Positions 1-64,000 of a DNA stretch of 64,000 nucleotides are shown here, piece by piece. Below the pieces are notes generated by a model that worked only from the letters and a program-made list of their open reading frames with translations, made no database searches and had not been told where the DNA came from. This DNA is from Amoebophrya sp. A120 (lineage: Eukaryota; Protista; Dinoflagellata). The position numbers and the translations under genes were made by a program. The stretch spans positions 9,834,625 to 9,898,624 of the forward strand of contig CAJINV010000004.1 in the NCBI GenBank assembly GCA_905178155.1, written 5' to 3'. How positions within the stretch are numbered: position 1 is the stretch's first letter; every line of letters begins with the position of its first letter.

Positions 1-195
1 TTGCAGGCAATTTGTCGTGCTGTTTCTCACTCTCAGCTGCCTCCTATCATGCTGAAGATGCAAGGCTTCCCCACGCCACCCAGCACTACAGTTCGCATCT
101 TTTCCCGTGTAGCATGACAAAGCTGATTTGTGACAACAAATCTGCATCACAGATTTCCGTTTAGATATGGGGAGGGGGGATTTTTCCGTTTGATA
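1..195. mobile_element. Introner family C, right part
   Basis: Ends ...GGGGAGGGGGGATTTTTCCGTTTGATA; homologous to 43476-43790. Confidence 0.8.
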
Positions 196-2996
196 CTGGA
201 CGGCAGACAAAGAGTTGGACTACGCCATGGGCTTTTCCCTGCGGAAGCTTGACGAGACAGAGGAAGGGAACAACAGTATGACGCGGTTGGAAAACCGCCC
301 CTTCAAGCAGTTTTTGAATGTCAAGCAGGACGTGGTGAAGCGGGACCTGCAAGCGGAGATCGAACGGGAAAAGCGGCAACCACAGATGGCAATGTCCCGA
401 ACAAATATGTTGGTGAATAGTAAACAGCGGTCCTCGACGGCGCTGAGTTACGATGCGAATGGTGCCAGCACACAACAACCGTCGCAAAGCGCGCCAGTGA
501 CGCCGCGGAAAAATTCTAACGGTGGACAGGACCAAGAAATAAACCAGCAGCAAACGTCCACCTTCGGCGCTGAGTTTGGTGCAGCGAAGTCGTCTGCTTC
601 GGTGGTTCGTGACTTGTATAATTCGCGCCGTAGTTGTGTGACGCCGAAGGTGAATACCAGGAAATCCCGGGCGGACCTGTGGAAACCCTTCCTGCCTACA
701 TCTACTACTGCAGCTAGCACCGCAGGGAGTGGGACGATTACAGGGCTAACTCCCGCGGAGGGCGCGGCTGCAAAAAGATCGGCTTCCTACACAACTAGCA
801 CTGCTGTTGCTGCGACCTCGGTGGTGGAACATCAGAAGGATGGCTCGACACATATGCAAGCCACATCACCTCGTGCTGCTGCTGCTCTTGAAGATGCTGA
901 TTTATTAAAAGCCACTCCCCGTCGGCAGCTGTCGCTCCAAACTGTAGTCCAGAACCTGCACACTGCGGTTCGAAGCGCCTCGGCGCGCAAACGACCGTTG
1001 ACGACCAAGACGGTAAAACCGAAAAACCTTCCGAACTTCACCGTGAACGATCACTACAGGCAAGCGGGTCCGTTTTCGAGCAGTTATCGGGCGGCCTTCG
1101 GCGTGCCCCGGCTCGACGTGTTGGGGAGGGGGCAGGAGGGCGGGGGAGTAAAACAAGGCGCTATTTATTTTACCCCTCGCGGTGGTTTATCTTCGAGTTG
1201 TACGCCGGGCAATATAATTCACGACAATAATTCTACGATATCTGCCCGGGCAAGAAGAGCACTTCAGGAGGACCTGTTATGAACTGCAAAAGCATCGTAC
1301 TTGTATAAATGCATTACAAATTTTCTCAGCATGAAAAATAAAATTTGTAATGCGGATTTACCTTAAGACAAAGATTTGTAATGCTAGACTTGCATTTATA
1401 CGAGTACGATACTTTTGCACGGGATACCTGTTGCTGCAGGACGAAAAGGTCGTGGGTCCGCCGGCCGTATCCTGTGCAAAAGTATCGTACTCGTATGGAA
1501 ATCATGCATTACAAATCCCTTTGTTAAGGTAAATCAGCATTACAAATTTTATTTCTCATGCTGAGGAAATTTGTAATGCATTTATACGAGTACGATACTT
1601 TTGCAGTTCATAGGCCGGCCGCATTGGCGGAAGCAGGGACCTGCACCGAGGGTACTATAACAGTGAGCAACCGATGAACCTCTGCGATTGGGGCGTGCCG
1701 AAGCAGCTGCTGAACTCGCTTCTTGCTTCGAGCAGTGCAGCTGGTACGGACAAGGACAACAGCAACATCTCCCGGCCCGCCTCGGCAAGGAACTCTAATA
1801 CAGGAAAAAATATAATCGCCGGCACAGCAGCTGACGCAAACAACAATACCTCTGCGCTATCGACACCCCGCACGACGTCGCCCCGCACCCAGAACAAAGC
1901 CATTCTAAAAACCGCGAGTGAGCTCTTGGGCCAGGAAGCGAGGGCGGAGCAGAGACGGAAATTGTCCGCGCGGCAGAAGGCCGCCCGGGCGCTGCAGGGA
2001 TACAGCGATATTAATGGCGAGGAGGATGTCTCCGAAGTTGCACTGTGTAAAACATCAAATAAACGAGATAAGATCTTCCGTTCGCCGCCGAACTTCAAGG
2101 ACGAGGTCGCGGAAAACCTGTACAAGTTTCAGCATCACGAAACGCCCTCCGAGTCGCTGCACGAGTTTTATTCCGGGGTGCCCACCACCCCAACCTCCGC
2201 CCTGATAGTAAAACAGCGCGCCGAGTCGGCTCCGCCGGTAAATCTAGTTGAAAATAACGACGAGAAAACAAGATCTGATCTCGTTGGAGTAGTACCAGAG
2301 CGAGGCCATGGCCAACCACAGCAGTCCACAGAGAGGCTCGAAGATGAACAGAGAAAAAACGACATCAAAAGGCTGAAAGTCCTGCACAAGCGACACCACG
2401 CGCACCTGCACCAGGTCGGCGGGAATTCGTATCACTACATGCGGAAGGGCAAGAACAATAATTTGAACTTCAAGCACCCGCTGATCACGCCCTACGCGCC
2501 GACCAAGGAGCTGACCCCGCGGTGGGACCGCGACAACCAAAACCGGGTTTTTGTCCCGTACCGAAACGTCCTGCCTGCAGGGGAGAGACTGCCGTCGAGC
2601 CCGAAATTCAAGGACAAAACGGTGGTCGGCACGGCGCACGGCAAGCAAATCCTGGTTTCCTCCCAAATTCGGCGCGTTCCAGCGGAGCCGATCCGGACGC
2701 CGCGCACGGTGTTCACGCCGCGGCGGGAGGAGGACGTGGCGAAGGACGCGCAAAAAGTGGCGACGCGCGAGCGGCTGGTGCTGACGCGGTCCAGGTTCGT
2801 GCACACGCCTAGGATCAGCGACAAGCAGGAGGAGGAGCGAAAGGAATTTTTCGCGAAGCTGCTGAAGAACAAGGAGAGCGACCTGATCGCGCGGAAGAAG
2901 ACACGACGGGTGGCCCTGGCGCACTTGCCGGGGCTGTCTGGTGTCACGGAAACCAGCCACAAGGCGTACGCGGAAATGATCGCGAAAGAGAAGTAG
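196..2996 (+). CDS. Hypothetical low-complexity protein, 5'-partial; coding segments ~196-1277, 1432-1467, 1618-2996 (one DR copy retained per junction)
   Basis: ORFs 215..1282 and 1674..2996 join in frame (...QEDL-LLQDEKVVGPPA-GRIGGSRDLHRGYYNSEQPMNL...) once elements 1278-1426 and 1468-1612 plus one DR copy each are removed. No recognisable domain. Confidence 0.75.
1278..1426. mobile_element. Introner family A
   Basis: TIR TATnnnnTGCAAAAG(T/C)ATCGTAC; DR CCTGT/CCTGT. Confidence 0.92.
1468..1612. mobile_element. Introner family A, opposite orientation to 1278-1426
   Basis: DR GGCCG/GGCCG. Confidence 0.92.
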
Positions 2997-4171
2997 GAGG
3001 GATTGGGGTCGTTGCGCCAGTACTTTATTGGGTATCTTTCTCGTGCTCTCCTGACAGATAGTCCTCATAGTTCCTGTCATATTCTCGTCCATTATTTTAT
3101 GTTTATGTTAGTAGTGGACTGATTTTTTGCTTCGCAATTACACATTCCTGGGCATCACCGCTATTGAAAAATCACAGTGGTGGTAAACTAAGTAGTAGTC
3201 AGTTTGTTGACCGTTCTTTTCGAAGTGTATTGTACCCCACAAATTTGTTTCTGGCTAGACCAGCACTCTGGATAGCAATTTTCTGCTCTCGAGAGTGCTA
3301 CGGTGCCGTCAACATGTAAGAACCGTTTCAAGATTTATATTCTATGTTGAGGAGAAATATTTAGAATGAGTCACCCCTCATGTTGATTTTGAATTCCTTT
3401 TTTTAACAGCGCTTCAAGTTCAACTTGAGCTCCTGCATTTTTTTTTTTTAGTTTTTTGAGTTTGCGTCCCCTACACCTCGTAATTTGTTCCATCATGATG
3501 TTCCCGTAAGAAAACAGTAAGAAAGAGGGCCAGGAGCGCGTTTGTCCTGCCTCTTTCGGCACCGGCGGTGTCCGCCGCTTGATGACCACAAGCTACTAAA
3601 GAGTGCAGTTTTTTTTTCATTCGATAGATGACGTTTGCGAGTTATCCTCGTCGTGAATTCGGGGACAGACGCATCAAGCCGCGTTGTTGAAACTCGATCG
3701 TCCGGTGAAGATAAACCGGTGACAACAGGTAAGGTGTTCCGTCCTGAAGAACTTGTACTTCAGGAAAGGTGGCAGCAGTGAGTTGATGCCGAATCTAGTT
3801 TCGGAACTTGGTACCACGATCATGATTCAGGAGGAGATTCTTGAATGCATTTGCTTTTCGTAGTTCACCTGTATCTGTAAAGATCTGTAAAAATCAGTTG
3901 TTCTTTTTGCTTCGAGTTCAAAGTCAAACAGGACGATCCGCATTTACTAGTTTTTCTTCTTGGTTTGTGGCTCCTTTGTGCGTGTATAATTGATAGATCT
4001 GGATGAAAACCGGTAACCCGACTCGTCTCATGATCAAGATCGATGCACAAGGGCGGCTGGAAAACGAAATAAAGCGCTCAACCTTAACATTAATCAAAAG
4101 ATAATCCACGTGTATCCGTCCTCGAAGAAGTAGTTTGCATTTGGTTCTTGAAGAGGTCAGCACAAGAAAAA

Positions 4172-7100
4172 ATGTCGAACTCCGAGGCCGAGCGTTGGAA
4201 GATCGAGGCAAATGAGCACCTGAAGAAAAATGAGCTCACCGAGGCGATCCTATGCAGGGCAACAGTTTTATCTTAGTCTTTTATACAGACGTGCAGGTGC
4301 AGCAGGAGAAGAGCCCAGCAGGACAAACTTCTGTAGAGAGTTTGTTCGGGAGGGCAATGCGTGAAGATTTCATCAACCATTGCATTTCAGGAGCGAAAGC
4401 TTCGCATATATTTTTGAAATGAGGAATGAAATTGATATGACGGAATGAAATTGATATGACGAGGATGACACCACCTGAGATATTGAAAAGTCGTGCGAAG
4501 ACTCCTCACTGTTCCTGTTCAAGAAAACCGTTTGCGCAGGATACGTTCAAAAATACAACAAGGCCATCACGCTAGACAACCAGAACCCGGTCTATTACAG
4601 CAACCGTTCCGCCGCCTGGGTATTCACTGCAAAAGTATCGTAATCGTATAAATGCATTACAAATCTCCGCAGCATGAGAAATAAAATTTGTAATGCGGAT
4701 TTAACTTAAAGAAAAGATTTGTCATGCATGACTGCAACACGAGTACGATACTTTTGCACAGGATACTGGGCGGCACAGAGTAAGTTCGAAAACGCGCTGA
4801 ATGATGCGGAAAAATGCCTGCAGATCGACCCGAAGTTCATCAAGGGATTTTCACGCATATCCGCAGGAAATTTTACCGTACATCTCCGCGGAATCGAACC
4901 AGTATCAAGCGGCGACCATGCATGACAAAGCAAAGCTGCTTCCTGTTGCCTAGTTTAGTTTTTCTGCATGATCGCAGTTCCTTGCATGCTTATGTTTTCG
5001 GTTTTTGCAAATCAAAACCTGCGTTGCAAACATGTGACACGGACGCCGTTGACGTTGTACTGATAGCCGTACAATGAATTTATTACGGTAAATGTGTGTT
5101 GCATAACGCAAAGGGCTCGCACTGTTTAAGCTTGGAAAAGTAAAGGAGGCGACGGAAGCCTACCGGGCGGGACTCATCTATGCATTGCAAAAGCATCATG
5201 TTCATGATCGTACTAGTATAATATTGAGACACATGACAAATTTTTCAAGAAGGAAAGCTTGAATTTGTGATGCAGATTGAGGTAGAAAATTAGATCTGCC
5301 ATGTTGCAAGACTGGTCGTTAACATTTTAATTAAGTATACGAGTGCGATTACTTCTTTGCTTTTGCACAGGATATCAGCTTGGACCCAACCAATGTCGCG
5401 CTACAGCAATCCATGGCGGCAATCACGAGGTCACAGAAGGGCAGTAGCGGGGACGGAATCCAGGGCTACTTGGCAAGCGTGGGACAGAAGCTGATGAACT
5501 CAGGCGGTATCATGATTTTTGGATGTCAGCTACTTCCACAGCTTCCATTCTGACCCTGAGCAAGTAGAGGGAGGCGATGACAGACAAATAACTTCCAGTT
5601 CCTTCTTTACCGTGTTGGTGCTTATCAGCTGCTTCTTTATCATCATTGTAGTTTCGCATCCTGTTCATGGCGCGCATTTTCAATCATGAAACAAACCGCA
5701 TAAAAACAAGAAGTATGTGACTATTTACGGCCGCTTCACCACAATGTCAGGTCTCGGCAAAGTGGTTATGTATGCAGTGGTTCTTTTTGGCTACTGGCTC
5801 TACATGCGTTTTACCCGGTCCGGCAAGACCGACGGGGACAACGCGCTGCCCGAGAAGCCGAAAGACCCCACCGCGCTCCAGCATGGCATGGTGTCCCTCG
5901 CACGAGACAAGGCCGTCCACATCGCGAAGCGTTCCGCGATCGTCCCAGCAGTTGTTTCTCCGCCTGCTTCATCTTCCCCCGGAGCTGCGCACCAGCACGC
6001 AAGCGAAGCGGAAGGCGAGGACACACAAGTGACCACGGACAGCAAGGCCGCCACGTCGGTGGTGCTGTTTTTCCACGCAACCGGCTTGTCTGGAGAGGAA
6101 CACGCCCACGTGGTCGCGAAATTCGAGAAAAGCTATCCTGTGCAGAAGCATCGTACTCGTATAAATGCATTACAAATTCCCTCAGCATGAGCAATAAGAT
6201 TTGTCCTGCGGATTTACCTTAGGAAGAAAATTTGTAATGCATGACTGCAATTACTACGCTACGAGTACGATACTTTTGCACAGGATAAAAGCAACGTGCT
6301 CTTGATAGACCTTCCCTGTCACGGGCGCAGCACGTGCTGGTTGTTATGGAAAAGAAAAACCGTGTTACGTGTAGGAGGTGTCTTGTGGAGGTGACCACAG
6401 CATGACAAATTCGCTCTGTATGACTCCTCTTCTTCAGAAAAAGCCTCTCATGTGCAGCTTCTACGAGTACGACGCCAAAGCGCATATGACATAAGAGGGC
6501 TTCCTGACTGGCCAGCATAACAAGTGTTGCATGCTTCGCATGTTTATACAAAGTTACACGACCACTATGATCTACAGTTTTTTTCTTGCATAGCTGCCTT
6601 CGGGCGACGACTGGGAAGAGCTCGGAAAAAAAATCGTCGGCGCAGATGCAACCTTGTTTCCCGAGGGCGTGCCAAAGACGCTGGTATTATGTTTTTCTTT
6701 TTTTACAAATTTTGTGGAGATGTACTCATCAATTTGGTTTGATTTTTGCTCACGCTAGCGGTCTTCTCACTGAACAATATTTATGATATCGGTTGCCGCT
6801 GTCGCTCGTGCTACCTAGTAGCGCTCCACCTAATAAGTACTACGCCGACAAGAACTTGGTGTCTTAGAACATCAGTATCAATGCTGCTCTACCAGGTCTT
6901 GTCCGGCTATTCGCCTTTCCTCACGCGTGGCATGTTTGACGCTTTCATGCCTGACTACGTGGTTTGGACAGGGCCAAACGAACTCTTTTCCAACAAGGAC
7001 ATCAACACCGTCGAGGACCTATCCTGTGCAAAAGTCTCGTACTCGTATAATTGCAGTCATGCATTACAAATCTTTCTATTACGGTCAATCCGCATTACAA

Positions 7101-8708
7101 GTTTTATTTCTCATGCTGAGGAAATTTGTAATGCATTTATACGTCGAGTGCGATACTTTTGCAGTTCATAGGACCTGAAATCCAAACTTCTCAGCGACGA
7201 GTCGACCTCAAAGAAGCACAATGAAGTAGGTCGCGAAAAAGCCTTCAACAAACTGCCAATAGGAATATTGCGCGATGCTACAATGCACATGGCGCATGGT
7301 AAGTTTTGTCTTCGAGGAAGCGATGTTTTTTTTTTTGGGACCATGTCGTGTGTTGGGTGACGAATGCTACTGAATACGCATGCTCATAGTCTCGTTGCGC
7401 ATTCACTTAGTACCTGGATTTAGAAGTAGCACGAGCTGCAAGTCAAGTTATTTACGTTAGGTCGAACAGGGGACGGGTTGCGAGTCCCTGTGCGCATGCA
7501 GCTTGTATATCGAAGTGCGCTACATCATGCCAAAAATAAATCTTATCACAGACAAGCGTCCACAATACACACTAGAGCGCAACGTGACCGAGCTGATCCT
7601 TCAGGAGGTCATCGTGTCTCCGACCCTTGTGTTGTCAAGTGAAAAACCGGAGTTAGACAAAGAGAAATATTAAACCGTAATCCATTCTTCTTCACCATAG
7701 GGGCGAGAGGGATCTAAGTACCTCGTGGTCGTCGTGTGGCTTGTGTCATCTTGCTGCACTAGTAGAGGACTAGCACAACATCGAGGATCTTTTTCTTCTT
7801 TGTTGCACTTTTCTTCTACTTGCGCTTCCCTGCCTATGAACTAGGTCAGGCTCAAGTATGTAGGTGATGGTGAAGGACACCGGTATTAAAAGTTCTTTGT
7901 CCCTTTTCATACACGAAGTTCACCAGTCTTAACAAGAAGATCGAGGCGAAGCAGCACCCGTGGGAACTCGTAAAATCTGAAAAATGGTTGAGCACCGTGC
8001 AGTACCCACTGAAAGAAAAAAAAGGGCCGTACTCGTCGTACTTCTTGCATTGTTGCATGACAGATTTCTCTTTCCGCACACTTTTCGTGCGGTTGCGGAG
8101 AAGGAAAGATATTATTTTGTATATGCAAGAGCATGTTGAGCAACTCCAAGTTTGCACGACAAGTATAATGCGCCAAGGTACTTTTTCGTTGCATATGCCA
8201 CAGTGGCTCGAGGAACAGGCGGATGCGGCGGGACAGCATACTATGGAGGTGTCGGCCTTGAAATCGACAAAGTCGAACAAATGATTTGTGACGCACAAGA
8301 AAATCAAAATGTTGACCACAATAAATTTCTAAGCAGCGCATGAAAAATTATCTCGATGCCTTGCTCTGTTCGGTATCGGTGCAATAAACGGGGCTGCTCG
8401 TGGCACATGCTCATCTTTGGCACCACTCGCATTCTTCCTCCTAATTCGGCTTGTTGTTGGCACCTGGCATCACTTGCCTGCTGTCCAATACAAGCATTCT
8501 GTGGGTGCAGCCAAGCACGCATGTCAGATCATTTTAATTTATGAACAAATTGGGCGATTTCATCGGGCCTGACGCTTCCATACAAGAAACTCAGGAGGAA
8601 GCAGACCACGCACCAGCAGCGGAGCCCGCAACAGGATCAATGCCTGACGAGGACCTCCAAGCTGATGACGGCAGTACGAAGGCCGGGGGCGGTGCGGACG
8701 AGTTTTAG
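4172..8708 (+). CDS. Multi-exon gene: N-terminal STI1/SGT-like TPR domain, transmembrane helix, alpha/beta-hydrolase-like domain, C-terminus ...GGGADEF*
   Basis: Spliced translation: MSNSEAERWKIEANEHLKKNELTEA..KYNKAITLDNQNPVYYSNRSAAWAAQSKFENALNDAEKCLQIDPKFIKGFSRKGLALFKLGKVKEATEAYRAGL (3 TPRs); TM segment VVMYAVVLFGYWLY; VVLFFHATG...NVLLIDLPCHGRS; TLVLSGYSPF; HPWELV..WL. Canonical GT-AG intron at 5507-5750. Exons between 7230 and 7930 are uncertain. Confidence 0.7.
4251..4543. mobile_element. Degenerate introner-like non-canonical intron
   Basis: TATGCA...GCAGGATA ends with an eroded DR; must be removed to join the TPR1 helices. Confidence 0.55.
4621..4765. mobile_element. Introner family A
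   Basis: DR CTGGG/CTGGG. Confidence 0.92.
4858..5105. mobile_element. Introner family F (diverged)
   Basis: TATCCGCAGGAAATTTTACCGTA...TACGGTAAATGTGTGTTGCATA; DR ACGCA/ACGCA. Confidence 0.85.
5179..5374. mobile_element. Introner family A (diverged)
   Basis: DR TCATC/TCAGC. Confidence 0.85.
6134..6287. mobile_element. Introner family A
   Basis: DR AAAGC/AAAGC; removal gives FEKS-NVLLIDLPCHGRS. Confidence 0.92.
6345..6592. mobile_element. Degenerate introner, family E-like
   Basis: Right end CAGTTTTTTTCTTGCATA matches the end of 14712-14925; DR GTTGT/GCTGC; frame restored. Confidence 0.6.
7020..7170. mobile_element. Introner family A
   Basis: DR GGACC/GGACC. Confidence 0.92.
8003..8195. mobile_element. 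Degenerate introner, family A-like
   Basis: TAC...GTACTCGT...GTACTTTTTCGTTGCATA; DR TGCAG/TGCCA. Confidence 0.55.
8242..8582. mobile_element. Introner family D (diverged)
   Basis: TATGGAGGTGTCGG...GAAATCGACAAAGT / CCTGACGCTTCCATA; DR CATAC/CAAGA. Confidence 0.75.
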
Positions 8709-9897
8709 TAAGGCCGTAAGCAAGCAGGAGTCGTCCCGCATGAGAAATAGTAAATGGCTATCTGATGCGCTGCATTTTTCTTCTTCCACCAGAAACAGAA
8801 AAATTGCCATACAGTTTTTGCTAGACCGAAACAAAGGTCTCATGATCCATAGAAGGCGTAGGTGAATCTGGATGAAACGAGGCTCATGAAATTGTTCCCA
8901 TAGAAGTAGTACGGATGTTTATTTTCAAAATTCCAAGAAGAGGAAGGTCAAGGTTCTCAGATCCTGTCGTCTATTCGCAAAAAGCGCCTTCGGTTTTTTC
9001 CAGTAACTTGTTGAGATTTTCAGCACGAATGAAATGTTGATCAGTTTAAGTATATGAACCACAACGCGATCATGATCACTGAAATAAATGCATGAAATTA
9101 AGCGCAACCAGTGTCTATCTTCTCACGACGAAGAACAAGAAGGACCTGTCTATTAGGATCAAATCATGCGTCCCCCGTCATACTCAGATAGTAATGAAAT
9201 GGAATAAAGCACGCAAAATTATATATTAGCAGCTCAGAATCAGAATGCAAATCAAATGCAATGTCGAGATCATTTTCGGAACGAGCCGGCTGATTATCTT
9301 GTGACAGAAGTTTTCAGCTGAATCATATGAAAGAACTTCAATTTGGCCTCTTTTGTCTCGTCGACTCTTTCACTTTCCCTTTTTTCCCTGAATTGCGGAA
9401 ATTAAATAAACAAACACCAATCTCCCACAGTGTGTACAACCAAGTTGCGCTGCTTCATCGGATTCCTAAAACTTACTTTTTTTACTTGCCTTCAAAAAAT
9501 TTACTTTACTACACATATTTGCACCAACTTCGATTGACGAGATCTATCTACGCTTATCTTGTAAGACTCTTTCGAAGAATTGGCGGGGTGAACGTAATGA
9601 AGGTAAACGCAGTGAACACGTTGTACGACAAAAAGATTACATTATAGTATTTTCATCCAGTTTTGGTAAAGCGACAACCGTTCTCTCTGATTTTTTCTAC
9701 AAAAGAAGCCTGCAAGTCTTGCACCAGCACGATCAAGTAGCATTACATTTACACTCAAGTATTCAAGTATTCATATTCTAAACGTAAAGAGGAGAACAGA
9801 TAGAAAAGTCTGATGTTGTTTGGAAAGTAGTGCTATATCGAATTCAAAAACAATAACAAATTTTTACTTCTCTCAATTTTTCAAAGTAGTGAACAAG

Positions 9898-12800
9898 ATG
9901 CGGAGTGCGGTCAACGAGAAATCGCTTTACCCAGGTGGGAGGGCCGCGTTGTCGACACCGCTTCGTTTTTTCGTGTGGTGCGGCCTCCAGTTTATTTGCC
10001 TGCAGCAGGTGGCGACCCCCGTGGTGGCTTTGGTTTTGGACGACGATATACCAATCACCCGCTCCCTACAAACCAGCCTCCAAGTTTTGCAAAGGAAATT
10101 GCAAATGTTTCGAGATGCGATGGTGGCGGTGCGAGGCCGCGACGGCGTCCAAATCAATGAGAAGGACCTGGACTCAGTCACGGACATCCGCTGGCTCCCT
10201 CCGGAGCACAAAGCGTTCTGGTATTCGCGCTATGCCGAGTTGAAGGCCGAATTCTGCCAAGTGCGGAGTACCAGAGCGACGTCGACATCAGGTGTTTTTC
10301 CTGCAGCAGGAGTAGGAGCTTCGTCGTCAATTTATCGCAAACAGACCCTTCCCCTGGACGCAAGCGTGCATATGTGCGAGTGGCAGCGGAGGGGGCAAAG
10401 GACTTGGGGTGACGGCCTCTCCGGGGAGGACCAACTAACTAATAGCCCTGACTCTGGCGACGAGCTCACTTTTAGTATCAAAGATGAAGAAGACCACAAA
10501 AGCAAAACCAATACAACTCCGCGGGCCGCTTGTGCACCTGATTTGTGCCGCGCGCTGGCAGAGTCCTGGAAACTGTGTCACGCGTTTCGAAGAAACGTCT
10601 ACCCTTACGTCGGAGCGAGCCTGTATGGATGTGTCAGAGTTGAAATCGACAAAGTTGAAATAATTTGTCATGCATAAAATGGATGCCAGTTGGAACCCAG
10701 TTTCCAAGTGGCGCATGACAAATTTCGGTGGTCCCTAAATCCAGTTTGTCATGCTGTTTAGGCAAAGAAGAGCGACTTTCTCATGCTACTTTAGCAGCTC
10801 GAGCTGTAACCCCAAGCAGGCTTACAATCGGCCTCACTTGCCTGCTCTGCCATACACGTGGCTCGGGTCATGCATTTTATGCATCACAAACTATTTCAAC
10901 TTTGACGATTTCAGTCCTGACGCTTCCATAGCCTGCTGCCCAACAAGGGGCACGAAAAGATGGTGTTCACGGCGGCGCGGCGAAGTCAAGTATGCAATGC
11001 AAAAGTATGGTACTAGTATGAATTGCATGACAAATTTTTCCTAGAAGAAAAATGAAATGTGTCATGAAGATTCAGGTAAAGAAAGCAGATCTGTAATGCT
11101 AGACTCGCACGAGACTCGAATAGCTTCGCCCGCTGGGTGTGACGTCGCAAACTTGCGCTAGAAGGAACATTTTTCAGAAAGTTCACCTCCCGCTGCGGGA
11201 CGCGCACGTTTTGCGTATCACCTGGGAACAACGCTGTTGCGTCTCGCGCCGCATCCCCCCGCGGCCTAGTGGATGCCTTTTCAAAGCATGTCGAGCCGGA
11301 AACGCGGCTAGAGACGCCTTCGCAGTGCGTTGCTGGTTGGAAATCTAGCAAGCGACGCCGTCTCAGTGCATTTCTAGCCGGAAACCCACCTAGCGACGCC
11401 GCCTCAGGGCGTTTCTAGCTAGAAAGCCAGCTAGCGACGCCGCCCCGGTGTGTGTCCAGCAGGGAATCCAGCTAGCAATGCCGTCTCAGCACCTTTCTAG
11501 CTGAAAGGATGGAAATACAGCCGGAAAGGCAGCGGCAGCGTGTTTCCGGCTAGAGATCCAGGTGGAAAGGCATCGCCAGCGCGTTCCCAGAACGAAATCC
11601 AGCGGGAGAGGCATCGCCAAAGCGCCCCCGGCTGGAAGAAATTCAGCCGGCCGCGTCTTTGCGGAGTATTTCTAGCGTGAAATGGAGCCGGGGACGCCTT
11701 TTCAGAGCATTCCTAGCGGGAAACCCAGACGGAGGCGCGTTTTTTTCTAGCCGGGAGGAAATCCAGCAGGGAGGCAGTGCATTACTTAAAGAGGCATCCG
11801 CAAGCAACGCGCCTCCAGCTGGAAATCCTTCGAGGGCGCCGCTTCGAAGAGTATCCAGCTGAAGACGCCGCGGCAATGGAAATCCAGCTTGCTGGAAACG
11901 CCTTTTCGAGGGAAATCCAGACGGAAACGCATCGAGAAGGCTTTTTCAGCGCTTTCCCGCCCGACCTTTTCAAACAAAGTGGCTGCAGCTGGATTTCTAG
12001 TAGAAGACGGCTTTCGATTTCTAGCTTTGATTCCAGTTGTGGGGAACATTTTGAAAAGGCATCCGCGGCGCATTGTTAGCTGGGATTCCAGGTCAAGGCG
12101 CCTCAAGGTGTTGCCAGGTGGATAGATTTGCGGGCGGAGATGCCTCGGGGCATTTCCAGGCGTCAAGAATCGCAAGGCAGCCGATTTCTCTTTGATTTTC
12201 CGGGGTTTCTTCCCGCGTTAGCAAAACTCTGCTGGCTACCCGGGGAAAGGTTTGCCTAGAAGGATACTGGGTAGGTATTGGGAAGCTATCGGGAAGGGGT
12301 GGCAGAGCTGAAGCTCTTCTCGGGCTGTTGTGCTTAGCGCGGCTCTTCAGGCTACCCGGGGCAAGGATCTTCTAGTAGGGTCGCGGGAGGGTGTTCATTG
12401 GGATAGTGGAAATGTATTGGGGATTTGTTTTTTTTATTTTTTCCCGAGTTGCTGTGTTTAGCACAGCTATTCTGCCTACCCGGGGCATGGGTTTTCTAGT
12501 AGAATGCTGGGAAGGTATTGATGGAGGCGTCCATCTGCGCCATCGTTGCACGCCTTCCAGGTGCAGCGTCCGTGGCTGCGGTTGCCGCCTTCCGTCTCCG
12601 TCGGCTGCTCGCGATGTCTCCGTGCGCGCGATCAGCTGAAGCTTTTTTTCCTTAGGGATTTCAGTAAGAAAGTGACACGCGATCGCGCGGATCCGAGTGA
12701 CCCCCTACGACACCCCCCCCGCCCTTTCGAGCGATATGATGACACTGCGCCCCAATCCGTATGTTGAATAGTTTTTGTTTTTAAGATGAGGACTTAGATG

Positions 12801-15800
12801 CGGATGCGGGGGGCCCTCGCCCCCCCCGCCCTTTCGATATGATGATACTGCGCCCCAATCTGTATGAAAAATTTTTAGATCTAAGATGATAGCTGTAAGA
12901 TCTAAGATCATGAGTTTTGACATTGCGCCCTGGTGCAGATCTGTTTCTGTATGAATGGTTTTAAGATCTAAGATGATAAGAGCTAAGATTATGACTTTTG
13001 AGATGAAGACTCACATGCGGGGGGCCCTCGCCCCCCCCCCCGCGCCCCCCCCGCCCCTTCGATGTGATGTTATTGGGCCCCAATCTGTATGAGTAGTTTT
13101 TATTTTTGAGATGAAGACTTACATGCGGGGGGCCCTCGCCCCCCCCCGCGCCCCCCCCGCCCCTTCGATGTGATGTTATTGGGCCCCAATCTGTATGAGT
13201 AGTTTTTATTTTTGAGATGAAGACTTACATGCGGGGGGCCCTCGCCCCCCCCCGCGCCCCCCCCGCCCTTTCGATGTGATGACATTGCGCCCCAATCTGT
13301 ATGAAAAATTTTTAGTTCTAAGATTACAACTGTAAGATTTAAGATCATGACTTTAAGATTGCAACTTGATCTAAGATCTGCACTATCAATTTAAGATTTG
13401 AGATTTGCGATAAGATTTGATAATAAGATTGGAGATTCGAATAAGATTTGAGACTGGGCCAAGATTTCAGATTCAGACTCGAATAAGATTGAGACTGGGC
13501 TAAGATTCTGAAGTTGAGTTATTCAATTTGAGTTATCCAATTTGAATTATTCAATTTGAATTATTCAAGAATTTGAATTATTCGATTTGAATTATTCAAG
13601 AAATTGAATTATTCGTGAGTCTTGCGATGAAATTGTAGATATGACTATCAATTTATACGAGTGCGATACTTCTTTTGCAGAGCATATCAAGCTTGCGTCT
13701 ACCATTCTCTTGACCAAGTTCCGCCGGAACAGCAGATTCCGTTCGGGGAGTTCCAGCAAAAGCTCCGCGGCGGGGAAAAAGAGGCAGCTCCGGAGGGAGC
13801 CACAGCGCGACCACCAAATGGAGGGTCGGCGAGTGCAGTTAGAGTCTCGGATGCAGCTGGCGAACAGAAGACGAGCAAACAGAAACATGCACGTGTCGAG
13901 CCACAGCGATGTGGTACGGTTCAAGGTGGTAATAAACGAGAAGAACGCAAGAAAGAACCGCCTGCTGGTGTCGCGCCAAAATCTCCATCTACTCGCGGCA
14001 GAAGTTCATCTTCCCGACGTGCTGCCTCACCTTGCCGGTCCGCCTTGTGTCCGGCGTCAGCTTTGCGGCCGGCATCTTCCAGAAGATCGCGTGCGCAGTC
14101 ACCTTCGCGGGGACGGTCCGCATCAACATCTACATCTTCACGGGGGACGAGGAGAGCTGCTTCGACTTTTACTACCTCCAAGACCTTCCGTGCTGACCCA
14201 ACTGCCGGAACGTCCAGTGCCGAACCGGGTTTGCTTGCAAATCGTGCGGCGAGCAGTGGTGATGTTGTGCCTGCGCCAGGAGCAAGCGGAACTGCCGATG
14301 CTGGCACGGCCGAGCAGATTGATGGCAATCTTCCGAGCAGTTGTGAAGGCGCGCATCTTCACGCGCCTTCAAAATCAAAAAGCGAAGCAAAGAGGCTATA
14401 CAGGATAGAGAGAAAAGAGCAACAAAAAGCACAAAAAGCAGAACAAAAGAGAGCTGAGGAAGAGAGGCAAAAGGATGAACAGGCGAGGAAAGAGGCAGAA
14501 CGCACATCAGAAGCGGCGAAGCGTGCAAACCTGGAAGCCGCGGAGAAAGAAGCGCTGTTGGAAGAGGACAAAAAGCTTCTGGAGGAGTGGAAGAGCCGCG
14601 CACCGGAGGAGTGCCGGGCACTATTTCAGGCCACCAAAGGCAGCACGAAGTGGACGCCGAATGTCGTGCTGGTCGAGATTGCGATGGACTTGCTCTTTCG
14701 ACGCGGTTCCGTATACAAGAAAAAAATTTTGTAAGTGTATGTGTAACTGTATACTTTTTTGCAGAAATAGCATCACAAATTTGTTTTGCATGACAGAAAA
14801 CCTGTCATGCGTAGCTAGTACGCGAAAACAGAAACACGTATTAAAATAGCCTCTGATGCATATCCGGCATGGTATTGCAACATCTCCAAGACAATGTTAC
14901 ACTTACACAGTTTTTTTCTTGCATATTCCGCCATGTATGTCGAGTATGAGGAATTCGCGGCCGAGCTCTATCAGCTTGATGAGCATTGGCACGCCGAAGA
15001 GAAACAAGAGACCGATAAATGGCGGCAGTGGGCTGAGGGAAGGGGCGTGGACATGGAACACAAAAAACGCAGAAAGGCTATGAGGGAGCTGTATTTGAAA
15101 GAACTAAAGCAAAGACGCGACAACAAAGTCAACTTTTTGCGGGAAATGAGGGCGCGGTGGGCCCGCATGGAAGCTGCCGGGCTCGCCCTGTTGCTGCGGT
15201 CCGGCCTGCCCTCGACGGAGTCTGTTGATGAGGGCGGTCGTCCGTTTGTTCCGGAACGGGTGAAGAACGGCTTCAACCGGATTAAGGTGCTCCATAAGCT
15301 CGCATCGGATGCAAAAGAGCGGTACGCGGGCAGTAAGACTCCACGGCAGATACTTGAAAAACCTGTTTGGAAGCAGCCGCAGCAGCCGGGGGTCCAATGG
15401 CAATTTGCCAAAGTAATAGACCCGGATCTCACCGACGACGGTGTTCGTGCAGCACAGAGCGATGCAGCAGCAGGAAAGTCATTGTTCCCAGAAGACCTGA
15501 AGAAACCTAAGGTGTGGCCCATTCGCGAACTTATGTTTGAGCAGGTTACGAAGCAAAAGAAGAAGACGCGGGCAGAATTGCGAGACAAACTTATGATGGA
15601 GGAAAGAACAGATGTTGACCAACTCAGCGACTGGGCGTTGATGCGCGGGCTACTCAGCCTGGTAGTGTACATCTTTCGCGGGGTGCAGTCCTTGCGACCA
15701 TTCAGAGAATACATTCAAGTGATCGATAGTCTGCTCGACCAGGTATTTATTGTTTCCGAGGACGGAGATGAAGATGACGGACAACGAGGGCCAGGACCAC

Positions 15801-17163
15801 ACTCGACGCCGTCCTCCTCGTCGGGCTCGGCGGCTGTCGTTTACACTCGTCTGCCATTGGTGGCCGCCGATAGCTGCGGGTATTTGTTAGAGACGCCGCG
15901 CCTACAGGAGCATTCTGATTTTCATCGAGCCGAACAACAAACCACCGGGACGATGAAAGCTATGGAACGCGCCAGGGAGTGGTATGAAAAGAACGCGAAT
16001 CGACATCGAAGCTATTTCGCCAACATTGGAAATAACCGCCTTTTGGAGGAAGAAGAAGCTCTTGCGAAACGTTATTCTGAGACGATACCGTTACCGTATC
16101 GCCTGCCCGTCTCTGAATCGGACAGGAACGAAGTGCAAAAGGATCTGTTCGAAAAGCGCCATGGGATCGAGTTTCTCAAATGGGCGGTAGATAGAACGGA
16201 CGAAAAAGGGGACGTTTGGCTGAGTCAAGACCTAAACTTCGACTTGCTGAAAAGCCGAGCTTATCAAATGTAAAAATGTCTGGGTCTGGAAGAATGCATG
16301 TTTGTCATGCTTGTCTGGCATGACTCTTAAATCTGTCACTCACGTTACCCAAGAGCGCCACTTTTCTGTCATGCAGAAACGCAGTTTGTCATGCAGAATA
16401 GGCAACACCTAGAAGCTCAGAAACTTCTCATGCTGAGCCAGCACTTGTGGCCTCCTCATGATACGCCACCCAGCATCACAAGTTTCCAGACCCAGACATA
16501 TTTGCATTTGATAGAGCTGCTCACGACGGCATTCTCAGCCCGATACTCGACGACGCGACAAAGATACTCGACGACGCGACAAGGCTACACCAGCAGAACG
16601 GGAGGTCGGCACGTCTTTCCGATAGTCGTCGGGGATGCTGCGGTCGTCCTCGTCGCCGACGGGAGGCGTCGCTTGAAGCGGGTGATGTCGTCGCCGATCG
16701 GTCTGCGGTGGAAGCGTTTGGGAGGCGGCACTCGGAACTGAAGGCGGAGCTAAATGACGACCTTCAACCGACTCCGGAAGGACGGGGTGGCGCAGCGTAC
16801 GAAGCAAAAAAAAAGTATAAGTTCGCACCTGAGCCGCCCCTTGAAAGTTTTAAAACGTTGCACTCTCGTTTGGTTGTGATGCAGGCCGCTTTGGTGCAGG
16901 AGGACTATGCTGGAGCGGGTTCTTTGTTTGGACTCGCCTTCAAACAGACGGCAACTTTTCGCGACGAGCCGCCGGTGGCTCGAGTGTGGGACTCGAAGTA
17001 TTTGAACACGTTTGAGGCTGACAACCTCGCGATCGAGGCAGTCACCGCGCACACGGGAACGGCTTACTATGGCATGCTGTTTCAGCTTGGCGTGCGATAC
17101 GTGTGGACCCATAACATCACACAGTACCGTGATTGGACAAAGAAAATTAAAATTGAACTATAG
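9898..17163 (+). CDS. Large hypothetical protein (N-terminal hydrophobic segment, Ser/Arg-rich and coiled-coil regions) split by 4 introners
   Basis: ORFs 9820, 13661, 14894 and 16708 join in frame after removing 10624-10930, 10991-13686, 14712-14925 and 16262-16513 (junctions GASL-LPNKG, RSQ-ACVYH, RGS-AMYVE, SRA-AHDG). Confidence 0.7.
10624..10930. mobile_element. Introner family D
   Basis: Long TIR TATGGATGTGTCAGAGTTGAAATCGACAAAGTTGAAATA; DR GCCTG/GCCTG. Confidence 0.92.
11270..12170. repeat. Degenerate ~40-bp tandem repeat
   Basis: GCGACGCCG recurs near 11352, 11393 and 11433; units resemble TTTCTAGC.GGAAATCCAG. Confidence 0.75.
12700..13330. repeat. ~110-bp minisatellite with poly-C tracts (G-quadruplex-prone on the - strand)
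   Basis: Four to five units of GATGAAGACTTACATGCGGGGGGCCCTCGC(n)GCGC(n)GCCCCTTCGATGTGATG...CCCAATCTGTATG. Confidence 0.9.
13330..13612. repeat. AAGATT(T) micro-repeats followed by ~14-bp TTATTCAATTTGAA repeats
   Basis: Directly visible in the sequence. Confidence 0.85.
14712..14925. mobile_element. Introner family E
   Basis: TATACAAGAAAAAAATTTTGTAAGTGT / ACACTTACACAGTTTTTTTCTTGCATA; DR TTCCG/TTCCG. Confidence 0.9.
16262..16513. mobile_element. Introner family B
   Basis: TIR TATnnnnTG(C/T)AAA(A/T)ATGTCTGGGTCTGGAA; DR GAGCT/GAGCT. Confidence 0.92.
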
Positions 17164-17299
17164 ATGATGCGTTATTTATATTTTAGTGAGTAGCAGGGCC
17201 TGAAGTTCGGGGCTTCTGCTTAAAGAAAAAGGCGTCTGCAGTAAAATATCTGATTCTTTGTTATTTTAAAGCAGTCGCATACTAGTATGCGCGCTAGAG

Positions 17300-18262
17300 G
17301 AAGAGGAAGCCTAACCTCCCCCGAGGGGAAATGCAACAACGATAGGAACACACACGACACAGCCACGATTTTATCGACTTTTTGATCGGACAAGTTTTCC
17401 TAAACCAACTTTGACTGAAAAGTAGAGGTGAAGCGCAAAGCGTATTTGTAAAAAAGTAGGAACGCCAGCTTCGCCTCTAAGTCTGCGCCCATTTCCAGTT
17501 AGGGACACACGTAGTCGCCTCGTTCTTCATTTTCAATAAACTCTCCACAAGACGTGCTTGCACAACTAATCTCAGTTCGCTATGCTACAGTGTTTCGCTT
17601 GCGACAACTACTCTCAGTTCGCTGCACAACTAATCTCAGTTCGCTGCGAGTTTTTATACTTGCACTTGCTCTACGTCTACTTCTACTAGTTTGTGCACGA
17701 GCTACAACTATGTATAGGTAGTACTTAGCAACGCAAACTTGCCATGAACAAACACTATACCTGGAGCAGGGCTTGCCATGAACAAACACTATATGGATCA
17801 TTTAGTATCTATATTACAAAATTTATTTTATCGCACACGTCCGATGCAAGTATTTGTCGGAGCTTGGATGTTTTCAAAAGAAAGCAACACATACACACAT
17901 TTTGATTTTGTATAATCTTTAAGTATTTGTGTTGTACAAGTGGGAGTTAGCGTTTGGGTTTGGCTTTGGTCTCAAGAAGAAGAAGATGAAGAAAGTCTGA
18001 CGGCGCCTAAAATAAGTATTGTGTGCGCTTGTGGAAGGAGCACAACCATAACCCTCGTAGGGAGAGGGACTACACAAATGACGATAGCACACATAGGAGC
18101 CACGATTGTATATATCGACTTGTTTATTTGATCGGACTACAACTACAAGCTTTGGTTTATTTCTTAAACCGATTTATTTTTCGGCTGAAGCGTAGAGGGG
18201 CAGGCAGCGCAAAGCGTATTGATTCGTAAAAAGTAGCAACGCCAGCTTCGCCTGTAGGTCCG
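17300..18262. repeat. Diverged intergenic direct repeat (~17300-17490 and ~18040-18262) enclosing short tandem duplications
   Basis: Shared blocks GCCACGATT, ATCGACTT, TTGATCGGAC, AGCGCAAAGCGTATT and AACGCCAGCTTCGCCT. Confidence 0.75.
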
Positions 18263-20010
18263 TCTGCACCAGTCACTTCGAAGTATACAGGTTTTTTTTT
18301 CCCCTCCACAACCCGAACCCTTTCATCCGAACTATTTTTTGTCAGATTGTGAAGATGATATCGGTTTTATTTCTATCGTTGTTTTATTTTCTACGCAATG
18401 GTTTTGGTTTTTGATGTCGAAGAGTCTTTTCTTATGTTCTTGAAGCATATAGTTTAAGTCCGATGAGCATGAGGATGGGTTTTTTGCTAACAAGAATTAT
18501 CATGTAGCCCTGTTCTAGCTCTACAACTGGTACAGACGTGCCGCTCGGCTAGAGCATAGTACTCCGTTGCACAACATCTGTAGTGCGGCGTGTGCTGGAA
18601 GAGTTTGAAGAGCGTTGAGTAGCTTGTTGTCCCTCAAAAATTTGATCACAATGTATGATGAACGGCATTTCTTTTACAACAAGCTACAGACTGCAACAGC
18701 TATCCGTCAGCAGTACAGCAACTCCACATCATGCGCCGGATACGATGAAAGCCCATCATTCACATTGGCTACCTAGAACAAAGTACTCAAGATGCATGGA
18801 GATCGCATATAATGCCGCGCCCTCCCATAGGCCGGCCAAGATGCCCCATACCATAGGGGAATCTTGCAGAACTTGTACCAGTAGTTTTGTATAGCAAGAA
18901 CCTTGATGTTCAACAAGGTCCGGAAAAATAAACGACATCCTCAACAGCAGGCGGGGAATGAACACAACGACGACGTGGCCGGCAGGTGTTCTCATTCATG
19001 GATCCTCAAATAAGGTGCAGCATCGTGGCGCACAAGAACAGATCCCCGCCAACGTGCCTTGTTTGCTGGATGCTCTTCTAAGGGAGTAGTTGATTCTGGG
19101 GTAAGCAAACATAACTGCGGTAGGCCGCGTTTGGTGTGTCCTCTTTTGAAAGCGTTCCGTACGAAGATGTTGATTTCGGCCGTACGAAGATGTTGAAGGG
19201 CACAGCCACTTACGGAAGGTGCCGGGTCGTCGTGATCATCGTGGTTCTGAAAATTCTAATACGTCGGTCGAAACAAGTTTGAATGAGAATGTCATCGGCA
19301 ACCTTGCATTGCTGTAACTGGTTTCATGATAGTTTGGTTCGTCATCGCGCTGTTTCTATTGATGGTTTTACAACCTCATCGGCTTCGCATCTACTACTAC
19401 TTCTTCTTCTCCAGCTGGGGATATTAGCGCTACACACGACGTTGACCAGCACACATACCGTCAACTTTAAAGTTCGAAAAGTCGCTGTCGCACGACATCA
19501 AGGGTATTATCCAGATTGGGTGCTCTCGTTGCGCTCGCAGAGATTCTAGATTTGAGGTTCGTCATCAAGGGCACTAGGTGTTGTCGTAGTAAGTTGTCGT
19601 GTCCTCCTTGTAGCCCCGCCCAATTTCTTTTCAAAACACAGACCAGAGGCCGTCTAGCGCGATAATCTTCCTTAGAAGTAACTACACGGTTTTTTTTAAT
19701 TAAGCAAATTTGAAGACGATCAAATAGTAATATCTAAGGGCGAGTATTAAGCTCTGTGGTCTTCCTGTTCTTCCTGTTGTTGCCCATCCTCGTGGAAGAC
19801 CCGCGTCACGACGAATCGTAGGCATGACTACAACAAACATACCGCCTCGGAGCAGCAGCAATTCTAATAGTTCGATTGTTACGTCCTCCACAAGTCGTGT
19901 CCTCGATATTGAGCACCACTTCAACGCGGCCGAGGAAGACGGAGACAGATTCGAAGGAGGCTCTAGCCGGGCGAGGAAGGCCTCCGGATTTCTACGAGGA
20001 CTACCAGCCG

Positions 20011-23000
20011 ATGATGAACGAGCCATCTTTAATAACGGTTAACCGTCAGCAGGACGACGACGACGACCAGCCTGCTTCGTTCTGTGCGACCAGCCGAAGT
20101 AGCGCCGGCGGCGCGTGGAGCAGTTGCAGTGCAAGCGAGGAGCGGCCGTCGAATGCGTCCGAATACTTCTACGTGGGAGGTGGCAGTCCTCCAGGAGATT
20201 GCCTGCTCAGTTGTAGTACTGAGAAAAGCAGCCCGAGCCCGAGCCCCGGTGAAGCAGAAGGTCATGCCCTGCTGGGAGATCCTGATGTCTCCAGTCCGGG
20301 ACTGTCAGCATACGTAGTCACGGGCGATGGGGTGCTGGAGTTCTCTCCGGTGGCGTCATCTAGATCCAGCAGTGAACTACACGATGTCGTGTATCCGCAC
20401 CTCGAGAACGTGGCAGGCGTTCGGCAGGGGAAAGGAGAGACTTTGCCGTTGAAAAGTTCCACCGAGATAAAAAAGACGGTGAACGGGAAAGAAAATGTGG
20501 ATACGGAGGAGCCTGTGTGTGAAGAACGAGGCCCACGGCTGGAAGGAGATGAAGAGCGGGTACAAGAGCACTCGCAGTCCTCTGCATCTCCGGAGCCGAC
20601 TCATCCTTTTCTGTTCATGGGCTCATCTGGGGAGCAGGCGGCTGACCCAAAACAGGCAGCAGCGGTCGTGGGCGCAGATGATACTAAGCAGGGAAGGAAA
20701 AAAGGAATTGCTGTTGCTGCCGCTACGAACAAGAAGGGCGCTGCCTCTTCTAAGGGAGGTAACAAGAGTACTACTACCAAAACCAAAGGCAAGGCAGCAC
20801 CACCCCCAGTTCTTCCGGAACAAGCTAAAGCAGCTCCCATTCTTGCGCAGCCGGCGGCAGCGGAGGTTGCGGTGAAAACTGAGCCTACTGGTGCAAAAGA
20901 ACACCCTGAAGTTGTGCCCGGCTCCAAGGCAAGCACGGTCGGAGGTGTAGAAGAAGTCGACGCGCAAACAGCTACTAAAGCGTCGCCCACCGCCGGGTCT
21001 GCTTCGGCTTCCGCTTCTGGTGCCATCAAAGCAGGAGCGTCTGCTGTAACCTCAAGTGCGTCATCTGTCCTTGCCCCTGGTGGTGCGCCAGTCAAGAGCT
21101 ACAGAAGTGGGACGACTTCTACTGTCGTGAGCAATAAATCGAAGCCACCGTCACTGCCCGCCTCTCCCCGAGGAGAACCACCAGCTGCGGCGAAAAAGCC
21201 CAAGCCGCCGTCACTGCCCTCCTCGCCCCGGGAGGGAGGTACAGCTACAGGTACTGCTGCTGTCGCAAAAAAGACTAAGCCGCCCTCTGTGCCGTCTTCT
21301 CCCCGGCCCGGAGGAGGTACAACAGGAGCAAGTCGTGCAAAAGCAAACGCCACACAGCAGCAGCAGCAGCAATCTAAGTCTTTCGGTACAGTGAAATCCG
21401 CCGCGCGTGCCGGGACGACAAATTTCTCGGCAGTGGAACACGATGCGAAGAGTTACAAAGATAAGAATCAGGAACTACAAGACCCACGACCGGCATTGAC
21501 ACGAAAGTCCGCGATCAGCACTCGCAGAGGAACTACAACATCCAATGGAACACGGCCAAGCAGGCGGTCAACTACTAGCTTTTTGCCGGAAGCACCGAAA
21601 GCCTTTTCTTTGAACGCCCAATCAACTGGACGGCAGCCTGGTGACGAAGAAGATGAACGCGGTGTGCCTTCCATGGCCTATTGGCTCGGGGGAATCTTTG
21701 GGTCGGCTTCATCTGGAAATGATAATGAAACAGGACGACCAGCAGCAGGAACTACTGGTGCCGCTGCTGAGACGAGGAGCGTCGCAACAACTGCCCCGAT
21801 GAATAAAGGCTCTCGTCGTGGTGAGAAGCAAAATCAAGATGAACCTGCTTCATCTGTCGTAGAAGGCGGAGCCAGCACTTCATCTGGCTTCTTTCTCACC
21901 AACTTCAGTCTTCCTGTGACCGCACCCTGGATGTTGAGCAACCCTGGGTCGTCGGAGGCTGATGTGGGGGCGTCAACGGCCGTCGTGGCTCGTCCCGCAT
22001 CTACTTCCACGGCAGAAGCGAGTCCGAATATAACGCAGCCGAAAATTGAATCGCCAACGCCACTCTATAAGAACGACGCCGCTCTAGTATTTTCTTCGGC
22101 GGATGTTGCTGGAGCTGGAGACACTTCTAGTAACCTCGCTACCACCTCCGAGACTATACAAGCTGCAGGGACCACTACTCAGCAGGATGTTGTCGGCCAC
22201 CTGTCGAGAATGATGTCGTTCCTCGGTGAGCATGCTGATCGCGTGTCGAAGCATGTTCTTGGTGTCGGGATGATCACGCCAGATGAAGTTGCTGCTGCTA
22301 CTAGTACAACTAGTAAAATAAACCGTGTCGGTGCTAATATGAACAGCGGTGATCAAGAGGTTTCCATGTTGTCTGGTGGAGGTGGAGTTGAACCACGAGT
22401 AGATGAGATAAATCACGGCGATTTTTATGCCAATGGCAATGTTGCGAATAATTATCCGAATGACCATGACGGCAAAGCCAAAGACGAGCATTGGACCACA
22501 TCAGTGAAGAAATTTTTCACCGCACCGCCGTCTTTTTTGAAGCAGGACCCAGCGAGTTATCAGTACGATCAGTCGTATCAGCACGACTACTTCTACCCCG
22601 GACGAGCAGCTGCACCAGTCCCACCACCACCCGCGCCTGTTACATCAACTTCTTCTCCTTCTTCTTCCAAGCCCCGTCGAACTAGCCCCGAAGAAAAGCA
22701 AGCGAAAAAGGAGAAAAAACAGGAGAATAAACGGAAAGCAAAACTGGCGAGAAAAGAGGCAGAGCAGGACCGGATAAAAGCGGTTAAAGAAACCTACGAG
22801 CAGCAGAAGGAGCTTTTGCAAGCGGCGATCAAGCAAAGAAGGGACGAACTAGAACAACGACTGAAAAAACAGATCCAGCAGAAGGAAAAAACGGAAAGAA
22901 CTGCGAAAAACGGCATGGACGCTGCATTGCTTTTATGCAATGTTTACAAACGTCTCGTACACGACGTACAAGACGCGTCACAGATTTCGCCAACTTACAA

Positions 23001-26000
23001 TGTAACACATGTCAACATGCTGACTAGGATCGCAGGCAAGGTTTGTCATGCAGCAACCGCATTTGTACGTGAACGTGTACGGGAATAAATTTGCTGTTGT
23101 GTTGTATACCTGTTATCGAGAAACCATTTGGACGAGGCCATTTTCCGCACTCGGACGCAGTTGGACGAGGCAAACTGGAAAACGAGGGAGCTGCTCGACC
23201 GTGGGCTGTCGCAAAACCGCCAATTCTTTGACGAGGCAGTGGTGCATGCGAGGGTGCTGCTCGATACGGCCATTGCCGGCACAGTTTATTCGACAACATC
23301 TTCGCCTGATCTTGATGGTGGAGATGAAAACAAGAAAGACATCAACTCCTACGGTGCGGGGTCCGGCGCTCCTGTAGCAGATCTCGCAAAGTTCAAGAAA
23401 GACGTGAACACGTTTAAAGAAACAGACAATGCCGCTAGCACCTTAGAAAACTACGACGACATTGCGGCTTTACTGCAACAGGCAGTGTCGGCGGTGCAGG
23501 TGCCTTTTGGTGAGCAAGCAACGCGTGTAGCTGTTGCTGGAGAGATGTCATCTTCCTCCTCGTCGAGTGATAGCGACGCCGGTCGTGGTCCTGGATATTA
23601 CCATGATTACCACCACCACTACGCCGCCGATTCGTCTGCATTGGGGCACTATGGTTTCCACTCGGACCAACCGAATTATGCGCAGATCATACATCAGGGT
23701 TCGTACTATGCAGCTGCTGCTGGTGCTGCCCATGGCTATGGCTCTCAGCCTCAGGAGTACCAAATACACGGCTCTGAAGAAAACCGAGAGTACCAAACAC
23801 GTCGGCTGCGCGGTAGTGCTGCGGAAATAGAAGAAGCGTCGTCGCCGTTAGAGGATTCAGCAGCATCAGAGTTGGACAACAAGGGCGATGCTGCTACCGT
23901 TCCCGTGATGATTTCCAAGGTTAGTGCGAGTGGGGAAGAGGTCGTACTATCCTCGCGGAATAAAGCTGCACTCGCTGCTGCTACAGAAGGACAAGATAAA
24001 AGCGTGAGCAGCTCATCGCGGCAGGCAGCCAACACCACCACGACCTCGGCACTAAAAGAGGCAACGGAAGGACGAAGTAGTTCCGGCACCGATGTGGTCG
24101 ACATCAAAGAACCCCCATCAAACATGACGGCGGCAAAGCCGAAGGATGGAGAAAAGAAACTGGATCAAGAAGAACCCTCGTTGAAGGGTGACAAAGAAGA
24201 GATGGCGAAAGCAAAGCCAGAGGTGGAGCCCCCGCAGTCTACTTCCTCCACCAAACCGAGGCAAGAGCTGGCCGCGAACTCGAATTATGTTGTCACCAAA
24301 CAAGCCACGACCTCAAACGTCGACCCTCCACCCCTCCCCCCATTCCTGATTTCACACCTAGCCGGTGTGAGCAAACTGCCGCTCGGGAAGTGGGGTTTCG
24401 CGGGTTGGTACCAAAGTTCCATCGACTCTAATCTTTTGTATGAATTGCAAAAGTATCGGACTCGTATTGCAATCATGCATTTACAAACTTTACTCCGAAG
24501 CTCAATCCGCATGTACAAATTTTATTTCTCATGCCGAGGAAATTTGCAATGCATTTATACGAGTACGTCGATACTTTATTTGCAATGCATATCTTGAACG
24601 ACACAACAATTTCACCGAAAGATAAGCTCGAGCAGCTTTTCGGTATCAGACTCGCGTGGGACAGGTCGCAGTTTCCGAAAGTCCCAGTGACGAAAGTTGC
24701 AGAAAATTCCTGCGCAGCGAAGAACGGGATCGTAAGTGGCGACTTTCTAGTCGCGTTTTCGGGCGAGAAAATAGGCAACGTGAAAAGTCTTCCCGGATTC
24801 ACCGAAGCAGCGCCAGAGTTGGCGATTGTCGAGAAAGTGCAACGGGCGGAGGCGAGGCTGAAAAAGTCCGGAAATTACGGGAAAGAAAACCTGTGTGGAT
24901 TCATTTTCCTGCGAAAGAAATATGCGGATCAGTATTTGCAGCTGGGGATGACCATACCGACTACAACATCTGGAGGCGAAAACGAAAAATTTCTCGCCGA
25001 GAAAACTCTGGGCTTCGACGTGATCAGTTACAAATCGAATTCGCTGGAGATGGAGATCCTGCAAGTGGGAAAAATCTCAACAACCGATGCAACTTCGTTC
25101 GCAGTCCAGAACAAACTGCAGGAAAAGGACATTCTGGTCTTTCTCGGCGAGGCGAAACCGTTGTTGAGTGGCGCGGTGGACAGAGAAGGATTTTCGAAGG
25201 CGGTGACATCAGGAGAGCAGGTACAAATATCAAATGCTTCGAGCGAAAGTCCTGCAAGAACTCCGACGGTCGAGCTTCTCATCCGCCGCTGCACCCCGGA
25301 AGGCTGGCCCAAAGCTCAAATTCTCGAGGAAACCAAACGGCTCAACGGAAGTAGCGTTGTAGTTGGACGTGGTGATGGTGAATTGACCGGAGTTCTTTCC
25401 ACAACAGTGAAATCCACGCCACCTCCGACTGAAGAAGGTATGGTAAGTAGTACAAACCGAGGAAGTGGTGCGACATCAAGCGAAGGTGCGAACAAGCAAG
25501 CGAAACCTATTCCCCCAACATCCAAGACGAATACAACATCAGGCCCGCAGTGGTTGATTTCTGTGCTCGCGGGCATTCCGAAGCTGCCGCTTGCGAAGTG
25601 GGGTTTCGCCGGTTGGTACCAGAGCTCCATCGACGAAGCAGTTTTGAACGACTATGGAAGTGTCAGGATCGAAATAATCGACAAAGTTGAAATGATTTGC
25701 CATGCATAAAATGGATGCCAGTTGGTGCCTAGTTTTCAAGTGGCGCATGACAAATCTGGGAAGAGTCGAAATCTTGTCTGTAATGCTCTTTGGGTAAGGA
25801 AGACGCCTTTTGTCATGCTACATTTTTAGCAGCTCTATTGCTACCCCTCAACAGGCTTACAATCTGCCTCCCTTCCCTACTCTGCAAGACAGGCACTTTG
25901 TGGGTTGCATTTTATGCATCACAAACTATTTCAACTTTGACGATTTCAATCCGGGCACCCCCATAACGACGCGAAAAAAGCTGCGCGTGAGAAAGTCGAA

Positions 26001-26890
26001 GCCCTGTTCGGGTTCACTTTAGCCTGGGAAAAATTTCTACCATGTGCAAAAGTATCGTACTCGTACTAATTGCAAATATGCATGACAAATGTTTTTCTCA
26101 AGGTAAAACAGCATTACAAATTGCATTTGTCTTGCTGAGCTAATTTGCCATGCAATTTATACTAGTACGATGCTTTTGCAATTCATATTTTCCGAAGGTA
26201 GTTGTGAAAACCGTGAACCAGGCAGAGACGTCCCGAGCCAAGAAAAATGGGGTGGTCGCGGGGGATTTTCTGGTAAACTTTTCCGGGGAGAAGATCAGCA
26301 ACGTGAAGCTGACTCTGGAGAAATACAGAAACGCGAAAAGTCCGGAAGAAGCGATCGTGCAAAAGGTGCAGAGGGCATTGGAACGATTGAAAAGATCGGG
26401 AAATTACGGCAAGGAAAATCTGACCGGATTTGTGTTTCTAAGGAAAAAGTACGCGAGTCAGTACCTGCAACTTCGGGTAAAAGTACCAAACGAAGTTGTA
26501 GGCGAAGATGAGTCAACAGCTGCTGGAAGTAGAACAGCGGAAAGAAGTCTCGGGTTTCAAGTGGTGTCCTACAAGTCAAACTCTCTCGAGATGGAGATTT
26601 TGCAGGTCGGCAAAGTGCTGGACCGCGATGCTGGTAAGCCAGACTCCTTTGCGGTGAGCAACAAGCTGCAGCAAAAAGACGTTTTGGTTTGTTTTAACGA
26701 AAAATCGCTGCTGAGCGGGGCCGTGGACAAAGATGCGTTCTGGGAACTGGTTTCGGACGAGAGCAAAAATCCTTCCGAAGCGATGAACACAGCACCGAAC
26801 AACGAGATTTTGCTCCGACGATGTTTGCCAGAAGGCTGGCCGCAGGACCAAATTGATGCGGAAACGGAGCGGCTAAGGGTGCAGATGTGA
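20011..26890 (+). CDS. Large protein with low-complexity N-terminus, coiled coil and a duplicated C-terminal module of PDZ-like domains; start codon uncertain (frame open from 19876)
   Basis: ORFs 19876, 23128, 24531 and 26150 join across 4 elements. Two copies of LAG..KLPL.KWGFAGWYQSSID...FPKV.V..V.....A.KNG.V.GDFLV.FSGEKI...LGF.V.SYKSNSLEMEILQVGK; the A.K.G+..GD.L+..+G pattern is PDZ-like. Confidence 0.7.
22934..23108. mobile_element. Introner family F (diverged, reverse orientation)
   Basis: GTACGGGAATAAATTTG near the right end; DR GCTTT/CCTGT; joins DAALL-LSRNHLDE. Confidence 0.75.
24439..24591. mobile_element. Introner family A
   Basis: DR TTTTG/TCTTG. Confidence 0.9.
25653..25965. mobile_element. 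Introner family D
   Basis: DR ACGAC/ACGAC. Confidence 0.92.
26038..26187. mobile_element. Introner family A (TAC start)
   Basis: DR ATTTC/TTTTC. Confidence 0.88.
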
Positions 26891-27493
26891 TTTGTTTCCT
26901 CGGTGGAATAATTAAAGAAAAACACGACGAAGTAGTTGGGAGACAATTCGACGAAGCAATTGACCACAGGAGAGGTCCTCATGTCCTGTCGTTGTGCCAT
27001 TGTTGACCTGTGTGGGCAAATCACCTGTTGATGCCGCATTTTCCTTCCATGAAATCTTCGCTTTATGGCAAGGAACGACATGCCATAGCTGTTCTTGTTG
27101 CCCATGCGGCGGGCAGCTCTCATTAGGCTCATCGTACGAAAAAGAAATTCGTCTCGACAGAAGAGAGAGGTTGAGTCGTAGCGAGACAGGGAGTATGATC
27201 GATAGTCTGCAAGAATAGAAGTACTAGAGCTATTGAATGAGTTGGAGAGCGCAGTTGTTCGTAGCAATTGCAAAAATGTAGAGTTTTGTCATTTCCTTTT
27301 CCTAGCGGTTTCGTTTCTGATGTTGTAAAGACCTCAAAAATAGGCTGAGTCAGCATTTATTGCTTTGTCCCGGATGAAATAAAGGATTTGGTTTAGGTTT
27401 TCGGGTTCTTTAAGTGTAATTCATCTTGCGTCTCCGTCTGTCTCCTGTGCACTTGTTTTATACTTACTTATTTTTTCCACGAAATTTCGCAGT

Positions 27494-30400
27494 ATGTCAC
27501 TGCTGATCTACCGTGCTTCCGGGGACGTCGTCCGTGTCCCCGTGCCTCCCCCGACGGTGACCGAAAGCCAACCTGGAGCGACAAGCACAACTTCTGCAAC
27601 CGGAACAACGACCGGACCGTCGTCTTCCTCGTCAACTCAAGGTGCGAATGGAGCTGCTGCCCCTACTGCCTCCGGCGCCACGACGTCAGCGAAAGCTGCA
27701 TTGCAAGAAACTAGGGGCTCCTCCTCTAGCAGTAGTTCCTGGATGGCACCAGGAGAACGAGCAGGTGTACTAGCGCATGAAGGGCAACAAGCGGAGCTCT
27801 TGGACGGACGACGAGCTCTGCAAGCGACGGGCACACAAGGTGGAGGGATGAACTTTAACACCGGTGTAATAGCATCGTCGATGGAAGTGAGCTCCTCAAG
27901 CTCTTCTTCGAGCAGCAGTAATATGGCCGCTGTAAGGAGCCCAAGCACAACTGGTGACGCGGCAAAAGCGCAACTCGCTTCACCATCTTCGCTCCTCCCA
28001 TTGACGATGGAAGAAAAATCGGGAGACACCAGGACTTCTTCGAGAAAAGCGGCGAATAAAAGTCGAAGCAACAAGCTTGCCATCTCTAAACCGCCCAGTC
28101 CGACCGGGGGAGCAGCCGCAGCGACAGCCACTTGTAGCTCCAGTCCTTCTCCCTCGTCCGCGACGCGCCGCCCTTTATCGCGCACTTTGCTGCAAAAAAC
28201 CCGGAAAGCATTCGCGGAGAACTGGCGGCGGAAGCGAAAAGCCTCCCCAAACAAGAAGGCGTACGCGTCGTCCGAACGGGAAACAAAATCCGAGGACGAC
28301 GAGCACGTGGAAACGGATCCGGGTGGCTTCGTCTCCGATAATCTCGTGGACTACAGCAACGCAGCGTGTAGCCCAACGGAGGATGGCAGTAAGATGATAA
28401 ACGAACTGGAATTCCGGTACAACGTATCAAGAGAAAAACCCATCCCCATCCAATTTGTCATGCAAAACACGTATAAAGTCCTTTGTTTGTCATGCAAAAA
28501 ATGGATGTGGATGGGTTTTTTCCTCTGGATAGAACGCGCGCCTCTACGACAACCCGCTGAACGTGGTTGGGATCTCCCAGGTATCAAATGCAAATATGTC
28601 TGGGTCTGGAAGGTCGGAACTTGTGATGCTGTGTTTGGATTCTAAAAAGATTTGTATTGCATGACCAGCAAGAGCCGTCCTGTTTGTGCTACGGGGGGAG
28701 GGCATTTGTCATGCGGAATAGGCATCAGGAAGCCTTCTAAAAATCTGTGATGCTAGGTCATGCATTACAGGCATCGTGGTTCATGCAAAACATGCATGAC
28801 AAGCCTTGCACTCTTCCAGACCCAGACATTTTTGCAATCCATACTAGGAACGGCTAAACGAAATCACATTTTTGCAGCCGATGGCGCGGGCGGGGGTCGT
28901 GGGTGCTGCTGGGGCTGGTTTTGCAAGTAGTGCTAGTGGTACTACTGCTGCTGAAAGAAATAACGGCAAAAATAGGCCCGTCATCAGCACGCCGAGTCCC
29001 CGAACATCATCTTCTCCCGCGAAGCAGCAGAATAAGCCGCTCGTACGCGCGGGCAGCGGCAGTTCCTCCTCTTCCTCATCTGGTGATAACATGCAGATGA
29101 ATCGAGGACAAGAGGACGGCGCTGCAGCTCCAGGAGACTCGACACTACATTCCGGGCCGCCTTTCCAACACCAGCATCTTCCCGGAGATTCTTTTCTCAA
29201 CGCGCCGGCCCACGAGGAAGCGTTCACCCCCTCCGAAGTGAGCAAATCCGAGGACATTTTCCCGACGTACAGTGATGAATCCGAATTCGGGGCCGACCCG
29301 TTGCCCGTGCACGACACCTATCCACAGTAAATTTCCCGTACACGTGCAAATGCGGTTTCTGCATGACAAAACTTTTACTCAATCCTATTCAGCATGACAA
29401 GTGGCATCCTCCGAGTTGGTGACATTTGTGATGCATTTTGCGCATGTACAGGAAATTTGTATTGCATAACGCCTGCTTCCTCACGGTGAAGGAAGCCCGC
29501 TTGCTGGTCGCGCAGCACCTGTCCAAGACGGACCGGAAGGTGCCCGTGAACCTCTGCTACTTCGTGGACATCGACAAGGCAGAGGGGCACATCATGCGCG
29601 ACGACGAGTTTATGCGTGATTACAACTTCACGGCGTTATTGGTGATTCAGACGAAAGACTACCTCCAAGACGGGAAATATGAATCCCTCAGCAACGCCTT
29701 GCTCCACGAGGAGGATTTGGACACGTGTTACGAGATATGCATTGCAAATATGTCTGGGTCTGGAAAAATGCCAGGTTTGTCATGCTCTGCTAGCATGACT
29801 GTCAAGTCTGTCACGCAAGGTACCCAAAAGCGCCACTTTTGTGTCATGCAAAAACCCAGTTTCTCATGCAGAATAGACAACACCTAGCGATTCAAAAACC
29901 TGTCATGCTGAGCCGTCATTTCTGGCGTTCTCTTGATTCGCCAACCAGCATCACAAGTTTCCAGACCCAGACACTTTTGCATTTGATACGAGATCGTGTA
30001 CCAGATGGCCGACGAGGAGCTGAATCAGTACACGACGTTTGATATGCACTGCAAAAGTATCGTACTCGTACAGTAATTGCAGATGCAGTCATGCATTACA
30101 AATCTCGTTCCCAAGGCAAATCAGCATGACAAATAATTCCATTTCTCATGCTGAGCGAATTTGTATTGCAATTAAGTACTACTAGCGCGATATTACTGTT
30201 GCAATTCATATTTGACAAAGACGTCCAAACCCACCTGCTCTACGACGTCACCCGGAATACAAAAACGCCTCTAGCGAAGACCTACCAGGCCCTCGCCATC
30301 GTGGATTCCGGCCGATTCAAGTTCCCACCTTGCGACAAGACGCACGGGAGAGACGTATGAATTGCAAAAGTGTCGTACTCGTAGTACTAAGCGTAAAATT

Positions 30401-33400
30401 ATCCTCGCACCAGTCATGCATGACAGATCTATGGTCAACAGCCACAGCCTCATCTGCGGGCAACCAGCATTACAGATTGCATTGTTTCTCTCGGCAAAAT
30501 TTGAATGTGTACTGCCATTGCATTTCCTTTTCGTTTTCCACTAGAGGTACGATGCTTTCCTAAAAATGCATAAGACGGATACTACGACAACATTTTGGTC
30601 GCGATCATCCGAGTGCTCGGTTGGAACCAGAACCTGACGCACGCGAACGGGGTCAGTGATAGACTGGTGAAGATCTGCTCGCTGATATTGAACTCGCCCT
30701 ACACAAACAAGCGGGATTTGCTGGTAAACAAGCTCTCCGACGTGAACGAAACGGCTTTGATGCTGGCGGTGAGATGTAAAAATTTCGAGCTGTTTAAAAT
30801 CATCCTTGAGTACGCGTTGCAGGAGGACTGCGCGAAGGAATTGATGCAAATTAGGGAGAACATCGGGGGCAAGGAAACCGCGTTTCTCTTCGCGGCCCGG
30901 GAGGGCTGTCCGAAGATCTTCGAGTACATGATCGAGTATGGCGTTCTCAAACGTTACATTCTCAAGTGTTACATGAATTTGTGATGCAAGAATGCGAAAA
31001 GCGAAAGGGGGGAGGTTGCGCCTCTAGCATTACAAACTCCGCACAGATGTAGGCGCTGTTTAGCCCTAGGCAAATTTGTCATGCGAAGCAGCTTGATCGC
31101 GTCGATGATGATGGTGTTTTTGCATGACAAACTCATGCAACACCAGTTGAAAGTGTACTGTTTGAGAACTCTATATTGAGCAGCGGGAGGTTCTGTCGAT
31201 CGACATCAACCAGAAATCGGAATACGGGCTGAACGCGTTTCTGTTATGCAGTGCAAAAGTATCGTACTCGTATAAATGCATTACAAATTTCCTCAGCATG
31301 AAAAATAACTTTTGTGATGCTGATTTACCTTAAGAAAAAGATTTGTAATGCATGACTGCAGTTACTACGAGTGCGATACTTTTGCACAGCATATCTGTTC
31401 GCGGCGAGCAATAACCAGGTGGAGATCTGCCGGATGTTGATGCAGGATGTGGACGGGTTTGCGGGGGTGAATGAACAGTGTATATCAAATGCAAAAATGT
31501 CTGGGTCTGGAAGAGTGCAAGTTTGTCATGCTTGTCTGGTATGACTCGAGAATCTGTGTTGCATAGGCACGAAAAGGTCCTCTTACCTGTCGTGCAAAAA
31601 CGCAGTTTGCCATGCGGAATACGTAAGACATGGCAGCCAGAAAATTTGTCATGCACAGCTGCGTATCGTGGTGTGTATACCATTCACTTTTAGCATTACA
31701 AGTTTCCTGACCCAGACATATTTGCAATCCATAGTGCAGAGACGGCTGCAACGCCTTCCTCTACGCCTGCAGTCACTACGGTAGCATCCAGATGTATGGA
31801 TCTGTCAGAATTGAAATCGTCAAAGTTGAAATAATTTGTGATGCGTAAAACGGATACCAGTTGGCGCCTAGTTTTCAAGTGGCGCATGACAAATTTTCCT
31901 GGCCTCTAGAGCAAGTCTGTCATGCTGTTTCGGGCAAAAGGGCTCCTCTCTGTCATGCTAATCAGCAATCCAATTCTGGACCCTTGTCAGTACTACAATC
32001 TGCCTCCCTTGCGTGCTCTGCAATAGAGACAATCTCTGAGTTGCATTTTATGCATGACAAATCATTTCAACTTTGACGATTTCAATCCTGACACTCCCAT
32101 AAGATGGTGCGTCTGTTGCTCGAGGGCAAAATTCGGATTCCGGTGCGGGCGGAGGGGGAAGAAGCAGACGGTCATCAAGACGGAGCTGCAAGAAATCTTC
32201 AAGGCGGACCAGTACTTCTCGATCACGCAGCGCATTTCGTCCCGAACACCCGGGCCGCGAACCTCCAGGCCGGACCGGGGATCATGAATGTCGGCGGTCT
32301 TGGTGCGGAAAACATGAATCCCGGGCTGTTGCAGATCGAGCACCAGGTATTGGAGCACATCGAGGGTGGGCGGACGCGAGTGGCAGGCCAGGCCGGGATA
32401 GTAGATGAGCCGGGTTTATTTTTGAGGGGACCGCCGTTGCAGCAGCTCCACGGGGAAGAGGAAGGGATAGCGGACGACGAGCCGAACGACGAACTAGTAC
32501 AAGGCGAACAGGGTGCAGTTCCGGAGCGAGATGTTGAAGCCGAAGATGCAGATGGCGTTGATGATCAGACAATAAACGCGAACAACATCGACGAGGCACA
32601 GGATAGCCCAAAGGAAGCGAAGAGTGAGGTAAAGGGCCAGGCAGCTGCTTCCAACAAAATGAAATCATCCCCATCCAGCTCTTCGAGCAAGAGACCAGTG
32701 GAGGCTCCTTCCGAGCTCGGCCCTGGCACCGCGACCACTAGTAGTGGTGCAGCAGCAGCTGCAGCTGCTTCTTCACTGCGAAGGCTCCCCGAGGACATGA
32801 CGCCACCACCACATCACACGAGTAAACAGTCCATCACGCATTCTTTCAGCGAGTACGAGTACTCGCCCGAGGCCCCTTCAGACGGCTTTTTCGACGACGA
32901 TGATGACCTCGACGACCGCGACCACTTTTTCCGCCGCGCCGGCCCGCAGATACCACGCCGGGACATGGAGCAGCAGCGCCAGGAAGCCCTGCGGATGATC
33001 AATCAGAGGCGAATTTTCGAGGAACTCGCCGCGCAGATTGACCAGGAGGCAGGACCACGCGAAGGTCCAGATTATGCACAAAATTACGCGGGCGAAGATC
33101 GAGGAGTTGAGGAAGGAACCACCGGCGGAAATCTAAATCAACGGGGCTCTACTACTCTATCGAGCGTGACGAGGGGCACGAGCGAAGAAGAGGGGGCTGG
33201 CACTGCAGCGAGCGTGGCGGGGACAACGACGGGAACTGTGGATTCAACGGCAGGTGTAGAAGTTGCTGCACCTGCTGTTCTTTCGGCAGAACACGACCTG
33301 CACGACGGCGTCGGACATGCATCCTCTAGCAGCTCCAGTGCCGCCTCGTCTTCCGCTACGCCGACCGGCCAGCGCTTCTGTTCCACCACGCCAGCAGCCG

Positions 33401-36400
33401 CAACATCGAACGCGCAAGGAGATGAGCAAGACAGATCCACGAGCAAGAAGAGTGCGCCGCCATCTTCTGGCTCGAAGTACCGCACGCCGGAAAACAACGC
33501 CCGGGAAAGCCGGTTTCTGAAACAACAGCTTTGGAATGCGGAGAAAGGCCACTACGATCTCGACAACGCGGGAATTCAGAATCAACAAACCGGTCGTGGT
33601 GCGTCCTCCTCTAGCTGCACAGGTCGTCCTCGAGATGAAGTAGGATCACCTTCAGAAGGAGGAGCACTGGTAAGCTCAACATCCGCTCCCCGTCGACCCA
33701 GCCAGCAGGCGTGGTCCCCGGCCGAAGTGGATCAGGTTTTGCGGGTGACGGGCGAGAGTGCGGCGGCGAGCAGTAGTTCGTCCAGCCGAGGAGCGGTTGG
33801 AGCACGACCAGAGAATCAAGGCCGCGATCCAGAAAACGAGACCCCGCAACTACTCGGCGATAGAGCGGGAGCAACAGAAACAACAGCAGCAGTGGCTGCG
33901 AGCGTCGGATCCGAGGAACAGGAAGAGGAGGTCAGTGACACAGACGAGGCTGGACGAAGAAGGTTTCAACCTTTGCGACGGGATCATCAGGTATGATCAA
34001 AGAAAAAGTTTTTTTTGCATTCAGCTTCTTTGGCGTGTCAGTGTCTTCACTTCATCATTTATCAATCTTTTGGTTCTGGAAGTGTGTGCAATTGAATTTA
34101 GTCAAACATCAGTTTTTTCCCCACTTTAAATTCGACGACTCAGACCGCCGCCGCTGTGCAAACGATCGAGACAGCGAACCAGTTCGTGGCCGGTGCGCCG
34201 GGACCTCCACGGCTTGTCTTCCCCACATTGGAAAACCACGGGCTTCTGCGGCAAGACAACCGCAACAACCTAGGGCCAAACGCAAGTCGCAATCTGCAAA
34301 ACGCCGCTGCTGGTGGAGCGGAGGGTCGTGGACCCATCGCGCACGAAGATGCTGTTCGTGAAGGAAACAACGAAGTAGATCATGATGGGCAACCACGACC
34401 GCCACAGATCGGTGCCGCACCTCCTCAACCTGCTGCCGCAGCACAAAATGCGCAAGAGCCAGGCGCGGGTCTACTTTTTGCAGGCGGCGGTCCAGCGGCC
34501 TTGCGCCCGCGCGCAGTCGGTGCTGGTGGCGGTCTCTTCCATCGGTTGAACCCCGTTGGAGGTGCTGTTGACAATGGGCAGCAACTGATGTTTCATCCCG
34601 GCCATGACCAGCCCCCTCCCGTTTTTCGCAGAAGACGGTACAGAATCCAGCAGTGTCTGTTCAAAAACGCATTCACTGGTTTCAACGTCACCGACAACGA
34701 CGGGCGGAACGGGTTTTTGCGTGCCATTCGATCCGGATACGGTGGTGCGACGAAGGCACTGTTGCAGTACCTGATCATGCACAGCGACCGGTTCGCGCCG
34801 GGGTTTCTGGACGCGCGGGACAAGGACGGCAACAACGCGCTGCACCAGGCGATTTACCGGTGTTCCATCGAAACCGTGGAGCTACTGCTGTCGCACAAAG
34901 GAAAATTTGCCGAAAACTTCGTCAGTGTGAAGAACAATGTACTTACTATCTAATATGGCGGTATGAATATGATGTTTGTGTGTTTATTTGATGCAAACAT
35001 GCATTACGGTCGCATCTTCTTGAATAATACGTTTAGCTACACAAAAATTATCTGTCAAAAAATCAGGTCGGCAACAACGCTCTCCTCCTCGCCGCGAGCT
35101 TCTCCGAGCCCATTACGCGCATGATTCTTGAAGAGGAAAACTTCACGGGTGCCAACGAGCGGAACGCCGAGGGGGTGAACGCCTTTCTCTATGCATTGCA
35201 AAACTACCGTACTAGCATAAGTTGCAATACAACTTTCCTTAGCATGAGAGATGGAATTTGTCATGCGGATTTGCCTTAGCAAGAAGATTTGCATATGCAA
35301 GACTTGCATTCATACGAGTACGATATTACTTTTGCACAGGATATTCTCAGAGCGGCGTCGATGGGGAGGATGGACATTTGCCGACTGCTCTTCAACCACA
35401 AGCATTTTGACAAAAACGGAGTGAATGAGGTAAGGATTTGAATCTGGTGTTGTGCGGAACTCATGTTTGCTCGAGTGCGATCACGATCTGAAACAAGAAT
35501 TAAGTGCCGTGCGACAACGATGAACTTACTTCGAAGTAGAGTTCCGCACGAAATCAGTGCTAACCAAAGGATGTTGCTGCTCAATCGATCATTTCAATTT
35601 CTATAGTTCTCACCCTGCCTCACCTTGATCAGGTCGACCGCCACGGCAACAACGCCCTGTTACTCGCGGCTGGGTACGGCAACAGCGCGATCTGCAATTT
35701 CCTTCTGTCGGGCGAGGCGCAGGAGGTCTTTACCGGCTCTATCAACAGCATGAATAAACGTGGGGACACGATGCTCATCGTGTCGGCCGAAAACGGGTAC
35801 GCGGACTTTTGCCGCTCGTTGTCGATCGACCCGCGATTCAACCTGCATTTTCAACGAAACAACGAGGGCTTGACGGCCTTACTGGCGGCGGCAAGAAGGG
35901 GGTACGTGGGGGTGTGTGAATATTTTGTCCAGGAAGAAAAGTACCGGCACCAGTTGGAATTACGCGACCACCAGGGGAACAACGCGTTTCTGTACGCAGC
36001 GAGCAGCTTCCGCTTCGCGGAGGACCTGGAACGGGTTTTCTTCAATAGCAGTCGAAGCGGCAGCTCCGCATCCGAAACCGAGCCGGCAGGAGATGCGGGG
36101 GGACGGGTTGTCGTTGCGGGGAGGACGAATGTTGGCGGGCAGCTGCACCAGCGGAGCCAGGTTGAAGGAGTGGGACAGCAAACGAATACTGGTGAGGAAG
36201 ATATTGAAGTGGGAGGAGATAACGTCATAGCTGCAGACAACACTGAAGATGCAAATGGTGCAGCGAGTACCGGTGTAGTCAGAGGACCGCGCGGGAGCAA
36301 CGCCTCCGCCACCTCGAGCGTAGATCCAAGTAGCCCGAAAACTTCTGTTACTGAAGCTGGTACTGGCACTGCAACTGGAGGAGCGACTGCACCAACAGCC

Positions 36401-37108
36401 GGACCAGATGCTCTTGCTCGTCCCGCACAGACAGAGGACCGCACGACAGCGGCTGCACCTCGGCGGGGTCCACCAGTTGTCACAGGTCTATTTTCCACCG
36501 GCACTGGGACTGGCGCCGGCGACCGCGACCCTGCCAACCCCCCACCTCGCGGGCTAGCCACCGCTGCGGTGCACAACCCGCGCAGCAGCGTCGCCGCAGC
36601 ACACAGCCGCGGCGGCCAAAGTTCATCTTCGTCTTCGCATCATCTGCAGCTCCGGTTTCCGCTTGCCTTCTACCAGGCGACCAACCACGAGGGCCGGAAC
36701 GCGTTGCACCTAGGGGCCGCGGACGGGGCGCTGCACATCTGCAGGTTTTTGCTGCGAAAAAGCGGCGTGCTCGGACTGCGGAAGGAAACCCGGGATCACA
36801 GCGGGTACACGCCGCACATGCTGCTGAAGGACATGATGACGAAGAACCGGTGGGACAAAAACCAGCTGTACGTCGATTTCTTGGCGGAGTTAGAAGTGTC
36901 GGAAGGCTCATCTTCGAGTGGGCCAAGTGCCAGTCATCTTCCGCATGGCGGCTTGAAGGAGAGCGGGGATCATGTTGCTGACCGTGGCGCTGCAGATAAT
37001 AGTTCTCATGGTGGTAGACCAGGGAGTCCGTTGGCCGGCGGAGGTATGAACAACCGCTACAGTGTGTCTTCGTCGTCCTCGGCTTCGTCGTCGGCATCGG
37101 CAACGTAG
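27494..37108 (+). CDS. Ankyrin-repeat protein with 11 introners and 3 canonical GT-AG introns (33991-34143, 34939-35066, ~35430-35632)
   Basis: Ankyrin motifs: NETALMLAVR, KETAFLFAAREG, YGLNAFLFAASNNQVEICRML, DGCNAFLYAC, DGNNALHQAI, EGVNAFLRAASMGRMDICRLL, RGDTMLIVSAENG, EGLTALLAAARRG, EGRNALHLGAADG. Frame is continuous across all traced junctions. Confidence 0.85.
28425..28531. mobile_element. Introner family G (107 bp, the shortest)
   Basis: TATCAAGAGAAAAACCCATCC / GGATGGGTTTTTTCCTCTGGATA; DR CAACG/GAACG. Confidence 0.88.
28582..28843. mobile_element. Introner family B
   Basis: DR CCAGG/CTAGG; can also be read as GT...AG. Confidence 0.92.
29319..29468. mobile_element. Introner family F
   Basis: TATCCACAGTAAATTTCCCGTAC / GTACAGGAAATTTGTATTGCATA; DR ACACC/ACGCC. 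Confidence 0.9.
29736..29988. mobile_element. Introner family B
   Basis: DR CGAGA/CGAGA. Confidence 0.92.
30043..30210. mobile_element. Introner family A
   Basis: DR TTTGA/TTTGA. Confidence 0.9.
30356..30572. mobile_element. Introner family A (diverged)
   Basis: DR AGACG/AGACG. Confidence 0.85.
30937..31175. mobile_element. Introner family H
   Basis: TATGGCGTTCTCAAAC / GTTTGAGAACTCTATA; DR TCGAG/TTGAG. Confidence 0.85.
31245..31393. mobile_element. Introner family A
   Basis: DR TCTGT/TCTGT; lies inside an ankyrin repeat (NAFL-FAAS). Confidence 0.92.
31483..31733. mobile_element. Introner family B
   Basis: DR GTGTA/GTGCA. Confidence 0.92.
31795..32101. mobile_element. Introner family D
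   Basis: DR AGATG/AGATG. Confidence 0.92.
35190..35343. mobile_element. Introner family A
   Basis: DR TTCTC/TTCTC. Confidence 0.92.
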
Positions 37109-37699
37109 TTGCTGCAGCGATGCATTTGTTTTTGTATCTAGTGCACGACCACCGTGTAGGTGTAGATGTAGTTCTTCAACACTCATCCTAGATGGAATCC
37201 GAATCCTTCTTGACTACAAGAAGTGCCACCAGGAGTTATAATTTTTTTCCGTCATTCATCAACGTGCAGGACAGGCACAGGCTTCTGATATCCGTATACG
37301 AAGCCTTGGCTCCAACAACTGGCAGAACAAGAGGAGCGACCTGAATGAGTCGCATCATACTGCAACAAATGCGATGCTGCAGAACTTTTCTGCTGACACT
37401 GGCTGGCTTGCACGCTTCAGACTTTTTCAACACGCTTACTAACAGGCACACTTCACCTCAGCGCAACAGTGCCACGTAGATGTAGGAAGTTTACCCGTGA
37501 TATTTTGCAAATACGAAGACGAAATCATTCTGACTCTCGACGTCGATGCAAGAATGCAGCCTCGTTGTCAGAAAGTAACTCACGTTGCAGCTCACGATGT
37601 CGATGTGTTCTAGTTCATCTTACTTTCTAGTTCATCTTACTTACATTAGCTTGCGCACCTAACCAGAAGAATCGGTTTTGGGAATCCACCTGACTGTAT

Positions 37700-39490
37700 C
37701 AAAGTCGGGCTGTTCGCTGCTTTATCTTCGGCGCCGCTGTTCTATTTCATTGGCCCCGGCGCCCAGAGCTCGGGAAGGCAGAGGGTGGGCGTGGAGAGTG
37801 CCGCGAGGCCCGAGGCAAGTCGGGGCGCACACTCTGGCCCAGAAGAAGACGGACTGCGAGAGGCGAGAAATTGCGGCGAATCGGAAGGGGCACGCTCTCG
37901 GGGGTTCGGCGGTAGATTCGGATGACGAGCGCGGGGGCGCCTGGTCCGACGACAGTTGCGCCACGCAATGCGGACAGATGAAACGCGCGCGAGCCTAGCG
38001 CCGCCATCAAGTTTTGAAGGAAGACGCAGCCGCGCGTGACGGCGTGGGGCGCCCTTTGGCGTTGCCGCTGCCCTTTGCCCGGGCCGGGCAAAGAGCAGCG
38101 GCAACGCAGACGGCGCGCAGATGCCTGGGGCGCAGCTCGCTGCCCCGCCTCGTAGAATAGGCGCGCGCGCGGCGGGAGACTCGTCAGGGCTCGCTGAAGA
38201 ACCCGCCCCCCCTTTCCCCGCCGGCGCACAGACGCGGGCGCAGTAGATAACCTCCTCCGGAACCACAAGGGCGAACGAAGCCCGTAGCAGTGGCCTATCT
38301 CTCCGGTGGTGGCGTGGGTTGTTTGGCGCAGCGATTCGGAGGCGGGCCGCGCGGGTTGGCGTCGCCTTTGGCTTTGGGTGTCCTTGCATGCAGTCGCGGC
38401 CCCCCCGCCGGCAGGTGGGCTCGCTTAGTGGCTTGCGCGTGTGCGATTTGTGCCGGGCGGGCGGGGATTAGACGGCGGCGGCCGGGGAAGCCTGGACGCG
38501 GCACAAGAATCAGGGGACCGCCGAAGCGGGTGGCGTGTTAGTTTCGTAGTTTGTTGCCTGTGCCCGTGGTAGCGCATGGGGCCGGGTGGCGCAGCAGGGG
38601 GGTGGGGCCTACTAGCGGCAATGGGGCGGGGGGGCAGGTGTTTTGTTGTTGCCGATGTGGTGACATGCGATACAGGCACGGCCGCCAAGCGTGTGGCCTC
38701 CCTGGAAAACGCATTCGCATTGCTCGCAGGGGGCCTCCGTGCCTATGCTCCCGCCCGCGCGCAGCACCTCCCTGCCCGCCCTTGCGGCTTTGGTCGGTTG
38801 TTCGGTCGCCTGGATGCTATCGGGCCTGGTTGGATGGGGCCGGCGGCAGCGCCGGCGCCTGCCTATAGCTGGCTCCCATCGTGATAAAAAGAGGTGGCGC
38901 ACAGGTCGGCGGGGCCCTGGAGTGCGGCGCAAGCTCTGCGCTGTCTCGGATCGTGCCCCGGACCAAGTAGGCGAGGGCGAGGCCCTGCGCACCAATTCAC
39001 AATGGAGGCCGAAAGGGAGGCCGCTGATTCATTGAAGAGGGCGCGGCCAGAGCGGGCCCCTCCGTTCCGTATCGACGACACACTTGCCGCCGCCAAGGTG
39101 CGCGCCTCCATCCGCCGGCCGGTGGGCCTCGTGTCGTACGCCCTTGCTTGGATTTTCTTCGTGTGGGGTTGGTGTGCCCCGCGGCTTGTTTGGTTGTCGT
39201 GCTCGCTATTTTGCGTGGGAGGAAGGGGGGGGCGAGGGTGTGCCCTCTCGGGTATTTCCATCCCGCCCCCCCCTCAAAGTGCCCCGCATTCCTTGGTGAC
39301 CAAGAAGCGCAGCTATGTTCTGTTGGTTCTTGGCCCCGCCCGTCTTCATCGGCGCAAGATGTTGCCGCCCTTGCAAGGAAGTAAATATGCAGGCCCATGG
39401 GGGAATGTCTGTGGCTTCGCGCCTAGTATGCGAGCCATGTGGCGTCAGAATCCATCGCACACCACAGCCAGTCCGCGGTCGGTGTTCTAG
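37700..39490 (+). other. GC-rich intergenic block, possibly a decayed retroelement
   Basis: Abrupt composition shift and no credible intact ORF; faint tyrosine-recombinase-like fragments near 39000-39310. Confidence 0.3.
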
Positions 39491-40082
39491 GTTGCCGATA
39501 TCTACTAAATAGGGCTTGTCTGTCTATGCAAAGTACTCTGCGATAGTAGTTTTGGTGTGTTGCTTGCGCCTCATATTTCGCAATGTCATTCGTGATACAA
39601 TTGAGCGATCGGATATACCCACTAGCAGCTCCCCATGTACAACTTTCTTCTATCTTTGTGAAAAGAAGGGTATTACGAGTCGACGATGGCACCACGTTTT
39701 TACTCACCTATGTTACATTTAAGTTTGTCCCTTGACCGAGTTCCTGTTGTCTTCGGGTTCGGCATTGATTTCGGCATAGCAGTCCTTGTCATTTGGCCTA
39801 GACAACAAGGAGAAATCTTTAAGTCAATATTAGGAGGTAACGAATTTCTCGATTCGGTATCTGTATCTGTAAGCGCCAAACATCAACACGATGAGCGAAC
39901 CGCCCTGGATTAGTCCATCCTCCTCTCCGTCGGTGCTGGTTTCTGGAGCATAGAAGCCACCGGAGCGCTCGCAACCGCATCTCCCGTCGAGGTCGAGTCG
40001 GAGTCAAGGCAAAGCGTTTTCTTCTCCTGATTCATCCACCCCAGGAGCCACGTAGCCTCTCCGAGAAACACCTCAGCCCGCC

Positions 40083-43000
40083 ATGGCCTGGTGCGTGTTC
40101 GCTCTCTTCGACCGTAATGCATGGAAGCTTGCCGTTGGTGGCACTTTCGCGCTCGACCTTCTTTTGCAGTTCATCTGTGCAATCTGGGCCGCACAGTCCA
40201 GTATCTGGGAATTCCACCATGGCGCCGTGGACTTACTGGTGCTCGCCGCGTTTCGCGCCGTGCTGTCCGCTGGCATCACGTATTTCATGTGTTGCCTTTT
40301 TCCATAAGAAAAAAGCCCTTCCTGTAAAGTACACTGCGATGACGTTTCTGCATGTAAGTCAGTACTTATGATGAAAAGGAGGTAATTGAATAGTACTCAT
40401 TTCAAAACCGATCTTATCCAGGATCGTCTCCGTCTGGTGGTGGCGTCGTGGGATGCGCCGCGCCCGGAGCCACATCGAGCAAGCAACCACCTCTGACGAA
40501 TCCTCGAGCAGCAGCTCCTCTGCGGATATCGCGGAAAACGTCGCATCGGAACTCTTGATTTGCGCTGAGGTGCCAGGAGGAACCACTTCGACTTCCTCTC
40601 CAAAAAATACAACCTCGAGCAGTAGAATTAGCAGCTCAACTGCACCCTCGTCCACCGCAGATGACTTTCTCCTCGAGAACCTCAACCGACCTGCGGTGGA
40701 TGCTCTGGGCGAGAAGCGGGATTCGGACGGTGTTGAGAGGAAAAAGCTGTACGTCAACGACGTAAAGGCGGCGGAATTCGCGAAGCTGGTCCTGCTGTAT
40801 TTCCTCTTCGTGTGCTGCTTCGCCATGTCGGTCTACACTGGGGTGAAAACGGTCGTGTTCGGAGATGACAGCAGCAACGGACGAGGAACAAGCTCTGCTT
40901 CCCCGGATGGTGAGGAGCCCTCGACTCTATTCCACCTGTTCGTGTCGAAAACCTTCTTCAGCGATGGCAACATCAACAGCAATCTTACGCAAGATCCTGG
41001 CTTCGACTTCATCTCGGACTCCGCCACCAGCACGCGGTGGCTTTCCTATTTTCTGGGTACGGGGGTTTTCCTCATCAATCTGGAATTTTTCCTTCTCCGG
41101 GACTTCATTGAGGATCTCACCAAGGAAGAAGGCGAAGTGGTGAAGCGGCTCCATCCACACCCGCTCTTCTTCACGCTCGATCTCCAGTGTCACTACTGCG
41201 ACGTGTGCCACGAAAAGACGCAGAAGCCGTACTTTGAGGCGTACCGGTGCAGAACCTGCGACTTCGACCTCTGCCCACGTTGCTACCGGCGGAAAGACAA
41301 TCCGAATTTCAAGGGGGTGGCGTTCCGCGATGATGAGGGCCAGGAGAAGGACTCGCTTACCACCATGGGATACTTTAAAAAATGCATCGAGATGTGCATG
41401 GAATTCTGGCCGACCATGCTGATGGCGACCGGGAGCCTGGTGGTTTGCCAGATTTTGACACTGATGGCGCCGAATTTGCAGGGGCAGATTTTCGACGCGA
41501 TCATTGGAAAGGCGTCGAAGATGATAACCACTGGTGGCGCACCTGCTGCAGCTGTTGCTGCCCTTAGCACGAGTGGGACTGTAGCAGCGGATCATGGGGG
41601 ACTTCTCGGGAACATGTTGGCGACTCCTACTAGTGCTCCGGATCAAATACTTCAACAGGAGCAAGTAGCAACCTCCGCATTCACTTCCTCAACAGTTGCA
41701 GCACCAGCGGCACAAGGAGCATTTCACGCAGCAACCGACCCGATTTCGCAAAAACTTTACGTGGACCTGTCCGCGTTGCAAGAGATGCTGGACCCCTACG
41801 CACTGTTCATCCAACCGGTGCTCGAATTCGTCAATCCCTGCGACCTATCGAATGCAAATATGTCTGAGTCTGGAAAGTTGGAACTTGTGATGCTAGCTTT
41901 GGATAATCTAAAAGAACCTGTATTGCATGACTAGCAAGTAGAGGAGTCCAGTTTGTGCTACGCGGGGAGGGGATTTGTCATGCGGAATAGGCATCGAGAA
42001 GCTCTCAGAAGATCTGTGATGCTGGGGAATACATCACAGACGTCACGGGTCATGTAAAATCTGCATGACAAGTTGCAACCTTCCAGACCCAGACATATTT
42101 GCATTTGACACGACATCCCCGTGGTTCTGCAAGACGACCACCCGGCCATCCACCCGGACGTTGAGCGGTTCCGCACTGTCATGCGGTGGTACGTTGCGGT
42201 CAACGTTTTGTCCGGTTTCTTCAACGGCTTACGCTCCCTCGGCATCGAACTCTCCATGCGCTCCCTTGCCGCGATCACCCGGCGGAAAGTGTTCCACAGC
42301 TTGATTCAAATCGACATTGCGCACTTCGACGCCATGCACACCGGGCAGCTGACCTCCCGGTTGACCAACGACGTCTCCGCGATGGTTTCGCCTTTGTCCA
42401 CCATCATGAACGACTTAGTCTCGAACACCATCTTATGCATTGCAAAAGTATAATCGTACTAGTATAATTGCAATATTACAAATAATTTCCTTATCATGAG
42501 AAATGGAATTTGTATTTGTCATGCGGATTTGCCTGAGCAGAAAGATTTGTAATGCAAGACTTGCATTCATTTTCATACGAATTATACGATACTCTTGCAC
42601 TGCATAAATCTTGCTCGTCGGCGGGATCTTCATGGCCTTTTACACCTCCTGGCGCTTGTCCATCCTCGGGATCTGCGTGGTCCCGCCGATCACGTTTATG
42701 TACCGCCGGTATAGTCGGTGGGCAAAGGGGATCAACCGGGGGATCTGGCAGGCCTACGGTGACTGCAACGCCGTCGCGAACGAGGCGATCAGCAACATCC
42801 GAACGGTTCGGGCGTTCGCGGCTGAGGACTACGAAATCCACAGATTCGACCAGGGAGTCAACGTTGCTTTAAACTACGGCACGAAGAACAGCTACGTGGG
42901 CGCCAGTGTGCAGGCCTTCAGCAGCTACATGAACCTCTTCACCGCGATTCTCATCCTGTGGTACGGTGGGGTGAGCGTGATCAACTCGACGAACAACAGG

Positions 43001-46000
43001 CCGGACAGTGGTGGAGCCAATGGCGACATGCTGACGATTGGCGGGTTGATCACTTTTCAACTCTACTGGAACATGATGAACTCGGCGTTTCTAAATTTAT
43101 CCAATGTCTTCAACCAACTGATCCGCGCTTCCTCCGCCGCAGAGCGGGTGTTTCAGATCTATCAAATGTGAAAATGTCTGGGTCTGGAAGAATGCCAGAT
43201 TTGTCATGCAGGTTTTCCATGACTCATGAAGTCTGGTATGTAGGACATAGCATGACAGATTCTGTGAGAGTTCTATCGTGCCTATCCTGCATGAGAAACT
43301 GCCGCTCGATTAGGTCAAATAAAGTGGGCAGCTTTTGGTAATCATGCAACACAGATTTTTGCATGATTCAGATTTAGCATGACAAGCTGCTTTGTTCCAG
43401 ACCCACACCTTTTTTCATTCCATAAGATCATCGACGCCACGAAAGACAAAGCGAATCTGGTGAAGACGCCGGTACTATCGAAATGAAAAATCCCCCCACC
43501 CCACACTCAAACTAGAAATTTGCGATGCAGATTTGTGGTCACAAATCAGCTTTGTCATGCTAAAAGGGTGGAAAAGATGCGGACTGTAGTGCTGGTTGGC
43601 GTGGGAAAGCCTTGCATCTTCAGCATGACAGGGGGCAGATGGAAGTGGGAAACAGCATGACAAATTGCCTGCAAACGAGGCCGCAGCTGCGTCTCTTGGC
43701 CTTCTAGCATTACAAGTCGATTTGTGTACTCAAATACAGCATCACACATTTCGTTTTCGATATGGGGAGGGGGGATTTTTCCTTTTGATAGGTACCTAGA
43801 GGAACCGCGGCGTTGAGTGTGACTGGTGGAGCAACTACTTTTGCGCAGCAAGGCCGCGGAGGTACTACCACCGGAGCTATTGGCGGTACAGGCGGTGGTT
43901 TGAACACGGGGAGCACTTGCGCAACTAGTACAGATCTACGGTCCGCTACCTCGACTTCCAGCTTTGATACTACAACCAGTGTACAACAGCAGGACAGTAA
44001 CGGCAACTCTATTACGATCGTCCACGGCGAGCCTTTACTCTCCGCGGAGGACCGGGCTGAGATGGACAATATTAATTTGAACAACACACACAACGCGGCA
44101 CAGTCCTCCCCCGCCGGAAAGTCCGACGTGTCCGCAGCGGAAGTGGCCGCAGCGCTTTCCTCGTCACCGAATTCAGGTGGTTTCGGTACCAGCGACTACG
44201 AGTTGCAAGACGTCGTGGCGCATGCTTTACCTGAAACCGATTCCACCTCGACAACTGCGGTTGGCACATTGTCCCCCACCTCTACTTCATCTTCCCGGCA
44301 GGTATCTTCAAATGTTGTCGAAACCGCAAATAATTCTAGTAATCTCCTCCCCGTGACCACGATGCAGGGCGAGATAAAGTTAGAGAATGTGCACTTCAAG
44401 TACCAAACGCGGCCGGAGAACCCGGTATTGAACGGGTTAAACCTCACCTTGAAACCGAACACGACGACCGCTCTGGTTGGGAAATCCGGTGGCGGGAAAT
44501 CGACCGTCATTCACTTGCTGCTGAAATTCTACGATGTCACGGAGGGAAAGATCAAGATCGACGGGAAGGACTTGAACACTTTGAATCCCCAGGACGTCCG
44601 GAAATTTGTCGGCTTCGTCGCCCAGGACACGCAGCTGTTTGCAACTTCGATTCTGGACAACCTGCTCTACGGCTTGGAAAACCGGGAAACCATCACGACG
44701 AAGGAAGTGATCGAAGCGTGTAAGTTAGCCAACGCGCACGACTTCATCATGGACACAGAAGACAAGTACCAAACGCGGGTGGGCGAGAAGGGGGTGATGC
44801 TCTCCGGCGGGCAGAAGCAGCGGCTGGCGTTAGCGCGTATCAAATGCAAATATGTCTGGGTCTGGAAGGTTGCAAGTCTGTCATGCTAAGTCTGGATAGC
44901 ACAAAAATTTGTGTTGCATGATATACCAAAACGTGTCCACTTCTGAACAAGTTTAGCGGCAGTTTGTCATGCAGGATAGACATGATAGAGACTTCGCAGA
45001 ACCTGTCATGCTAGGTCCTGCATTGCCGACCTCATGGGGCATGGAAAATATGCATGACAAGCTGGCATTCGTCCAGACCCAGGCATATTTGCATTTGATA
45101 GTGCGGTGCTTTTTGCGAAAGCCAAAATTGCTCTTCCTCGACGAGGCGACCTCCGCGCTGGTATCCTGTGCAAAAGTATCGTACTCGTATTGCAATCACG
45201 CATTACAAGAACAAATCTTTTTCTTAAGGTGAATTCGCATTACAAAGTTTATTTCTCATGCTGAGGAAACTTGTAATGCATTTATACGAGTACGATACTG
45301 TTGTAGTTCATAGCTGGATGCGGAAAACGAAGCGTTGGTGCAAGAGGGGATTGACAGATTGCTGGAGCAGTGCAACAGCTATCAACTGCAAAAATGTCTG
45401 GGTGCTCTGGAAGAGTTGGGACTTGTCATGCACATTTTGCATGGCCCGTGAGGTCTGTGATGCTGGTGCTAACATCACAGATTTCTTGAGAGCTTCTTGA
45501 TGCTAATTACGCATGAGAAACGCCCTCTCCGCCTGCCAAGAACTGACTCCTCTTGCTGCTCATGCAACACAGATATTTTTAGAATCCCCAGACAGCATTA
45601 CAAGTCCCACTCTTCCAGACCCAGACACTTTTGCAATCCATAGCAACACGGTGCTGTTGATTGCACACCGGTTGTCCACGGTGATGAACGCGGATCAGAT
45701 CGCGGTGGTGAACGGGGGCAAGATTGTGGAGCTCGGGAACCTATGAAATGCAAAAGCATCGTACTAGTAGAACTCGCATGACAAATTTCCTCGGCATGAG
45801 AAATGAAATTTGTAATGGGGATTTGACTTGAGAAAGAAATTTGTAATGCATGAATGTGATTAGTGCGAACGAGTACGATACTTTTGCAATGCATAGAAGC
45901 ACGAAAAACTGTGCAAAAAAGGCGGAATTTACGCGAAGTTGGTGCAGCGCCAGATGAAGCGGGATGCGAACGTCATCGACGAACAGAAATTGTTGGACGG

Positions 46001-46160
46001 GGCTGGGAATAGTCCGGTGGGGTCGAGGACTACAACCAGGTCGAAGGAAGCGATTGTGGAGGTTGCGCCGAAGAAAGTTGTGGAGCCGAAGAAGGGTGGC
46101 CCGGCAAAAACGGAAATCGATGAACTCTTCGAGTCTGCGGAAATCGACGATGTTGCGTAA
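40083..46160 (+). CDS. ABCB-family half transporter (TAP/ABCB9-like) with a ZZ/DC1-like zinc finger between the N-terminal TM region and the core TMD
   Basis: Walker A GKSGGGKST, Q-loop FVAQD, signature LSGGQKQRLALAR, Walker B/D-loop LLFLDEATSALD, H-loop IAHRLST. TMD motifs FD..HTGQLTSRLTND and EAISNIRTVRAF. Eight introners plus one canonical intron near 40280-40421. Confidence 0.92.
41846..42110. mobile_element. Introner family B (ACA end)
   Basis: DR CGACC/CGACA. Confidence 0.9.
42434..42606. mobile_element. Introner family A
   Basis: DR CATCT/AATCT. Confidence 0.9.
43160..43424. mobile_element. Introner family B
   Basis: DR AGATC/AGATC. Confidence 0.92.
43476..43790. mobile_element. Introner family C
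   Basis: TATCGAAATGAAAAATCCCCCCACCCCA / TGGGGAGGGGGGATTTTTCCTTTTGATA; DR GGTAC/GGTAC; interior is reverse-oriented relative to 1-195. Confidence 0.92.
44838..45100. mobile_element. Introner family B
   Basis: DR GCGCG/GTGCG; directly after the ABC signature motif. Confidence 0.92.
45162..45312. mobile_element. Introner family A
   Basis: DR GCTGG/GCTGG; splits the D-loop SAL-D. Confidence 0.93.
45380..45642. mobile_element. Introner family B
   Basis: DR ACAGC/GCAAC (diverged). Confidence 0.88.
45742..45895. mobile_element. Introner family A
   Basis: DR GAACC/GAAGC. Confidence 0.9.
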
Positions 46161-47377
46161 GGGGAGGTACAAAAACAAGCGGTCAGGATTTTTTAGTCGT
46201 GGGGCTCGCTTGCCAACAAACATAACTTCTACTGTTGCACTGACGCTGACCCAGACGCGGCGTATTTTTCTGATCATGTACCGCTCGCGCTCACGATATT
46301 CTTCGTTACCGTTACTACCATGCAAAAGACAACGCTTGCTTTCTGCGCTGTTTCTGGCCAGCTGTGGAAAAATTTACACCGGCTAAGGCTATCGGGAAAG
46401 AAGTTCGAAATGAACCGTCGACAACCATCTTCAGTTTTTATAAGCGTACTACCGCAGCTGGGTGAGCAACTACTTTAAAATTTTCCATAAATGTACCCAC
46501 GCCTGTGCATGATGAGACCCGTTTTTATCTTGCTTTTGACTTTTTCTAGAAGTTGCTCAACCGCCAGCATTCCCCGGCGGAACAAATGCTGTCTTATCCT
46601 CGGGACTCACTCATAGTAATTCAAAAAGAAAGAAGATGGTTTCTACAATGTCAATGTCAATGTACACCAGAGAGCACCACTTCATCTACTAAAGAAGGTG
46701 CACGAGAGAAAATCATCGCTAGACACTTCATCTGACGTCTCAATCTTTGTCGACACGAATAGGATTATAGGCTATGTGAAGGGAGCTGCTGCACTAAATG
46801 ACGCCTTGTCCACCTCCGTCGATTCTACTTCTGATTCTGAGACTACAGATGAGGTTAAAGTCTTCACTTCCTAAACACAAAAATCTTCCATGGCCTCCAA
46901 TTATGATGAAGAACATGAAACATCAAATGTCAATAGTTGTGGCTGCTTCTAACCCAAGTAACGCACGGACATCATGGATGTGACTGTACTTAAAGGCTTT
47001 GTCGTGGTCGTTGTTGCAAACAACTCATCTAGGGCTTCTTACAAAAAACTACACCGCGACTTACGCGAAAAGATGAGGCTTGATGCTCATGCTTCCGCTC
47101 ATCTCGAGCTGTATAGTGATAGTTGTGCTGTTGTTGATGCTGTTCCACTTCCGCCACATCCGGTGCATTGTACTTATCTAGCTGCAGAAGTAGTCAACGG
47201 GAACGGATTCGTCTTGCTGGACAAAAAAGTTCGTCTTGGACTATGAAAAATAAAGAAATCCCAGGCCAAAGATCACAACTCTGATTTTGATTGAAAGAGC
47301 TTTCATGTCGACGAGAACCGCTTTTGTAGCTTTTCTCCTTATTTGATTCTGTCATCTCCTAGCGAAAAACGTAGAAC

Positions 47378-50300
47378 ATGATGAACACGACCTCTGGCAC
47401 TTCATCTGTTGTCGCCAGCCATCCTGTTCCGCACCAGACGGCACAGCCGGCGCAGGCGGTTTCCTCGAGCACTGCTGCACCCCCGAAAAATATGGACGAC
47501 TGGCGTGATCCATTCGCGGCCTCTGGCACGGCACGTGGACAGGTACCCCTTGCAGGAGGTGCTGGCACAGGAGCGTTAGGGCATGTTTTGCAGCCGGAGA
47601 AACCGATAGTACAGAAGACGCATCCTGGCCAACAAGCACAACATTTTTTTGGCGGCGTCTCTACGACAGGTGGAAGATCATCAACTGCCCATAACCAAGC
47701 GCTGGGAGGCCCTGGTATGGCTAGTATGGCCCCAACGTCGTCGTCGACCGCAAGTGCATCAGCATCATCTTCGAGCAAAAATGCTGGTATGGTCGTTCTT
47801 CACCACCACCAAAATACCATTCCGGTCAGGAAACACCCAGATGACCACGCAACAAGCATCAAACCAGCAGCGAAGCAGACCAAAAGGAAACCTCCCATGA
47901 CTTTCGGCTTGAAGAAAAAGAAAAAGAAGACGCACTGGACGTCGAAACGAGTAAGGATCGAAGCTCACCGCGGACCTGTTTTGTGGGTGCAGGGAAATGT
48001 CACCAATTTTGCCGGTGAGTACGAAAAGGAGCGGGACGAATTGTATCCCGGTGTTGATCAAAATGCCGGAAACATCGTTGGTGCTTTACCTCCTCCTCCT
48101 CCTCCTGCTGTTGTTCCGGCGGATTTCGAGAAGCGGGAGAAGCAGCATGAGGAGCGGTTTTTTTTCCGCTTGTTTTCGACGTCGAGCTCGGGCCTGAAGA
48201 AACATGAACTACATCCTCTCACTAACAGGGCGAGTGCCAGCAGAGAAGAGACTGCCGACGCTGCAGATGTTGTTGAAACACTGCCTGAAGATATTACTGC
48301 ACCGGCGGGGGCGGAGGGCGAAAGAAATTTGGGCGAGCTTGGCAAACAGCCGAGCGTTGTAGCTGGAAGCGGTGCTGCTGATCGTGCAGTGGGAGGACTA
48401 GAGCGCGATGCGGCAGATCATGTTGTCATGATGCAGTGCGACGAGGAGGTTGACGTTGAAGACGATGTCGAGCTCGACGCAACAAAAGCGGCTGCAAGTA
48501 CTTCCGGTACAACACCAGCAAGAATCAGTGGCTTGCCTGCCCTGCCCTCGCCCTCCTCCTCAGAAGTGTCCCCTCAGGTACTATCAGACGCCGACACAAA
48601 GAACAAAAAAGATTCTACTGATGAACCCACGGTCTCAACGCGCTCGCCTTCAATTGAAAATGATGCTCATCTTCTAGAGGACTTCGCAGCACCAACAACC
48701 TCCGAAGGGGCCGTGTTATCGATGAAACGGTCTCAACATGAGCCGACCTCCCACGCCCACCGGCACCGGAATAATAAGCAGGAGCAAACCAAACAGCAAA
48801 CGAGAAACCAAGGGATTCCGGCTCATTTGCGGAACCAAAAAGTTCGCAAGCCGTATTTCGACGCGAATAAGATTCTTCGCAACGCGGTCGGCACGTGGGT
48901 CAGCACCGTTCCCAACGTTGTCTGCGAGGGGGCGGCCACGAACAAGGACAAACTCTGCTGGGTGAGTTACGATCAGCAGAGCGCAGCCCGGATATCAAAT
49001 GTAAAAGCGTCTGGGCCTGGAAACGTTAACGTCATGCTGTTTTTGCATGACACAGAAGTGCTGGATGAACCTTTGCATGACACAGAAGTGCTGGATGAAC
49101 CTTCTTTTTCTCACTTTTCTACCTTTCTTTTTCCTCCCTCGGTGCTAGTTGAAGGCGTTGCGCAGAACTATTTCTACTTGGGCACCCGCACAACTTCCGT
49201 CGCAGCCGTCCCAGTAGTTGCTGTGGATGTTCTTCGGTAGAAATCGCACTGCCCAATAAATTCCGCTAGAGTTTACCGGGTATGCGGCTACTGTTTGTCG
49301 AAATAATTTACATGGGGACGCCCTGCCCTTAGCCTTCCAACATGACACAGAAGTGCTGGCATGGAAGCTCGAGCATCACAGTTTTCGAGAAGCTTCCGCA
49401 ATGCTTAGCATCCGGCCACCTCGTACTTCGAAAAAACTTCAAAAAGACTTCAAAGATGAGTTCAGTGCGAGTTCAAAACGAACGCACACAAAATCCTATA
49501 TTTCTCGCAAAGTCATTTGACCTGTTGCAAAATCGCAAAGAGCCAGCGTTTCTGTCGAAAGTCAGCTGGCTTTGCGTGGTTTGCAATAACTCAAATGACT
49601 TTGTGCGGAATTTGCATCAAAAAAAGTCAATTGACTTTATGCTAATTTCAAAAAAAGTCAAATGTCTTTTCCTGAATTCGGCTCATTTCGCAAACAGACA
49701 GCAAAAATTTGAAGGATGTGCCCAATTTTTTTGCAGAAGTCAGTTGACTTTTCTGGCAAAAGCTCTCAGAAGTCAATTGGCTTCTCATAAAACGAAAATG
49801 AAGAGTCAATTGACTTTGCCTGGAAATCGTCAAAAGTCAATTGACCTGCGCCCTTTTTTAGGTCAACTGACAATGGGCAAATTATTGAACTCGGATTAAA
49901 CTCGTAATGAACTCGGTTTTGAACTCGTGCTCCGGTCTTTTTGAAAACTCTAAAAGTACGAGGTGGCCCCGTGCTAACAATGCCGAATCCGCATGACAAA
50001 TTCATCCCCACTTTGGTGACAGAAAGTGGGCGCCTCTTGCGACCAATGCATGAGAGATTTTTCTGTGTTCTGGAATGCGCATCACAAGTTTGTATTCTTC
50101 CAGGCCCATACATATTTGCAATTCATACCGGACACGGAGCTACTACTGGTTCCCGGCGAACTCCGAGCAGGAGATGCTGGAATGCTTCGAACTCGCGATT
50201 TTGAATTCCTATCCTGTGCAAAAGTATCGTACTCGTATTGCAATCATGCGTCACAAACTTTTTTGTTATAGGTAAATCCGCATTACAAATTTTATTGCTC

Positions 50301-52469
50301 ATGCTGCGGAAATTTGTCATGCATTTATACGAGTACGATACTTTTGCAGTTCATAATTCCTACAAGGAGACGACCTTGCGTCAGTACGAAGACATGAACG
50401 AACGGCTGAAAAAGCCCCCGGCGTTCAGTAGAATGGATTATCCCACAGAAAAAAGCTGGCAGGGCATATTTGTAATGCAAAAATAAGAATAAGTACACAG
50501 AAATGAAAAATCTATCATGGGCGGCCTCATAGCATGCTATTTAGGATATGCAATAGTGCAAATTTTTTTGTCTATTTATTTTTGCATTACAAATATGACC
50601 TGCCAGTTTTTTTCTGTGTGATATGGATCAGGAGTTACTCGGAGGAGCGGGAGCGAGTACAAGAACTGGGGAGCCACGACCAAGTGCGGCAACAAAACAG
50701 ACGAAGAGAAACAACACGACCTGCAGAGGAAGGGACCCTGCTCATGCTGTGCGACAGATCAGTAGCAGTTCCTCTTTGTTCATCGGAGCACCATCGGCTT
50801 TTGGTTCATCTGGATTCTTCGTGGGACGTCTTCCGACACCGATGCAGCGAGGAAGAGCACTCGCGTCGAGTTCCTCATTTTCTAATAACGTGCTGCAGGA
50901 GCAGCCACAACCGATTTTTCACGACATACGGAGCAGCGGCCAGAGTATCATGTCAGCGCCCTCTTTATTTTCCGGTTCCTCAACCATCGATGATGAATGC
51001 TCTCAGACGAGCACCAACTCCGACTACAGGATGCTGGCCAACCAACCGACTCCTGACCCTCAGCAGGAGAACATGAAAAAAACCCTCGCGGAGCGGCTGA
51101 GGCGGTTGCGCAAAAAGCAAAAACAGCTGCCAGCAACGCGGGGATCGCAGCAATTTCAGTTCGAGGTCAAGCAGCTGCAGCGAGCGGCACTGCTCCGGCC
51201 GAGCGGGGGTTCTTCGGGTTGTACTACTAGGGATCTCGCCGGAATGAAATCCCGGCAGCCGGAAGATGAGAGACAGGTGTTTGATAACTCCTTGTGTGGC
51301 GGGACTGCGAATGGAGGGATCATTCCAGGTCATAATTATCCGGGAATGTTGCCGTACGCGCAGCAGCAAGCACTTGCTTTTTCGCAAGGTGGTTTCTACA
51401 CGACCCCGGACGGTCGGATCATTTCCCCGGCCGAGGTGCAGCGAATACAACAGATGGCGCGCGTCCAAGGCGGATTACTACAGCAGAGTGGCACAGGTGC
51501 CCAGCAATATTTCTTACCCGGCGGCGTACTAGGAGCTGCAACTTCGTCGACTACCTTCTCCAAGAACGCCAACAAAAAGCCGCTGACCGCGAAAGAAAAA
51601 TCGTCCCAGATTTGGCACCGGAAAATGAAATTACGGCGGACCAAGATCTACCAGTACCTGGCAGGCAAACCCGCGAGTCGCGAGGAAAAGCTGCAATTAG
51701 CGGACAACAAAAGTCAGAAGACCCGTCCGAAGCCGAAAAACTGCACGAAGAAGCACCTACTGTACCACCCGCAACCCGCGTTGGATTTGATGCGGTATCA
51801 ACTGCAAAAATGTCTGGGTCTGGAAGGATGCAACTTGTGATGCTGCATTTGGATGTCAAAAAAATCTGTATTGTATGAGCAGCAAAAGGATTCTAATTTT
51901 TCCTCCCGGAGAGGGCATTTGTCATGCGGAATAGGCATCAAGAAGACCTCAGAAAATCTGTGATGCTAGGGCATGCATCACAGACTACATCATGGCTCAT
52001 GCAAAACGTGCATGACAAGTCTCAGAATCTTCCAGACCCAGACATATTTGCAATGCATATGCGGAATCTCTGTGCAACAGCCAACCCGCTGGACGCGAGT
52101 TTGCTGGAACGCGCGGATGTCTGGGGGGAGCATGCGGACTGGGCGGCCGTAGAGGAGTGGGAACAGAGGCAGCAGGAGGTGGAGGAGAGCGGAGTATTGG
52201 ACGACGGTCGTACTGTAGCTGTCAAGATGAACAACTACATGGCTCCTGCGAATAACGCTACGAACCATATAGAAGCTTTTGATGGGAAGCTGCAAATGCA
52301 AATCAGTCGCAACATGTTGGTGGAGCAACAGCGGTCCACCTCCTCCGTCGTCGCAACTTCCTCGCGGGTGGATCTTCGGCAGGAAAATGGGATGTCTCTC
52401 TGCTCGTCCCACTCCTCGTCGGAGGTCGGTGGGAGCGTCGGCTTTGAGAAAATGGACGTGGATTCGTAG
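47378..52469 (+). CDS. Hypothetical protein; possible PH-like segment (RSYYWFPANSEQEMLECFELAI)
   Basis: ORFs 47378, 50623 and 51924 join in frame across elements 48993-50127, 50210-50355, 50439-50623 and 51796-52059. The PH resemblance is weak. Confidence 0.65.
48993..50127. mobile_element. Family B introner expanded to 1.1 kb by nested insertion(s)
   Basis: B-type TIRs; DR CCGGA/CCGGA; frame restored (AAR-TRSYYWF). Confidence 0.88.
49406..49976. mobile_element. hAT-like MITE nested in the introner
   Basis: TIR TAGCAtccGGCCACCTCGTACTT / AAGTACGAGGTGGCCccgTGCTA; 8-bp flanks GCAATGCT/ACAATGCC; internal AAGTCAATTGACTT palindromes. Confidence 0.7.
50210..50355. mobile_element. Introner family A
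   Basis: DR ATTCC/ATTCC. Confidence 0.92.
50439..50623. mobile_element. Introner family I
   Basis: ~48-bp TIR TATCCCACAGAAAAAAGCTGGCAGGGCATATTTGTAATGCAAAAATAA; DR TGGAT/TGGAT. Confidence 0.9.
51796..52059. mobile_element. Introner family B
   Basis: DR TGCGG/TGCGG. Confidence 0.92.
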
Positions 52470-53322
52470 GACCCACGGGATGAAGAATCTACGTCAAGAG
52501 TAAACTGTTAAAGCCAAAGGACCGACGTATCAAGAAGCCGATATCAATGAAACGTGCAACAGCTGCTGCCATGGACCCCGTTCTGAATTTTAGAAGGAAA
52601 CAAGCGTAAACAATGGAGGAAGTTGTCTTTGAACGGAACAATCACACTGGATGAATTCTCGCACGGCATAGTCGCGAAGCCAAATCGTTTTTCCACCTGG
52701 TGATCGTGATCGAACAATTGCGAGGAATTAAGTACATTCACAATCGGCTGCGCTCAAGTTGTTACGAAAGGTCTCGGTGTAGTGCAAATGCTGCGACTGT
52801 GTCGACAAAAATAAGAAAAGGACGATCGCGATCAGAATCACAAAGTGGATCACAGCATGCGGTAAACCAAAATTAGCTTTCAAATCTCGTTCACCTTTTT
52901 GGTGGCAGCTCGGTCTTCAGATCCGAGAAGTTCAAGTTCTCGAGAAATCGATTAAGTACTTACCCAAAAAGATCTGGTCGGAGGAAATTGCAGTACCTGT
53001 TCGTGCGGATGGAAATGTTTTTGGTTTCGGAAAGTCTGAATCTGTATCTGGTGTATGATGTTGCGCCTCTTTTTCTTCATCAGGTCCGGTTTGTCCGATT
53101 GGTTCTTTAGAAAGCAAATTGATGAGTACCTTCCCCACCTTGTGCTCGTTGGAGTTTGTGTCTGTCTCTTTCAAGAAATAAATACACACCGACCACACCA
53201 TCACTGGTCGTGACGAGCAGTCAAAGGAAAATTTATCACGATATCGACGATCGTTGTTCTAAGAAAGAGGCCTTGCCGCCGCGTGACCTGTGCCAGGTAG
53301 TTCCTCGTCATAGCTGAGAAAG

Positions 53323-55875
53323 ATGTCTGTAACAGCGCCAACTCTACTTTTTACAACGTCGTCTGCGGGAGCCGCTACGGCTCCCATAGACATGGCCGGC
53401 CAAGATGTGGAAATGGCGACGCCTGAAGAGAATAAACAAGTCCCGGCAGGAAAAAATGAAATCTCCAACCCGAACGCCACAATCCCCCTTTTCATTTCTG
53501 AATTCCACGACGAGGCTCTTCGCGGACTACACTTTGCCATGCGCAAGAAACGACTCAAATGCGACAACCCCATCCTCCTGGTTCACTTCGACTCGCACCC
53601 GGATTTGGCCGTGTCGCAGGATTTGACCGCGGACCTGTGTCGGACGCCGGAGCAGCGGGAGATGGTGCACCGGAGAGCTGCTGCAGTTGGAGGAGGTCCA
53701 GATGGGGTGAATGAGCAGGATGACGCGACACTACCAGAGGAACAGCAAACTGACGTCCGCGATCTTTACACGGCCCTCCGCACGATTGAGGGCGGGATCG
53801 CCAGCTGGATCCTGCCCGCGGTCTTTGCCGGCATGATCGACGAAATCTGGTGGTTGAAGCAGCCGTTCTGCCGACAGATTCCGGAGGGGATCTACCAGGG
53901 AAGGGTGGGTGGTGCGACGAAAAGCAGTGCGTCGTCGTGTGTCGGTCCTGAGACTCGTGAAGAAGATCATGATGGGAAAAGAACGGACGAAAAGCAGCAA
54001 GAAGTACTGAAAGTGGATGGAGATTTTGCTGATTTGTGGTACTACGAAGGGGACGAGAAAGTCCAGAGACCAAAAGTACCGAAACCTGATTCTGAACCGT
54101 CTGTAGGAGTCGTACACGACATCAAAGACGAGGACACCCTCTCCGTTGACGCGAAACATTGGACGCTCGCTGTTCTGGAACGCCCGCAGGCAATTGCGCT
54201 CGCGGACCAACTGCAGCCTGCAGCTGTTGGGAGTGCTGACAAGCAGCCGCCGGTTCTTGTCAATCCTGCAGGAGAAATCCTAGCGAACGAAAATGCCGCA
54301 GAGTTACCTTCCGCCCCGGCCAGAAAGGAGTGGGCCCTGGACATCGACCTCGATTATTTCACGACCCGGAATCCCTTTACCATGGGGTTATCGGATGAAT
54401 TAGTCCAAACGCTGCAAGACGCGATCGATATCTGGGAGCACGCGTACCCGGAGAAAGACTTTCCGTTTGACACCACCTGGGCAGACGAGCTGGAGAACGA
54501 GAATTGGGAAAAATGCATGGAAATTCTGTTCCCGTACTTAGTTGAGCTCGAAACACAGCCACCCTTTTGCGCCGTACTGCCCGGCCTTTTCTTGTTCACA
54601 GATGGAGACCCTGGCAATAGTTCACCAGAACGCTTGCCGCGAAGCGACCTGGTTCGCCACGCCACCGCAATGAAAAACGCTTTGTTAGACTGGAAACGGC
54701 TCCGCCCCAGCACCGCAGAAATGGCGGTTTTGCTCGAAGCTGGACACATGCTCACACTGCCGCAGAACGTGCCATGTGATCGGCCTGGAGATCAAGGCAA
54801 AAACGAAGGGGATTTTTTTCGTCCGAAGGTAAAGGAAATCGAGGATCTTTTGCGGAGCATCATGCTCTCTGGTGCGACGAAAATGGACAACCAAGGTCAA
54901 GACCAGCAACGAGCGGCTGGAGTTCCGTCGAGTGAAAAGCATCTTCCTGGTCTTCCTATTCCCAACGCAGTAGAACCTGCACCGCAAGAACTACTCGAAG
55001 ATCACCCCATAATTTCGTCACCTCCAAGACTTCCGACAATCTTTTCCAGCGACACACCAAAGGACTACCAGACCTACTCGCATATTCGCACCACTCCCGT
55101 CGGGTTTCCAACGAAGCCGCAGCGGTTGTTGGCTGAGGCGAGGAAGTTAGGAACGCCGTCAAACCTGCAGCCGTATCCCTCGGTGATAACGATCGCACGG
55201 ATATCAAATGCAAATATGTCTGGGTCTGGAAGATTCTGAGACCACTTGTCATGCTAGTTTGGCATGACTCTAAACTCTGTATTGCGTGCCCGCGAAAAGG
55301 TGGTCTTGTCTGTCATGCAAAAACGTGGTTTCTCATGCGGAGTACGCAACTCAGAAGCACCAAAAAACTTGTCATGCTGGGGAGTGCACCACAGTGTGCT
55401 CACTATTGCTTTCCTTGCATCACAGGTTTCCAGACCCAAACATTTTTGCAGTTGATAACGGAGCTGCTCCGACAACTTCCTGCCGATGCGAATCTCGGCG
55501 CAGCTGGAAACCGCAGTGATTGAAATGTTGGAGCGAGTATGAAATGCAAAAATGTCTGGGTCTGGAAACTTGTGATGCTAAAATGTGCATGATGAAAACA
55601 CTTCCGAATGCAGTCCGGCATGACAACTTCCCAAAACGCTTTCTCATAGGCAATCCGCATGAGAAACTGCGATTTTGCATGACAAAAGAGGCTGCGACTT
55701 TTGTTCGTTATGCAATACAGATTTTCTAGGTATGGAGAGCTAGCATTACAAGTCCCAACCTTCCAGACCCAGACACTTTTGCAATCCATAACGAGTGTAT
55801 GGTGACGGTGGGGATAGTGTTGTCCCCGGCGGGGGCAAGAAAATTGAGCGGATGTATGCGGACGAGCTGCAGTAG
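53323..55875 (+). CDS. UPF0489 (C5orf22-like) family protein
   Basis: Motifs LVHFDSHPDL, IASWILPAVFAG, LDIDLDYFTTRNPF. After removing two elements the frame reads ITIARSCSDNFLP...ETAVIEMLERVY, with stop at 55873-55875. Confidence 0.85.
55202..55457. mobile_element. Introner family B
   Basis: DR ACGGA/ACGGA; splits ITIAR-S. Confidence 0.92.
55538..55790. mobile_element. Introner family B, opposite orientation to 55202-55457
   Basis: DR GCGAG/ACGAG. Confidence 0.92.
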
Positions 55876-56578
55876 AAGAATGTCAATGAATGTGCGTATG
55901 CTGCAACTGAATGTTGGAGGTTAAAGATGAAATAAAAGAAAAAGCGGAGATAATGAGAGACGTATCAATTTTGATCGTCGCCTTCTGTTGAGCTTGAGTC
56001 CGTCTTCATTTTCTGTTCAGAAATGCTTGAAGTTCGAGGAATCTTCCACAAGAATTTGCACTTCCTCCTGTTCCTCTGTTTACAGGTAAAAGTTCCCCTC
56101 AAAGTTGAATTGCAACAAGATGAAGATCAGCCCCGCTCCTGTTTCACAGGTCAAAATGAAGAAAGTGCAACGCACGATCTAAATGGGATATGTGGTTGAT
56201 CTTTGACGGAGGTCCTTTACGCCACGGAGAAAAAAGTGAGCTGTGATCATGTCGAATTTCTTGATCCTTCATGCTGGTTTTTCATTTTCGTACTGAAACT
56301 GCTTTCATTTTTGCGAATTACGATTCACAGCACCACCAGGTCAGTTCAGGTTTTCTATGAGCATGAAGACTTTGCGATTTCGTTCTTGGCTTGTTAAGAA
56401 AAAGCCCCATTATGTTTATGCGACCTCGTTAAGGTTATTACCAGTCCTGTCCATGGATGTGCTGTAGTTGCAATAAATGCGAACTCGACGATAAAGGTAC
56501 GAATTTGCAGTGAACATCACGCCTGAGAATTGTACGACAGAACATCATTTCTAAAGCCAACACCTCCTCCTAGCCAAC

Positions 56579-59500
56579 ATGCCGGGCAAGAACACCGTCG
56601 ACCGCAAGAAGAAGCGGGAGAACGTCCGCCATTTCCGGGTGGTGCAGAAACCCATTCTGGATGACAACGACGAGCAGAAGAATTACCTCGAGCCGTACCT
56701 CCCGATCAACGTGCGGAAAAACAAAAAACTAGACGAAGAAGAGGAGGAAAAACTTTTGTACAAGCCAATCAAAGGAGTCGATCTCGATGCGAAAAAGATT
56801 TTCGGTCTGGAGCAAGAGGACTGCTCCGAGGAGGAAAACGAGGATGACGAACAACACCAGCCGAAAAACAAGCGGCTGAATCAGGTTTTCAACAGCAAAA
56901 CCGAAGGCTACATCCGCGGCGCAGACTACGATTCCGATGAGGAATTGCTAAATGAGGAAGTTGCGGAGGAGGAAACCTACTTTCCCAACGATGGGTACGA
57001 CTACAACCAGCACTTGCGGGTCATGGACGAGCGGTTCGTGCAGAAGGCGGAGCAGCCGGTGACCACCCGCGCGGAGAAAATCGCGAGCAAGGTGAGTGCC
57101 AATTTGCCGGTGCAGTTGGTGCAGACCATGGAGGGCATGAAGGCGCCCATCGAAGAGGTGAAGCAGAAGTTGCAAAAGTCGGACAAGATCGACATTATGG
57201 AATTGCGAGACGCCGATACCGGCGAAACCGCGGGGACTGTCCAGGAACTGACAAAGCCCGTGACGTTTCGGGACGAATTCGATTCGAGGGTTGCCGCGGC
57301 GGAAGAGGTATAGAAGATACATGAGATACAACATCTGAAATCAGTTTTGATTTTTCGCTTTGTCCACTTTCACTTTCTCCTTTACCTTTTTGGAGCGCCA
57401 GCATAACCAAGACAATATTGAAGGTCCTCGTAATTGCCATGAGCAGAAATAATTATCGTGACGTTCTGTATCTGTTCCCAAACGACGTATCCTCAGCTTC
57501 CCGCCGACGTCCTAGAGGCTCTGGAGATGGACTACGAGGAAATTCTATCAAATGTAAAAATGTCTGGGTCTGGAAGAATGCAAGATTTGTCATGCATATT
57601 TTTCATCACCCATGATGCCTGTAATGCTTGGCCTAGCATCGCAGACTTTTAGAGGGTTTCCTGATGCACCTTCCGCATGAGAAATGCCCTGTCCGTGTAG
57701 CAAAATCTGTGCCCCTCTTGCTGGTCATGCTATACAAAACTTTTTTAGAGTCCAAAAACAGCATGACAAGTTGCAATCTTCCAGACCCAGACATTTTTGC
57801 AGTTCATAAATTCCCGAAGAAGCCGAGGGAGACGCTTTCCAGGAGTGGGACGACTTTTTCCACGTGGCCGGCGGCGTGGAGGACAAGCTGACCCAGCTGT
57901 GGGGCCAGGAGGGCGCGGAATTCGCGAAAATGGAGCGCGTGCGTCGGGGGGTCGGGATTTTGAATCTGCGTGCGGGGGAAAGTTTGTTCGGAAATACTAA
58001 CAAAACGAGTTGTGCTGACGGCGAGCAGTCCGACGAGGAGGAGTCGGATAATTCTGACGAAGACGACTCCGACTCCGACGGAACTTCCGATGAAGCCGAC
58101 CAGGACGAAGATGCAGAAGAAGACCTCGACCCGGAACTTGCGAAGCTCTACGCCGACGTGGACAAGCTGGATGACCAGCGACTCACGGCGAAGGAAACGC
58201 TGACAGAATTCCGCTTGCGGCAGATGCTCGAGGAGGGCTACGACGACACGAATCTCGGCGAATTGGACCCGGAGGAGGTGTATGCACTGCAAAAATGTCT
58301 GGGTCTGGAAGGTTGATGGAACTTATCATGCTAAATCTGAAGCATACAAACATCTGTGTTGCATGATTCCCAAACGCTGCCCAATTTTGATCAAGTTGAG
58401 AGGCAGTTTCTCATGCAGGACAGGCATGATAGGGATCTCACGGAATCTCATGCTAGGTCCTCCATTACAGATCATATGGGTCATGGAAAGCCTGCATGAC
58501 AAGTCTAGCATCTCACGGAATCTGTCATGCTAGGTCCTCCATTACAGATCATATGGGTCATGGAAAACCTGCATGACAAGTCTAGCAAAGTTCCAGACCC
58601 AGACATACTTGCATTTGATAAGGTGAATGGGGAGAAGGAGATGGAGGAATTCGACGACATTTTGGATGAGTATTTGGAGGAAAATATCCTGAGTAAAAAC
58701 GTACCCACACCATAGTCAAGATGGGGAATCGGCTAGACAAATCCACAAGCTTTGGCTGTTTTGCATGACAAATTTGGATTCGTAGTGTGATCCTGTTTCG
58801 CTAGCTCAGAAGCATTACAGATCTAGCCTACCATACTGATTCTAGCATCACAAATTCCAAAACACGAATAGAAAATGCTTCTCATAGGGCTCCGCATGAG
58901 AAACTTTTTTGGCATGCAGAATTGCGTGACAACTCTGGGGTGGGTACGTTTTTACATAGGATAGAAAAAGCGACCGTGAAGCGGTTCTGGCAGCAGGAGA
59001 TGCTGACGCTAAACCCCGGGAAGAAAAACAACTCCGCCAACAACCAATTTAGGGCCATGGTGGCCGGCACGAGCGACGACTGCTGTATAAGAACTACTGG
59101 TGCTGGTGTTCACGATGTTCTTGATGAAATAGACCCAGCAGGAGCCGAAGTAGACCAGATGAACCTAGTTCCTGCTGTATTGTGAGGAAAAATGTCCCCA
59201 CCCCATAGTCGAGATGGGAAGTCTGCAACACAAACCCGGAAGTTTTGGGAGTCACGCATGACAAGTTGCCCTCTGTATTGTAGTGCAGTTTCGCAAGGAC
59301 ATCCGCATCACAAAGCCAGCTTCTCATCCTATTTGCAGCATCACAAATTCCAAAACACGACTGGAAATGGCTCTCATGGGGATGCGCATTACAAGTCTTC
59401 CTGTCTTCGCATATCTGCATTACAACTCTGGGGTGGGGACGTTTTTACTCAGGATATGCTGCGCCGGGCGGGAAGTTTGACATTGACCAAAGCACCGGCC

Positions 59501-60598
59501 GTATCCTCTGCAAAAGTATCGTACTCGTACTAATTGCGTTTATGCATTACAAATTTTTTCGTGAAGGCAAATCCGCATTACAAATCCAATTTGTAATCCT
59601 AAGTGACTTTGTAATGCAATTTATACTAGTACGATAGGATACTTTTGCAGTTCATAGGCCGACGGGTGATCATGAAGGAGCAGTTTTCGCTAGAAGACCC
59701 ATTGGAGAAAGGCTTCCGAGATTCGAAGAAATCCAAGCGCATGAAAACGGTGGAGGGGAAGACCAGGCTCGGGCCAGGATTATTGGACTGTGTAGAGGAC
59801 TATGAGGAAGCTGGGAGGGTAAGTAAAACTGATGTGGTCGTTGTTGAGCAGGAGGACAAAAACGCAGCATCTGCTTCGTCTGACACCGAAGAGGCTGATG
59901 TTCCTGCGACGGAACATAGGCCAGACGCGTTGACAGAGAACCAAGGCCAAGAACACGATCACCAGTGCTCCTTCTACGAGAAGCCGACAAAGGACATTAT
60001 TCTCGCGCGGGTAGAGAAGATGGCGATGGAGGAAAAGGACGAGCCCGAGACGGAGGACGAAACAAACAAAAAAGTTCTCAAGCTTCTCGGGTACAAGGAA
60101 AAAACCGGTGTGGAATTCGATTGCGAAACGATTTTATCCACGCGGTCAAACCTCTCCAACCACCCGGGGAAAATTCTGGTTCAGTCGAGTAAGGCGAAAA
60201 AGAAACAGGCGAAAAAGAACGGGTTGCTGAGTGCAAGTGGGGCGGGTGGAGGTGGTGGTTCTCTTTTGGGCGACATTGCTGAGGAGGACGAGGAACAGAC
60301 GACAGATGATGAGGAGGACGAGGACTCAGACGCGGATAGCAACGCAGGAGACAACTCGTCCGATGCAGAGGAGGACGAGGAATTGCAGATTGTGGAGATT
60401 CCCGACAGAAAGAAAGGCGAGACGAAGGAGGAGAAGAAAGCGAGAAAACAAGCCGTGAAGCAAGCGCGGAAATTGTGTCGACAAACGAAAAAGGAAAACA
60501 CGGCTCTGTTTGCGCAGGAGGCGGCGAAACGGAAAAGAGAGAAAAAAACTGCGACAACCGGAGATGTGCGCCAGGGAGCGAGGGTCTTTGCGATTTAA
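56579..60598 (+). CDS. LTV1: LTV1 40S ribosome biogenesis factor homolog
   Basis: Motifs YFPNDGYDYNQHLR, DCETILSTRSNLSNHPGKI and RKKGETKEEKKARKQAVK. One canonical intron (57308-57496) and 5 introners. Confidence 0.85.
57546..57808. mobile_element. Introner family B
   Basis: DR AATTC/AATTC. Confidence 0.92.
58281..58620. mobile_element. Introner family B with an internal ~75-bp tandem duplication
   Basis: DR AGGTG/AGGTG. Confidence 0.92.
58685..58963. mobile_element. Introner family J
   Basis: TATCCTGAGTAAAAACGTACCCAC / GTGGGTACGTTTTTACATAGGATA; DR GAAAA/GAAAA. Confidence 0.92.
59178..59456. mobile_element. Introner family J
   Basis: DR TGCTG/TGCTG. Confidence 0.92.
59502..59656. mobile_element. 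Introner family A
   Basis: DR GGCCG/GGCCG. Confidence 0.92.
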
Positions 60599-61339
60599 GA
60601 AGGCTCTTCTTCGGAGAAGTATGATTCGGGCGAATATAGTGCCTCTGCTCTTCTCCGAGTCCATCGTGAATACGCGCTTTCTTGTTGCTTGTCCGACAGT
60701 TATAATGCGAGCGGTTCATCTGACATTGACGCACTGAAAATGCAAGAGTATCTCTCAGTAGTACAGGAGCGCACATGTGCGCGTTTTTGTTGCAGCAGTT
60801 TGCAATGTACTGGCTAATTCTCTCGAAGGTGCGCGATTGTGTGATGTTCAGTAGTGTGCTGTAACTGTAAGTAAGTACTATGTCTATGGCCAGTAGGCCT
60901 AGGCTGACAAAAATCAAAATGATTGTCCTGGTCGTCTCTCCGCCCAGTCTGTATCGTTCGTGCAGAGAGTAGCTGTAATACAGAGAGTTGCAACTACACA
61001 TTCGATTTCGAGTTCTACAACCAGAGCAGTGCTGAGAGGTCTAGTCCGTCTTACTCGTGGTCTGGTCGTCATTCATCTTCTCTTTTCCTCTCCTTCGTCC
61101 AAAATGTCGTGTCGAACTCGAGTAAATCGAACTGTGCTTAAATTGTGTGTTGATCATCATCATTCGAGCAGGAAAACAGGAAAACAACTTCTATTGCAGT
61201 TTCTTTTTCGGAGACGATAAAGATTTGTTTCAGTACATTATTCGGAAGTGACAGTTGTTTCTACTCGTAGTTTCTCTTTCTTGTGTATGATTTTGTTTCG
61301 AATAATTCGAACCAGAGCAAGACCACATCTTCTACGAAG

Positions 61340-64000
61340 ATGGCCTTCCACAAAACCGCTCCCGGTTTCCTCGAGGTCCAGGAGGTGCCCACTTTCGACC
61401 GGAAAAACGTAAAAGTCCCGAAAACCTCCGTCGTGCGCTCGCATGAAGTCCAAAAGTGGATCCAGAAGCGCCGGGGTGCACTGGCCAAGCAGAAAGCCGG
61501 AGCAGGTTCCAGCTCGAGCTCCTCTTCTTCCAGCACTCCCTTCGGCAATAAACAAGCTTCCCCGGACAAGAAAAACCTCCAGGCCGGCGAGGAGGGCTTT
61601 CTCCGGTTGCTCTGGAAGACCATCGACTACGACGGAAATGAGTACATCGACGCGGACGAACTGGAGCTCATTGTCGGCGCGATGCGGTTGTGCTTCTACT
61701 CTGTTTTCTATTTCGGCGAAACGTCCGACCGCCAGCGGTACCGGACGGTGCGCGCGCGGCAGCAGCTCCAGTCGCAGGGCGGAATTCTAGGGGGCGCGGG
61801 CAACGAGGCGAAGATGCTCGGTTTTTCCTCCAACGTGCCGCTGTTTCTCGGCAAGGACAAGGTTGGCACCATGAAGGACATGCTGGGGGCCACCCACGCG
61901 CAGCAGACCACCGGCGCGACCATGTTCGACGCGGCGAGCGTGTTGATGCAGCAGGAGGGCAGCAAGCCGGCGGGCGGGCTGAAGAGCAGCGGGTTTGCGA
62001 AGTTCCGGAAAGCCGCGGCCGGGGGTGCTGGTAATGATGCGAACAACAATGGCTCATCCCCGAACGGCAGGTCGTCCACCGTTTCCCTAGACGGGATGGG
62101 CACTTCTTTCTCCACCGCGATGAACGAAAAAGAATTGACGCCAACCACCTTAGTACCCGAAAACGCCACGGCCATCAAGGAGCCGCTCGACCCGCTGCCG
62201 GACGACGCGGCGATGGAGAGTCTGCAGCGGAGGCTCGACACGATTGAGATCCGCTTGTCCGACAAGGAAATTGCGGCGAAAAACGCCCACGCGCGGAAGT
62301 TCCGGGGGGAGTTCGAGGGCATGCTGGACGACATCAACGACGGGGTGTCGTTTCTAGCGGACAAGGCCGATTTGGGCGAGGACTACCAGACTGAGTTGTC
62401 CAACCAACAAGTCCAACGCTACGAGGACAGCGGCGCGGGGTTGGTGGACGAGCTGCACCAGAAAATCACCTCGGAGGAGAGGATCGGGGAGATTTTGAAG
62501 GAGCTCTCCTTTCTACGAATTGCAAAAGTATCGTATTCGTATAAATGCATTACAAATTTCCTCAGCATGAGAAATGAAATTTGTAATGCGGATTTGCTTT
62601 CAGAAAAAAATTTGTAATGCATTATGGCAATACGAGTACGATACTTTTGCACAGGATACTTTCGCGGGTACTGCAACGTGAATGACGACGCGCAGAAGCT
62701 GCAGGACCAATTTATAACCTGCTCTGGTGTTTTTACAATCTCAAACGTTACGTATAGAGTTTGGAAATCTGTGATGCAAGATTGCATGATCTAGCCAAGT
62801 CTCATAGGATTGCGCATGACAAGTTCCGGAGCCCTAAACCCCATGACAATCTGGCGAAATTTGTATTGCAAAAAGTGGAATGCTTTGCGAGTCTTTCATG
62901 CTCATCATGCAACACGACAAATTCCAGATTCTATTGTAACGTTTGGGATTGTAACGTTTGAGCAAGTCATACAATTCCCCGGGTTTTTCGACTCGTTCCT
63001 TAACAACGTGATCCTGCAGTACCGCGGCGAGTCGGAGCTGCAGGCGCCGCACAGCTCGGACGGCGGCACGCAGTTGCTGAAGTCGCACCGAGCCATTTTG
63101 GACGCGGTGGACGACATTCACTTGAAGCTGCAAAAAAAGTCCGGGGAGAAGCCGATCCTGTGGCCGGAGTTTGTGGACATCTTGCGGCCCTTGTGCCGCA
63201 AGGAGATTGACGAGGATTTGATGTACGCGGCGTTACCCTTGCACCTGCTCGTGCAGGACTGTCTCCGGAAAAAGGAGTTTGCGCGGTTGGGCACGGAATA
63301 CAATTTTCGCACGCAGTATCCACAGTAAATTTCCCGTACATCACGTACAAATGCCGTTTCTGCATGGCAAAGCTTCCCTTCGATCCTGTTCAGCATGACA
63401 AGTTGTCTGCGCTAAGTTAGTGAAATTTGTGATGCATCATGTTGTACATGTACGGGAAATTTGTATTGCATACGCAGCAATACGCGGAGGCGTACAAGAT
63501 GAAGTTGAAACGTCCGGTCGATACCGATCTTCGGTCCCGCTCCCCGACGATGAAGACCGGGGAAAACCTCCCGTCGAAGTGGTTCGCCGGGAAGAAGGGT
63601 CAAAGAGTGTCGCAGCTGTCGCCACAGCGGAAATCGCCGGTAAAAGAGTGGGAGAATTACGTCGAGGAGGAGAGAATGGCGAAGTTGTTACGGAAAAAGA
63701 ACAACCGAGAGAATGGTGAGGACGAAGACGAAACGATGATCTCCTCCCCGCCTTTGACCCCGGCGAGCTCGGTGAGACGGTCCCAGTCCCCCTCTTTAGT
63801 CACCACGACCACCGGCACCGCCGCGACCGGGTCGCAGGCGACGCGGAACAGCCAGCGAAACAAGCACGTCCTGCAGACCGCGAACGCCAGCTTGCAGCAT
63901 CAGTTGTCGAGCCACGAGCCGAGCCTGCAGACCACGCTAACCGGGTCAAAAACGACGATCACGTCGGACGAGCAGGACCAGAAAAAGCAAGTGCCGGTGG
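61340..64000 (+). CDS. EF-hand-containing protein, 3'-partial
   Basis: EF loop DYDGNEYIDADE. Frame continues across elements 62514-62658, 62713-62971 and 63317-63472 (LSF-RGYC, DQF-PGFF, RTQ-QYAE). Confidence 0.7.
62514..62658. mobile_element. Introner family A (TAC start)
   Basis: DR CTTTC/CTTTC. Confidence 0.92.
62713..62971. mobile_element. Introner family H-related
   Basis: TATAACCTGCTC..TTACAATCTCAAACGTTAC / GTAACGTTTGGGATTGTAACGTTTGAGCAAGTCATA; DR CAATT/CAATT. Confidence 0.88.
63317..63472. mobile_element. Introner family F
   Basis: DR CGCAG/CGCAG. Confidence 0.92.

Follow-up and report, generated by a model that had tools for sequence, protein, structure and literature searches.

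Introners of Amoebophrya sp. A120 with paired TAT…ATA ends and 5-nt direct repeats: evidence for removal in probable RNA and a likely fixed junction register

The repeated introns (introners) of Amoebophrya sp. A120 number about 29,850 copies and make up 17% of its assembly; the available parts of the report describing them give inverted repeats (IRs) that start with TAT, followed by seven variable bases and then at least three A, direct repeats (DRs) of 3–5 nt with a 5-bp example, and a mean length of about 240 nt (PMC7789003). Their splice sites are there called variable and the border position “unknown” (Fig. 3 legend), and one introner family, family 38, has terminal inverted repeats (TIRs) and integrase-like ORFs (PMC12130899).

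Related designs are known elsewhere. The nonconventional introns of Euglena follow N3-CAG…CTG-N5, with fixed spacers and a need for pairing (PMC12501133), and leave as circles without lariats, as stated in a review (PMC11282704). Fritillaria borealis has introns with TIRs and target-site duplications (TSDs) that are removed by a U2-type spliceosome in which U1 is kept and U2AF duplicated (PMC13326754; PMC11282704). The transposons IS3EU/GingerRoot and IS481EU have TA..TA or TNT..AYA termini, and their TSDs measure 6 bp in IS3EU and about 4/15/25 bp in IS481EU (PMC10045372).

In the 64,000-nt stretch of A120 DNA analysed here (the window), curation gave 50 complete TAT…ATA elements and 3 partial ones, 53 in all, the partial ones being a right end at 195, whose element is truncated by the window start, and unpaired right ends at 3626 and 8195 in non-coding sequence (Table 1). 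They occupy 22% of the window and interrupt 10/10 host genes, all on the + strand, with 2–11 elements per gene. An earlier sequence-only reading had counted about 53 elements in ten genes, in agreement with these figures, and its about ten families approximate what we resolve as 5 sequence clusters (17, 14, 3, 3 and 2 members) plus 11 singletons. The elements are short (median 262 nt), with TIRs, a TSD of constant length and many copies, as in MITEs, and they are A120-type introners of Amoebophrya, already published (PMC7789003, available in part), with which they share the IR form, the DR, non-GT-AG removal in probable RNA, the family structure and the host. The transposon origin and the match to Farhat et al. 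2021 proposed by that reading are supported.

Exact TAT…ATA termini are found in 47/50 elements (two start with TAC, one ends in ACA). A profile of 58 ends has TAT in 58/58 and A at positions 11–13 in 49–54/58, with TAT-n4-TGCAAAA-like termini on both arms. The 5-nt DR is perfect in 33/50 elements and carries one mismatch in 13, two in 3 and three in 1, while perfect DRs of 3, 4 or 6–9 nt occur in 0/50 and of 2 nt in 4/50; the repeat is exactly 5 nt long and free in sequence. Among 371 elements from metagenome loci, picked without using the DR as a criterion, 280 have a perfect 5-mer DR and none a 6-nt one. Pairs of TAT…ATA with DR5 and a TIR of at least 10/15 number 29, against 0–3 in each of 20 block shuffles. 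Almost all elements (49/50) also contain an internal motif, GCAT[G/T/C]A[C/G]A (GCATGACAA), usually in several copies and in both directions. This single grammar, as had been claimed, is common to all families.

Both orientations are about equally frequent, family A lying 9 forward/8 reverse in the window and the metagenome loci giving 13/12 and 19/16. Insertions are biased in codon phase (91/57/45, p = 1.4e-4); this was weighed as a possible splicing signal, but may stem from a slight preference for targets centred on A/T (0.49 vs 0.40). The elements share TA..TA termini with IS3EU/GingerRoot, but their TSD is 5 bp and never 6 (0/50 and 0/371). The window's longer elements hold no transposase-like long ORF, and 570 kb of metagenome loci hold no autonomous copy. 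Among 7 long candidate rows in these loci, the two with strong TIRs were translated and lack long ORFs; a 5.5-kb autonomous candidate (TIR 12/25) was rejected, as it covers ordinary gene sequence. Five pattern matches in viral contigs, with no paired end and no internal motif, were judged to be chance, and Rfam gave 0 matches over 1–39900.

Table 1. Elements, host genes and canonical introns discussed, in window coordinates. The strand of elements is given as “.” throughout, and family orientation (forward/reverse) separately; positions are those within the DR, whose copies are called upstream and downstream.
Coordinates	Strand	Feature	DR	Remarks
1..195	.	element, resembles 43476 family		truncated by window start; right-end ATA at 195
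1278..1426	.	family A, reverse	CCTGT	
1468..1612	.	family A, forward	GGCCG	
3611..3626	.	unpaired right end		non-coding region
4251..4543	.	singleton	2/5 (GATCC/CGTTC)	sole element without internal motif
4621..4765	.	family A, reverse	CTGGG	
4858..5105	.	singleton	ACGCA	
5179..5374	.	element	mismatch at 4 (Ile/Ser)	A25 homolog Leu, leaning to upstream copy
6134..6287	.	family A, reverse	AAAGC	
6345..6592	.	element	mismatches at 2 and 5 (Ser/Pro at 5)	Pro in A25 homolog, as downstream copy
7020..7170	.	family A, forward	GGACC	
8180..8195	.	unpaired right end		intergenic
10624..10930	.	3-member family	GCCTG	
10991..13686	.	family A	TCAAG	enlarged to 2.7 kb by tandem-repeat DNA
14712..14925	.	singleton	TTCCG	
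16262..16513	.	family B group	GAGCT	
22934..23108	.	element	3/5	
24439..24591	.	family A, forward	mismatch at 2 (synonymous)	
25653..25965	.	3-member family	ACGAC	
26038..26187	.	family A, forward	mismatch at 1	TAC start
28425..28531	.	element		upstream copy coding, as TAG would arise at position 1 of downstream copy
28582..28843	.	family B		TAG at position 2 if downstream copy is read; GT-AG in favoured register
29319..29468	.	element		RNA contig piece begins 29472; upstream copy at position 3
29736..29988	.	family B		RNA contig lacks element + 5 nt
30043..30210	.	family A, forward		missing in RNA contig
30356..30572	.	singleton		missing in RNA contig
30937..31175	.	element		position 2 from upstream copy; missing in RNA contig
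31245..31393	.	family A, reverse		ankyrin repeat region; missing in RNA contig
31483..31733	.	family B	mismatch at 4 (synonymous)	missing in RNA contig
31795..32101	.	3-member family		missing in RNA contig
35190..35343	.	family A, reverse		missing, like three GT-AG introns, in RNA contig
41846..42110	.	family B	mismatch at 5 (Leu/Ile)	ACA end
42434..42606	.	family A, reverse	mismatch at 1 (synonymous)	
43160..43424	.	family B	AGATC	
43476..43790	.	element	GGTAC	
44838..45100	.	family B	mismatch at 2 (Ala/Val)	downstream of ABC signature
45162..45312	.	family A, forward	GCTGG	interrupts SALD, presumed ABC D-loop
45380..45642	.	family B	mismatches at 1 and 4	
45742..45895	.	family A, reverse	mismatch at 4 (Asn/Lys)	
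48993..50127	.	family B, 1.1 kb		a different inverted-repeat element nested inside
50210..50355	.	family A, forward	ATTCC	
50439..50623	.	singleton	TGGAT	
51796..52059	.	family B	TGCGG	
55202..55457	.	family B group	ACGGA	UPF0489 gene, beyond Pfam match
55538..55790	.	family B group	mismatch at 1 (synonymous)	
57546..57808	.	family B	AATTC	
58281..58620	.	family B	AGGTG	internal duplication
58685..58963	.	2-member family	GAAAA	
59178..59456	.	2-member family	TGCTG	
59502..59656	.	family A, forward	GGCCG	
62514..62658	.	family A, reverse	CTTTC	TAC start
62713..62971	.	singleton	CAATT	
63317..63472	.	3-member family	CGCAG	
4172..7400	+	TPR + membrane + hydrolase-like host gene		homologous to P0001 of Amoebophrya sp. 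A25; 7 elements
27494..37105	+	ankyrin-repeat host gene		11 elements, 3 canonical introns; sole source of RNA junctions
39890..46157	+	ABC half-transporter host gene		removal of its 8 elements gives a frame of 1293 codons
33991..34143	+	canonical GT-AG intron		internal control, missing in RNA contig together with 35190; GTATG donor
34939..35066	+	canonical GT-AG intron		GTACT donor; basis RNA arithmetic
35430..35632	+	canonical GT-AG intron		GTAAG donor; basis RNA arithmetic

Deleting an element plus 2, 5 or 8 nt leaves 49/50 sites within an open frame of at least 100 aa, compared with 32–39/50 for other lengths, and with the element plus 5 nt taken out each of the ten genes shows long open frames. 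Frames are also restored at DR sites with 2–3 mismatches. As the sequence-only reading had it, removal of the element with one repeat restores the ORF and most elements are unreadable as GT-AG introns: 48/50 contain an in-frame stop, the other 2 shift the frame and meet a stop shortly after, and the elements lack the GT/GC-AG termini of U2-type introns, sliding of the boundaries permitting GT-AG in 3/50 and GC-AG in 2/50. Two of its placements inside conserved motifs are borne out, the element at 45162 splitting a SALD motif that we take to be the ABC D-loop and that at 31245 lying between exons with Pfam ankyrin matches; the third, at 55202, is in the UPF0489 gene as stated but outside the matched domain, the Pfam match covering residues 30–173 of exon 53404–55200, about 1.3 kb upstream.

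Contigs of run X4, a probable RNA run (its type was guessed) with cDNA-derived contigs, bear on 8 elements within 22800–36100, and all 8 spanned are missing together with one 5-nt repeat length. For these 8, mapping probable RNA to the junctions, the check that had been proposed, agrees with the predicted removal. The gaps of 653, 966 and 490 nt equal the summed elements plus 5 nt each (the last also including two GT-AG introns), and this arithmetic fixes the removal length at 5 nt rather than 2 or 8. Elements and canonical GT-AG introns are removed from one transcript, and both orientations are removed (30043 forward; 31245 and 35190 reverse). The raw RNA runs X9 and X10 (11 and 2 reads) contained no junctions.

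Mismatched DRs, read at single sites, locate the junction inside the repeat: positions 1–3 follow the upstream copy and position 5 the downstream one, which supports the proposed rejoining within the duplicated 5-mer; position 4 leans to the upstream copy. At 28425 and 28582 the downstream copy would create a TAG, and the ends of RNA pieces show the upstream copy at 30937 and 29319. At position 2 of 44838, the upstream copy encodes Ala, which presumably agrees with the ABC consensus following the signature. Position 5 takes the downstream copy in 3/3 testable sites, namely 6345, read against the A25 homolog, and two in metagenome locus L066, where the annotated A120 protein P0005, a gene model from an assembly other than that of L066, has Arg and Ser. 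A locus with the same element families encodes a protein 98% identical to an A120 protein. Protein P0001 of Amoebophrya sp. A25 is the best homolog of a window gene (4172..7400; 34% identity): a protein search with exon 5753–6133 found no match among 385 candidates, and the representative library gave 3 matches, 1 of them useful. At 5179, a single weak homolog site, the Leu of P0001 is nearer to the upstream Ile than to Ser; known protein motifs also enter into the leaning at position 4. By-eye choices of DR copy at two L066 sites (Trp, Ser) were left out of the register counts because P0005 reads Ser and Arg there. Stop-codon polarity in the metagenome loci gave 0 informative cases among 21 mismatched of 143 oriented elements, which come from 338 elements with a DR of at least 3/5, the 33/371 with a DR of 2 or less having been dropped as likely mispairs.

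The likely register is exon/N-UAU…AUA-NNNN/exon (slashes mark the cuts). Of the conceivable cuts, only that after DR base 4 gives each of the 193 oriented elements a T at +2; were the cut to follow base 3, as it may, the donor mimicry would be gone. The organism's canonical donors are GTAT in 8/12 and GTA in 11/12, and the favoured register would thus mimic its own GUAU donor; the 5' T is invariant and +4 allows C or G, like GTAC donors. Changes at the outermost versus innermost terminus position number 0/6 at 5' and 3/2 at 3' (p = 0.06). All nine predominant non-canonical pairs in Table S4 of the A120 report have T at +2, a pattern that may stem from aligner or strand conventions, 8/9 pairs also having A at −2 (PMC7789003). 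In this register 6/193 elements are GT-AG, with no enrichment of G at +1 (65/193) or of AG at the end (16/193) among the oriented elements, in which a search for a branch-point consensus, a base preference at the junction and a purine bias after it also found none. Since insertion, TAT/ATA positions have changed in 3/300 cases versus 22/250 at DR positions and, judged from these substitutions, the termini are under purifying selection. The claim that removal is independent of splice-site sequence holds for the outermost bases, which are free, but not for the conserved TAT/ATA, nor for N/UAU, which in the favoured register resembles a G/UAU donor.

On balance, we think, with modest confidence, that the elements are probably removed at this fixed register by a U2-type spliceosome that has been loosened and takes the paired ends as its guide. 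A DDE/integrase-like transposase (no such enzyme was found here) would insert the elements with a 5-bp target duplication and, because the termini are symmetric and the motifs run both ways, the transcript is alike in either insertion orientation. The ends would then pair, or an adaptor protein bind, replacing the defining role of U1 and the 3' AG; with the cut after DR base 4, UAU would begin at intron +2, like that of GUAU donors; a candidate branch point is the A that opens the terminal AUA (−7); and the 3' junction would be set by distance, 4 nt beyond AUA, and not by sequence. For strain A25, whose repeats start with TTA, this model likewise predicts U at +2. A120 retains nearly all spliceosome proteins together with U2, U4, U5 and U6, with U1 undetected (PMC7789003), and Fritillaria offers a precedent for non-GT/AG introns removed by the U2 spliceosome (PMC13326754). 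There, AG-AC and AG-AT ends are preferred and the target supplies the 3' site (PMC13326754; PMC11282704), whereas here the outer dinucleotides are free except at +2. More tentatively, with chances that we put a little short of even, one fixed code may operate, in which a spliceosome lacking U1 is recruited by the palindromic ends and the GCAU[G/U/C]A[C/G]A motif, retains no donor bases other than +2 to +4 and finds the acceptor by distance; any insertion, whatever its target sequence and orientation, would then be a perfect intron, explaining tens of thousands of tolerated coding insertions.

Constraint on the elements is symmetric: neither the arms (positions 1–3; 5/339 changed in the 5' arm, 4/339 in the 3' arm) nor the internal motif (72/1961 vs 79/2100) show a bulk 5'/3' asymmetry. 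A polar spliceosome does not predict such symmetry. The free G+1 and 3' AG, the absent branch-point consensus, the lack of an RNA-strand signature and the undetected U1 likewise speak against a spliceosomal reading.

A separate machinery like that of Euglena, be it an endonuclease with a ligase or a second unusual spliceosome, could instead recognise the paired TAT/ATA at the foot of the hairpin, with cuts set by constant spacer lengths of 1+4 or 2+3; we regard this as unlikely, if still a serious contender. In both systems trinucleotides at the two ends are paired, the spacers are fixed in length but free in sequence, DRs lie at the borders and GT-AG introns occur in the same gene, but Euglena uses CAG/CTG, 3+5 spacers and a purine-preferring exon start, whereas here the ends are TAT/ATA, the spacers sum to 5 and no preference is seen (PMC12501133). 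Its code N3-CDG…CHG-N5-6/R is absent here, and the likeness is one of geometry only, between unrelated lineages. The symmetric constraint, the free +1 and 3' bases, the stable predicted folds (z −4.6 and −4.1) and the failure to detect U1 in A120 (PMC7789003) suit such a machinery, which, however, need not place U at +2 or copy the GTAT donor. Pairing is also equivocal, as the earlier notion of paired ends is upheld by the good folds but not by TIR positions 4–8, paired in just 547/964 cells, nor by any RNA-strand signature, with G-U at 344 against A-C at 334 on the transcribed strand and the sense-strand fold lower in 94/188.

It is quite improbable that a transposase-derived, DNA-bound protein joins the ends in chromatin, the element being skipped or marked in transcription and the RNA realigning on the downstream repeat. 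In favour of this reading, the constraint is specific to sequence and alike on both strands, as it would be for a protein that binds double-stranded DNA, the internal motif runs in both directions, and DR mismatches are fewer at positions 4–5 than at 1–2 (17 vs 29, p = 0.10). However, a pure transcription skip predicts the upstream copy through position 5, against the downstream copy seen there, and frames are restored even with 2–3 DR mismatches; we know of no precedent for protein-mediated transcriptional skipping of elements. Still less probable is DNA excision in a transcribing stage, as with ciliate IESs, whose precise loss of the element plus one repeat resembles the removal seen here and which would also accord with the symmetric constraint. 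To our knowledge, Amoebophrya has no germline/soma split, so DNA excision would be inherited; a metagenome assembly keeps 371 elements in place, and X1 contigs run from exon into and across elements at a flat depth of 41–50, a weak argument in that contigs drop rare forms. That reverse transcriptase slips across DR-flanked hairpins (“falsitrons”) and the real mRNA keeps the elements is hardly credible: a hairpin with short DRs is a known artefact signature and the RNA evidence is cDNA-derived, but the stops and frameshifts described above, the rebuilding of conserved proteins in agreement with the A25 homolog and the purifying selection on termini all oppose it, and a slip after copying the downstream repeat predicts the downstream copy at positions 2–3, where RNA has the upstream one.

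The available text of the A120 report describes neither a strict 5-nt DR nor a fixed UAU-donor register, removal in both orientations or a shared internal motif (PMC7789003). To the published system, the present analysis adds the DR-mismatch sites that locate the junction, the register, the donor mimicry, both orientations and the shared motif. The fixed register predicts where the 5' cut falls, offers the A at −7 as a branch candidate and implies a ruler of 4 nt, and so provides a sharp test of excision. Should the spliceosome remove these elements, it does so without G+1 and a 3' AG, which are regarded as chemical constraints; otherwise Amoebophrya would join Euglena as a second example of splicing by a hairpin-and-ruler code throughout a genome. 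The register rule would also correct gene models in Amoebophrya, parasites of bloom-forming algae.

Fifty complete elements, another truncated where the window begins and two right ends lacking a partner were recognized from an end profile and sequence reading, with elements occupying 22% of the window. A scan requiring a TAT…ATA pair, a 5-nt direct repeat (DR) and inverted repeats agreeing at 10 or more of 15 positions returned 29 pairs, against 0-3 per shuffle in 20 block shuffles. Termini are exactly TAT…ATA in 47/50 complete elements, and the DR is a perfect 5-mer in 33 and carries 1-3 mismatches in 17, while none of the 50 is flanked by perfect repeats 3, 4 or 6-9 nt long; sequence grouping gives 5 clusters and 11 singletons. 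An in-frame stop lies inside 48 complete elements and the other two cause a frameshift, and deletion of the element plus 5 nt leaves 49 of the 50 sites within frames of at least 100 codons (longest, 2083) in ten plus-strand genes, in agreement with the sequence-only reading that removing an element and one repeat restores the ORF. Its proposal that insertions fall inside conserved motifs stands for ankyrin, with Pfam support, and needs a small correction for UPF0489, where 55202 lies outside the Pfam match. Among window genes, ankyrin and UPF0489 are supported by Pfam, and EF-hand and PDZ matches are weak. The single orientation of all ten genes recalls the unidirectional clusters reported for Amoebophrya.

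Nested, repetitive and duplicated features of the window
Feature	Position	Location	Structure
Nested inverted-repeat element of different type	49405-49977	inside element 48993-50127	24-nt arms, 88% complementary, 525 nt apart
Tandem arrays, about 2.5 kb	11130-13600	inside family A element	41-, 106-, about 120- and 14-nt units
GC-rich intergenic stretch	37100-39900		24-nt near-perfect hairpin 38059-38107; 26-nt inverted repeat 37112-37382
PDZ-like module, internal duplication	24400-26890	2083-codon gene	

The nested element contains internal GTCAATTGAC-like repeats. The array-bearing member of family A, the largest cluster (17 window elements), keeps its ends and repeat intact, and its removal still gives a 1286-codon frame. 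Open frames of 200-241 codons occur in the GC-rich stretch, and the one tested gave no Pfam match. Both PDZ-like copies carry elements at nearby yet different positions (24439 vs 25653; 26038), suggesting that insertion postdates the duplication.

As a system, the observation is real and striking but not new: it is the known A120-type introner system of Amoebophrya. The accessible text of Farhat et al. 2021 (PMC7789003) describes 29,850 repeated introns in A120, with inverted repeats that begin with TAT, followed by seven variable bases and then three or more A, and with direct repeats 3-5 nt long (Fig. S19 has 5 bp); it reports U1 as undetected and calls the introner border position unknown. 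Among homologs of window genes, the best is a protein of Amoebophrya sp. A25, and a metagenome scan found the window families at 135 distinct loci of one assembly, one of them encoding a protein that shares 98% identity with one from A120. No mobilising enzyme was found within the window and these loci. The TA..TA termini resemble those of IS3EU/GingerRoot, whose 6-bp duplication (PMC10045372) differs from the 5-nt repeat here.

A second finder, blind to the DR, regained 36/50 window elements at the cost of a single false pair and recovered 371 elements from the metagenome loci, 280 with a perfect 5-mer. Among the 338 with at least 3/5 DR matches, 143 could be oriented by reading frame. DR sequence is unconstrained in this sample beyond, at most, a weak A/T preference at the centre, and the two large families split 13/12 and 19/16 by their orientation to transcription. 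Across all oriented elements, DR position 1 coincides with codon position 3 in 91/193 cases, against 57 and 45 (p = 1.4e-4), possibly through target preference. One locus (L066, about 2460-9830, minus strand) holds a single 661-aa gene in which at least 16 elements accompany canonical introns and several exons are shorter than 35 nt.

Four runs were compared with positions 22800-36100 of the window. Contigs of run X4, putative RNA by the tool's guess, show gaps of 653 and 966 nt, the exact sums of element plus 5 nt over three and four elements, one of 490 nt (one element plus 5 nt, with two GT-AG introns, 128 and 203 nt long) and a 153-nt GT-AG intron. Thus, all eight elements spanned were removed together with one repeat, as predicted, and canonical introns were lost from the same transcript. 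Family A is absent from these contigs in either orientation (30043 forward; 31245 and 35190 reverse). Two raw RNA runs (11 and 2 reads) yielded no junctions over this region.

Mismatched DR copies reveal which copy enters the mRNA. The upstream copy supplies position 1 at 28425 and position 2 at 28582, where the downstream copy would make TAG, and, from piece boundaries, position 2 at 30937 (RNA piece ending at 30933) and position 3 at 29319 (RNA piece starting at 29472). Position 5 comes from the downstream copy at 6345, where the A25 homolog has Pro (upstream offers Ser, downstream Pro), and at two L066 sites, where the annotated A120 protein P0005, modelled on another assembly, has Arg and Ser. 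Junction peptides of the L066 gene match P0005 in 11/16 cases for cuts after 0-4 bases and 9/16 after 5, the five unmatched fitting in no register. Position 4 leans weakly upstream, since the A25 Leu at 5179 is closer to upstream Ile than to Ser, and the A25 alignment score peaks, also weakly, when the cut follows base 4 (313 vs 309 and 305). Together, these sites place the junction behind base 3 or, with greater probability, base 4.

Only a cut after base 4 puts T at intron +2 in 193/193 oriented elements, giving the intron start N-UAU. Canonical donors here read GTAT in 8/12 and GTA in 11/12, three of the 12 confirmed by RNA arithmetic and the others inferred from frames or P0005. The 5' T is invariant and +4 allows C or G, although the difference from the 3' end has only p = 0.06 and two orientations are uncertain. 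Table S4 of PMC7789003 lists nine predominant non-canonical A120 pairs with T at +2 in 9/9 and A at -2 in 8/9; given the latter, aligner or strand conventions may lie behind part of the pattern. Neither +1 G (65/193) nor terminal AG (16/193) is clearly enriched in oriented elements, and no branch consensus was found in elements, all of which argues against an ordinary spliceosomal explanation.

Private substitution rates rise from 0-1.7% at TAT/ATA through 2.7-4.8% at positions 8-14 and 7.6-8.2% in the element body to 12-13% at positions 4-7. The same few alleles at the fast-varying positions 4-7 recur in unrelated families and at either end, hinting at end shuffling or conversion. In the window, free of finder bias, terminal bases differ at 3/300 and DR positions at 22/250 (p = 1.2e-5). 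The motif GCAT[G/T/C]A[C/G]A occurs in 165 copies, in either direction, across 49/50 elements, compared with 9 (three in partial elements) in the other 49.8 kb, and changes at 3.6% vs 8.1%. Part of this conservation may stem from earlier transposition-related selection and from the filter built into the finder. Element folds are strong (z -4.6 and -4.1). Constraint is equal between arms and between motif directions, G-U and A-C mismatches are balanced (344 vs 334) and folding is no stronger for sense than for antisense (94/188), so recognition looks sequence-specific and two-fold symmetric rather than purely structural. The unpaired right ends at 3626 and 8195 lie outside coding sequence, and their left ends have apparently decayed, as expected if end constraint stems from splicing in exons.

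Accessible literature, including the portions seen of PMC12130899, PMC11282704, PMC12005148, PMC11453091 and PMC12787238, yielded no paper resolving the removal mechanism. We lean towards a U2-type spliceosome with relaxed requirements, directed by element ends that are paired or bound by protein; the donor would be N|UAU and the acceptor would be measured as 4 nt beyond AUA. Fritillaria, where non-GT/AG introns are removed in a U2-dependent way (PMC13326754), offers a precedent. A separate machinery like that of Euglena, whose code N3-CDG…CHG-N5-6|R (PMC12501133) shares the geometry of the A120 elements, is a tentative and rather less probable alternative. Both fit better than transcriptional skipping, which is improbable, and than DNA excision, which is very unlikely; contigs of run X1 enter and cross elements in place at a flat depth of 41-50, which counts weakly against it. 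Reverse-transcriptase slips (PMC8240250) also fit worse than the first two readings and are scarcely credible. The present analysis adds a repeat length fixed strictly at 5 nt, removal in either orientation, the common internal motif and the junction register from a handful of sites. That register, few as its sites are, opens the excision mechanism to direct testing.

Follow-up and report, generated by a model that had tools for sequence, protein, structure and literature searches.

Introners in Amoebophrya sp. A120 lie in both orientations within genes that share the same strand, and both orientations are excised from RNA. The counts described below support the conclusion that the two orientations are equally common. 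These sequences are non-autonomous elements with terminal inverted repeats (TIRs) that lie either way round in coding exons and leave the RNA along with one copy of the target duplication, probably because their arms are used as position markers. The marker in each arm would be TAT-N7-AAA, which appears as TTT-N7-ATA at the far end of the element.

Inventory and orientation of the elements

Elements were detected by comparing the window (the whole 64,000-nt stretch of DNA that was analyzed) with itself and by scanning for ends of the form TA[TC]...[AG]TA with flanking repeats. This approach uncovered 49 elements, 48 of them complete and one truncated by the start of the window, with a 5-nt direct repeat outside their ends. 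Four additional, older elements at 4251, 6345, 8003, and 8242 were found later. These sequences are the published introners of Amoebophrya sp. A120, which carry TAT...ATA ends and a 5-nt duplication. Base frequencies in the arms reveal the inverted repeat known for this strain (TAT followed by seven looser bases and AAA), the 5-nt repeat falls within the 3-5 nt given for border direct repeats, and the elements are repetitive, with non-canonical ends to the introns that are cut from RNA. Moreover, a protein of Amoebophrya sp. A120 matches one exon of the ABC transporter gene (40083-46160) at 100% identity, and the public A120 proteins P0001, P0121, and P0123 give 100% identical matches to window exons.

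The collection also has the hallmarks of MITEs or non-autonomous TIR DNA transposons, namely TIRs, a target duplication, no coding capacity, and many copies, which are mostly 100-350 nt in size. According to PMC7789003, a search of A120 for a cognate transposase found none; an integrase-like TIR family is described in PMC12130899. A search of the whole window against Rfam at the gathering score yielded no matches to group I or group II introns or to snRNA families, and a search of viral contigs gave no matches either. When each of the 49 elements is removed together with 5 nt, + strand open reading frames (ORFs) of 250-2083 codons result. The host genes lie on the + strand, and three public A120 proteins match these element-removed models.

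The first-pass annotation of this DNA had proposed that two family A copies in one gene, 41 nt apart, have interiors that are reverse complements of each other. Their host gene (203-2996, + strand) has an 829-codon ORF after element removal, and its first exon has no match in Pfam. The first copy (1278-1426, + strand, designated A+) has a TIR of ~29 nt with a mismatch at arm positions 4-7 and is flanked by CCTGT (1273-1277 and 1427-1431). The second copy (1468-1612, - strand, designated A-) is flanked by GGCCG (1463-1467 and 1613-1617). Interiors were compared after 30 nt had been trimmed from each end, using a reverse-complement score, a same-strand score, and 500 shuffles. The focal pair scored 121 as reverse complements versus 34 on the same strand and at most 26 in the shuffles (n=500), and its global identity was 87% as reverse complements versus 64% on the same strand. 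Thus, the proposal was borne out.

The same can be said of the opposite-facing pairs that had been proposed in families B, C, and F. The family B copies at 28582-28843 (+ strand) and 57546-57808 (- strand) score 217 as reverse complements versus 31 on the same strand, and the family C copies at 1-195 (+ strand, truncated by the window start) and 43476-43790 (- strand) score 230 versus 45. Two pairs are weaker: the family B copies at 55202-55457 (+ strand) and 55538-55790 (- strand), which lie 80 nt apart (59 versus 23; 68% identity), and the family F copies at 22934-23108 (- strand) and 29319-29468 (+ strand; 58 versus 17; 62% identity). The family F copy at 22934, which also opposes the one at 63317, is oriented as claimed, with the small correction that its true end is 23108. 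In the four pairs given the shuffle test, the reverse-complement scores exceed those of all 500 shuffles.

Within the window, the ratio of sense to antisense copies is 10:8 in family A and 9:5 in family B. To these were added counts from a second assembly, JACKZZ01, in which at least 141 loci with the 22-nt arm motif were found (47 of 64 parts scanned; all motif loci are in JACKZZ01). Its elements are 75%-94% identical to those of the window, and there is no exon overlap with the window, so the counts are not necessarily those of A120. After merging, 131 loci covering 295 kb remained, and an arm profile identified 343 elements in them. The same profile recovered 42 of the 49 window elements and missed family D. 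Host strand was assigned by a codon model that made 270 correct calls out of 273 on 300 test sites. In JACKZZ01, family A comprises 70 sense and 65 antisense copies (50 of 185 uncalled), family B comprises 32 and 23 (14 of 69 uncalled), and other named families give 22:19, with 39 copies belonging to no family. This outcome is unchanged at four thresholds.

A count of orientation by family had been suggested as a genome-wide check on the earlier proposal. In the window and the second assembly together it reveals no bias: family A stands at 80:73, or 80/153 sense (52%, CI 44%-60%), and family B at 41:28, or 41/69 sense (CI 47%-71%). Family D, counted by homology with one doubtful match and two copies without ends excluded, gives 5:3. 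Among the 26 loci with at least two family A copies, 17 carry both orientations. Two subfamilies are skewed (29:15 and 6:14), which we tentatively attribute to the search motif interacting with a variant at intron position -25 that is described below.

Removal from RNA and the register of the cuts

Joints were read from assembled contigs of runs X1, X2, and X4, which are presumed to be RNA and which report presence rather than efficiency. An X1 contig across 196-3650 has two joints, 1271>1426 (154 nt) and 1462>1613 (150 nt), which correspond to the two focal elements with 5 nt added to each. The contig retains the intervening 36-nt exon (1431-1466), and no joint that skips it is among those listed. 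Two stretches were compared with RNA, the second being 25990-45989, and of the 33 elements they contain 19 are removed (11 sense, five antisense, three unassigned). Four of these removals are established by listed joints and 15 by exact length arithmetic on contig parts of 1528, 912, and 202 nt. The 1528-nt part is the middle of a 7346-nt contig that spans the ankyrin gene, and it equals 3681 nt of genomic sequence minus ten elements with 5 nt each. The 912-nt part, in the ABC transporter gene, fits the removal of four elements (B+, A+, B-, and C-), and the 202-nt part is accounted for by one element together with two GT-AG introns. The joints 45378>45647 (B-) and 45740>45900 (A+) each occur in X1, X2, and X4. 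Three more elements (1-195, 44838, and 45162) are consistent with removal, with no joint among those listed, and 10 lie outside RNA contig coverage; X1 contigs do not cover the genes at 4100-10950.

Among the opposite-facing pairs, the copies at 28582 and 29319 are removed in RNA, as is the one at 43476 by length arithmetic of a contig part. The copy at 22934 is removed in the public protein P0121 and the one at 57546, as the element plus 5 nt, in P0123. Overall, 16 of the 17 elements in the three public A120 proteins are removed as the element plus 5 nt. The + strand ORFs and the RNA joints together confirm the earlier claim that both orientations occur within same-strand genes.

It is very improbable, in our judgment, that the joined forms are DNA without insertions (from another allele or strain, or from DNA excision) rather than spliced RNA. 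The RNA nature of the three runs is presumed, and the 941 joints beyond those listed may include empty-site joints in run X5. However, the X1, X2, and X4 contigs skip GT-AG introns, agree with the window at every letter of the pieces listed, and do not continue outside genes; those of X1 and X2 leave the two intergenic bins at 37996-39329 empty, whereas X5 covers those bins. The X5 contigs also read from the flank into elements at single-copy depth.

When a duplication is perfect, the junction can slide over six places, whereas a mismatched duplication pins it. At the B- copy 45380-45642 (- strand; ACAGC/GCAAC) and the A+ copy 45742-45895 (+ strand; GAACC/GAAGC), the mRNA retains positions 1-4 of the upstream duplication. 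At the B+ copy 41846-42110 (+ strand; CGACC/CGACA), the pieces listed for X1 and X2 both stop at 41840. Position 5 in the mRNA is therefore the base of the downstream copy, which sets the upper bound of the register. P0001 carries Ile541 at this junction. Only a 4+1 split gives the P0001 junction residues, and it also gives P0121 (1054/1054) and P0123 (829/829), although RNA data from this strain likely went into the public gene models, which therefore do not count as independent evidence. In addition, the upstream copy must be exonic at 28425 and 28582 because the downstream duplication copy would create a stop.

These observations point to an intron of the form N-TAT...ATA-NNNN, in which the first cut precedes the 5' arm by 1 nt and the second follows the 3' arm by 4 nt. 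Three bracketing sites, all in one gene, define this register, with an upper bound from a sense copy only, and it is extended from there to other elements. By this register, positions 1-4 of the upstream CCTGT at the first focal copy would be exonic and position 5 would be the first intron base, while positions 1-4 of the downstream CCTGT would be the last intron bases.

One site has been read differently. At 45162, an antisense family A copy, the public model takes G|TAT...ATA|G as a GT-AG intron, and P0001 thereby gains an extra Leu (SALLD); the A25 orthologue has SALD at this junction. The length of the X1 contig (4028+54+30) fits removal of the element plus 5 nt together with what is probably a second path that merges there. 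As a general register, removal of the element plus 2 nt was ruled out at 1468 by the joint and at 28425 by arithmetic, even though G|TAT...ATA|G was available at both; 27 of the 306 oriented copies described below offer this reading. A public TPR protein was sought for the register at 5179 and 4251, and no match was found. The two hints of imperfect removal, at 26038 and 45162, both involve antisense family A copies.

There is a small chance that one orientation is spliced less well than the other and that the even counts reflect recent insertions that are still unpurged. At the antisense copy 26038, a contig begins 33 nt inside the element at a depth of 8, which represents unspliced RNA, and 45162 has its rival path. 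Furthermore, the outermost pairs of A- copies are predicted to be weaker (0.49 versus 0.63, p=0.009). Weighing on the other side are the five antisense copies seen removed, the even pooled proportion of family A, and the divergence of the copies, which are ~10% off the family majority and are therefore not brand new.

Arm signals and a direction-specific position

The set of oriented copies (n=306) combines 258 from JACKZZ01 loci with 48 from the window. Its members were found by a search that tolerated at most two mismatches in the duplication, which is perfect in 223 of the 306. The duplication has the background composition of coding sequence, with G at +1 in 87 copies, AG at the end in 28, and GT-AG in three. 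Even if any register is allowed, GY-AG is achievable in just 20 of the 306 copies. Co-option of GT or AG from the duplication is ruled out by this composition and by the count of three at the mapped register, and the elements lack the GT/GC...AG ends of U2 spliceosomal introns. A preference for palindromic targets was also ruled out (51 and 53 of 223 versus 23% and 25% in controls).

Because the duplication recruits no canonical signal, the signals must lie in the symmetric ends. The first-pass annotation had reached a similar view by arguing that directional signals could not be required unless symmetric. That argument agrees with excision in both orientations. Symmetric ends need not be blind to direction, in that the cuts fall at unequal distances (1 versus 4 nt) and one arm position changes on the 3' side of the host gene. 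The annotation also suggested bidirectional motifs. The interior motifs GCATNACA/TGTNATGC, which are candidates for such a role, have a roughly mirrored layout in family A but not in family B. In the arms, the first base is T in all 306 5' arms, and TAC occurs in eight 5' arms versus one 3' arm; whole-column differences between the 5' and 3' roles at arm positions 1-3 are not significant (p 0.09-0.45).

A third element of the earlier proposal was that the signal lies in the TIR stem. Its location at the ends stands, whereas a role for pairing rather than arm sequence gained no support: no arm covariation was found in the 306 oriented copies, and outside one site G.U and A.C pairs number 77 versus 71 in family A and 39 versus 43 in family B, which is no general excess of G.U. 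It is possible, though we hold it doubtful, that proteins read the arms as linear sequence (a 5' motif, a 3' motif, and nearest-neighbor scanning) and that the hairpin is a by-product of the transposon. The lack of covariation and wobble excess is expected on these terms, and small insertions occur in 19/152 5' arms and 31/152 3' arms of family A. Yet own-arm pairing is predicted in 90%-100% of copies in all four family and orientation classes, these stems could form first, and the negative covariation tests are weak because young copies have had little time.

The focal pair bears on the same question, as its two copies are spliced separately despite a far more stable hairpin that joins them. 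This cross-element pairing is the most stable predicted fold of the two copies (-220.5 kcal/mol, z -25). The own stem of the first element is predicted with a probability of 0.96 when the transcript ends at 1466 and of 0 when it ends at 1490. Retention of the 36-nt exon implies that commitment takes place during transcription or else that the arms are recognized by their sequence. Linear reading is compatible with the first three steps and the fifth step of the mechanism favored below.

A position that does depend on direction was found in family A. Arm position 21 has changed from A to G in 52/152 arms on the 3' side of the host gene versus 9/152 on the 5' side, whichever way the copy is oriented. 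It corresponds to intron position -25, an adenine at 1406 in the first focal copy with an equivalent site at 1592 in the second. Among 145 family A copies shorter than 185 nt, the G change is confined to the left arm in one sense and 20 antisense copies and to the right arm in 25 sense and five antisense copies (p 2e-5 and 3e-4), while copies without it are split 47:43. The search cannot have made this asymmetry because it was blind to host strand.

The variant is linked to no other column, and on a tree its 34 and 25 carriers require 30 and 24 changes, respectively (raw counts). With nearly one change per carrier and no linked column, the change appears to recur after insertion, and its inheritance as a subfamily was rejected. 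General decay of the 3' arm was likewise rejected, given that insertions (31 versus 19, p=0.12) and other substitutions (114 versus 108) are similar in 3' and 5' arms. Family B was checked for a comparable site and none was found. The candidate causes are selection that favors G at -25, selection that disfavors C at +22, and RNA-linked mutation. A distance of 25 nt from the 3' end of an intron is typical of branch points, and an A lost so often would make an odd one.

Candidate mechanisms and related introns

In the mechanism that we favor, a DDE/integrase-type transposase would make a 5-nt staggered cut and insert the element in random orientation; the duplication and the 50:50 ratio are observed. 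With the same core in both arms, the transcript of either orientation begins with N-UAU-N7-AAA and finishes with UUU-N7-AUA-NNNN, an arrangement visible in the elements themselves. Cuts at the offsets given above, whatever the duplicated bases, would restore the original coding sequence. For this step net removal is observed, and the register is observed at the three bracketing sites and extrapolated to the rest. Folding predictions suggest that an element's own arms may pair or be bound once the 3' arm has been transcribed, ahead of any neighbor. Catalysis would finally be carried out by the U2/U5/U6 spliceosome core of the cell, with the arm pair replacing U1 and the AG check.

For the spliceosome core as catalyst, our confidence is about evenly balanced. 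It is favored because the N-UAU/UAC 5' end matches the window's five canonical donors except at the first base, and because A120 keeps U2, U4, U5, and U6 while U1 is undetected. The canonical introns of the window begin GTATG, GTACT, GTAAG, GTATT, and GTATA, and the 5' ends of the elements resemble such GUAU/GUAC donors with the first base alone freed. As reported in PMC7789003, A120 retains those four snRNAs and 83/89 spliceosomal proteins.

We regard it as unlikely that a dedicated non-spliceosomal machine, whether a structure-guided endonuclease with a ligase or a circle-forming route like the one put forward for the nonconventional introns of Euglena, removes the hairpin at the same arm-set register. 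Such a machine would have no need of GT or AG, as is seen in the 306 copies. It could also ignore the canonical-looking acceptor TTTTGCAG (1599-1606, + strand), which lies within the 3' arm of the second focal copy and is unused, the probable cut being 10 nt downstream. TTTGCAG indeed occurs in the last 20 nt of 33/73 antisense A copies, and the copy at 1468 is spliced without using it. Against this stand the likeness of the element 5' end to A120 canonical donors, the direction-specific adenine at what is generally a branch distance, the one public model (45162) that takes a GT-AG reading, and the fact that canonical and non-canonical introns leave the same transcripts. The failure to detect U1 in A120 is again on the side of a separate machine (PMC7789003), and the Euglena code 5'-N3CDG-/-CH'GN5-6|R follows equal logic, with its authors preferring non-spliceosome machinery (PMC12501133).

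A bolder version of the favored mechanism, which we advance tentatively, is a second splicing code, N|UAU-N7-AAA ... UUU-N7-AUA-NNNN|, under which TAT-ended elements may be instant scarless introns and the G at -25 may mark either the nucleotide at which the branch forms or a genomic change copied back from an RNA template. If this were true, any exonic site could receive, in either direction, an intron that needs no adaptation and leaves no scar. The -25 site is the first candidate for a directional step.

Non-canonical introns make up more than 60% of those in A120 and U1 is undetected, and the mechanism of their splicing is still a question in print. The elements studied here share with those of Farhat et al. 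(2021; PMC7789003) the strain, the TAT + 7 nt + AAA repeats, the 3-5 nt direct repeats, and the non-canonical ends. The legend to Figure 3 of that paper describes splice sites whose position varies with respect to the hairpin and a border that is not known, and its main and supplement text uses "orientation" of genes only. In contrast, we find no orientation bias, a single register, and a direction-specific site at -25. The A120 families of Gozashti et al. (2025; PMC12130899, first 22 of 58 rows) are also TIR DNA elements, of ~150, 250, and 305 nt, with mostly non-canonical sites. Automated calls in that source vary by family (co-opt 5', carry 5', or co-opt both) with duplications of 2-5 nt, under a method in which 5' must align with 5'.

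In the published material covered, we found no report that A120 elements are excised in both directions without bias and no statement on their orientation or on a fixed register, although figure panels (e.g., Fig. S19-S23), further supplement rows, and subscription papers may hold one. The elements are already known; the details that appear to be new are the orientation-free fixed register and the asymmetry at -25. Such a rule would confine the signal to two short arms and predict exact cut positions. It would also account for the tolerance of tens of thousands of exonic insertions, and it would trace the variety of published splice dinucleotides to uncertainty about where the junction falls within a random 5-nt duplication. 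When junctions of the fixed register are slid to their most canonical-looking place, the frequencies are GT 34%, AT 25%, AG 36%, and AC 18%. Those of three large A120 families are similar at GT 26%-28%, AT 14%-20%, AG 24%-30%, and AC 18%-19% (PMC12130899, first 22 of 58 rows), a likeness that is compatible with the rule and is not proof of it.

Two-way introners are known from other lineages. TIR elements with target duplications give rise to introns in either orientation in Polarella glacialis (Roy et al., bioRxiv 10.1101/2020.10.14.339549), and the same source cites Huff et al. (2016) for Aureococcus anophagefferens. In the examples given there, the GT/GC/GA donors and AG-type acceptors either come with the element or are recruited from the duplication, and the two-way classes are biased to one orientation. 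The A120 elements share the presence of introns in both orientations, but they neither carry nor co-opt canonical sites: their duplication supplies nothing, and they show no bias.

A closer likeness is to the nonconventional introns of Euglena as described in PMC12501133 and PMC11282704, which have complementary end motifs at fixed distances to both cuts, a 3' spacer longer than the 5' spacer, no GT-AG, and a suspected MITE origin. Complementary motifs at fixed offsets from both cuts are seen here at the three bracketing sites, and the fixed-register rule would represent convergence on a code like that of Euglena. The elements are not members of the Euglena class, and the lineage is unrelated. 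Euglena introns use CAG/CTG with spacers of 3 and 5-6 nt and a purine at the start of the exon, whereas the A120 elements use TAT/ATA with spacers of 1 and 4 nt. The N3-CDG / CH'G-N5-6 motif is absent from them, and G+A make up 47% of exon position +1, which is no preference for purines.

Placement of elements in the window

All 49 of the listed window elements are located in coding exons. Once elements are removed, 50 kb of the window remains, of which 33 kb is occupied by 12 long ORFs alone, and no element was seen in intergenic stretches of the window such as 17200-19800 and 37500-39600. Insertion phase is uneven (97/63/48) among the 208 copies in loci L001-L141 of the second assembly, and phase-0 introns make up 47% of these copies at the mapped register, in which the target duplication is split 4+1. 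Each half of a duplicated PDZ-like domain carries an element (at 24439 and 25653); these belong to different families, and occupy equivalent places in the domain halves to within a few codons.

Element ends, size, and removal

Four older elements (4251-4543, 6345-6592, 8003-8195, and 8242-8582) each carry 2-3 mismatches in the duplication. When 6345-6592 is taken out of the sequence, the alpha/beta-hydrolase-like stretch DLPCHGRS is regained.

Two elements are greatly enlarged. One, from family A, measures 2.7 kb (10991-13686) and contains tandem repeats of 41, 106, and 14 nt; the other, from family B, measures 1.1 kb (48993-50127). Both retain intact ends and perfect duplications. Because deleting either from the sequence restores the ORF, the element ends would appear able to act at a distance. 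Another family B copy, 58281-58620, has approximately 77 nt duplicated internally.

The weak TAT...ATA stretch at 37135-37502, which lies in a 3' UTR and has a perfect TTTTG repeat, is retained, as an RNA contig reads straight across it with no removal. Therefore, the end triplets plus a 5-nt repeat are insufficient for removal.

An alternative GT-AG reading

In the public model of an ABC transporter gene, G|TAT...ATA|G at 45161-45313 is treated as an intron with GT-AG ends, so that the ABC motif SALD gains one additional Leu. The same reading is possible in 27 of the 306 oriented copies, and may be a source of the published figure of 15% of canonical introns with IR/DR.

Neighbor orientation and arm variation

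Nearest-neighbor family A copies in the loci share host orientation weakly more often than expected by chance (0.58 versus 0.50, p=0.046), which is possibly an effect of the search motif. Between arm positions 8 and 28, 50 of 304 family A arms and 29 of 138 family B arms carry short insertions, which are often tandem duplications of 2-6 nt.

Follow-up and report, generated by a model that had tools for sequence, protein, structure and literature searches.

A recurrent, regularly spaced word inside introner families of Amoebophrya A120 as a putative docking site for a shared mobilising protein

Introners of Amoebophrya A120 have been described as bearing inverted repeats that open with TAT, seven loose bases and A's, with short direct repeats (3-5 nt) and mostly non-GT-AG ends (PMC7789003; PMC12130899), and the supplement of Gozashti et al. 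2025 lists families of about 106, 149, 252-260, 278 and 305 bp (PMC12130899). Farhat et al. 2021 report that no transposase was found in A120 and argue against transposase mobilisation (PMC7789003); for A120 family 38, a 5-bp TSD, TA/TA termini and integrase-like ORFs are described (PMC12130899). The searched text of these two papers describes no internal motif or spacing common to different families.

We analyzed a 64,000-base stretch of A120 DNA (the window), which holds 52 elements that end in TAT...ATA and are flanked by target duplications of 5 bp; together they cover 14,646 bases (Table 1). Judged by their sequence, these match the anatomy of the published introners, in size as well as in their inverted repeats, which consist of TAT, seven loose bases and an A-run; families D and M, and one end-type known only from a second assembly, depart from the A-run. 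Among 51 elements the duplication is perfect in 33, carries one mismatch in 13 and more mismatches in 5, and a 6-bp duplication does not fit. An earlier note on this DNA had put element lengths at 107-340 bp, a range exceeded by two elements with nested inserts (1,135 and 2,696 bp). Coding frames host all 51 elements, and the ~12 kb of intergenic DNA in the window contains 0 of the 52 where 12.8 would be expected. Of the set, 38 elements were retained from the output of a motif-blind finder, 13 were added by hand and one is cut by the window edge; two automatic calls in the window (24439-26187 and 33992-35062) were dropped.

The earlier note had drawn attention to a word, TTTGT(A/C/G)ATGC, inside these elements. 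It occurs 81 times in the window, whereas 100 dinucleotide shuffles gave 0.75 occurrences on average and never more than 3, far above the background level that would have spoken against the claim, and its middle base is C in 40 matches, A in 29, G in 12 and T in none. The truer form is wider, YYTGTVATGC, and includes variants such as TTTCTCATGC. All 81 strict matches, all 139 YYTGTVATGC matches and 146 of 149 TGTVATGC matches in the window fall inside elements, with no YYTGTVATGC in host exons or intergenic DNA, bearing out the note's impression of rarity there; 65 of the strict matches sit in the motif-blind elements and the others in the hand-added and edge-cut ones. The positions it quoted are correct to within 1 base (1311/1344/1375, 10664/10713, 28454/28486, 50469/50584, 58763, 63426), although the element near 63427, which it assigned to family F, belongs to K (63317..63472). 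Its statement that every family carries several copies in both orientations was too broad: the relaxed word appears in both orientations in 35 of 51 elements, in a single orientation in 14 and not at all in 2, and 8 elements lack a strict copy. The word was not found in the text of the papers searched.

Table 1. Elements in the 64-kb window. "Length" marks removal from the length of a transcript contig.
Element	Position	Features
H, edge-cut	1..195	strict motif at 112
A	1278..1426	motifs 1311(-), 1344(+), 1375(+); 1344/1375 = 31-bp direct pair
A, opposite orientation	1468..1612	
A	4621..4765	spliced, element+5
N	4858..5105	spliced; predicted AT..GC intron
A, diverged	5179..5374	spliced
A	6134..6287	spliced
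I, old	6345..6592	single-orientation sites; spliced
A	7020..7170	spliced
I-like, old	8003..8195	no strict motif; spliced, cut fixed after duplication base 4
D, old	8242..8582	no YYTGTVATGC, three weak sites; spliced, cut fixed after base 4
D	10624..10930	motifs 10664, 10713, 10745, 10881
A + nested insert ~2.5 kb	10991..13686	
I	14712..14925	
F	16262..16513	
K, old	22934..23108	
A	24439..24591	variant sites only
D	25653..25965	two 32-bp direct pairs
A	26038..26187	
G, 107 bp	28425..28531	one 32-bp direct pair (28454, 28486), single orientation
F	28582..28843	
K	29319..29468	
F	29736..29988	
A	30043..30210	
A-type end, diverged	30356..30572	
M	30937..31175	
A	31245..31393	
F	31483..31733	
D	31795..32101	
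A	35190..35343	
F	41846..42110	
A	42434..42606	
F	43160..43424	
H	43476..43790	three 32-bp direct pairs
F	44838..45100	Length
A	45162..45312	Length
F	45380..45642	Length
A	45742..45895	Length
F + nested inserts, one joined at motif core	48993..50127	Length
A	50210..50355	Length
I3	50439..50623	motif within long terminal repeat (50469, 50584); Length
F	51796..52059	Length
F	55202..55457	
F, opposite orientation	55538..55790	
F	57546..57808	Length
F + internal duplication	58281..58620	Length
J	58685..58963	motif 58763; Length
J	59178..59456	three direct pairs; Length
A	59502..59656	Length
A	62514..62658	
M	62713..62971	
K	63317..63472	motif 63426

That the families are otherwise unrelated, as the earlier note had it, holds for their interiors, which barely align between families (best 48 bits), but not for their ends: all families have the TAT...ATA end type and the 5-bp duplication, and A and F have seven 13-bp terminal words in common, which points to one enzyme class. 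The first site lies mostly 34-51 bp from the element end, sites fill the whole interior and not the ends alone, and their orientation relative to the ends varies between families. At a few ends the terminal repeat can itself be read as a further copy of the word, but this reading does not agree with the family-weighted profile.

Of 12 family representatives, 7 carry direct (same-direction) pairs of the word 31-33 bp apart, with unrelated spacers (p=0.0022 by permutation). The second assembly repeats this pattern: among clusters without a window member the pair is present in 9 of 19 versus 1.6 expected, a value reached in 0 of 5,000 permutations, and in 9 of 10 end-types 40% or more of the members carry it. 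Two loci that proved to be other records without the motif (L088 and L184) were dropped, and masked window DNA had no match among the retrieved loci. Deletion starts are rarer within direct pairs (42 in 17,511 positions versus 185 in 33,001). A general 10.5-bp period was not apparent: the fit is no better at 10.5 than at 16 bp, and with the 31-33 peak taken out neither period is conspicuous. When viral contigs were scanned for direct pairs of this kind, 29 matches resulted, none element-like and most of them 33-nt repeats resembling coding repeats. The 31-33 bp spacing, seen again in the second assembly, is new here.

The core of the word is also conserved, diverging by 6.1% compared with 19.6% for the interior over 291 copies, a difference of about threefold. 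With insertion age, divergence rises by a slope of 0.017 (0.003-0.030) in the core and 0.046 (0.005-0.086) in the interior, intervals that overlap and whose difference includes zero; these slopes leave out 12 of the 291 copies, which have at least three duplication mismatches.

That different families conserve one word at a constant spacing speaks for a single trans-acting protein common to all of them. Our preferred reading, with a probability of roughly 0.58, is that a single mobilising protein common to the families, probably a transposase of the integrase type or its DNA-binding partner, would bind YYTGTVATGC as double-stranded DNA. A dimer or oligomer would occupy paired sites on one helix face (31.5 bp being three turns), gather both element ends and insert the element with a 5-bp stagger; families with preserved sites would continue to spread even as their remaining sequence drifts, and splicing would rest on the element ends rather than on the word. 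Of the common factor that the earlier note envisaged, the sequence-specific part is supported by core conservation, by the fixed cross-family spacing and by the lack of base-pairing upkeep described below, and the intron-marking part is neither supported nor refuted. Counting against a mobilising protein are the family-dependent orientation of sites, their spread over the whole interior and the missing transposase: a Pfam search assigned none of 140 ORFs to transposases or integrases (the second assembly supplied 137, each of 200 aa or more and the longest trimmed to 700 aa, and the window 3), and no autonomous copy emerged among the long elements or these ORFs, with ~0.5 Mb covered. An Rfam search gave no match. 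Plain cut-and-paste, moreover, does not explain the absence of elements from intergenic DNA.

Transcript contigs remove exactly the element plus 5 nt for 21 of 51 elements in one sample, 8 by joints and 13 by length; contigs X1-X4 were taken as RNA by prediction, and X1 and X4 lack coverage of the exons at 4400-10990. Introns skipped by X2 and X3 are retained in X5. The raw RNA runs X9 and X10 overlapped element ends only partially and gave zero joints. Two joints fix, and two more are compatible with, an intron that takes in one base ahead of TAT and four bases past ATA, a candidate splice rule under which splice ends are mostly non-canonical (predicted GT in 87 and AG in 26 of 270).

The word may instead serve these non-canonical introns as a splicing signal, sole or additional: a factor bound to it in pre-mRNA, or on DNA during transcription, would recruit the spliceosome as a substitute for the missing U1, and with copies in both orientations an element could be spliced whichever way it had inserted. 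We consider this unlikely, although it fits several observations: the confinement of elements to coding frames, the slow decay of core and TAT with insertion age, the retention of at least two sites in each of the three introns checked that have no GT start and no AG end (4858, 6345, 7020), and a report that U1 snRNA was not found in Amoebophrya (PMC7789003). Five spliced non-element introns have zero sites, which speaks against the earlier note's claim that the word marks an element as an intron, although all five start with GT, a point in favor of the splicing signal. Sense and antisense copies are balanced (342:351 in 270 elements, 144 of 414 being left out for want of a strand call), and 94 of the 270 carry the relaxed word in a single orientation, of either kind. 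The elements at 6345 and 8003 are spliced though neither has a sense-strand TTTGT-type site, as is that at 8242, which has no intact word; the exact word is missing from both 8003 and 8242. Nor is the core relaxed where canonical ends might replace it: its divergence is alike in GT/AG introns (68) and others (97; p=0.32), and site density is equal over splice classes. A constant spacing of 31-33 bp is rather a hallmark of DNA binding. Among GT/AG introns divergence is higher in the interior but not in the core; this result and the slow decay of the core would both be compatible, too, with selection acting after insertion.

A host chromatin factor that binds or methylates the word, and is exploited by the elements, is in our view improbable. 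Here the core V-A-T-G fits VATB, a symmetric adenine-methylation context used by AMT1-type enzymes, which mark active genes and linker DNA, consistent with the gene confinement of the elements and with a variable base that is T in only 8 of 1,090 sites. PMC12695648, the text of which makes no mention of Amoebophrya, gives VATB as the context in which 6mA is favored in Chlamydomonas and early-diverging fungi, and TAT as the lowest. A simpler reason for avoiding T is that it would create a false TAT end, and TAT is mildly avoided across the whole window anyway. Moreover, the ApT is missing from roughly one site in ten, and a general host factor should have sites in host exons and intergenic DNA, where the word is missing. 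It is doubtful, if conceivable, that the two roles are joined, with one protein reading the paired word both for mobilisation and for chromatin-level licensing of non-canonical splicing, possibly via adenine methylation of the VATB core; if so, what began as a transposon docking code would have come to define introns in a lineage whose U1 had been lost.

We give very little credence to the idea that the families are remote descendants of a single ancestor and the word a functionless inherited residue: the ends are shared, and A and K have an identical site map and a weak alignment, but words and distances are kept across unrecognizable spacers, and the threefold conservation within families largely refutes it. 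Least probable of all is that inverted copies are kept for pairing in fold-back RNA or single-stranded DNA, since even though predicted folds join 100 of 207 sites to another copy and pair the ends of 47 of 49 elements, the variable base of inverted copies shows no covariation (agreement 193 versus 194 expected), T is excluded though able to pair, and spacing is conserved between same-direction copies, which cannot pair.

With no strand bias, no covariation, no loosening in GT/AG introns and splicing without the exact word, a double-stranded DNA mark is therefore most likely, and the word is less likely an intron tag than such a mark for a mobilising protein. For these tens of thousands of non-canonical introns, a word with fixed spacing points to a single serving protein. 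It offers precise bait for that protein, a precise target for mutation, and a family-independent handle for finding elements and their autonomous partner.

Among other known systems, Euglena non-conventional introns likewise have paired terminal words at fixed distances from exon borders that define splicing, but the words differ, and the abstract of that account describes no internal repeated motif (PMC12501133). IS3EU/GingerRoot DNA transposons (PMC10045372) share TA..TA termini, and their duplications are usually 6 bp rather than 5 bp; an integrase-type transposase has been suggested for A120 family 38, and the 140 ORFs yielded no such transposase. Precedent for repeated subterminal transposase sites lies in the hAT elements Herves, Ac, Tol2 and Tag1 and in piggyBac/piggyBat, where a short degenerate word is repeated inside both terminal repeats (PMC3143072, PMC11707139, with such sites in Herves, Ac, Tol2 and piggyBat). 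The elements described here differ in being spliced, in their ends and duplication length, and in a word that fills the interior and spans at least 10 families with different terminal repeats. Like those subterminal transposase-binding sites, the word occurs several times, in conserved form, within the ends of mobile copies.

The window holds 81 copies of the strict word TTTGT(A/C/G)ATGC, where shuffles predict 0.75; this bears out its supposed enrichment over background, and the positions that the earlier note gave for it are correct to within one base. Its variable base is T in none of the window copies and its first two positions accept C; YYTGTVATGC is therefore the better description. Every match, whether strict (81) or relaxed (139), falls within an element, leaving none in the remaining 49 kb, where the motif had been called rare. 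A weight matrix, trained on the elements themselves, gave site densities of 15.5/kb within elements and 0.26/kb outside.

An element finder using only ends and target duplications returned 40 candidates, of which 38 were retained; reading the sequence added 13, making 51 elements plus one truncated by the window edge. They start with TAT and finish with ATA (a few with one change), and 33 carry a flawless 5-bp duplication, against a single mismatch in another 13 and more than one in the remaining 5. This anatomy agrees with that published for Amoebophrya A120 introners in the text of PMC7789003 covered here; the elements themselves are already known. The families had been described as otherwise unrelated, which holds for their poorly aligning interiors but not for all ends, as seven 13-bp terminal words are common to families A (87/120 ends) and F (62/374 ends). 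None of the 52 elements lies in the window's intergenic DNA (about 12.1 kb; 12.8 expected, p=4e-7), a gene bias that is common among introners (PMC9860276, in part) and that the mechanism proposed below leaves unexplained. Elements are likewise missing from long exons of low complexity (19800-22900 and 32100-33990, for example), and conserved-looking domains are densely filled.

Word copies also keep a characteristic distance. Seven of the 12 family representatives (p=0.0022 by permutation) contain two same-direction copies 31-33 bp apart, or three helical turns, with unrelated spacers, as do 8 families once all members are counted; beyond that distance, no general 10.5-bp period of site spacing stands out. 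Scanning with the F-family end pattern yielded 171 stretches, of which 168 were kept as loci; with two exceptions they come from a single other assembly. Judging from the same families being present, this second assembly is a close relative and thus not a fully independent test. There the finder, which recovers 39/51 elements in the window, called 354 elements, and these hold 425 of 590 strict matches; among the other 165, 80 lie near locus ends, and most of 40 inspected informally by eye resembled missed elements. The direct pair recurred in 9 of 19 clusters without a window member (1.6 expected), some of these being stray F-, J- or H-like copies. Across 10 end-types, at least 40% of members carry the pair in nine; the exception is M (17%).

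The elements are introns. Deleting each element plus 5 nt restores long plus-strand frames, for instance 1,486 codons spanning 10 elements; all ten genes of the window lie on that strand. Putative transcripts from a single sample (one contig from each of two sequencing runs, X2 and X3) skip exactly this unit at 8/8 elements of the gene at 4400-8800, and X2 piece lengths arithmetically imply exact removal of 13 more, one span including a GT-AG intron of 189 nt. At two joints, duplication mismatches pin the cut to the position after base 4, and two more joints are compatible. Under this candidate rule introns would start N-TAT and end ATA-NNNN, with a GT start predicted in 87/270 and an AG end in 26/270. 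Three element-sized GT-AG introns starting G-TAT (5507-5750, 6684-6895, 57308-57496) and a GT..AC intron ending near ATA (7652-7914) may be aged elements, now near-canonical, that have lost motif and repeats. At 5179, 8242 and 45742, mismatches in the right-hand duplication place AG at the predicted end, a hint that splice sites drift to the canonical form, the excess over 270 elements being small.

A splicing role for the word itself is unlikely. Elements 8242, without an intact word, and 8003, without a strict one, are both spliced, although each has a canonical sequence at one end. Sites are absent from five spliced introns that are not elements, all starting with GT. Sense-strand orientations are balanced (342 versus 351), counting the 270 elements, out of 414, to which reading frames assign a strand. 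Predicted folds pair half of the sites with each other; inverted copies agree at the variable base no more than by chance (193 versus 194), so pairing does not maintain it. Core divergence from the family majority is 6.1% against 19.6% at other interior sites (291 aligned copies). Having GT or AG (68 introns) does not go with a looser core than lacking them (97 introns; p=0.32), while interiors are more diverged in the former (p=0.017).

A role in host chromatin or 6mA is slightly less probable still, and a lead only: the core fits VATB (PMC12695648 and bioRxiv 10.64898/2026.05.21.726589, both in part). With target-duplication mismatches as an insertion-age clock, the core decays (slope 0.017) more slowly than the interior (slope 0.046), the interval for the difference including zero, and the TAT end shows no measurable decay; these leave room for post-insertion selection.

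Six inserts nested within elements, representing roughly four kinds, have one end joining the core of a motif copy (see table). Several carry short-repeat tails or 8-21 bp duplications resembling those of non-LTR retroelements, and the window and L102 inserts are 98.75% identical across 240 bp. Plain CATG preference could suffice, as 959 of 1,594 CATG words in elements belong to motif sites. Two raw RNA runs labelled as the same species (X9, X10) contain F-/J-type element sequence (window 43338, 57546, 58714) in other flanks and no exon of the window's stretch, which suggests a diverged relative carrying the same elements.

Nested inserts and other distinct stretches (L-numbers denote fetched loci)
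Feature	Location	Character
Nested insert at motif core	window 49108-49347	
Nested insert at motif core	L102:4072-4311	
Nested inserts at motif core	L040, L066, L101	in F elements
Nested insert at motif core	L070	in J element
Insert of about 2.5 kb in A element	window 11100-13620	tandem and low-complexity repeats; partial similarity to L063; no long reading frame
Second insert of long F element	window 49400-49975	internal repeats inverted
GC-rich intergenic stretch	window 37700-39500	differs from surroundings; no match in fetched loci; no Pfam match for two frames

The shared word is real, and the novelty lies in the word and its spacing. Neither appears in the passages and supplement text searched of PMC7789003 and PMC12130899, the part of PMC12787238 covered adds nothing on the word, the abstract of PMC12501133, on Euglena non-conventional introns, mentions no repeated motif within them, and listings from searches of motif strings and the Amoebophrya/Syndiniales introner literature contained no report of it.

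Most simply, the word would be a subterminal-type DNA binding site for a protein mobilising all families; we infer the binding, an oligomer and a requirement for transposition alike. Against this reading, the long elements and ORFs searched yielded no transposase; the gene bias and the decay slopes given above count against it as well. IS3EU/GingerRoot elements have TA..TA ends, but their duplications are usually 6 bp rather than 5 bp (PMC10045372, in part), and we do not assign the present elements to that group. A120 family 38 (PMC12130899, in part) supplies a candidate enzyme class, since it combines integrase-like ORFs with TA/TA termini and a 5-bp TSD, and subterminal sites have precedents in Herves, Ac, Tol2 and piggyBat (PMC3143072 and PMC11707139, in the parts covered).
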